A stretch of DNA of 35,446 nucleotides, taken from contig ADNK01001867.1 of assembly GCA_000320545.1 (NCBI GenBank), positions 1 through 35,446 of the forward strand, written 5' to 3'. Made by a program: the position numbers and the translations under genes. Under the pieces are notes generated by a model. The model was not told the origin of the DNA. It searched no databases and saw nothing but the letters and a program-made list of their open reading frames with translations. The DNA comes from Bigelowiella natans CCMP2755. Its lineage: Eukaryota; Protista; Cercozoa. Positions 1 through 35,446 of this stretch are shown piece by piece; positions within the stretch are counted from its first letter, which is position 1, and each line of letters starts with the position of its first letter.

Positions 1-321
1 GGTTAGAAAGCCAGCACACCATTTTTTACGTGTTCTTAAACAAGAGAGCGGGGAGACGAAAGCAACGTCATAGCCATGCAGCTAAGGAATACTTTGGAAG
101 TTTTATTGAATTGGTGTTTCATCATCATCATCATCATCATCATCATCGTCACGATCGATTTCAAACATCTTCTTGTCCACAAGACTAACCCTGCTGATCG
201 CTGTTTTGGCCCTTTCCGTGTCCTTTCGCAAGGGGGGCAGTAAAGCCGACGCGCTGCTGGCGAGGCTCCACGCCTGAGATACTTTCCGCCTTTTCCTGAT
301 AATAGTAAGTCATGAATGACT

Positions 322-352
<31 letters not shown>

Positions 353-1177
353 GATTCAAACCGATCTTCCTGTTCTGCTGTGGAGTTTTTGACGAATAAA
401 TCCCCTTTTAGCTCTTCATCGCTCGTAACGTTGTTGCGGTTGCTTTCCTGATTATTTGCTGTGGATGATGACTGCGTGGAGGACCCCTTCGCCATATTGT
501 TATTGCGATTGTTATCAGGGGATCTGGGTAAGATTATCCGCGACAACCCAAAATCCGCCACTTTGGCAACCTGATTAGGGAGAAAGGGGGGGGAGGGGAG
601 AGAGGAGGAAATGAAAGAAAAACAATAAATACCCGGGAAAGAAAGCAAGAAAACAAAGGGAGAGACGATAACTACGAGCATCACACACACACACACACAC
701 GGCAATATATGAGGCAGAGCAGCTGGCAGATTCCCAGACGCAACACCTTCTTTCTGGTGAGTGCGTGTGATTGCTGCCATGACGATAATAGCAGCATTGT
801 ATATACTGCCCAAATTGTATTTCTAAATAAAAAACGAAGCTGCTCATTATCATCAGCACTACCAAGCTTCCCGTCTCGGGAGCGAACTGCACCAGGACAT
901 TCTGCGACTTCAAATCCCTGAAGAGCGGATGGTTGGGGGGGAGAGAAAGAGAAGTAGTCTTTATTTGCTGGTGGTGTGGATCTTTTGCATGTGCAGCACC
1001 GTCAGAGATGGATAATGGTGGCGTTGTTGGTTGTTGGTGAGACATTGGCGGCAATCACGATGATAAAAGCCAGATTCGTCTTTTATCACAACTGCAGTAA
1101 CTACCACGACCACCACTCGATGATGAAGATGAAGAAGAAGAAGAAGATGATGATGATGATGGGAGCTGCTGCTGCTG

Positions 1178-1208
<31 letters not shown>

Positions 1209-1973
1209 CGCTACTACCTATGCACGATTTTCTGTTGGTGTAGGAACGCCATTCCCTCCGCCACATCCAGGGCTAGCTGTACACGTGTTGCGATTGGGAG
1301 ACTCATTGGAGAGTCAAGTACGTCTCGCAGCGACCCTGGCAAGAGTATGAGCATCAGTGTCGGTGGTTGTAGTCGTCTGTATTACTACTACTACTAGCTA
1401 GTGGTAGTAGTATTGACACAAAACCGATTGGCGAACCGTAAACCCTATCCCTCATACGTCCTCCATCTCGTTTCTCTTTCTTCTTCTTCTTCTTCTTCTT
1501 CTTCTTCTTCCTTGGTCATCCGCCACCACCGCTACCACCTTTCCGACAGAATTCAAAGACGAGGAAGAGCTCTGGAGGCCGCAAGCACACACCAAAGAAT
1601 CGAACGATCTGATGGTGGTGGTGGTGGTGGTGGTTATGGGGGCCATTCACTGCAGCAATAAGATAGATCTTCGCTTGGATCGATCCTTATCATCTTTCCA
1701 TACTCAGACGATGATGATGATGATGAGGATGATAACGGAGAGAAAAGGAGAACCTACTCTTGAAATCCTTCTTTACACTCCCACTCTTACTACTGCCGAG
1801 TCAACACCACCACCACCACCACCACAATACTACATCAACTGCTATTATCCGTTCGCATACATTGCGATGTGACAGGCGAAAGCTGAGGATAGCCTCCTGG
1901 CAATAGCTCCGGACCTTTATGGGGGAGCAATACCGAAACAATGGAAAACAGAAACACATCAAAGGAACATCCC

Positions 1974-2016
<43 letters not shown>

Positions 2017-2206
2017 ACCCCCCCTCCCTCCTTTCTCGCCCTCTCTTTGTAAGTGCATTCACTGGTGCTCCCCCTCCCCTTGTGATTCTCCTCCTCCCTC
2101 TTCTTCCTCCCAACTTCTAGCAAGCACTATGTTTATATACTTACAACATCTGCCGTAAGTTCCTGGAAATCGAGCGACTTTAGAGCTAATTCCTGAATTT
2201 TCAGAA

Positions 2207-2241
<35 letters not shown>

Positions 2242-2665
2242 AGTTTGTGTGTGTGTGTGTGAGTGTATGTTTATGGGAAGCTCATAATCCTGTTTTTCGC
2301 TGTTTCTCAAATCAACTTCACCCCCTTCCCTCCCCCCGCTCCTGTATTGTACAACAACCTCATTTCCGTAGCTAGCCTTGAACACAGAGGCCGTGGCACC
2401 GCTTCCTAGTCTGCATCGAGGAGAGACATCAAAGCATGTTCTCTCGTGCTACATGTTTCTCGCTGGTCATCCCTTTTCTGTTTTTTGTTCTTCACTTTCA
2501 TCATCATCATTATCATCATCATCATTCTTCTTCTTCTTCGTATTCTTACGGGTCGAGAATCTCCAACTTAGCGAAGTCTAGGACTTGGATGGGAATAAGG
2601 GTAGTAGCAATAAGAGTGACAACACCAACAAACAAGTAGATGGATATGGTGGCACTAAGCTTCTT

Positions 2666-2707
<42 letters not shown>

Positions 2708-2734
2708 ACACCAGCAAACAACTTACATATTGTG

Positions 2735-2789
<55 letters not shown>

Positions 2790-3423
2790 TTAGCATACGA
2801 CTGACAAAACTGAAATGCCCTCAACGCAAAACCGTTGGGGGAGAGGGGTTCTACTTCACACGAAATGGATGATCATTACGTCTAATCTCCATTGCCAGGA
2901 ACTCTTGCAGTTGTGCAAAGCTACGGCGTGATACACGATTGATTGCTCCTACAACAGCAGGGAGGAGGAGGAGAAGAAGGAGAAGGAGAAGGGAAGGAGA
3001 GTGAGGAGGACAAAAAATTAGGAAGAGCAGAAGACGCATGTCAATCGAAACGTGCTCAACGGTATATCCGTGTTATTATTATTATAAAAAATAATTACTA
3101 CTACTACTACTACTACTATTTCAACTACAACTACAGACCTTCAAAAACGCTAGCATCACTCCTAGTTCCAGCCGCACCCACCACCTTTGCGGCCACCACC
3201 ACCAGCAGCAGCAGCACTCAATCAGTCGATCAATCAACCAATCAATCAAACCAACGAACAACGCATATATGTTACACTGCTAGCTATACTACAGAACATT
3301 ATAACAGCAGAGGCTATCGATAAACGGGCAATGGCAGACCGTCGCTAAGCTCCTCCAATAGCGAGAGTCGTCTCGAAGAGCGATGAGAATTGCAATGGGT
3401 TGAGCCAAGATTACCTACCAACA

Positions 3424-3463
<40 letters not shown>

Positions 3464-4950
3464 GCAGAAGAAGAGGAAACAAGAGACAGGTAGCCCTGGA
3501 CAACAATAATCCATCTAGTAGTAGTAGTAGTAGTAGTAGTGGTAGTAGTGGTAGGTTTACGAGGAGATCTCCAGCAGTCCAAAAGCAGAGCTCATCGTGA
3601 AAGCTGCTGTGCTGATCTCCCAGCTTGGACGCGCTTCCCACCACGTACAAAAGGTTCACAACGAGCTGTGGATTAGGAGAGGAGAGAGAAGACGAACCAA
3701 TCATTATGGCATTGTGTTGTTATTGCTGTGCTTTCTTGCTGCACACCTGTAGCCCGACGTAGAGGTACAACGTTCTCCACCGTCTCCTCCGCGTAAAAAG
3801 CCTGCACATTAAATCGATCCTCCATGTGTAAGAAAATTGTGTGCCCATAGATGACCGTACGTGTTTGATGCGTGTGTGAGGGGAAGGGTGGGGGCGCTCA
3901 TAACTATATCGCCCACTTCGCCTGGATGATCCCACTTTGTGTTAAGATCTCATGATGATCATCATTTATGTTGTCATTTTGTTTATTCATGAAGATCCTC
4001 CTCTTCCTCCTCCTCCTCCTACTGATGCTGCTGCTGCTTGCTCGCTGACTCACATGTAGGTGAGAATGCCGAGGTAAACGGACGTTGCCAGGGTGTCGTG
4101 GAGGAGGAAGAGGAGACTTGACGACTCCTAACAACCAAAGCAGTGCCAACAATGTGAGTACATAATGCGTATTCGCAACGTCATAGGTACTGCTGTCGCC
4201 TTCGACGGTATCTCAACTCTCATCACCTTGAGTTTCCACACCAATATTCCAGACATTAGCCCCGCAATTGTGAGCATAAGCCCCGCCCCTATCGCTGCCC
4301 TACGAAAAGCAGCCTGACCACTCGACCGTTGGACCAGCACGAATGCCACGACGGAACCCAAAAACTAAGAATAATGCACGACGAGCACCGGTATATTTGC
4401 AAATGAGATCGTTGCGACAGTACACTCTCTCTTCGGGTGGTAGACAGAGTTCACAGCAGTAAAACACAAATCTATCGCTGAGGGGGGGAGCAACCTCACG
4501 CGATCCTTGCAAACCAAAGCCCCAGATCAGCCAGAACCACCATTTATTCGAATCAAATGTCACGGTGTCGCTAAAATTTCCAACCTATAAAGCGAAAACA
4601 GGCAGAGATCTGTATAATAGGGCTCCTCCTCAAAGGACCACAACATAATGAATTAATGCTCATCTCTCCTTACGAGATCAAGCGACGCACGAATCCCCGC
4701 CGATAAGACGCAGAGCCAGAGGATGTAATCGTAGACAGGAAGAATAACGTCCGGTGAGAAAATGCAATTGCGCAAACGCATGCATCGTCGATTTCCAAGA
4801 GCTTTCACCATCTGGTGGGAGTGCCAACGCTCGAATTTGACGAAACACACAATGAAGATAGGCAGCATCAGAGAGATTAGAAGTAAACCCAGCCTCATTT
4901 CATTGGACCCAGCATAGTAGATAGATTGACAAGCATCGTTGTTGCCGTCT
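1..4950 (-). CDS. Multi-exon multi-pass membrane protein fused to a TKL-type protein kinase (GPCR-TKL-like); subdomains VIII-XI run off the left edge, start codon uncertain
   Basis: GT-AG spliced exons give LGSGATASVFKASYGNE (Gly loop, ~2360-2410), ELALKSLDFQELTADV (~2143-2190), VRSYCQEAILSFRLSHRN (~1861-1914), IVRFFGVCLRPPELFLVFEFCRKG (~1540-1608), SLRDVLD...LALDVAEGMAFLHQQKIVHR (~1218-1335), DLKSQNVLV (~863-918) and VAKVADFGLSR (~540-570). Upstream exons (3500-4900) encode several hydrophobic helices (LGLLLISLMLPIFIVCFV, YILWLCVLSAG, WWFWLIWGFGL, AIGAGLMLTIAGLMSGILVW). Confidence 0.9.
120..3550. repeat. Dense microsatellite cluster in kinase introns and exon edges: (CAT)n, (CA)n, (TC)n, (AT)n, (CTA)n, (TCT)n, (GGT)n
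   Basis: Examples: (CAT)n 120-147, (TC)n ~1977-2011, (AT)n ~2209-2236, (CA)n ~2668-2710, (TC)n ~2739-2774, (AT)n ~3427-3461. Confidence 0.95.
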
Positions 4951-5125
4951 GTTTAATTCAAATTACACGAATTATTCGTTCATACTTCTGAGAGCGAAGA
5001 TATGTATTTGATCAAGTCGTATCATCATAATCTATGCAGCTGTTGCTCTATCTTATCTTCCAAAAATCTGAGGACCACCAGGTTTTACCTCCCTTGAATT
5101 TGTTTGAACTTTTGCCGGGCAATCC

Positions 5126-7171
5126 ATGGAGCCCATGCCGGTGGAGGAGGCCGTCATTGGTGAGAAGGGAAAGGATCGCACCGGTAGACATTTTAAGTAG
5201 GGCACCCGACTTCTGGCTCAAAAAACAGCTCTTTTTTGTCGAGCGACAAACACTAAATCGGATTTTTTTGAGATGAAATCAGCCAAACATTTGGGTTGGA
5301 AATCGCCTAGAATGCTGCCAGCAGAGTAGTTCCGCAGAAACTTTTGCTGAGAATCGCCACCCATTTCACAGTCGACGTCAGGTCCTGGCCACCCAGCATC
5401 CAGAAATCACGTTTTGCGTAGTTCACATGACGATTTCTTAAGAGAATTGATGATTCTGGGTTGTCGTCTCCGAAGATTGGTCGACGTATTAGACCTCCTC
5501 GTTCTATTTTGAAACCACCCCCCCGATATGTATGAAAGGAACTGATCAACAAACCGAGGGCACTCACTCGAATCAACCATCTCCGTCATCTGTCACTACA
5601 TTTGCGTGTAACATGCACATGCACACGTACTCCGAAAGAGGCTTCACGCATGAACATTCCGATGGAAAGCCCTGAGGAAGGGGGATCGAATTTTGTCTGC
5701 CGGCTTAATACAAGCCACCCGCAGTTGAATAGTCGGAGCTCAAGTAATCAATTTACATGTCGAATCCTCACAGCCCGACCATCGAAGAAGGAATTACCGT
5801 CACCAGCAACACCGAAGAGGAGTTCCTCCAGAGAACCCACCGCACCTGATCAATACCATCAAGAAACTCCTGGGAATGTCAAAATGGTGTCAAGTAATTC
5901 CGAGCCACAATTTACCTGTCGAATCCTCACAGCCCGACCATCGAAGAAGGAATTACCGTCACCAGCAACACCGAAGAGGAGTTCCTCCAGAGAACCCATC
6001 GCACCTGATCGATTCCAAAAAGAAGTTTCAGCGAGCGTCACCTTTTCTCGTAGCAAGTCGAAACTTCGAAATAGAGCGACCTTTGCTCGGCGTCCTCACA
6101 GTATAAAATCTACCACTCCAAAGTGTACTATCCCACTGTCTGCCTCGGACAGCCACGTGACGTCGTTCCCGGAGCAATTACCTGGCACACAGCCTGGCAT
6201 GTCCAGAAGCTTGGTCAAAGAGCGTTTATGTGAATCAAAGAATCGTTCACTGGATGATATGCGTAGTTTACGTCAAATAAAGACTCCTGGAAAATCATTC
6301 TCCTCGATAGAAGCAAATACACTAAGAGGACAACCAACCCAGTGCGTTGGCTCCATGGGGATGCCTGGCATCAGTTTCACACAAAAGTCACAATATTCAT
6401 CAATGTCATCATCACAGAGCTCTAACTCCTCAGTCTCACCTAAACTCACGCCGCGATCATATTCGGATATACCACGGAAAAGCAGCAAAAGAGTCCAAAA
6501 CGAAAAATTGCGAAAGCTGAAATCTAGAACCACCATGTTGAGGAGCTTAGGCGTTCAGGATGGGAGTAGATGCCGAATTAGGTTCGAGCAATAATTCGCA
6601 AACTTACTCTGTCTTAATCTATCACATTGTGCTCTCTGATGCCATTTCTGCATTCCAGGTCGGGAGGCCGTCTCTTGCTGAAGTCATTGCCTGAATCTGA
6701 ACTTTCTCTCAAAAGAAGGTTTTGACTTACATCGCGCACAAAAAGTTTCAATAAAGCTGGGATTCTAAATCGTGACCATGATGTTTCCATCAGAGGGGCA
6801 ACCTACAAGAAATCTCCCTTCTCACATACAGACGGCCATAAGATGAGGTGCGGTCCCTAACCTTCATCATCTCTTCGACCTTTGTGGTGCTCTATTCATC
6901 AAGTTCACTCCCTTTGATAGATGCGCTGCCAAAGCACTGGCCAGGGAACCAGCATCGGGTATTGACGATGAGTGCAAAAGGGGTTCGTCGACACCATTAC
7001 ATCAGGAGATAAAGCAGCTTCGCGCTCTAGGTATAACTTCTAGACGTTAAAGAGCATCTTCCTTCCTGCCTGCTTTCCTGGGTCTTAGTAGAGCAGGATC
7101 GACGTCTTGTGGCCTCTTCATGGTACAGTCAGAGCATTATACTCTGCAGTTTCGTTCGAATTTCAGGATAG
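5126..7171 (+). CDS. Uncharacterised Ser/Arg/Pro-rich, probably disordered multi-exon protein
   Basis: 330-aa ORF 5602-6594 plus downstream GT-AG bounded exons that stay in frame (SGGRLLLKSLPESELSLKRR, GATYKKSPFSHTDGHKM, CAAKALAREPASG...QEIKQLRAL). No domain recognised; both ends approximate. Confidence 0.55.
5749..6010 (+). repeat. In-frame direct duplication of ~100 bp with a 159-bp period
   Basis: caatttac...gaatcctcacagcccgaccatcgaagaaggaattaccgtcaccagcaacaccgaagaggagttcctccagagaaccca at 5749 and 5908; the peptide QFTCRILTARPSKKELPSPATPKRSSSREP occurs twice. Confidence 0.95.
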
Positions 7172-7309
7172 TGCCTTGTGCTTGCCTTCGTCGATCACAC
7201 ATGGTGCAAGCATACTACTACTTTGTAACTTTCTGACATGTTATCCGATATGACAATATAACTATCTAATAAATTCTAATAAATTACATTCTATCGATAT
7301 TCATCCTAA

Positions 7310-7700
7310 TGTAGCTGTGCAAAGCAGTGGCTACAGTGCCTATGTAGTATTTGTTTGTTTCTGCTATTATATGGCGCATGAATGCAAAAGCATCCATCTA
7401 GCCGTGCCAATAAGTCGTTGTGTCGCGCAGTGCGCGCAGCAGTGCGTGCTTCCGTTTCGGTTGTCGTCATTCGTTGGCTTCGCTATGTGGCACCAGTCAA
7501 TCACATGTATGCTCTGTAGGTGTACGATCATTATTAATCTTATTCACGCGTATCGCATAGACGCAGCGCATCTTTGCGCGCAAGCAGACACTTCGCGGCC
7601 GCCATCGCCTGTCTATGAGCTCTCAGCGCTCAGCGCCGGCGCACGCATCAACTGCTAGCACATTCTACGCTCCGTCTAGCATGCTTAGAATTAAAAAACG
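7310..7700. other. Pyrimidine-purine/short-palindrome-rich spacer between convergent genes
   Basis: Dense GCGC, TGCA, AGCT, CATG and CTAG; no spliceable ORF; lies between a + gene 3' end and the oxidoreductase stop at 7971. Confidence 0.6.
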
Positions 7701-7970
7701 CTCTAGGCATTGCTTTACCCAAACACACGAAGCTAGACGACTTGAAATATTAATAAGTATCGTATCTGGGCGTAGCCGCTCATTTGATTTTTAATTTATG
7801 TAACTCGATGCGAACTGCAATTACTTCTCGGATTGTACGCATCGAAACTTTTTCAAAAATCAATGTCACAAGTTACCAATCGACTGCTAATTACCTGCAA
7901 TAGTAAATGTAGTACATGAATGTCGTTGGACGTATAGCCTTACTTCTTGCGAAGCTTACTATCCCATTTT

Positions 7971-9741
7971 TCAGTCTACTTGAATCTGAACCCTCTCGCC
8001 GCCCTTTCGAAAGCTTTTAAAGCAAGCGTCAAGCACAATCTTCGCCGCGTTTCGTTCGTGCACACCAGAAGAATCCGGGCCCGAATATATGAGAACACAA
8101 GGTAAGTTAAGCCATGAATAATTCGAAAAATGTTTGAATACCAAAGAAATTCGATCGGGTGTGTCAAGAATCGATGTTACTGAACAAATTCTTGTATTTG
8201 CAGCAGGAAGAAACCAACGGGAAACGTATACGCGAACCCAGATGTTTCAAGAATTATCATGTTCATTTTTTGTCGCTGTTGCCAGTCACACCTGTGTCTT
8301 CAGTGCAATTGATGGCCAAAATTTATCCGGCTGATACAGGAAATACGTCTCAGTAACAACATTAACGACCCATCATAGTATGGTAACAGCAACTTATCTT
8401 CTTCAAAATAACACATAGCACTATAGTCCTCAGCCAGATTCGATGGCCCCGGCAAACCGCTATACAAAATTTGTCCACGGAAAGGAGGCCTAACCTTATG
8501 CATTGCCGCTGCGAAGTGCCGAATGCAGTTTGCCTCTTGCACGTTCTGTTTTTTAAGACATCAGAGGGTGGCCATTACGATGGTGGTCATGGTTTGAGAA
8601 GAAGATGATGACATGACGAAGATGTTGGCGATGAAGATGTGGATGACGATGGTGGTTGGATTCACCTTCTCCACGCTCACTACAGATTCCTTATCTTCAA
8701 CGTCGAACTTCTTCGTATCAAAATCCTGTCGTTGGTATATTCAGTGTCATTCGCTGTTATCCCACCCAGTTGTTCACGAATATGTGCATAATAACCAGAT
8801 ACTCGCTATCACCCCACAGTTTTCCTTGTCAGCTACTATTTTCGATAGCACGTGTTGCACGTACCCCCCAGGATCCTTGGATTATCGAGAATGTGTCCTC
8901 AGCCTTTGCAATGACGAAGTTCGGAATATGAACTTCCCCCTACGAACAAAGAAGCATCGATAAAAAATAAAGGAGTATCAGTCTACTGTGGTTTCATGAA
9001 AACGCCTGGCGATGACGGTGATGATGGCGATGACGATGAAGAAAATGTTAGGATCTGAACGTATCATCACCTTGGTGCCAACGAGCCGCGCCCATTGCCG
9101 CATGCAAGAGTTGTTGAATTCCGCATCGAATCGGCCAATTCTTCCTGAAGAGAAGAGGTAGGTAGTATCCGCAAAAAACATCGGAGAACATCCACAGAGG
9201 AAAGAGAGGAGCATGAGAACGACAAGAGGAAAATACGTTCGAAAGGGACCCTCAGGAGGAAAGAGGAAAAGAGTTCAGATGAGCTCACTTTTGGTGTAAA
9301 CAAATATTCTCTGTTCCCCCCCTCCCTTTTCCCTTCTCCTTCTTCAAAGCAGGTAGCGACGACCATCTTCATAGAAAAGGGTGACTTGGACATTTTCGAT
9401 AACGCTCGATTGCCATCCCTCCTCTATGCTGTTCGACTCCGCTCTAACTTCTTTGGGCAGCTTCCACCCAAATCCCCACTTAACACAACCATATTTAGGA
9501 AAAAACAACAACAACAACAACAACAGCGACAACGACGGCCAACTCAGCATTAAGTTAATATATCAACAACAAAGCACAAGCAAAGCGTAGACTCATGATG
9601 CAGAAAGAGGATGAGAGGCAGATTGGATGACGGTTGAAATGATGAGCTACCAGGGTAATACGAATGTTATACCAGCCAAGATCCCCCTGGATGCGCATGA
9701 ATACATTAAAATGGGTAGAGCGTGTATATTCATATATGTGG

Positions 9742-9779
<38 letters not shown>

Positions 9780-11043
9780 CACGCAATACTAATTGATGAA
9801 AGATCAACAAATCATTCACCTGAGAAACTTCTGTGTGTATGTGTGCGTGTGTGTGTGTGTGTGTGAAATCTGATGTCATAATAAGTACGATAGTTGTACC
9901 AACGCGCCGTAGGGCTCAAGCTTCGGATTGTAGCGAATGTTCGTTTTGTCCATTGGTCCCGTCGCAAAGGAAGAGGTCACCGCTCTAATCTCCCCCACCT
10001 ATCTCCCATACGTTCCACCAGTACATTCGAGCAGCCCGCAAAATAAGGAAAAAAAGATGGGTATTCGCATGTGGCAGAGATATTGCCAGAGGGCAAGTTA
10101 TTTGCTCGAAGGCGACCTGCTTCGTAACTTGGCCGGATTCGTCTTTCTGGTCTGTTAACATCGGAGTGACTACAACCAAGCGGTGAAACTATGAGTGATG
10201 TCTGGAATGACAGCAATAAGGATCTAGGGGCGGGATCAACCATTGTTGAGGATCTTCTGCAGCCGAGGGTTATGCATCATCATGACTCCATCCATGAATT
10301 GGACTCCATTGTTTTGGGCTGCTTCTATCATCAGCTTGACGTCCTTCACCCCATTCATCGGCTTTTCCACCTAGTTGTCGACAACGAGAAGACAGGGTCA
10401 GTGCTTAGGTCTCACTGAAGCGCACCGAAGACAGCCGTTTACCAAGACGTGCTTCTTCTTCTTTATGGCTTTCAGAACCCATTCGGTCCTACAAAGAACG
10501 GATTGCGTGTTAGCATACGCCAGCAACAATGAACGCAGGTCTTCTCACCTGAGAGCGGTTGGAAGAGAAAAATAGACTGCATTCAAACCTGGGTGATCCA
10601 TCATTTTGTCGTAGTCATCCTATCACAAAGTACAAAAATCACTCAACGGGCAGCTCCGAATGCATTTTGCTGCACGGCTTGCAAAGTACGTATGGCGTGG
10701 GCTTCTTGGAGCAAAGATTGCAGTACTTCTTTGCATTTTCCATTTTACCGCGACTTGCAACGGCCGCCACCTGTTCCAAAAAGAGCTAGCCTCCTCATCG
10801 TTTCTCGACAGGAGATCTAGGTGTGTGATACTACTACTCTGACCTCGTGGCCAGCCGTCTCGATGGCATGGATCCACTTTTTCGCTAAGGGGGGAGAGAA
10901 AGAACGGGTTAGCTTTCGACCAGTACACCTAAAGGCGAATTGCATTCGAGGAAAAATAGACCGATGTATCCGAGGCCGACGATCCCGAAGCGGATCACAG
11001 CCGGAAGCTTTGCGTCGCCGACCTGGTGCGCTGGGGCGGCCAT
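7971..11043 (-). CDS. Gfo/Idh/MocA-family NAD(P)-dependent oxidoreductase, about 16 exons
   Basis: Spliced peptides in order: MAAPAHQVGDAKLPAVIRFGIVGLGYIA (Rossmann GxGxI), VAAVASRG, NAVYFSLPTALR, KKKHVL|VEKP, VQFMDGVMMMHNPR, NIRYNPKLEPYGAL|GDLGWYNIR, WKLPKEV...LFYEDG, LVGTK|GEVHIPNFV, VQEANCIRHF, DKFWPSIALKTQ|IVLDACFKS...VQIQVD*. ATG at 11043, TGA at 7971-7973. Confidence 0.92.
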
Positions 11044-11185
11044 TTTGGGTGTTTAATTTGTTGTCGCAGATAAAAAATCCCCTATGTCTTCCCAGCACAA
11101 AGCAGCCCATTTGTTCTGAATGAAGGAGAGCGAGGACAATTCTTGTGCAACAACAACAGCAGCAGCGGCAGCAGCAGAACTAGCA

Positions 11186-11394
11186 ATGGCCTCCCTCCTT
11201 TTCGTCCCTGCTTTTAAGGTTTGTGTAGCCGTCGATGCAGCCCGTTTCGCGTCAAAGCGGACGTTAAAATAGGGGTCAATTAGAATGATAACAAAACTTT
11301 AACAAAACGAGGTTTGAAGACTGAAGACATAAAGACTCCTGGCATTGATGCATTGATACGTTCACGCTTCTGATCCCAATTCCTCACCTTTCCT

Positions 11395-11456
<62 letters not shown>

Positions 11457-12442
11457 TGCACTTCAGAAGATGATCTAAAACGTGACCATTTTGACATATC
11501 TCACTCATCTCTCATCTCAAGCCAAATCAAGAACTTGTCATGAACCTCAAAATGAGGCGTCGACTTAAGGAAATAGATGCAACAGATAAAGAGGTACTAT
11601 TCTTCGCAAACTTTAGATCATGAGCATCCCTCTTTTCTCTATTATGAATGTATTAGCTCGTGTTCCTCAGATTCTGGATGCACTAAGACAATGTAATAAC
11701 GTTGGGCGGAAGGCAATTGCACTGTTGAAAACCGGAAAGGTAATTCTAATTCAATGATGTAAGAACATACTACTATGTGTTCAAATGATGATGCTGAACT
11801 TACAAATGCGACTAATTTTCATTCTTCATTGTTGCAGGTTCCAACGCATCGTAAAGGAGAATCAATGACAGGACTCGCAAGTAAAATAAAACCCAAGATT
11901 TTTCTGTTTTCGTGAAAGCGACCTACTTCATGTGCGTCTCACTCACATGTAATTACTCTCATGTTTCCGTTTTCCCTTTATCGCATCCATACGACAGACA
12001 CAATGGCAGCAAACATTTGTCACAGCACTCCGAGAAATTCTCTCGATGCAGGCGATGCACGGTCCTCGACAACTCTAGGTGGACATGTAGCAGAAGATGT
12101 GAAATCGACTGAATCATCGGCCGAAGCAAAAATAAATGATGAAATTATGTCAGAAGGCAAGATTTGATCACATTGATTGGTCTAGTGGCGTTGATCTTAG
12201 GTGTGACGTCATTTCATCAAATGAACAAACGACACAGCGGCAACGCTGTAGCTTGAAATGCATGAACTAGAACATGAATTGAAAATTTCACGCTCAAATA
12301 GGCGTGCTAGCGTGTGCAAGAATACATTACCACTCATTGCTTGCTATGGAGAGAAGTTCGCCGGCAGATGGTACTCCGACGGCTGAGAATCATGAGAAGA
12401 GATTGCCACCGATGTGAGATTCGAAATCTCCTGGACTCTTAG
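11186..12442 (+). CDS. Small multi-exon protein with a UBA-like helical segment
   Basis: GT-AG exons: MASLLFVPAFK|PNQELVMNLKMRRRLKEIDATDKE|ILDALRQCNNVGRKAIALLKTGK; the AL..CNN....A..LL pattern resembles UBA domains. 3' exons are ambiguous. Confidence 0.45.
11398..11456. repeat. (CA)n microsatellite
   Basis: Directly visible run of more than 25 CA units. Confidence 0.95.
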
Positions 12443-12510
12443 TAGCTATTACGAATGTTGATCACACCTGCAGCAGTGCGTAGTACGCTCGCCATTCGTC
12501 GCGGCCTAAT

Positions 12511-13400
12511 CGCCGCTGGTTGCCCTGCCCCCCGAGCGCAAGGGGTGCTAGCTAGCTAGCAGGGCGTGTGGAACGAGCCTGAAAACCGAGGTGGTCTAGT
12601 CTAGTAGTGGTGTGGGTGAGCTGTGTGCTGTTGCCTCCTCGCCGTTCAGCCTTCCTCGTCAGAGGCAGGGAAAACCATTGAGTCTGAATTGGCCGAGGGG
12701 AGTGAGAAAGTGGAAAAGCGTGAAATGGTGTGCTGCCCTGTGCTCCTTCGTTGACCGGTCCAACGCCCTCTAGCCCTCATTGGCGACCCTCCTGTTGTCA
12801 GAAAACGTCCATTTCCTAGCACCACCTAGCCGCAGAACCATCACCGCTCCCTGCATTGACGATGTTTCGAACGCCGTCGATGCCACCAGTGCAACATTGC
12901 AAGGGAACAACGCATTGTTCAGCTGGATGGAGGGTGACTTTCATTCATGTTTGCACGCAGTTCATGCACACAGTGGCCCACGCTAGCACACTCCATGCAG
13001 CTACGCTGTGATGTGATGCACTGATGCACACCATATCTTCATCATCTTGTGTGTCTAGTCATTACCAATTGTTCAGTGTTCTTGGATTGCATCATTCGAC
13101 AGGCGGGTTCGCGTGTTCGATTTGACAAAAATTGGACATGTTCCCATGCACATGCATTCACAATGCCACGCTCATTTTTTGTGCATGTGTGTGTTGACTG
13201 ACGTGCGAGCAGTTGTGCAGCATCGGCTGCGCGCATGCTGAGCCGTGCAGCACTAGAGCATCGCAATCGTCAGTCTGTCTAGCTCTAGCTAGAGCTCTAA
13301 CGTGTCACGCGTGACCACGCTGCATTGCTAGATTGCAGCATTCATCGATCAGCCTTCGTGCGTTGTGTGCGTTTGTGCAACTAGCAAACAACAACGCGCG
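12511..13400. other. TpA-depleted, CTAG-retaining domain (hypermutated-looking intergenic DNA)
   Basis: Hand count: 21 TA dinucleotides in 890 bp, 16 of them inside CTAG. Confidence 0.85.
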
Positions 13401-13639
13401 GTAGCTATATACTTGTGTGCACGCGTGCACATCCATACAAATCGAAGCTTCGCAGAACGAATTTGCGCATTTCTAGATTTGCTTTGCCCGTGCGCATGAT
13501 CGATCAATGCGCTAGAATGCACTAGTGCATGATGTAATGTGTGGCGATGACATCGCGCCTGCTTTAATCGTGCGATTCTATTAATTTAATATGCGTGTGC
13601 AGAGTGGAAGGAAGAGAACGTGACATGAAATGGACAAAT

Positions 13640-13870
13640 ATGAAATGTTTCCTCATCAAGAGTTCAACTCAAATCTCGTATCAGTATTTGCTGATTTTTC
13701 CTCGTGATTTGGTACGCTACTTATTTTTACGATGAATTGATTTCTTCTCCTAATAGTTCAATTTTCAAGAAGATAGCTCGATAATAAGGTCATGTGAGCT
13801 TATGTTTGTGCCGAAGATATATTCCTGTAGTAGCACAGGGATTGTCATTCACTATTTCATTATCATCATA

Positions 13871-13921
<51 letters not shown>

Positions 13922-14830
13922 ACCCTCTAAATCTCACTCTGTTATTACATACCTACGAATATAATGGCCGAGATAGCCAATCCCACTGTAAGAAAAACTA
14001 GCTGGAAATATAACTCATATGACGGAGTAACCGGAAACTAGAAGAGAGCACAGAACGCATCCACTGACGTTTGCAATCATACATGCAACACAACATATGA
14101 CTGCAAAGGATTTGATCAATGTAGTGACACACTAAAATTCAAGGCAAACCTCTCCAGTTGAGCAACATGAGAATATCACGAAGAATATAACCTGGAAAAG
14201 ATTATAGAAATTCAATCCTTAACTTGTACACAATAGTACTGTGCATTATTTTGGATATTACCACGCTGCCAATTATCTTGTCGAACAGTGACTCTTGACA
14301 CATGGCCAATCGGCTTTCTAGCCAGTGAGCAATTCTCTGCGACAATTTGGAAGGTATCGATTAAATACAGCAACAAATACACTAAAACAAATACACTAAA
14401 TCTCACGACAGAGGAAACTTGTAATGTTTCAAAGTGGAAAAGTTTTGCATTGTTGTTCATGATGCTGCCTCAAGTTTGCGACATTCTGCGCCACTCACAA
14501 CCCAAACTTGTATGTACCCTCCCTCTCCCTGAACCGACCTCTCTGCGGAGCCAGGATTTGCAAATAAATGATGGTTCTCGAGACAAGGCGGAGAGCCAGT
14601 CGCAATGTAAATATAGCCTTGATATTTATGTATAAATTATTATACAAACATTGGTAATTATTTCTTAAAGACAAGTAAATATGGGTTACATATCTCAAAA
14701 CGGTGGCCCTCTTAAGTGACATGTATTTCTTTCTTTTGCATCTGATACGAGTAGGGTACGCAAGAGGGAGTCGGCGTTTAGGGCTTCCGAAAATATCTGG
14801 TTGATGTCGCAGGCTAGAGATCCCTTCATT
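13640..14830 (-). CDS. Possible multi-exon gene of unknown function, divergent from ferredoxin
   Basis: Minus-strand splice-like signals (gtaacc, gtaat and gtaggtatgt donors; tcaag and tccag acceptors) bound short open segments. No consistent protein could be assembled. Confidence 0.3.
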
Positions 14831-14900
14831 TGACGTTTCAAAATAGGAATTACTCCTGAAAAGATTATTTCGGCAATACGTCCGAGCTTCCGCAAAAACC

Positions 14901-16232
14901 ATGTCAGCTCTGTCTCTCAGGTTACCCTCCCCTGCCAGAACAGACTTTTCGATTTTGGTTCGGTTTCAGAACAAATGTGTACAGATTCATTCGAACTAAT
15001 AGCATTGGTTATAGCTAGAATTGGATGTTGGGAGGACAGTGATCGTAGGGTGTTAGATTGTTGGGGTACCCTATGTTGTCACGTGGAAGCTTAAAAAATA
15101 AACACCTATCTGTGAATATGTAGCCTCGTCGTCAATGCGCTTCTTGCCGCTCTTCTAGTTGTAACACTATCATCTTCGTCATCTCTTTCGTCCGGCCTCG
15201 CTCGGAGTCGCATCTCCAGCCGATCCAGTCTGAGCAGCTTCAGATCTCCACTGTCCCTCCAAAACCGAGTATGCCACCAGGCCAGCGGAACCATGGCTAG
15301 GTAAATACTTAGAGAAAAAATCTTTATTTAGGTTTTAGAAATTGTTGTAACGTGGCTAAATGCTCTTTGTATGAACGCAAAGGCGTGGGGTGTCGGTGAA
15401 TGGCCAAACGTACAAGGTTACCCTGAAAACTCCTGGTGGGGACCACGAAATCGAATGTCCAGACGACATGTGAGTCACCTCTTTACATATCTAAATCAAA
15501 ACACAAATATATGATGTTATCATCGCATTGTTGAAATATAAAGACAAACGTATGGTATGAGTTTTGAGATGTGTTATGGGTGTGTTGTTTGTTGTGTGTT
15601 GTGTGTCGTATGTGTTGTGTGCTGTGTGTCGTATGTGTTGTGTGTTGTGTGTTGTGTGTGTGGTATGGAAAGGGGAATACATGTTTGTGCGTTTGAGTGT
15701 TCACTTTTTAATGAGCGGGTGAGTAAGTGAATGTGGAGTATATATAAGTTGTATATCACGAGCAAGAGGAAATATTAATTTGAATAGGTATATTCTTGAC
15801 AAGGCTGAAATGGATGGAATTGCTCTTCCGTATTCCTGTAGAGCTGGTATCAATATAGAAAATTGAAAGAAAAATCTATATCAAGCTAACTCACAAACAA
15901 CAGGATTTTGCATTTCCTGTGCTGGAATCATGGAGGACGGCACCGTAGATCAGAGTGATCAGACATTCCTGAACGTGAGAATGAATTTCCTAATTTATAT
16001 AATCTAAATACTACGATCTTCATATGCCAGCTAAAAAGATATTGTACACATTATTTTAGGAGGATCAAGTGAAACAAGGAATTGTTCTTACTTGTTTCGG
16101 TACTTATTCCGCCTGTATTGATCATCATACCTCGCGAAAGCTTATGCTTGTTTTTTGTTCCATTCCTATTCAGCTCGACCGACATCTGATATGACCGTCC
16201 GTACTCACGTAGAAAACGAGCTGTCCTTATAA
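14901..16232 (+). CDS. petF: Plastid-targeted plant-type [2Fe-2S] ferredoxin with bipartite presequence, 7 exons
   Basis: Exons 14901-14920, 15124-15300, 15383-15469, 15788-15846, 15904-15974, 16060-16099 and 16174-16232 splice to MSALSLSLVVNALLAALLVVTLSSSS (signal peptide), an S/R-rich transit-like region, then [95 protein letters not shown]. All four Fe-S cysteines are present. Confidence 0.96.
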
Positions 16233-16299
16233 ATTGTGACCTGTGAATATTTAAAATCACAAAATACTAAAATCCATTGGAGTTAATTGAAATATTTAA

Positions 16300-17000
16300 G
16301 TATGCCAGTAGATGCTGGCTATGGAGACATAAGTGCCTCGCATAAGTAAAACTAGTCTACGTGCACACGTAGTTAATACTACAGAACAATGCGCTATAGC
16401 TATTAGCGTGTAGGGTAGGTGCCATGCACATTGCATGTACAACAATAAGCAACTCAGCGTTGCAGCATGGCATTGCACTCACTATTCTGTAATGTATAAA
16501 CTTCTATTTGTGGCACCACCCAGTATCGTACGTACGGTACAGTTTGTGGCTGTGACAATGCTAATTAATGATGTGATGATGTGCGCTTGATAATGATGTA
16601 CACACCTGCATAGTTGCCGCAGGTCGCAGAGCTAGCCCTAGCAGAGTAGTATCCATGGCGTACATGCCGCAGAGATGACACAGCCTTGCCAACAGATGTC
16701 GGTATTACTGTCGTAGGCATAAGCTATATTAGGCTAGTAGGGTGACCATTGGAAAAATCCAACCATTTCTCACATATGCGCAGGCCAAGCTGGCACAGAA
16801 ACAGCTAAGCACGTATTATAGTGAAAGCATTACTAGCGACTAGATTAGCACGCTACGCTGAAAATGTCTAGATTTAGAGCCGTTGTGAATATATATGCAA
16901 TGAGCATCGAGCTATCGCACCGACCACCGGGTTTACAAATAATATGCAGTGCCTATTACACGTGCATAGCATGACATAGACCTAATAATACCGTTTACCT
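16300..17000. other. Pyrimidine-purine/short-palindrome-rich spacer between convergent genes (TpA retained)
   Basis: Dense TGCA, ACGT, GTAC, CATG, CTAG and AGCT (e.g. ctacgtgcacacgtag, cgtacgtacg) between the petF and phosphatase stop codons. Confidence 0.65.
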
Positions 17001-17225
17001 CTGTAGTTACCCCATTCTTCGGTATTAAACGATTGCTTCAGACCCTTGTAATCTTGTAGGGGCACAATAGGTAATCAAAGCTAAGAATTCAAATCTGTAT
17101 GATCTGCATGTGGGAAAAATGTTCGTTGTTATCTATTCACTATGGAGGTGGTTCTGACAGCTAAATAAATACTTAGTTGTTAGTACCCAATCATCAGGTA
17201 CTTGCATCGCTGCTTGTAGATTGGC

Positions 17226-18934
17226 TCAGGCTTGGAGATGGTCTGGTAGTTCTCCAAGCTCTGCCTCCGTGCCCATTTTCCCTTCCACAACGCTATCCTG
17301 CACCGCGGGATTATCATCGTTCGAATTTGGTCCCGCCTGCATGTTACCACCCTTCTGATTGTCCGAGCCCAGAGAATGATTACTCTTCTTCCACGGTACG
17401 CCCTTCAAATATATCACAATCAGAGTTGTGAAACAGCCCAGCACGGTGCCTGCAGCAAAAAGGAACACAAAAGAAACCGTCTCGCGGGTGGAGGAATCAC
17501 ATGAAGACGAATCTTTCCCTTCCATTGAAGAGAGTAGTCCAGACAAGCATTGATCAGCCTCCTTGTTTTCGCACGCCTTGCACCAAACCTGCACATCCCC
17601 GTAACTAACGGTGGTGCGGAGCTGGGGGGCAAGTTGCGATAGCGGACACAAGCCTGCAGGAGATGGCGAGGGGCAAACAGAACCAAAGGAGAGTGCCAAC
17701 GGCACTACTTGTAGCCCCTCTTTGTAGACCATCCTCACGGAGCGTTCCTTGCTTACTGCATCTTCGTAGAGCTCGAAAATAAGTGCCGAGGCGTAGTTCG
17801 GGATAGTCTCCTGCTGCAAGGGCGGATTGGCTGTGTAAGCGTCGAGTGTGGCGAATATACTGAGAATCGTAGGGTAGTGTGCCGAGAAGAGAACCCAGGA
17901 GTATAAGTAGGAAGGACTTTGTTCCATGTTTTCCAAGATTTTTAGAAGAATGTTTCCGCCAAGCTTAGTACCAGCCGTTTTACGTCCATACCTGTTTAGT
18001 AGGATCCTCAGGCATGACACTAATTGGTGTTGACTGAAAGTAGGTAGAATCCTGAGGTTGTGTGTCCTGTATTTTATGTGCGCATGCGTGTGTGCGTTGT
18101 TTATGCGTGTGTGCAAGCATACACGTATTACTACAGGTTTATTTTTTTCGGCACAAGATACTTCTGGTGCTCAGCGTAGTGTGCCACTTGTTGGAGGACA
18201 GCCCATTCATCCGGCAGCAGATAGTCACGAATGCTGGGATCTGGCAGCGCTAAGCATTCTACTGAGTTGGGATTTGGGTCGCATTCGGTCTTGGCAACAT
18301 TTATGATGTCAAAAGCGTTCCATACTAGAGATAGTGGCACCAACTTGCCCACCACGGGTCGCATTTCCGTATAGGGATTAAGGGATGGATGTTGGCCAAG
18401 CTTCTGTAGAAGGTCTATATGGGTCTGCTCGAATGACATAAACTCGCTGGATCGATAGAGCTGGTCAAGGGATATGGAAAAAGTTGGGCAGTTTGCATAT
18501 GCTCGGATGTCGACATCATTACCGTCTGCCTTTGTGTAAATAGGCACGTTAGCCCGAGTGACATTTGCAGGCAGCATGCTTGCACCGTCATCTCGCTCGG
18601 GAAATAAACCCAAGGCGAGGTTCTGTGCCGAGACAATTGTTCGAGCGAAAGATGAACTTCGTAGAAGGACCGAGCTTGAATTATAGCTTCTGATCTCCGG
18701 TCTAGACGTTATGGACGAATATCTTTGGCGGAGCCATATTCCTAAGTCATACTGTTGCCTCTCCCCTGTGGGGGTTAGGCGCTCACCACCTCCCTCTTCT
18801 AGAGTTCTGGCAGCCTTGGAGAGCGGAGTTCGAGCTCCATGGCGGGTTACGACTTGCACTTGAATAAGTGTGTGTTGTTGTGCAAGCGCCAGTGCGAAAA
18901 TGAAAACGAGCCAGAATCCCACTACATTACACAT
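17226..18934 (-). CDS. Histidine acid phosphatase (branch 2), signal peptide plus C-terminal TM helix, 2 exons, ~512 aa
   Basis: RHGARTP catalytic motif, LTPTGERQQYDLG and RSSSFARTIVSAQ. Single intron 17992-18161 (gtatct...aacag) joins the two ORFs in frame. N-terminal FWLVFIFALALA; TM segment VSFVFLFAAGTVLGCFTTLIVIYL. Confidence 0.93.
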
Positions 18935-19922
18935 TTTAATTTTTTTTTTCCGAGAAGCAACCTTGAATGATGTCCTCACTTGTTCTACTTCTCTTACGTG
19001 GTACCAAACAAATGCTGCACGGTGTGGGAAGCTTTGCTAGTGCGGTTTGCGGTTTGGAAGCTTTGGAACGGGTGTTGTCTTTTTGATGGAGAGATAAAGG
19101 AGGTCGCAGCAACTGAAACGCAATACATTTGATGAAAATTCGATGGATCTTCAGTTGTCGTATCGTCTCTTTGGCAGTCATTCGAGTATTCACCTCCATT
19201 GCTCGAGCATTAGAAATGTGTGAGACAAGACGCACTTCAGGAAAAGCATTGGGTGCTCCTGTGGTGTTTGAAACCGGGTTTGGACGTTTGTTCCCGGTTT
19301 TCCCTTCGACTTAGAATTACCGTAGTCTATTGTAGATCTACGACATCAAAACCAATAATATTCTCCTAGGAGCAGAAAAAATGGAAAAAATAATCATGAT
19401 GCGCTCGAACACCGACGCTGAATTCAATTTGTGTTCATTTTGCTGCGTGGGAGCTGTTTTCCGGGTTTAAACCCCTTGTAATTTGGAGTATTCGAAATGG
19501 GAAAACTGCCGCTGTGTGGTATTCAACATCTGACAATTTCTTTGTACTTCTGGTCTCATGAATTTTGGGGGAAATGTGACGAAATCCAAGGCATTTTCAT
19601 GTATTTTTACGTCATTTCTGCGAAAAAATGCCTGTTGCGTAATTTCCCCCCCTACATTTCCGTGGCATTTTATCTTAATTTTTGGTGTTAAAAGAAGGAA
19701 GAACACCCCCCCCCCGTCGAGGAGGTAGCGAGGGAAGGCGAGCCAAGAAAAGATAGTGGTGGCTGAAAAAGAGATACAAAACTAGGCCAAGCACCTACTC
19801 AGATCTCATTTCTAAACAATTTTGGTTCACAGCACGTCTCCTCAAGAATTTCCCTTCACTTGGTCGGAATACAAAACCAATGTATACTCTATTTTAGGCC
19901 ATTATCGCCTCTACCCAAGTTC

Positions 19923-22115
19923 ATGATTCCTATCCGCAAAAAGAGCTTACACATTACCCCCCCAAAGGGAGAGCAGCAGTGTTGCGGCAACGAATTTTGC
20001 AAAGCTACAGATTCCGTCAGATGGTTAGACTAGTTTGTTGTCTTTCTTACTCAGCTTTTACATCATTACACCAATAGCTTCATGGACAATGCTTCTGCAT
20101 ATAGGTCACAATCGATCCACATGGGAGCCCAGCGGTGGCTTTGTAATGGTTGTAGTATATCCGTAAGACAAGATAAATTCTGTCCACATTGCGAGCAGGT
20201 AAATACATTGATGCTTGAATGCTTAAGCAGGAATTATTCTAATTTATGTTAAAGGAGTTACAACGTGTGCCTGAAGGTGTCTTTTCTCTATAACCTTCCT
20301 TCAGATTTATAGACAATGTGATCGAAATGGATTTGACGGGAAAGAGTGGGTGTCGTGTGTAAACTGCACGCGATGGACTCACGTGGTAATAGAAACGATT
20401 GCTATTATTGCTGGACAACGTATCAAAATCTCATCCTCATTTCTAGTTACATGTTTACTTTAATTTCTATATAGCTAAGAAAAATTCCATCAATAACACC
20501 TACAGGAGTGTGAGGAACTCAACTGGGGGAAGCAAATAAGGGACATCCAAGCCAAAATCAAAGCAGGTTTATATAATCTTTGTAACGGGAGGCAGGCATT
20601 TTGTGAGATTGGATGGAAGAGGGAGAAAGCGGTTACAAGGTTATAGAAAGGTGATGATGAAAATATGATTAATTCACTCAGGGATGGATGTGATGTACCT
20701 CTGTGTCGAATGCCGCATCCTGGACGATGAGGTAAGGGGGGGAGAATAGCTGTTGAGCCTCGAGCTTCCTTACGATATGATGGATTAGGATTTCTAACAT
20801 CACATTACCCCCCGTTCTCATATTCTTCATGTAGCTACGGGATGACTTTGAAGACCTCAGCTATCTTGAAGAAACAGAGGAGTGTGACGCATACCCCCCC
20901 CCAATTGTCGAGTCGCTCGGGAATCCGTCAGAGGGTGTGGAGCTTGGGGGAGAGTCGTCTTTGTTTTCATCTTCTTGGCAAAGCTCTTCAGAACATGAGC
21001 CACAGTACAATGATCGCAGTGAAGAGGGGGACGTACCAGGTTAGCAGTCTTCTGATGTGTGATCATCTTTATCGTAATGTCGCAAAACCATCATAAATTG
21101 TCATATTACAAATCCCCACTAGATCGGAGCCATAATCGTTATAGCCAACATTATCATCTTCGCGGGAAAAATCTAAGTAGTAAAACGAGGGGAAGGAGCG
21201 TTAATCAGCAGCAGTATGATGTAGAAGGAAATGGTGGAGAGATGAAAGCTACTGTTAAGTTCTCTGGTATTAATATTTAAAATCATTCATACACCAGACA
21301 GTTGCACACTGCTTCTCCTCCATCACCATCGACTGTCACCCTTTTCCCTCCTCCTCCTCTTCTTTTTCTTCTTCTTCTTCTTCTTCTTTATTAACTTCCT
21401 CTTCTCTCCTTCAACTTTTGACGTTGATTAGGTTGCCGTGGTCCGTTCGCAGATATCGGCGGCGGTGTGGGTGGTTCGAGGGAAAAGTATCATCTAACTC
21501 ACCACCAGGACAGTTCTAACACAATAAGTAGCTATGGCAGTCGTTGCGGGGATGATTATGACGGAGATATTAACGGATACTCCGTGCATAATTATCCTGT
21601 CCCCAAACAGGATGGCAAAACAAGCAAGCAACGATGTTTCAAGGTGAGAGGCACGGAAAGGAATGAACAGCAATCCAGGGCTAACAACACAATCCAATCC
21701 ATGCCGCAATTAAAAAAATGAGGAGATCAATCAACCAAAATCATGCTTATCTCCCCCCCCCCATCACTTCTACTTTCCACCACTTGCTTCCATACCCTCC
21801 CCTCTCTCTTCCTTCCAATCCCTGTTCCTCTGTCTTTTTTGAATGTGTCTTCTCCTGCCCTAACTATTGCCGACTGCAAATGTAATGCAATGTCAAAACA
21901 TCAGCAACATCGCCAACTGCCGAGCAGCAGGCCAAAGAGCGAAAACAGACCCCTTGCTAGAGAGCAGCAATTGCAGATCAGAGAAGAAGGAAGGGAGCTC
22001 CCACTCTTCAAGGATTCCTCTCCCCTCCAGGAAGAAGGCGGAGGATACCAATGCAGCAACACAGTTGTTGGTAGTAGCAAGACCGTAGACAATGGTCACT
22101 GCAACTCCTCAAAAG

Positions 22116-22149
<34 letters not shown>

Positions 22150-23388
22150 CGCTGCTACTAATACTACTGCTATTACTACCGCTCCCTTCACTAGTAAGTT
22201 CTGCGAGGAAGAAATCTCTACAATCAACCATTATCCCACTACAACTCCCCAAAAAAATGGGAGGGGAGAGCAGCGGCGACAATCTCATCATAACGATGAT
22301 ACTCATCATCATCTACAAGAGCAGCAGCAGCCCCAGCGACAAAGAGAATCCTCCGTTGACTGTGTCGTGTCCAAACACCAAAGCAAGCAACAAGCACCTT
22401 GTGATGGGATTGAATCAAAGAACCATCTCACACACACAGGAATAAAGCGGGAGACTATGCAACATAGTAATAATAAAAATAGTAATAATAACAACAACAA
22501 GCGCCAACGTCATATGCAGCGGCAGGAGCAAAAGCAACAGGGAATTCGAACGACCTTGATGAGCACAAAAAAGAACAAGGTGTTTGCGTTTCACTCACGT
22601 ACAAACCTCATTATCACCAGGGTAGGAAGAGAATACGGTGCTTGGGCGACAATTGATATCGTTGATTTTCCGGCTTTGTCGCGAATTTTGATCTTCTGTT
22701 ACTGCCGACCGCCGGTTCTGCCGTGTGCCTCATGTATCAAGCTACTCATCGCATGTATTTTAAGAATGTTATGCTGCTGCTGGTCCTGCTGCTGTTGTTG
22801 GTAATTGATGGTATAGGTTCAAATACATCGATGGTTTCGCTGCATCAACTGTTACAAATGGAGGTAATAACATTGCTTGCACCTATCACCGTGCTCGTTC
22901 TTCCTGCATGCGTGAGTAATACCCCACACATGGATGATAAGCCAATAATGCCCCAAACACGTTACTCGCACATAGACGCGTACCGTTGATGACTCCTTTC
23001 GAGTCGATGTGGGAAGATTGGACTTGTTCAAAGGCATCGTGGACGTCAACAAATTGCACCTTTGCCGAGGAGGTGAGGACTGAATGATGACCATGGGTTA
23101 TGAATTATATGTGATGATAGATCGACGGACATCCTCCATAATTGTTATTTATCCACCGATCAATTGTTAGGAACTATCTTCGAATGAACGCGTTCTGTCC
23201 GTCCGAGAAGCGCAGAAGTACTACGAAATCGAAAGGGTACAATTTTTTAGTGTGATTGGAGTAGAGTGAGGAGGAGGAGGTGGTGGTGGTGGAGGAGGGG
23301 AAGCAGTAGACAGGTTTCAACTCCACCAAATATCAAGATGATGGAAGATATTGTTTAGTAAATTCAACACACACACACATACACACAA

Positions 23389-23431
<43 letters not shown>

Positions 23432-24873
23432 GTAATATCATCACCAAGCTGGTATCCCCTCAAATTGCCTCTTTCAGAACAATTTTGACAAGCACCTGGG
23501 TACATTCTTGGAGATGTTCAACAAAAAGCTGAGGAGGTGAGGGAAAGAACATAGAGGAGGGAAAAGGAGTAGCTTGACAAGATTCTCCAACAAGAGAGTA
23601 TGGATGCATGAGTGAGAGTGAGTGTTCGTGTAGTGTTCATTTTTCTCAACTCTTTCTCAATGTGGATTGTGTGTGTGTGTATGTGTGTGTGTGTGTGTGC
23701 GTATGGGGGTTGTGTGTTTGCAGAACACCAACGATTAATTCTAGGCCGCTCGATCTTTATCGACTCTACAGAGAGGTGCTTTTTGGGTTTGTGCTTTTGA
23801 GAGTAGTGGTAGTAGTGCTTATCTGGAATGGGTTGTGGTAATGGGAGCAATGGTGCAAAGCCACCATCTTCCACACCCAATCACACCCTTTCTTCTGTAG
23901 GCTCCACGTCGAACCACCTCCCCCCATTTTCCTCCCCCCCCCTCTTTTGCTCTCGCTCAGGTCGTACACATGGGTGGATGTGACCGTGTAGTGGCACAGG
24001 AGGGCTGTTGGACAAAGATCTTCCGAACATTGGAAAACTATAGTGTCAAGGTAGTAATATGCGACGGTTGTCAGAAAAGGAGATGAAGCTGTAGGAGTAG
24101 CAGCAGGAGTTGTTTTTCTCGTTTTTGTTGTGTTCTCCTCTTATCGTCACCGCTTTCTCCTCCTCCACGTTACCGCCATCGTGGTTTTCGTTTTTACGTT
24201 GCCGTATCATGTGATCGTAGGTAACTGACGCAAGCTACCGGCTGAAAAGATACTATAAGCACTACCTCTATGCATATGAACAACACTTCTACTTCGGCAA
24301 GGTACTGCTGATTGTGCGCTACTTGCATTAGCTGGTAGTAGAAGTAAGTGGAAGGACCTTAGGGAAACAAGGCAGTAACAAATAGAGCTTAAAATACTGC
24401 TGTGGGATAAGAGGATGAGTCGTGTTAGGATAGCAGCCCTTCTGTTGAGCAGCAACGACAACTGCGACGATGATGACACAGCTTCATTGCCCTCTCTTTC
24501 ATTTGCTACATTTCTAAACTTCAAATTACCCCTCCCTATCTATCAGCCGCTAACATCTCCTGAGTTTGAGAGGGAGAAGAATAATGGTTCCTCGATGAAA
24601 TCGTCGAATTCTTCGGGCAGGACTAAACGATCATCGCAGAAGAAGGTGAAGGAATTCATAACTGTACCCACGATGACAGCCACCTTCCCTTCGGGTTTCA
24701 AAGCTGACAGTATGCAGACTGCCACAACTTTTTCGACTCCCACATGGAAAAGGAGCAACAGAATCAACACCAACATCACCAGCACTATGCCGGGAGCAGC
24801 GACGACACGACCTTTAATTTCGAAATTGTCGTCAGCTGCGAATGTTCACTCACAATTGGCCGCAGGTCGATAG
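19923..24873 (+). CDS. Chromatin protein: GATA-like Zn finger, PHD finger, low-complexity linker, zf-CW and ARID
   Basis: Spliced: CCGNEFCKATDSVRWSQSIHMGAQRWLCNGC (GATA-like); FCPHCEQ|IYRQCDRNGFDGKEWVSCVNCTRWTHV|ECE...YLCVECR (PHD, C4HC3); RWFRCINCYKWR|RVPLMTPFESMWEDWTCSKASWTSTNCTFAEE (zf-CW, exons 22817-22863 and 22976-23072); TPTINSRPLDLYRLYRE|VVHMGGCDRVVAQEGCWTKIFRTL...|VTDASYRLKRYYKHYLYAYEQ (ARID, exons 23724-23775, 23961-24050, 24221-24301). Middle exons and both ends are less certain. Confidence 0.88.
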
Positions 24874-24999
24874 CTAATATCTCACCCTATGTTAGAAATA
24901 CTGGAAAAGAGACAAAATCGCAGGATGACTGTACGTAGATATATAAGACTCACTTCTATATTTTGTTATGACATTGTATAACTTTAAATAATAACTATG

Positions 25000-25460
25000 C
25001 ATAGAGTGCGCTTGCGGGCAAACTCAGCTCTGGTGCTGCAAATGAATCTTTATTATCTGCTAGATTTGCCGGCCAGCTAAAACATATGCTAATAATAATA
25101 GCCTATACATTCGCTGCCAAAAATGCAGCTATCCAGTGCGACGTTACAAAGCTAGAAAGAGCAAGCAAGCACCTAGCTGTGCAACAGCATGTACTGAGTG
25201 TCTCGCGCGCTACACCTAGACATACGGATCGGATGTACAGGTTTGCGTCTGGCGCTGGATGTCATCTCATTGTGCTAGCTATACGCACATCAGCTGTATG
25301 ACGCAAGATGAACATACAAACATTACACATGTATATACATAAGTGTCCATATAAATAAATATATGTACATCTAACACATACTAGCACATACAAATAATGT
25401 GACGCTTAAGTGTACATGTAGAGCATTTACCAACGACGATTATTCCTTACATACGCGCAA
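25000..25460. other. Pyrimidine-purine/short-palindrome-rich spacer between convergent genes (TpA retained)
   Basis: Repeated AGCT, CTAG, GTAC, CATG and GCGC plus tacat runs between the ARID gene end and the 25550 stop codon. Confidence 0.65.
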
Positions 25461-25549
25461 TGTAACGGGCTTTATTTCGGTTTTCTAATGAATTATGAAC
25501 TTCTCTCATCATCTAACTCGGCCGTCTTTTGAATAAAATATGGTCGTAG

Positions 25550-26525
25550 TTACATCTTTAACTTTATTGCTTCCACAAGTTGTGTTGAAATCTTTTGATA
25601 GGCTTTAGATTCCTGAACCACCTCTTTTATTTTACCGGCGGTAAAAGCATCTGAGTATGTTGATCAAGGTGTTAATTGTTGACTTTCTATTTTATTTCTC
25701 TTATATTCGGAAATTATTTAAGTGAAACCTTGAAGGGGTTGAATTTTTGACGATATTTTCTTCGCTGCTTCAATCTCGTCCCTCAGTTTTGTTTCTGTAG
25801 ATTATCTCGTGTTTAATTTAACACCTTTCATTTGAATGATTTTTCACCTTGTTCCTTCATTTTTGTTTTCATGCTCTGAAGATTCCAAATTTTTTTGCGA
25901 AGTGTTTGGATATCCTAACGAAGAATACATAAGTACGTAGTTGTACTTTAATTTGTATGTATTACTACTTTTTCTGAGGGTGCCTCTGAGGTTTCGTCGT
26001 CTATGTTTTGGCTAGACAACAGTATATCTATCAACTCTTGGCCAAAACCATCGAATGATTCTTGGATTGATTTTTGTAGCGTGTTTGAGAGTTCATCCAC
26101 ACACTGTAAATATATTTCACAACATTTCTCAGCCCTCAATCTGTTCTATTTTCGCAAGGACACAACGCACCTTTACAACTTTTGGAGATTCATCTTTTCC
26201 AACAGCATCTATAATTTCGACCTCGATCTTATCCATTGCATCAAGTGCTCTCTCCTCTACTGCAAGTTGAAGATCTTGAGCGATGACCCGAATCAGTTCT
26301 TCCTTCTTTTTCTCATCTCGTGCTGAGGATTATTCATTACACTTATTCCATCTCATTCATTTCTAATGTTTGATATTATTGCTACATTTTGCATCCGATT
26401 TTTGTTTCTTATTAGCCTCCTTCCCCTGTGCTTTAGATCTTGGACTGCAGATTAAAATGACAAGATGTACAGTCAGTTACTGAATCCGCACAGCTTCAAG
26501 CAATATACCTTTTCCTTTTCCCCAT
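25550..26525 (-). CDS. Small charged coiled-coil protein with a basic N-terminus, multi-exon
   Basis: MGKRKS|PRSKAQGKKEANKKQKSDAK..., ARDEKKKEELIRVIAQDLQLAVEERALDAMDKIE, RAEKCCEIYLQCVDELSNTLQKSIQESF and last exon DAFTAGKIKEVVQESKAYQKISTQLVEAIKLKM*, separated by short AT-rich GT-AG introns. Confidence 0.65.
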
Positions 26526-26890
26526 CTCAATGTTGTGCGGGCGAGGTTTTAGAGCTCTTGGGTGTCCTTTTTTAAGTTGTTGTTGAAGGGCAGTGCTGTC
26601 GTAGTTTTCGGATGAATTCTCAGTTTGATCCTCCACAACACCACCGGTCTCCATTTCTCATAATTCACCTTAATTCAAACTGAAACCACCCATGTGATTC
26701 CTAACGGAAACCAAAAACACATATGATTTCCGCAATGCGGCAATCTATAAGCCCTGACGCAGCATGGAATCTTTCGACGTTTAGCACATTCACAAAAGAT
26801 CCCTACATTGGAATTCCGAAAAGCTATGATGCTTCGTTCCCGCCTTTTTTTTTGCTAATTTCGACCAACGACACCGATTTGCTGGTAGTG

Positions 26891-27603
26891 GCGGGAAAGA
26901 GTGTCTTTTCCAGAGATCCTCGAGAGATCATCTAGTCCTGCTTGGTGCTCCCTCGGGCTGTTCCGAGGATCGTCGCTTGGATGTGTGATGTGGCCTTCAG
27001 GAAGTTCCTGCTCAAAGTGCATGCTTTGCGTCGCCGCCACATTGCTGCTAGTCACACTGCTCCATGACAGCTAGTGTGCCATCATCCAAATCCTGCTGGT
27101 CTTGCCACTTCACCAGTCAGTCCAGCAGTCCTCACTAGAGCTAGTTCGAGGCACTGCGTTTCGTGCACTGCAAACGTCTTGCAACGTTTTTGGAAATGCA
27201 GCATTTCATCATTGTCTGGTTGGAGGACGGGGAAAGTGTTGGAAAGCACGGAACAGCTGAGTGGACAAAGATTGCACAAGATCAGCACCTTGAAGTTGAA
27301 CATCGCATCGAAATTGAGACTCAAATGAACAAATGAACTCATGCGATGCCGATGCGCGTGCACCACCATTTTGTCCGAAAGCTAGCTAGCAAGACTGACA
27401 CACGCACACTAGCACGTCTGGACGTGCTCGCACAGCACACCGCAGTGCAACAGATTGAGTTCCAATCTCGCAGAAGCGTGACAGATCGACGCACGCTCTC
27501 TAGCGCTGTCTCACCACGCAGCCACGTTGGTTGACAAGACACATGATACGCTAGCAATGCACGGCCAACAAGTTGGTGGTGCAGGAGGGCGCCATGCATG
27601 CGT

Positions 27604-27639
<36 letters not shown>

Positions 27640-27770
27640 ATGCTCCAAGCCTGCAAGGTAATTCATCAAGCAAGCATGGCAGTGAGCCAAATTGCTGATG
27701 AGGCAATGCTTGGTTTCATCTGATGATGGATGATGCACAAACGTCGACACAAAGACCTTTTCTTCATTTT
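26891..27770. other. TpA-depleted, CTAG-retaining domain
   Basis: Hand count: 12 TA dinucleotides in 880 bp, 10 inside CTAG; the exceptions are ATAC at ~27547 and GTAA at 27659. Confidence 0.9.
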
Positions 27771-27830
27771 GTTTTTAGTGGCATGGTTTCCTAAAATTCA
27801 TTGTGCATCATGTTCAACTGGTGATCTAGC

Positions 27831-29427
27831 TCAGTTAGTTTTCCAAGATTCTTTATCTCCACCGGGATACCCCTTGGTCATCTTTTGCGCAGACTTCATA
27901 GCCTTATCGGGAGAAGAGCGTTCAGGTAAATAAGCGTTAACAAGTTGTTATTATTTACTACCATAGACCAAAGCATATGATGTACATACATATTATGAAT
28001 ATATGTATGTATATATATATATATATATACATATTATATGTATTTGTGTGTGCTTGTGTAATATATCTTTTATAAAAGATATTTTATACTGTGTCTATTG
28101 TTACTGGTTAGCTGAGTAATAAAACTTACTTTGTCATAATAGTCTGAGTAGTAAGTTGAATGGTAGTCAGCGTAATAGCTGGCATAATAAGTCTCATAAT
28201 ATCGACTTTCCAATCTGATTGTGGGCGAAAAGGATAAGATAGGGAATGAAGGGAGCAATATAAACAAAATTTAATTAGAGTAAAAACGGTATCGGAATAA
28301 TATGAATGCATATGTCCGTGCATCTGCTACTTCCTCCTACTTCTGCTCCTACCCTGAGCGCTTCGATAAAGCAAGCGTGGCTGTGAGGGTTACGGCATGT
28401 GATACGGCCGTGTTGATCGGCGAGATAAGCGCATCCGCCACTTTGCTTGCCACCTTATATCCGTTTTAACAAGATATTCATTCAGTAATGACCCAACTTT
28501 AGATGAAGATAGAAAGAGAAGGGCGGCTGCTACTACTACTATTATTACTACTACTACTACTAATACTACTGCTACCTTCACAGGAAGTTCTTGCTTGTAC
28601 GTGACATCTTCTGGGATGTAGCGTCTGAGCATTTCGTATAGATGGTCATGCACACGGCGTGCAACGGGCTCATGTGCATCCGCTATGATGGCCGGAGTTA
28701 TCACATTTGTCAGAGACGGTGTCAGTCTCTCCACGATGCTCTTGTTCTGAGGAAGGGAGATGCAATATGTTTATTGGGAGGGCGGTCCCAGTGGAAGAGG
28801 AGGCAGCGTGTGCAACGATAAAGGCCGCAAAAGAAGTACGCGCGATCCTTTGTGTTTCTATCATCATTTTCACACAGATATCGAGATAACAAATAGTGTT
28901 GCCCCCCGACAGCATCAACTATTGCTGCTGCTACTACTACTACTACTATAACGACATATACCAGGCGATCTTCCAGATAAGCGGGAAGAGGAATAACCCC
29001 GGATTGCTTCGTCCCAACGACTCTGAGCACCTCCTTGGCCACCTTATAATATTATGATAAGTATTAATACTACTATTCATCATCCTGTAGCAGTATCGAC
29101 TGCTCCATTAATCAACGGCTCATCGATAATTGCCCAAATTATCAGCCGACGCCTACAACCACAAAACAAATTGCACCACGCATGAATGCATGCACGCACC
29201 TTCTCTGGGATGACGGAAAGAAGGCCCTGGATCATATACTCAACGGGAGCATCTTCACTGGCCGAAGTGACGATGGCAAACGCCTGTACGACCATGGCAC
29301 CAAGCTTACCTAGAAGGCCCTCGAAGACCTGCGACGCGGCTTCTGACCGCTATAGAATGATTTTTTAGCAGTACCGAAGAATGGGAGAGGGAGGACAATA
29401 CAGATATTTCGTATTTTGTATCATGCG

Positions 29428-29466
<39 letters not shown>

Positions 29467-31320
29467 GTCTGTGGCGCACACACACATTATCCATTCAATT
29501 CTTCATCCATATAAAGAAAGATAATGAAAACATCATCCATCATAAGGAATCCCGGAAATGTAATACGACTGGAAAGGAAATATCCTTTTTCTCTCGTTAT
29601 CACATAACACAAAACAACAGTGAAAGCAGCAAAATTATATGCTCACACAGGTATTGTTATTACCATCATCATCATTAATATACTCATCTTCTTCATCGAT
29701 GAGAGTTTTTCTTCTTCTTTTTCTTCTTCTTCTTACGTGAGTCTCCAGCAATGAGAAGTCGTCTCGCTCGTTGTAGTAATATCTATCGTTTTGTATTTCC
29801 TCTTTTACGTTTCCTCTTCCTTCTTCGTCACTATCTTTGCCGGCCCGACCTCCTCTCCTACCGCCATCTTCAGCAAAGTCATCCTTTCCTACCGCAGCAG
29901 GGGTGGTGCCGTTGAGACTAGTTGTCCTTCGCCGCATTATAATCACTTCGCTAGATGGCTGGTGGAAACCACTCTCAACAATTCGTATCATTCTCAGCTT
30001 TCTACTAGTTGCGGTAGTCGTTGTGGCTCCCCTTCGCTTCGCTCTCCCCCCTTCCCCCTCCTGCGGTCCCGAATCCAAAGAAAATTCGCAATCCCGTAGC
30101 CTCAAGAAATTTATTCGTTTCTTCTTTCCACCTCGCTTTACTCTTTCCGTCCTAACTCCTCCCCTTTCCTCCTCCTCCTCCTCCTCCTCCTCCTCCTTAT
30201 TGCAGCTGTCGCTCAATACAAACAAATACGGGGCTTGAGATGGTTTGGCGGTACTACTACGACGACCATACTCCAGCTGCCAGATATCACTTATCTCCTT
30301 TAAAGGATACCAAGATGAAGATGAATCTTGTTCCCTCCCCCTTCTTTTTCCGACTCTACTTCGATGGTAGAGTGGGAGCAAAGCGCCAGTTGCGAATGGG
30401 ACTCGGCGGTTTCTTTCGAGAATGGAAGCAGTGGAAGATGATGATACTGATGAATTTGACATCGGCGGTTGTGAAGATGATAATGATGATGATGGAGGAC
30501 GGTATTCAGAATAGTAGGTCTTGAAAGAAGAAGTGTTGACTGCACATTGAACTGCTAGAGGTATCTCATTGACCGCGTCGTCGTCGTCGTCCTGTCGACC
30601 CCTCACCACCACATTAACGAATGCGACACGCGCTCGACACATCTACACATATTTGTAACAGGCAAAATTAAATAAAACCAAAGAGCAGAATAAGATTTCA
30701 CAGACGCCAAAAAATATACAAAAATGCAGATGTGTTTTCATCATGATCGCCGTTTGAAGCTTACCTGTCTTAGATCTTGATCAAATCCTGGAGCAAAATA
30801 ACGTATTCTTCGTGTGGCAATTTCCACCCGATGGTGTCGAGAGAAGCTGTTTGAGATTTACATTGATTATTTCGTAGCTCTCAAATAAGGCATGATGGTG
30901 TTGTTACCGGGATTGCTTGGAAAGCGCTGTTGGATGATGTTGGCCCGTTAGGATCAGGAAGTGCAAGAAAATGATTGGAGAGAACAAAATTAAGAGGCCC
31001 ATCACTCCTTAAAAAAGGGGAGCACTCTGACTAAGTCGTCATCGCAATGACAGCCATTGTCCCCTCCCTCTCCACATTTGAAAGTTTCGAATATTTCAAT
31101 TACGAAATGGATGGTTCGCTCGTGGTAAACATCGGGGATTCATATAATTTCCCCGCCTTTCTTTTTGTACATTTTCGATCTCGGTTTTTCTTCGTATACC
31201 GGAGGATTCGACTTTCTAAGCGTGAAACCACCTATGTTTTTCTTCCAGCGATTGCCCTTGTGATTCCGAACATTGCTGTTCGTAGACTCCCAGATCATTG
31301 GGGTTTATTGTCTGCGACAT
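27831..31320 (-). CDS. Uncharacterised multi-exon protein with a helical C-terminal region ending in a periodic YYxxYY motif
   Basis: 335-aa ORF 29635-30642, then in-phase exons RSEAASQVFEGLLGKLGAMVVQAFAIV..., VAKEVLRVVG...EDRL, NKSIVERLTPSLTNVITPAII..., VASKVADALISPINTAVSHAVTLTATLALSKRSG, LESRYYETYYASYYADYHSTYYSDYYDK (28130-28214) and AMKSAQKMTKGYPGGDKESWKTN* (stop 27831-27833). The 5' end is approximate. Confidence 0.75.
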
Positions 31321-31871
31321 ATTTATCTTTCAGAGATTCCCCAGAGATCCATCAAAAGATGGATCCCTTTCAACGGATGACAAGCGTTTCCTTTCGAATA
31401 TCAAAATTCTACCGTTGTCAGCTAATGAATATTGGCATTAAATGATAAATATGAATATTCTTGATGTCGTTTTATAATAAGGATTTGCATTCAATCCTAT
31501 AAAACAGAAGGCTTGTCTCATTCTTCGTCTTAATTAGAAGACCTAACGCCCAGTTCGTCCCCCCCCTTCACATGGCCTCACTCACCTCAATTCTACCGCA
31601 TTTTTATTGAACACCGTCTAATTTATTGACTGAGAAGAATAAGTACAACATATTGTTCTTTTCATATTTCAGTTACTTAAAAAGTGATTCTTTTGTATTC
31701 TATTTAAGCTATTAGTTACAAGGAAGTAATTTGAGACTATCGGTAAGAGGGGTGATATATACTTGTTATTTTTTTTGGCAGAAGAGGCTTTCGAGTTGGT
31801 TCGACATTCTGTTCTCTACTGATTTCACAGCTCGACAACATTGAGAGCGTGAGACAGACGACATTGTTGTA

Positions 31872-33097
31872 ATGTCATTCGCCAGTAGAGTTCCAGATTG
31901 GGCTAAACATGGCCAGAAAAAAAACTCAGAGATTCCAGAAGGCTACGTTCTTTACGGCAAAAAAAAACAAACATATGCAAGGTAATATTCCTTTTAAAAA
32001 AATGTCAGGGAGCAAAGGGCTACGCCAATCCCAATCACTACGAGATGATTAGCATAATTTTTAACATAAATGTATGCAGACCATACCGTCCCCATGGCAC
32101 GTTTAAAGCTTTGGAAAAAAAGGGCGTTCTTCACACGGCGAAAGTCGTAATCGCCGATAAAACCAATCGAGAGTTGTATGCAGAAAAGTTGCACCATATA
32201 TTTAATAATTTTGAGTATGACTAAGGATGATTTGATGCACTTTCAGGACTATAAGCCTGTTATAGCCCCACCTCCAAAGGGAATGATGCCAGGATATACA
32301 GGGTAATAAGTCAGAGCCATAATATTATAATACAAATTATCATACTGATGAACGAAGAAAATCTCGCTGCCCCAGTAGATGAGGTTATTATTAATTTGGA
32401 TCGCAGATATATCCGTGGTAAACAGCACCTGTACGGAAGGAGTTATGGAGCTGTGTCTCGTCTTTCCGCCACAACAAGGTGCATTCACTTTTGCAGATAA
32501 TTATCTTCCTAATCTGCGTTATAATGAGAGAAAGGAAATTAAGTTTCTTTTTCCTTTCCATTTTACAGCACGAAAGAAAAGTTAATGAACCCAAGCGTGC
32601 CCCTCGGACCTCAATATGAGATTCCTACGTTAGACGCGACAAAGTGAGAAATGAAGACGACAATAAAATTCAAATTGCTGGTGTACCAGCGGCAAGAATG
32701 TATAATAATATTGCTTCTACTGCAGGTTTGATAAAATTCGGTCTGCGCAGAATAACGCCTATCCCGTTCCAGGATATTCAGCGAGAGAAACGAAGAGTGA
32801 GCTTGGAATGCAACCGAGGAGAGTTATGGTATTACTGTAGTAGAGCTAGCTGCACACTTGTGGCCCTATTTATCAGAATCCAGCTTGTAAAACCACTATT
32901 GTATGATGTATCACATTAACGTAAAATTTTGTCGCTATGTATGGTACTAGTCTTCTCGTCGTGCTCGTCAGAACCTCAGTGAACTAAATCGTGGCGCGGA
33001 GATCTATACAAGATTCCGGCAAACTATTAACTCCAACCCTGTCCCTGGCCAGGTGATGTTAGTGCTTTATGCTTCACTTTTGATTCCTTTGAAGTTG

Positions 33098-33135
<38 letters not shown>

Positions 33136-33299
33136 TGGTCTCTGAAAAAGTCTTCATGATCGAAAATGGCTATCATACAAACGAACGTTCTTCTTTCTTT
33201 CTTCGTATTGTTTGACTTATGCGTACGCAGACTAAATACGAACAACCGAGGAAAGTTATTCCATCAAACATGGCCCACTTGCAATACATTTCTAAGTAA
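31872..33299 (+). CDS. FAM166/CIMIP2-like PGYTG-motif protein, candidate ciliary microtubule inner protein
   Basis: Spliced MSFASRVPDWAKHGQ...; PPKGMMPGYTG|YIRGKQHLYGRSYGAVSR matches the PGYxG(Y/H)IP...xG(K/R)(T/S)YG repeat; second YPVPGYS; last exon TKYEQPRKVIPSNMAHLQYISK*. Confidence 0.7.
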
Positions 33300-33329
33300 A
33301 GGAGGGAGGTAAATAACGCTCAATTCGAT

Positions 33330-34148
33330 GTAGCCGTAGTAGTGGGTTGCAGTCTGATGCTTGACCCAAGAGATTGTGGTGGATAATTGAAGGAGTGGTA
33401 ATGAGCACAACTTTGGGGTGATGTGCATTTTGCATGCCCATCAAAACGCAGCAAGGAATGTTTTCTCATACGTGGTGTATCATTAAATGTGTACCAAATC
33501 ACACTGTCAAAAGTATGCAGAAGATGAAGCGCATGCTGCGCATGCTTAGATCTAAAGATGCACATCATTTGCGCACGCAAGCATGCATATGTACGTGTGT
33601 GTGTGTGTGTGTGTGTGTGGTCGTAACATTGCTAACAGCCTCTGCAACTCAAGACAAAGCCAGCCACCTGGAAGCCAAAGAACACTTTTTAGCGGTTTGG
33701 CGGGCTACGCTAGCGGATCGAGTGCAGAAATGTGCATGCATCATGCCATGCTAGCATGCCCTCGCGTGGTGCAACGTAATAAGCTACACTGCGTCCTCGA
33801 TTCGCGATCTTCGACCATTGTTGTGGCTGATCGTTGACCATATAACCATTGTGGCTGAGCTAGCCAAATTTGCGACACCATCGACCGCCACAGCAAGTGC
33901 CCGTAGCGTGCATAACAGTCTGTCACCAGAGTCAACGCGATGAAGGGCCATGCACAGTCAGCGTCATGCAATGCAAATTGCACGCGACTGACGCACGCAC
34001 ATGCTAGCTAGCTAGCATGGCTAGATGGCCATGGAGACTCTGGTCACGCTAGCACGCCTTGTGCATGAGTTCTGGGGTTGCATGCCAGCCGTGTTGTAGT
34101 CCACAGTGCTAGATTCAGAGTGTGGTGCACGTGTCAAGTGGTTGTTCA
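33330..34148. other. Pyrimidine-purine/palindrome-rich spacer downstream of the FAM166-like gene, TpA-depleted in its distal part
   Basis: TGCA, CATG and GCTAGC dense; 33916-34148 has 7 TA, 6 of them inside CTAG. Confidence 0.65.
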
Positions 34149-34474
34149 TGTTGCGCGTAAGGTGTTCACAGGCCGAGGCGCTACGTGCACAAGTAGGCAG
34201 GGGGGGGGAAAGGCACGTTTGCTTCCTTTTGAAGAGTTGTGTTTATTTTTATTAAAGATTATATTTTTATTAAATCGTGCACTGCGTAATCATTCGCGAA
34301 GCTTTCGCGAATGCCGCCGCACGTGGGGCAGCACACTTCCGGTGTGCTGCCATGAGTCCCGCCGGAACCCACGTGCCTATGCTGTATTAATATCTACGTT
34401 ATCTATATTCTATATCCGCGACAACCCCTTTGTTGTCGCACGTGACTTGTGCCCGCGTAGTGGTACGCGCTACA
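34149..34474 (-). repeat. 3' LTR, 326 bp
   Basis: Minus strand starts TGTAGCGCGTA directly after the PPT and ends TACGCGCAACA (10/11 terminal inverted repeat); clustered AATAAA signals at ~34243-34272. The partner LTR is outside the window. Confidence 0.8.
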
Positions 34475-34482
34475 CCTCCCCC
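34475..34482 (-). promoter_or_regulatory. Polypurine tract (plus-strand primer)
   Basis: GGGGGAGG on the minus strand immediately before the LTR TG; a further purine run GGGAATAAGGAAGGAAGGAAGGAG lies just upstream. Confidence 0.8.
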
Positions 34483-34525
34483 AAGTCACGTTGCTCCTTC
34501 CTTCCTTCCTTATTCCCTTAGACCT

Positions 34526-35446
34526 TCATCGCTTTCGGAACTTCACCAACCACCAGGTAATAGATTCCTCTCTAACCTTATCTCCTTTGTCGCTTACCCA
34601 GAACTCACCTTCGTCCTTAGGTTCGTGTCCATACCAGCCCTCTGCATCAAGGTCCCCCAGGACCTTATACCAGTGCTCAAAGGGTAAGTCGGGAACAGCT
34701 AGGTAGAGTAGCTGATATTTTCCGTCCTTTATTTTCATAGCTACCCTCTCCATATTTCGTAATCCAGGGTAGCCTAGATAGACAATCTTCATGCGCCAAT
34801 CGTCGTTCACCCTGACCTTATTGTTTCCATATTCCACATCGAACTTAGGTCGGGGTCCTAAACAAGGCATTGCTCGCTCCCACACAGTAGGGTTTACTTT
34901 AACATCCTCTAGGAGCTTCTCACCGATATCATAATTCTTTAGGTGACTGATGTGGCGCAAGGTGACCCTGTTCCCATCATAGATGTAGTACTGCTTCCTC
35001 CCCTTCCTCTCGGTAACCTTTGCAACGCCACCCCAGAAGGGGTCTTGTTTATTTCTCGATCTCAGATTTACCTTGGCCCTAACATACTGTCCTTCCTTTA
35101 GAACTCGGCCATCGTACGGGACCTTCTCGTCTTCGCTCTCGGTATCGTCGTCGTTGTCGTCGCCTTCTTCCCTCTCCTTATCCTTGATACCTCCCCCAGA
35201 CGTGAAGGTGTCGTTTACTAACCCTTGTATCTTGTCTGGTGTGGTGCTATTTATCCTGCTTAGGTTGGCCAAGGTGCGGTGGAGTCGCTCTACCTTGGAG
35301 TTGGACTGGGCATAGTATACAGGTGAGGCATCAATATTAGGGTGTGGTAGCTGTAGAAGAGAGGTCTCATTATCCACATGTAACTTCTTTGGTATCTTGT
35401 TTATGCTAACTTCATCAGGACCCCCATAGGTACATTGTTCTAACCG
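34526..35446 (-). CDS. Retrotransposon Pol C-terminus: integrase core, SH3-like C-terminal domain, degenerate Dam-like methyltransferase-fold domain
   Basis: Frame is open to the window edge: IPKKLHVDNE (second catalytic D), SPVYYAQSNSKVERLHRTL (catalytic E), KQDPFWGGVAKV...RHISHLKNY (GPY/F-SH3-like), then W-x5-YLGYPG...RVAMKI...LYLAVPDLPFEHWYKVL. Confidence 0.88.
   Translation of the reverse strand, partial: RLEQCTYGGPDEVSINKIPKKLHVDNETSLLQLPHPNIDASPVYYAQSNSKVERLHRTLANLSRINSTTPDKIQGLVNDTFTSGGGIKDKEREEGDDNDDDTESEDEKVPYDGRVLKEGQYVRAKVNLRSRNKQDPFWGGVAKVTERKGRKQYYIYDGNRVTLRHISHLKNYDIGEKLLEDVKVNPTVWERAMPCLGPRPKFDVEYGNNKVRVNDDWRMKIVYLGYPGLRNMERVAMKIKDGKYQLLYLAVPDLPFEHWYKVLGDLDAEGWYGHEPKDEGEFWVSDKGDKVREESITWWLVKFRKR

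What the first reader, a model, noticed from the sequence alone, without database searches (positions are those of the whole stretch)
7250..34148. Near-strict alternation of gene orientation with a stereotyped YR/palindrome-rich spacer at each convergent junction
Seen: gene order is - + - + (-) + - + - [gap] - +. The tail-to-tail gaps (7310-7700, 12480-13620, 16300-17000, 25000-25460) and the spacers at 27340-27700 and 33330-34148 share a texture rich in TA/CA/TG/CG steps and AGCT/CTAG/TGCA/GCGC/GTAC. Head-to-head gaps instead have ordinary A/T runs. Some spacers keep TA (16.3 kb, 25 kb) while others have lost it (13 kb, 27 kb), like stages of one process. Known analogy: base J marks convergent termination regions in kinetoplastids. 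Inference: convergent terminators here carry a distinct chromatin or DNA mark that shapes their mutation spectrum.
Basis: partly seen in the sequence, partly recalled or inferred. Interest (0 to 1): 0.72.

Follow-up and report, generated by a model that had tools for sequence, protein, structure and literature searches.

The report
TA-erasing mutation zones between convergent genes
In the alga Bigelowiella natans, genes here alternate in direction and the mostly silent gaps between their tail ends share one odd base pattern; in three gaps most TA steps are gone and those left are mainly in CTAG, likely because a recently reported anti-foreign-DNA mutator works inside these small gaps and skips that one motif.

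Summary
The window is B. natans nuclear DNA. RNA and Pfam put 11 genes in the order - + - + - + - + - - + (9 of 10 neighbours alternate, p=0.011). Six spacers of 0.3-1.1 kb downstream of mRNA ends share a texture: purine/pyrimidine alternation 0.61 against 0.45 in head-to-head gaps, with high GpC and CTAG. Each exceeds every same-length background window.

The texture has two layers. (1) TA loss in three spacers matches the TpA->TpG/CpA hypermutation published for B. natans viral inserts. What is new is that CTAG is spared (37 of 59 surviving TA, against 51 of 1656 elsewhere), that the sharpest erased edge lies at an mRNA 3' end, and that the affected spacers hold repeat DNA or LTR insertions. 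(2) The shared alternation cannot come from transitions and is unexplained.

Base J is not supported. Convergent orientation cannot be separated from 'silent DNA past poly(A) sites' with one window. Verdict: new variant of a known kind, interest 0.6.

The parts
1..4950 (-). Gene 1, protein kinase (tyrosine-kinase-like), intron-rich; 3' end outside the window
   Evidence: Pfam PF07714 E 7e-5 on - frames; no stranded RNA
5530..7300 (+). Gene 2, unknown protein; AATAAA at 7268 and 7278
   Evidence: X23 + 7.93 vs - 0.34 at 6885-7401; contigs end 7237-7288
7306..7713 (.). Spacer S1, convergent, TA kept
   Evidence: X15 depth 0 at 7402-7918
7738..11386 (-). Gene 3, oxidoreductase of GFO/IDH/MocA type by eye (recalled motif, no Pfam hit); ATG near 11043
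   Evidence: CT..AC joints and X23 - reads; translations
11460..12508 (+). Gene 4, small unknown protein; 3' end at 12508 in X15
   Evidence: GT..AG joints, X23 + 10.1
12509..12950 (.). S2a: TA-erased DNA with ordinary alternation (0.47), likely an old insert; 397 bp without non-CTAG TA (12605-13002); LTR junctions at 12717 and 12814 in two RNA runs
   Evidence: loose ends; no protein match
12951..13601 (.). S2b: spacer texture with TA largely erased, TA returning towards gene 5
13600..15100 (-). Gene 5, unknown; 5' end abuts gene 6 (one contig spans both)
   Evidence: five CT..AC joints, X23 - 11.9
15120..16515 (+). Gene 6, 2Fe-2S ferredoxin with a leader peptide; stop near 16230, 3' UTR to 16515
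   Evidence: five GT..AG joints with X23 + reads; Fer2 E 0.064 on one 24-aa exon
16302..16981 (.). Spacer S3, convergent, TA kept; first ~200 bp inside the ferredoxin UTR
17000..19100 (-). Gene 7, histidine acid phosphatase, in the cluster of jgi Bigna1 138634
   Evidence: X23 - 2.88
19800..25000 (+). Gene 8, large intron-rich gene (PHD- and ARID-like motifs by eye, recalled, no Pfam hit)
   Evidence: GT..AG joints, X23 + 5.2, contig end 25000
24995..25426 (.). Spacer S4, convergent, TA kept, single-copy DNA
   Evidence: covered by one 3358-nt X10 contig
25450..26670 (-). Gene 9, unknown; AATAAA on - at 25471
   Evidence: X23 - 3.15 and 4.8
26886..27338 (+). S5a: TA-erased multi-copy repeat with weak + RNA; start of a 661-bp stretch without non-CTAG TA (26886-27547)
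   Evidence: X10 summed depth 13761 at 27165 vs about 65 single-copy; paralog variants
27339..27643 (.). S5b: spacer texture with TA erased
27780..31000 (-). Gene 10, low expression, unknown; ends approximate
   Evidence: X23 - 0.68 and 0.19; ORF 29635-30642
31500..33512 (+). Gene 11, unknown; 3' ends 33458 and 33512
   Evidence: seven GT..AG joints, X23 + 16.9
33528..34148 (.). Spacer S6: texture with partial TA erasure, strongest next to the LTR; holds repeated pieces
   Evidence: X10 loose ends at 33759 and 34000
34149..34474 (-). 3' LTR (TG...CA) of a young, highly expressed Ty3/Gypsy-type element; poly(A) site at 34227; polypurine tract 34475-34485; TA not erased, 0 CTAG among 24 TA
34526..35446 (-). 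Integrase C-terminal half of that element
   Evidence: 100% identical to Bigna1 models on several scaffolds; gag-protease-RT-RNaseH-integrase order

Best explanation
The spacers are mostly untranscribed DNA between the 3' ends of alternately oriented genes, and they likely form a separate mutational compartment in which the B. natans TpA->TpG/CpA mutator acts locally while sparing CTAG.

Shown: the gene order, the texture, its position past the mRNA ends, TA surviving mainly as CTAG in three spacers, and repeat or LTR DNA in or beside those three.

Inferred: (a) genes sit in close head-to-head pairs, so tail-to-tail gaps are almost the only DNA free of promoters and transcripts, and transposons land or persist there; (b) an insert seeds a silent domain, and TA is erased in the insert and the adjacent spacer up to the transcribed DNA; (c) CTAG resists on both strands, either because of its unusual shape or because it is methylated or protein-bound; (d) back-mutation of CA/TG to TA, which could stick only in CTAG, enriches CTAG; (e) a slower process that is not a transition (shrinking of homopolymer runs, transversions or selection) builds the R/Y alternation and GpC excess shared by all six. 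Step (e) is the weakest.
For: Species and process: (Bigna1); bioRxiv 10.64898/2026.01.13.699255, parts 1-4 of 5 read, reports TpA-only A>G/T>C hypermutation in two viral inserts and TpA-depleted transposon-like CDS.

CTAG sparing: 37 of 59 TA are CTAG in the lost spacers, 18 of 150 in the kept spacers, 51 of 1656 in the rest and 4 of 245 in introns (lost vs kept p=6e-13; the lost boundaries were trimmed after inspection). Counting both strands, TA fills 74 of 106 C-YR-G sites but 0 of 66 T-YR-A and 2 of 54 C-YR-A sites, and CCAH (72) is about equal to CTGH (76), so neither flank alone protects. Stretches of 661 and 397 bp have no non-CTAG TA where about 37 and 22 are expected.

Paralogs: of 7 substitutions listed between the 27 kb repeat and its copies, 3 give TA where the window has CA/TG and 2 make or break CTAG.

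Boundary: frequent non-CTAG TA stops at 12507 and the X15 transcript ends at 12508.

Stages: 90% in-silico erasure of the kept spacers gives alternation 0.63, GC 0.53, GpC 1.73, CC 0.49, AA 0.84; the lost spacers show 0.63, 0.53, 1.64, 0.46, 0.83.

Transposon link: LTR at 34149; multi-copy repeat at 27.0-27.2 kb; contigs of two RNA runs join S2 to exact LTR termini at 12717 and 12814.
Against: Transitions cannot change the R/Y pattern: all substitution-only simulations (context-specific transitions plus uniform transversions) stay at alternation 0.49-0.51. The models that reach 0.60-0.61 need assumed run deletions, and they give CpG rho about 0.3 (observed about 1.0) and CTAG 3-4 per kb (observed 11-18). 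The erasure test over-predicts CA/TG (1.96 vs 1.72) and under-predicts CpG (0.73 vs 0.97) and CTAG (11.5 vs 17.8 per kb). Paralog variants have no outgroup, and three of them (27017, 27040, 27063) share one depth value, so probably one contig. One paralog has CCAG where the window has CTAG, so protection is not absolute. The young LTR itself keeps its TA (rho 1.17). S2a could not be shown to be a transposon. About 200 bp of texture is transcribed as ferredoxin UTR, and S5a has + RNA. The preprint saw ongoing hypermutation only in two large viral regions.
Confidence: 0.55

Rival explanations
1. The shared texture is selected. Flexible, A-tract-free, CTAG- and GpC-rich DNA would act as a two-way termination zone or chromatin boundary between facing genes, and CTAG survives TA erasure because it is functional.
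For: CTAG density is nearly constant (1.2-1.7 per 100 bp) while TA varies five-fold. The texture starts at or near mRNA ends. CTAG is reported as uniquely flexible, mainly intergenic and mutation-resistant in other genomes (PMC6511876, passages). The LTR, which must terminate transcription, is also GpC-rich (rho 1.59).
Against: No 10-bp periodicity in 5 of 5 signals tested and irregular CTAG spacing. No shared alignable element between spacers beyond about 20-bp words. CTAG is as dense in the insert-like S2a and S5a as in host-like spacer. AATAAA signals lie outside the texture at two gene ends. The LTR has no CTAG.
Confidence: 0.2
2. The spacers are transposon graveyards. The texture is inherited from decayed elements, and orientation matters only because inserts are tolerated there.
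For: Repeat DNA in S5 and S6, an LTR at S6, LTR junctions in S2, and short shared pieces at 7302-7335.
Against: S4 is single-copy and fully textured. The identifiable insert-like parts have ordinary alternation (0.47-0.48) while the host-like parts have 0.62-0.65. The active element's coding DNA has alternation 0.43.
Confidence: 0.12
3. Positive supercoils from facing polymerases would concentrate topoisomerase II here, and its 2-4 bp duplications at alternating or AGCT sites would build alternation and create CTAG at the junctions.
For: Top2 mutants make 4-bp duplications, with AGCT the commonest in human tumours (PMC8795545, passages). Five of 28 period-4 arrays in the spacers are of the AGCT/CTAG class against 4 of 136 elsewhere. 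Perfect 10-bp palindromes number 20 against 8.5+-3.0 expected, with no excess in the background. The preference of Top2 for alternating DNA is recalled; that paper was not held.
Against: The period-4 excess is the same in spacers (28 vs 16.9), introns (15 vs 9.9) and background (136 vs 86), so it is not spacer-specific. The model does not explain TA loss.
Confidence: 0.08
4. A base J-like modified thymine marks convergent terminators and shapes their mutations.
For: Position at convergent ends. A modified T in CTAG is not excluded.
Against: The units are single spliced genes, not polycistrons. J lies near G-quadruplex-forming sequence (PMC4344527, abstract), whereas the spacers have fewer G/C runs (8.5 vs 14.7 per kb) and no G4 motif. 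None of the 15 papers listed for JBP/TET/base J names Bigelowiella (listing only).
Confidence: 0.03

Closest known systems
TpA-restricted hypermutation of integrated viral DNA in Bigelowiella natans (Mettrop et al., bioRxiv 10.64898/2026.01.13.699255)
   Same: Same species; TpA lost to TpG/CpA; linked to silent and transposon-like DNA.
   Different: There: 25-186 kb viral inserts and clusters of at least 3 kb, with de novo mutations seen. Here: domains of about 0.4-0.9 kb in ordinary host spacers, with one sharp edge at an mRNA end and CTAG spared. The main text has 0 mentions of CTAG, LTR or trinucleotide context; supplements were closed.
Repeat-induced point mutation (RIP) of fungi (recalled; compared in the preprint)
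   Same: Dinucleotide-specific transitions confined to silent or repeat DNA, with some spread into flanks.
   Different: Opposite direction (RIP turns CpA into TpA). No evidence here of a homology trigger or a sexual stage, and single-copy spacer DNA is also changed.
Base J at convergent strand-switch regions of kinetoplastids (PMC4344527, abstract)
   Same: Located where opposing transcription ends.
   Different: No polycistrons, no G-rich or G4 context, no evidence of the base or its enzymes; J is a termination mark, not a known mutator.
Head-to-head gene clustering in compact protist genomes (Chromera, Vitrella; PMC4501334, passage)
   Same: Excess of closely spaced divergent pairs, which forces alternation of orientation.
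   Different: No matching statement for B. natans and no spacer texture found in my searches.

Membership tests
B. natans TpA hypermutation | Occurs in the B. natans nuclear genome | tested here: met
B. natans TpA hypermutation | TpA depletion with CpA/TpG gain | tested here: met
   S5a rho TA 0.18, CA/TG 1.51; S5b 0.43 and 1.81; S2b 0.57 and 1.73
B. natans TpA hypermutation | Direction TA->TG/CA shown by variants | tested here: inconclusive
   3 of 7 paralog substitutions are TA against CA/TG, no outgroup
B. natans TpA hypermutation | Targets foreign (viral or transposon) silent DNA | tested here: inconclusive
   S5a is multi-copy and S6 abuts an LTR, but the origin of S2a is unproven and the young LTR is not erased
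B. natans TpA hypermutation | Ongoing rate about 1000-fold above background | not testable with these tools
   needs de novo mutation data
Base J termination mark | Polycistronic units ending at strand-switch regions | tested here: not met
   single intron-rich genes with their own 3' ends
Base J termination mark | G-rich, G-quadruplex-prone context | tested here: not met
   no G4 motif in 3992 bp; G/C runs 8.5 vs 14.7 per kb
Base J termination mark | Glucosyl-hydroxymethyluracil in DNA; JBP1/2 and JGT genes | not testable with these tools
   no modification data, no genome held
Fungal RIP | CpA->TpA with TpA gain in repeats | tested here: not met
   repeat-bearing spacers lose TA
Ty3/Gypsy LTR retrotransposon (element at 34149) | TG...CA LTR, polypurine tract, order gag-protease-RT-RNaseH-integrase | tested here: met
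   RT and RNaseH hits come from the 37%-identical relative P0039
Nucleosome-positioning array | About 10-bp periodicity of WW, SS, TA or YR steps | tested here: not met
   p 0.38-0.98 for 5 of 5 signals against 100 shuffles

The most novel reading that the evidence does not exclude
B. natans splits its whole genome into transcribed head-to-head gene pairs and thousands of tail-to-tail 'editing zones'. In these zones a DNA adenine deaminase runs against all TpA, while a CTAG-specific mark (for example 6mA, which would block deamination) or binding protein protects one motif. That would be a eukaryotic modify-and-mutate system, like restriction-modification, that also writes the terminator landscape and receives the active Gypsy element.
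Probability: 0.15. Interest if true: 0.85.

Novelty: new variant of a known kind. Interest (0 to 1): 0.6.

Why it matters
The enzyme and the targeting rule behind TpA hypermutation are unknown. An exempt motif (CTAG) and a domain edge at an mRNA 3' end give two direct handles. One is a substrate rule for testing the proposed ADAT2-like deaminase in vitro. The other is a specific site at which to look for a base modification in long reads. If the pattern holds genome-wide, the mutator is not confined to large viral inserts but shapes ordinary intergenic DNA, which would affect any neutral-site or composition analysis in this lineage. The shared alternation texture remains an unexplained, strongly position-linked signal.

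Tried and rejected
No genome held. No tRNA or Rfam hit in the window. The spacers are not copies of one element: self-BLAST gave short words, palindromes and one 40-bp CA-rich match.

More B. natans DNA: the metagenome scan with an LTR end gave 1 contig, the internal 5' LTR and gag, with no insertion flank. Ten viral 16-mer hits were chance (0 of 10 align further). Genome contigs gave 0.

S2a looked like a reverse-transcriptase relic by eye (recalled motifs), but Pfam, PDB, Atlas and viral searches gave nothing significant, and the HMMER representative search never ran (queue full, 8 tries). The S5a peptide had no homologue; one weak 21-residue viral hit was not followed. The single-sequence fold of the integrase tail had pLDDT 35 and was not searched.

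Rejected or unsupported: nucleosome periodicity; decayed microsatellites as the main source (alternating runs near geometric, with a small excess at 10-12 nt); spacer-specific short duplications; Dcm-like CCWGG decay (CCTAG in 2 of 37 CTAG); a one-flank block of editing.

Literature: ten searches (listings only unless stated) found no description of the spacer texture, of CTAG sparing or of a B. natans methylome. Term look-ups in PMC12695648, PMC8887012, PMC6461891, PMC4738411 and bioRxiv 2026.05.21.726589 gave nothing on it. Four papers were not held, and I did not look up the B. natans genome paper. bioRxiv supplements were closed; the preprint's mutation table could settle the CTAG question.
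Full report
Source. The window is intron-rich eukaryotic DNA with many microsatellites. The phosphatase exon at 18158-18934 is 100% identical to a 512-aa protein whose cluster holds jgi/Bigna1/138634, labelled Bigelowiella natans; the nearest named relative is Amorphochlora at 55%.

Gene order. X23 is 3'-biased and sense-stranded: + reads carry the GT..AG ferredoxin joints, and - reads carry the poly(T) end of the retrotransposon at 34227. Signal switches from + to - at 7.3/7.7 kb, 12.5/13.6 kb, 16.5/17.0 kb and 25.0/25.46 kb, and intron polarity agrees wherever joints are listed. With Pfam for gene 1 the order is - + - + - + - + - - +, 9 of 10 pairs alternating (p=0.011). The gap between the two - genes holds weak + RNA over a repeat at 26.9-27.3 kb. 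Gene 11 (+) faces an LTR element on the - strand. Divergent partners are close; one contig spans the 5' ends of genes 5 and 6.

The texture is real. Pooled R/Y alternation is 0.607 in six spacers, 0.450 in six head-to-head gaps and 0.515 in 27 introns. The five named 4-mers run at 5.1, 0.96 and 1.3 per 100 bp. Each spacer beats every same-length background window on both measures, and a leave-one-out order-2 model separates 6 of 6. The shared features are GpC (rho 1.5-2.1), CA/TG, CTAG (10-18 per kb against 1.4 in introns) and loss of CC/GG, GA/TC and AA/TT, with AG/CT unchanged. Six of seven 3' UTRs have alternation 0.51-0.54; the ferredoxin UTR, at 0.61, is the exception. So the texture starts at or near mRNA ends. 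It has no 10-bp period, and the spacers are not copies of one another.

Layer 1, TA erasure. A 2026 preprint on this species (parts 1-4 of 5 read) reports about 1000-fold hypermutation of two viral inserts, all at TpA to TpG or CpA, and TpA-depleted transposon-like sequences. Its main text does not mention CTAG or LTRs. S2, S5 and S6 fit this signature. Erasing 90% of non-CTAG TA from the three TA-kept spacers in silico reproduces alternation, GC, GpC, CC and AA values of the TA-lost ones; it over-predicts CA/TG and under-predicts CpG and CTAG.

CTAG is spared. Of surviving TA, 37 of 59 are CTAG in the lost spacers, 18 of 150 in the kept spacers and 51 of 1656 elsewhere (lost boundaries trimmed after inspection; untrimmed counts are 19/38, 5/7 and 9/35). 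Counting both strands, TA occupies 74 of 106 C-YR-G sites but 0-10% of each of the other nine flank classes, including 0 of 66 T-YR-A sites. CCAH and CTGH are equally common (72 and 76), so the whole palindrome is needed. The longest stretches without non-CTAG TA are 661 bp (26886-27547) and 397 bp (12605-13002); outside the spacers the longest is 163 bp. In S2, frequent non-CTAG TA stops at 12507 and the X15 transcript ends at 12508; in S5 the TA-poor zone runs to about 27776, near the end of gene 10. Among 7 substitutions between the 27 kb repeat and its paralogs, 3 are TA against CA/TG, 2 make or break CTAG, 1 is CG against TG and 1 is unrelated; there is no outgroup. In simulation, sparing alone gives a CTAG share of 0.24; adding faster CA/CG-to-TA/TG back-mutation gives 0.54-0.67, close to the observed 0.57-0.77, but it drives CpG too low. 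Why CTAG resists is open. It is a structurally unusual, mutation-resistant tetramer in other genomes (PMC6511876, passages), or it may be methylated or bound. That 6mA blocks TadA-type deamination is recalled. Earlier AI notes on diatom genomes report survivors in TTAA and CTAG (unchecked leads). Here TTAA does not survive, so the rule looks narrower.

Transposons. The finding ends at the first base of a TG...CA LTR (34149-34474) with a polypurine tract and an integrase ORF that is identical on several Bigna1 scaffolds; the domain order is Ty3/Gypsy. It is very highly expressed and keeps its TA. Contigs of X17 and X16 run from gene 4 into S2 and then into the two exact LTR termini, at 12717 and 12814, in opposite orientations. 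I read these as two further insertions absent from the window, but they come from RNA contigs, only 24 of 102 loose ends were shown, and insertions in genes would be selected against. S5a is multi-copy in DNA. S2a and S5a have ordinary alternation (0.47-0.48) with full TA loss and high CTAG, as expected for inserts that were erased but have not yet acquired the spacer texture. All three TA-lost spacers carry such links; S4 is single-copy and keeps TA. S1 and S3 were not checked against a DNA run for repeats.

Layer 2, alternation, is not explained. Transitions leave the R/Y pattern unchanged, and all substitution-only simulations stay at 0.49-0.51. Adding protection of GpC and deletion in homopolymer runs gives 0.60-0.61, which shows plausibility only. 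Perfect 10-bp palindromes are in excess (20 against 8.5), partly through CTAG arrays. Short tandem duplications are no more enriched than in introns. Selection on spacer structure and topoisomerase-made duplications remain rivals.

Orientation. With alternating genes and tight promoters, tail-to-tail gaps are nearly the only silent DNA, so 'convergent' and 'downstream of poly(A) sites' are confounded. The single tandem gene junction (27 kb) also has the texture but contains + RNA. One window cannot separate these.

Comparison and verdict. The TA-lost spacers work like the published B. natans mutator and probably belong to it; rate and direction were not shown here. They are not RIP (opposite direction). 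Base J fails two testable features. Ten literature searches found no report of the texture or of CTAG sparing; subscription journals and bioRxiv supplements were out of reach. New variant of a known kind; interest 0.6.

Noticed in passing
window 34554-35263 (+): Spliced antisense RNA inside the Gypsy element: GT..AG joints on the + strand (34554-34619, 34682-34848, 34886-34943, 35140-35263), with contig depth up to about 25000 and a few + reads in X23. No long ORF in the joined form. Possibly a regulatory antisense transcript.
   Followed up: partly
window 12717 and 12814: RNA contigs of two runs join the S2 spacer to exact LTR ends in opposite orientations: likely independent new insertions 97 bp apart, hinting at a hot spot or targeting.
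   Followed up: partly
window 34529-34930 (-): The integrase carries about 130 extra residues after the SH3-like part, conserved in a 37%-identical relative (P0039), with no Pfam hit; a candidate targeting domain. Single-sequence fold failed.
   Followed up: partly
window 34149-35446: The element dominates X23: 104,565 reads were laid on the second half of the window against 1,009 on the first, mostly on the LTR.
   Followed up: no
window 27145-27333 (+): A 63-codon frame after a CTAG that could be a splice acceptor, inside the multi-copy repeat; Atlas recognition 2305 but no homologue found.
   Followed up: partly
window 12603-12983 (+): Frame with motifs resembling a reverse-transcriptase core by eye (recalled); not confirmed by any search.
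   Followed up: partly
window 27042 and 34011: An X10 contig joins sequence like S5a to sequence like S6 with 28 letters between, so the two spacers may hold pieces of one repeat family.
   Followed up: no
window 7302-7335: A ~34-bp stretch at the start of S1 is shared with several unrelated RNA contigs: a short dispersed repeat near other 3' ends.
   Followed up: no
window 5749-5881 and 5908-6040: 133-bp direct duplication (90%) near the start of gene 2.
   Followed up: no
window 31958: RNA contigs of X15 and X17 have one extra A here, while the X10 DNA contig does not; unexplained.
   Followed up: no
L001 1129-1167: Primer-binding region of the Gypsy element, with a 5-nt gap between the LTR and TGG, in a metagenome contig; priming tRNA not identified.
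   Followed up: no

Follow-up and report, generated by a model that had tools for sequence, protein, structure and literature searches.

A TpA-poor gap between converging genes of Bigelowiella natans carries CTAG motifs between 4-bp direct repeats, probable scars of a cut-and-paste transposon

The window analysed here, the whole stretch of 35,446 nucleotides of contig ADNK01001867.1 from Bigelowiella natans CCMP2755, contains at 12511-13400 an intergenic domain from which TpA has been nearly erased, set within a somewhat larger island (about 12170-13560) that bears the CTAG scars described below. On its left, the last exons of an expressed plus-strand gene without known function occupy 11519-12167, as defined by splice joints and stranded reads, with introns at 11592-11668, 11738-11835 and 11881-11997 (read joints), a stop codon at 12165-12167, and an mRNA that tails off at about 12350-12430 in stranded RNA reads. 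On its right, an expressed minus-strand gene converges on the domain, its 3' end (13563-13826) being covered by minus-strand reads from about 13565, and little transcription is seen between the two gene ends. The reads therefore bear out the placement of the domain downstream of a gene 3' end, which an earlier note had proposed from the sequence alone, and add that a second, converging gene ends at the other side. Inspection of the open reading frames in 12511-13400 found none of viral or transposable element (TE) type, the window has no Rfam match, and the matches listed when it is compared with itself by BLAST are mainly microsatellites. In DNA run X10, one contig spans 11693-13373 with zero differences and no insertion in the domain, which is single copy in that run at 85% likeness; no letter differs over the domain in the X10, X15 or main X16 contigs, a sequence far too short for a rate.

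The domain has a GC fraction of 0.54 and contains 21 TA, 16 of them within CTAG, exactly as the earlier note had counted, and the three motifs it quoted are present; equally, 12608-12999 is free of TA outside CTAG, holding only four TA, each in CTAG. The five TA that stand outside CTAG compare with a mean of 43.7 and a minimum of 24 in 5000 base shuffles; 2000 dinucleotide shuffles gave 1.5 CTAG on average and never more than 7, against the 16 observed. Measured over 890 bp at a time, the observed/expected ratio of non-CTAG TA is 0.11 here and 0.06 in a second domain at 26.9-27.8 kb, the only two places in the 35-kb window where it falls below 0.25; elsewhere it is at least 0.40, and introns defined by read joints have a TA ratio of 0.86. 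The longest runs without non-CTAG TA are 26886-27547, 12605-13002, 13063-13298 and 33913-34097. Rho for TpA is 0.45 in 12511-13400, or 0.11 when CTAG is left out, and Rho for CpA+TpG is raised to 1.59; the second domain (26891-27770) has values of 0.23 and 1.69.

A TpA-erasing process, as the earlier note had supposed, is documented in this species. The available text of Mettrop et al. (bioRxiv 10.64898/2026.01.13.699255) describes TpA to TpG/CpA hypermutation in B. natans, with a rate of about 6e-7 in two integrated viral regions (186-kb and 25-kb inserts) and ongoing TpA mutation about 1000 times background; low-TpA genes are there enriched for DDE and RT domains, 231 TpA mutations and 21 indels are counted, an ADAT2-type deaminase is put forward as candidate mutator, and low-TpA clusters are defined as at least three 1-kb windows, with cut-offs of 0.43 for TpA and 1.52 for CpA+TpG. 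The domain resembles those regions in its lowered TpA and raised CpA+TpG (0.45 and 1.59) and perhaps in a tie to mobile DNA, to which a partly high-copy repeat in the second domain, and scars, LTR junctions and a diverged copy in 12511-13400, may point; it differs in being a sub-kilobase, non-coding gap between expressed genes and not a viral insert. Its TpA value lies just above the published cut-off (0.11 without CTAG, and 0.23 in the second domain). The erasure in 12511-13400 is likely due to the reported TA to TG/CA mutator, a known process of B. natans met here at smaller scale, and what appears to be new is the CTAG scar signature; the available text of the preprint mentions neither CTAG nor footprints. 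Our results suggest that the mutator also acts on gaps of less than a kilobase between active genes, which the 1-kb scan of the preprint would pass over, in part because the TpA score is raised by CTAG scars; none of the 35 1-kb tiles of the window, laid from its first base, passes both published cut-offs. In the available text of a further preprint, one H3K9me3/H3K27me3 heterochromatin state is described on B. natans TEs (bioRxiv 2025.03.17.643675).

What distinguishes the CTAG motifs is the sequence on either side of them. Across the window, 14 of 111 CTAGs have an exact 4-bp direct repeat on either side, the corresponding figure for all 4-mer cores being 273 of 33842 (0.8%), and the length of the presumed target duplication is fixed at 4 bp: exact repeats around CTAG number 2 at k=3, 14 at k=4, 0 at k=5 and 1 at k=6. 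We refer to a CTAG between two copies of one 4-mer as a scar. Within six intergenic islands, which were drawn by eye and partly by CTAG itself, 14 of 59 CTAGs are exact scars, against 0 of 52 outside (Fisher p 7e-5), and with up to one mismatch allowed the counts become 26 of 59 and 1 of 52 (p 6e-8). When the flanks were permuted 20000 times within islands, exact scars averaged 1.2 and never exceeded 7, compared with the 14 observed, and nine other palindromic cores gave 0-1 exact flanked cases each. Scar-bearing islands take up about 12% of the window.

Five of the 14 exact scars lie within 12511-13400, two of these inside nested scars, and 13 of its 16 CTAGs fit the scar reading, leaving three unexplained: five are exact, one is exact after peeling, one is a duplicated target copy, two belong to a double core, one has a 3-base core and three show one mismatch, of which about one would be expected by chance. 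The series opens in the 3' UTR, left of the domain, with CGTG-CTAG-CGTG at 12303-12314. Within the domain there follow (CTAG)3 at 12548-12559, a scar whose 4-bp target is itself CTAG; a nested pair at 12592-12611, where peeling off TAGT-CTAG-TAGT at 12601 lays bare TGGT-CTAG-TGGT; CCCT-CTAG-CCCT at 12766-12777; one-mismatch scars at 12822-12833 (CCAC/CCGC) and 12979-12990 (CACG/CACA); AGCA-CTAG-AGCA at 13249-13260; a compound scar at 13275-13296, in which a one-mismatch scar (CTGT/CTCT) overlaps AGCT-CTAGCTAG-AGCT, the double core; ATTG-CTAG-ATTG at 13324-13335; and the short-core variant GCAA-CTA-GCAA at 13377-13387. Two more exact scars, ATTT at 13473 and TGCA at 13522, lie to the right of the domain (13469-13529). 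Among 13 one-mismatch pairs of the window, four set CG against CA (7398, 12826, 12983 and 27409), about three near-matches being expected by chance, a pattern hinting at CpG decay in the islands.

A diverged copy, less than 90% alike, of 12468-12930 is present in a minor contig of run X16 (depth 5.5). It covers 12468-12526 and 12735-12930, is without about 12578-12734 and without the (CTAG)3 run, and its likeness to the window seems to reach left to about 12354. The 157 absent bases (12578-12734) have GCC microhomology at their bounds. At the 12766 scar the copy lacks 8 bases (at 12768-12778) and agrees with the predicted empty site in 17 of 18 letters, as read from this one contig of depth 5.5, and the one-mismatch scar at 12822 is common to both copies. 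The copy is itself TA-poor, and only one of the eight listed substitutions between it and the window sets TA against TG, and its loose letters, read by eye, give two more TA/TG cases and a further one in the opposite direction. Erasure in place is thus weakly shown in 12511-13400, and much of the TA loss would be older than the split of the copies, or inherited. The suggestion in the earlier note that the GC-richer left half may be a decayed insertion fits the existence of a diverged copy of that half, which does not amount to proof.

The second domain, at 26891-27770, lies upstream of a minus-strand gene and includes at 26934-27217 a high-copy repeat that is transcribed mainly on the plus strand. 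Along its length the repeat reaches about 85 to 1100 times single-copy depth in DNA run X7, a rough figure derived from 319 records over the whole stretch, their summed depth rising to about 53000 versus 46. Its copies show frequent internal deletions and variable CpG sites and are also TA-poor, only 5 of 34 tallied differences being such as would create a TA; no site in the window matches a 20-base motif of the repeat family, even when 3 mismatches are allowed. The adjoining 27230-27600 is nearly TA-free and single copy at 80% likeness. None of the 10 CTAGs of this domain is an exact scar, and at two of them most copies have another word, CTGA in one case (79-93% by depth) and CCAG in the other (62%), so that some CTAGs differ by point change. 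Decayed scars are found here, CAGT-CCAG-CAGT at 27118-27129 and ACGT-CTGG-ACGT at 27414-27425, and a loose end from another copy of the repeat, read by eye, carries an extra CATT-CTAG-CATT. The 27118 scar is empty in other copies, exactly 8 bases being absent from five X7 contigs and one X15 contig, and empty sites that lack the core and one repeat, 8 bases each, are thus seen at two sites (12766 and 27118). More generally, among cores that differ from CTAG by one change, flanking repeats are kept only at CCAG/CTGG (2 exact and 5 near of 16, compared with 0 and 2 of 57; p 0.046 and 0.005), both exact cases lying in the second domain and none in 12511-13400. This is the change reported for the TpA mutator, and CTAG is therefore not immune to conversion. 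As the 27118 scar is absent from other copies and yet has a converted core, at least one TA to CA change would have followed a local insertion.

These copies bear on whether the domains were erased where they now lie. The earlier note had seen no similarity between the two domains and held that one process had acted on them independently. They are indeed unrelated, the best alignment of 12511-13400 with 26.9-27.6 kb scoring 25 against a shuffle mean of 25.1, and its best match to 33.6-34.1 kb scores 36, equal to the shuffle maximum and consisting mostly of the shared (CTAG)3 run. The claim of independent action is weakened: the copies of the 26934-27217 repeat and the diverged copy of the left half are already TA-poor, which places part of the TA loss before these copies arose. 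One might accordingly regard the domains as remnants of repeat families whose master copies were erased elsewhere, and the abundance of the repeat, the rarity of TA-creating differences among its copies and the TA poverty of the diverged copy all agree with such an origin. We nevertheless think it unlikely, if worth keeping in view, since 27230-27600 and 12511-13400 are equally TA-free and single copy (at 80% and 85% likeness), the converted core of the 27118 scar would be a local change, and inheritance, compatible as it is with the CTAG scars, leaves them unaddressed. Some of the TA loss in 12511-13400 may still have been inherited.

The earlier note had called the domain CTAG-retaining, and a mutator that swept it and spared CTAG, with nothing inserted, would account for 26 of the 32 remaining TA of the two domains lying in CTAG, against 3.6% of TA elsewhere, and for the persistence of old, mismatched CTAG scars in the second domain, where other TA number 1 in 710 bp. 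As it stands, the label is not supported. Without any erasure 2.0-3.4 CTAGs would be expected in 12511-13400, and the 16 observed exceed this 5-8 fold, a number that protection alone cannot give; most of them appear to have been inserted with a 4-bp duplication. Nor does a general protection of YTAR fit, as TTAA is absent from the domain and CTAA/TTAG occurs once, and protection creates neither 4-bp flanking repeats nor empty sites 8 bases shorter, while the converted CCAG/CTGG cores contradict immunity. Context protection is refuted as the sole cause, and we regard it as very improbable. Partial resistance of CTAG may nonetheless add to the surplus in 12511-13400. By a rough clock that rests on the background rates of the preprint in its available text (bioRxiv 10.64898/2026.01.13.699255), the data fit a date after the last TpA sweep for most scars in 12511-13400, and in the second domain the CTAG scars with mismatches would predate its last sweep; that these outlived it suggests a slower conversion of CTAG, and makes some resistance likely.

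Scars and erasure can be separated elsewhere in the window. A third, partly erased domain at 33640-34148 holds four exact scars, including CATG-(CTAG)3-CATG, and the islands at 7330-7760, 16320-17000 and 24990-25430 have a surplus of CTAG with normal TA (Rho 1.1-1.4) and contain 0, 1 and 1 exact scars, respectively. These three islands are also rich in TGCA, CATG and GCGC (alternating purine-pyrimidine) and poor in CC/GG. The reads place the 25.0-25.4 kb island between converging gene ends, and the 16-kb island, judged from open reading frames, appears to be so placed as well. The location of this island and of 12511-13400 between converging 3' ends, together with 14 GCTAGC against 0.7 expected across the three TpA-erased domains, might be taken to mean that CTAG or GCTAGC are selected protein-binding or termination motifs. 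We consider this extremely unlikely: the flanks of the CTAGs are site-specific duplications that share no common motif, the second domain is found on the 5' side of a gene, and CTAG sites are absent from diverged copies. The available part of an ATAC-seq study reports almost no open chromatin more than 2 kb from starts (PMC8887012), which is weakly relevant, the genome being compact.

If the CTAGs were inserted, the process need not have involved a transposon with two defined ends. Insertions of 8 bases could arise from templated break repair or from an extremely truncated retroelement with a tail ending in CTAG, and in keeping with this we found no CTAG-ended element with terminal inverted repeats (TIRs) and no such miniature element (MITE) in the window, where genuine terminal inverted repeats are absent from all 21 CTAG pairs that share an outer 4-mer; the core also varies (CTA and CTAGCTAG), and the small indels and the 157-bp gap relative to the diverged copy are such as occur at a break-prone site. 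Against it, an invariant palindromic core within a duplication of constant 4-bp length suits the two ends of a TIR element, by analogy with Tc1/mariner, neither (CTAG)n tails nor longer truncations turned up, and the LTR resident here has TG…CA ends. An insertion process of this other kind therefore seems improbable to us.

Cut-and-paste DDE transposons such as Tc1/mariner and Sleeping Beauty leave footprints that consist of the target duplication and 2-3 bases of the element ends. The scars are like these in that a duplicated target flanks a short remnant of two ends and in their nesting at reused sites, and unlike Tc1/mariner in that the targets are varied 4-mers and not TA, and that the remnant CTAG implies CT…AG ends. 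With such varied targets, and no excess of TA-core-TA in the window, Tc1/mariner itself was rejected, as were CATG/TGCA cores as decayed mariner scars, which show no excess. The nucleomorph telomere repeat is TCTAGGG, and it was ruled out as a source of CTAG by the site-specific duplications in the flanks. According to the accessible parts of two published accounts (PMC10741241, PMC3627910), Sola elements duplicate 4 bp at their targets and have very variable ends, and Ginger elements duplicate 4-6 bp and end in TG…CA. The 4-bp duplication is thus shared with Sola, but the described targets of Sola2 are AT-rich (AWWT), which only one of the 14 exact targets here (ATTT) fits. Ginger was excluded by the core, which is CTAG and not TG…CA, exact repeats flanking TGCA in 0 of 62 cases and CATG in 1 of 43. 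Helitrons share the word CTAG, having it at their 3' end, but are described in the accessible text of PMC10741241 as inserting between A and T with no target duplication, and the 4-bp duplications that define the CTAGs studied here rule out Helitron ends. In listings of the openly accessible literature, neither CTAG scars nor an element of this kind were found to be described for chlorarachniophytes, and the accessible part of PMC12730881, which mentions eight DDE transposase genes, does not contain the word CTAG.

A Ty3/gypsy element enters the window at its right end, with a 326-bp 3' LTR on the minus strand at 34149-34474, at the edge of the third domain, and the end of a pol ORF (integrase region; minus strand) at 34526-35446, cut by the window edge. 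The TG…CA ends of the LTR and the polypurine tract just upstream of it agree with this class, as does the order gag-protease-RT-RNase H-integrase in members of its family and relatives, the window having the 3' end only. Of 18 matches to the pol ORF, 17 are Bigna1 gene models with 92-100% identity. The LTR is not TA-depleted (24 TA against 19.5 expected), as expected of a recent arrival, and we take the element to be young. It also lands in the domains described here. An X15 contig parts from the window at 12717, the 26 letters beyond being exactly those of 34149-34174, a junction to the 3' LTR end (12717-12718) that would place the element on the minus strand, and an X16 contig parts from it at 12814, where the 26 letters beyond equal 34449-34474 in reverse complement, a junction to the 5' LTR end (12814-12815) that would place it on the plus strand. 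Both junctions, which the window sequence does not contain, start exactly at the terminal TG of the LTR end, and each is known from one contig, from runs only guessed to be RNA; the opposite junction of neither insertion was seen (X15 for 12717, X16 for 12814). That both the position and the orientation differ suggests two independent insertions. Over 23720-27600 there were no LTR junctions among the matches listed, a scan of metagenomes with an 18-base LTR end gave 8 matches, all of 18-20 bases and due to chance, with 0 scars, and no relatives of pol were found among viral contigs. The element cannot explain the CTAG scars.

Composition, 4-bp repeats specific to CTAG, nesting, two empty sites and two LTR junctions are observed directly, and we judge it probable that 12511-13400 is explained by the known TpA mutator together with CTAG scars from the repeated insertion and excision of a cut-and-paste transposon. 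Such an element, with CT…AG ends, would duplicate four target bases at each insertion. On excision it would leave its outermost bases, whether as CT and AG after fill-in or as overhangs of CTA or CTAG that anneal to themselves, and repair would seal the leftover as target-CTAG-target, CTA and CTAGCTAG cores being possible repair variants by analogy with Tc1/mariner footprints. Many landings would make 12511-13400 an insertion hotspot, one used by the Ty3/gypsy element too. The mutator, acting on DNA derived from or visited by mobile elements, would erase the remaining TA, and scars made after the sweep, with a probably slower conversion at CTAG, would leave CTAG as the commonest surviving TA. 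In a broader form, which we offer tentatively as a possibility, an undescribed family of cut-and-paste transposons, ending in CTAG and choosing 4-bp targets, would have stamped intergenic hotspots of B. natans with scars of a uniform 8 bases, visits by mobile elements marking sub-kilobase, single-copy gaps of this kind for the mutator and the scars timestamping the sweeps.

TpA erasure in B. natans is a newly recognised, defence-like process. The context of surviving TpA is open to misreading here, as the commonest survivor would largely have been inserted. Each scar begins as two identical 4-mers around one TA and so records both age and conversion; genome sequences by themselves would then suffice to time the action of the mutator and to measure which contexts it prefers. 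A transposon family with CT…AG ends is a further prediction from the scars, and one open to direct search. If the reading with a CTAG-end transposon is true, they would provide a measure, across the genome, of the times, places and sequence contexts in which an A-to-G mutator acts.

The C-terminal part of the Ty3/gypsy pol has features of its own. Its last 134 residues (34529-34930, minus strand) have no Pfam match and match 47 proteins in a 50% library; 7 of 12 matches scanned carry Ty3-type pol domains (E 0.1 or better), the rest being too short or protease only. A model built from 25 sequences reached a pLDDT of 96, against 39 for a single-sequence fold. Its best fold matches are SAM-dependent methyltransferases, first among them CAPAM (Z 7.1, rmsd 3.4, 114 aligned), a cap adenosine N6-methyltransferase, with KsgA/Erm also near the top; at Z below 8, the predicted methyltransferase-like fold is only suggestive, and among solved structures a search by sequence yielded a single match, weak and unrelated. 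At what we take to be the position of the catalytic motif the tail reads GYPG, and the predicted domain may be inactive.

Other genes of the window include a ferredoxin-like gene with short exons at 15120-16232 (plus strand), with, by eye, a putative signal peptide and Ser/Arg-rich transit peptide, and a histidine acid phosphatase gene (PF00328) at 17226-18934 (minus strand). At 310-4212 (minus strand), exons that look protein-kinase-like by eye (DLKSQNVLV, VAKVADFGLSR, LGSGATASVFKA) alternate with microsatellite-rich introns, and single frames of this stretch had no Pfam match. A 117-bp direct repeat, 95% identical between 5749-5865 and 5908-6024, lies within an open frame of 352 amino acids.
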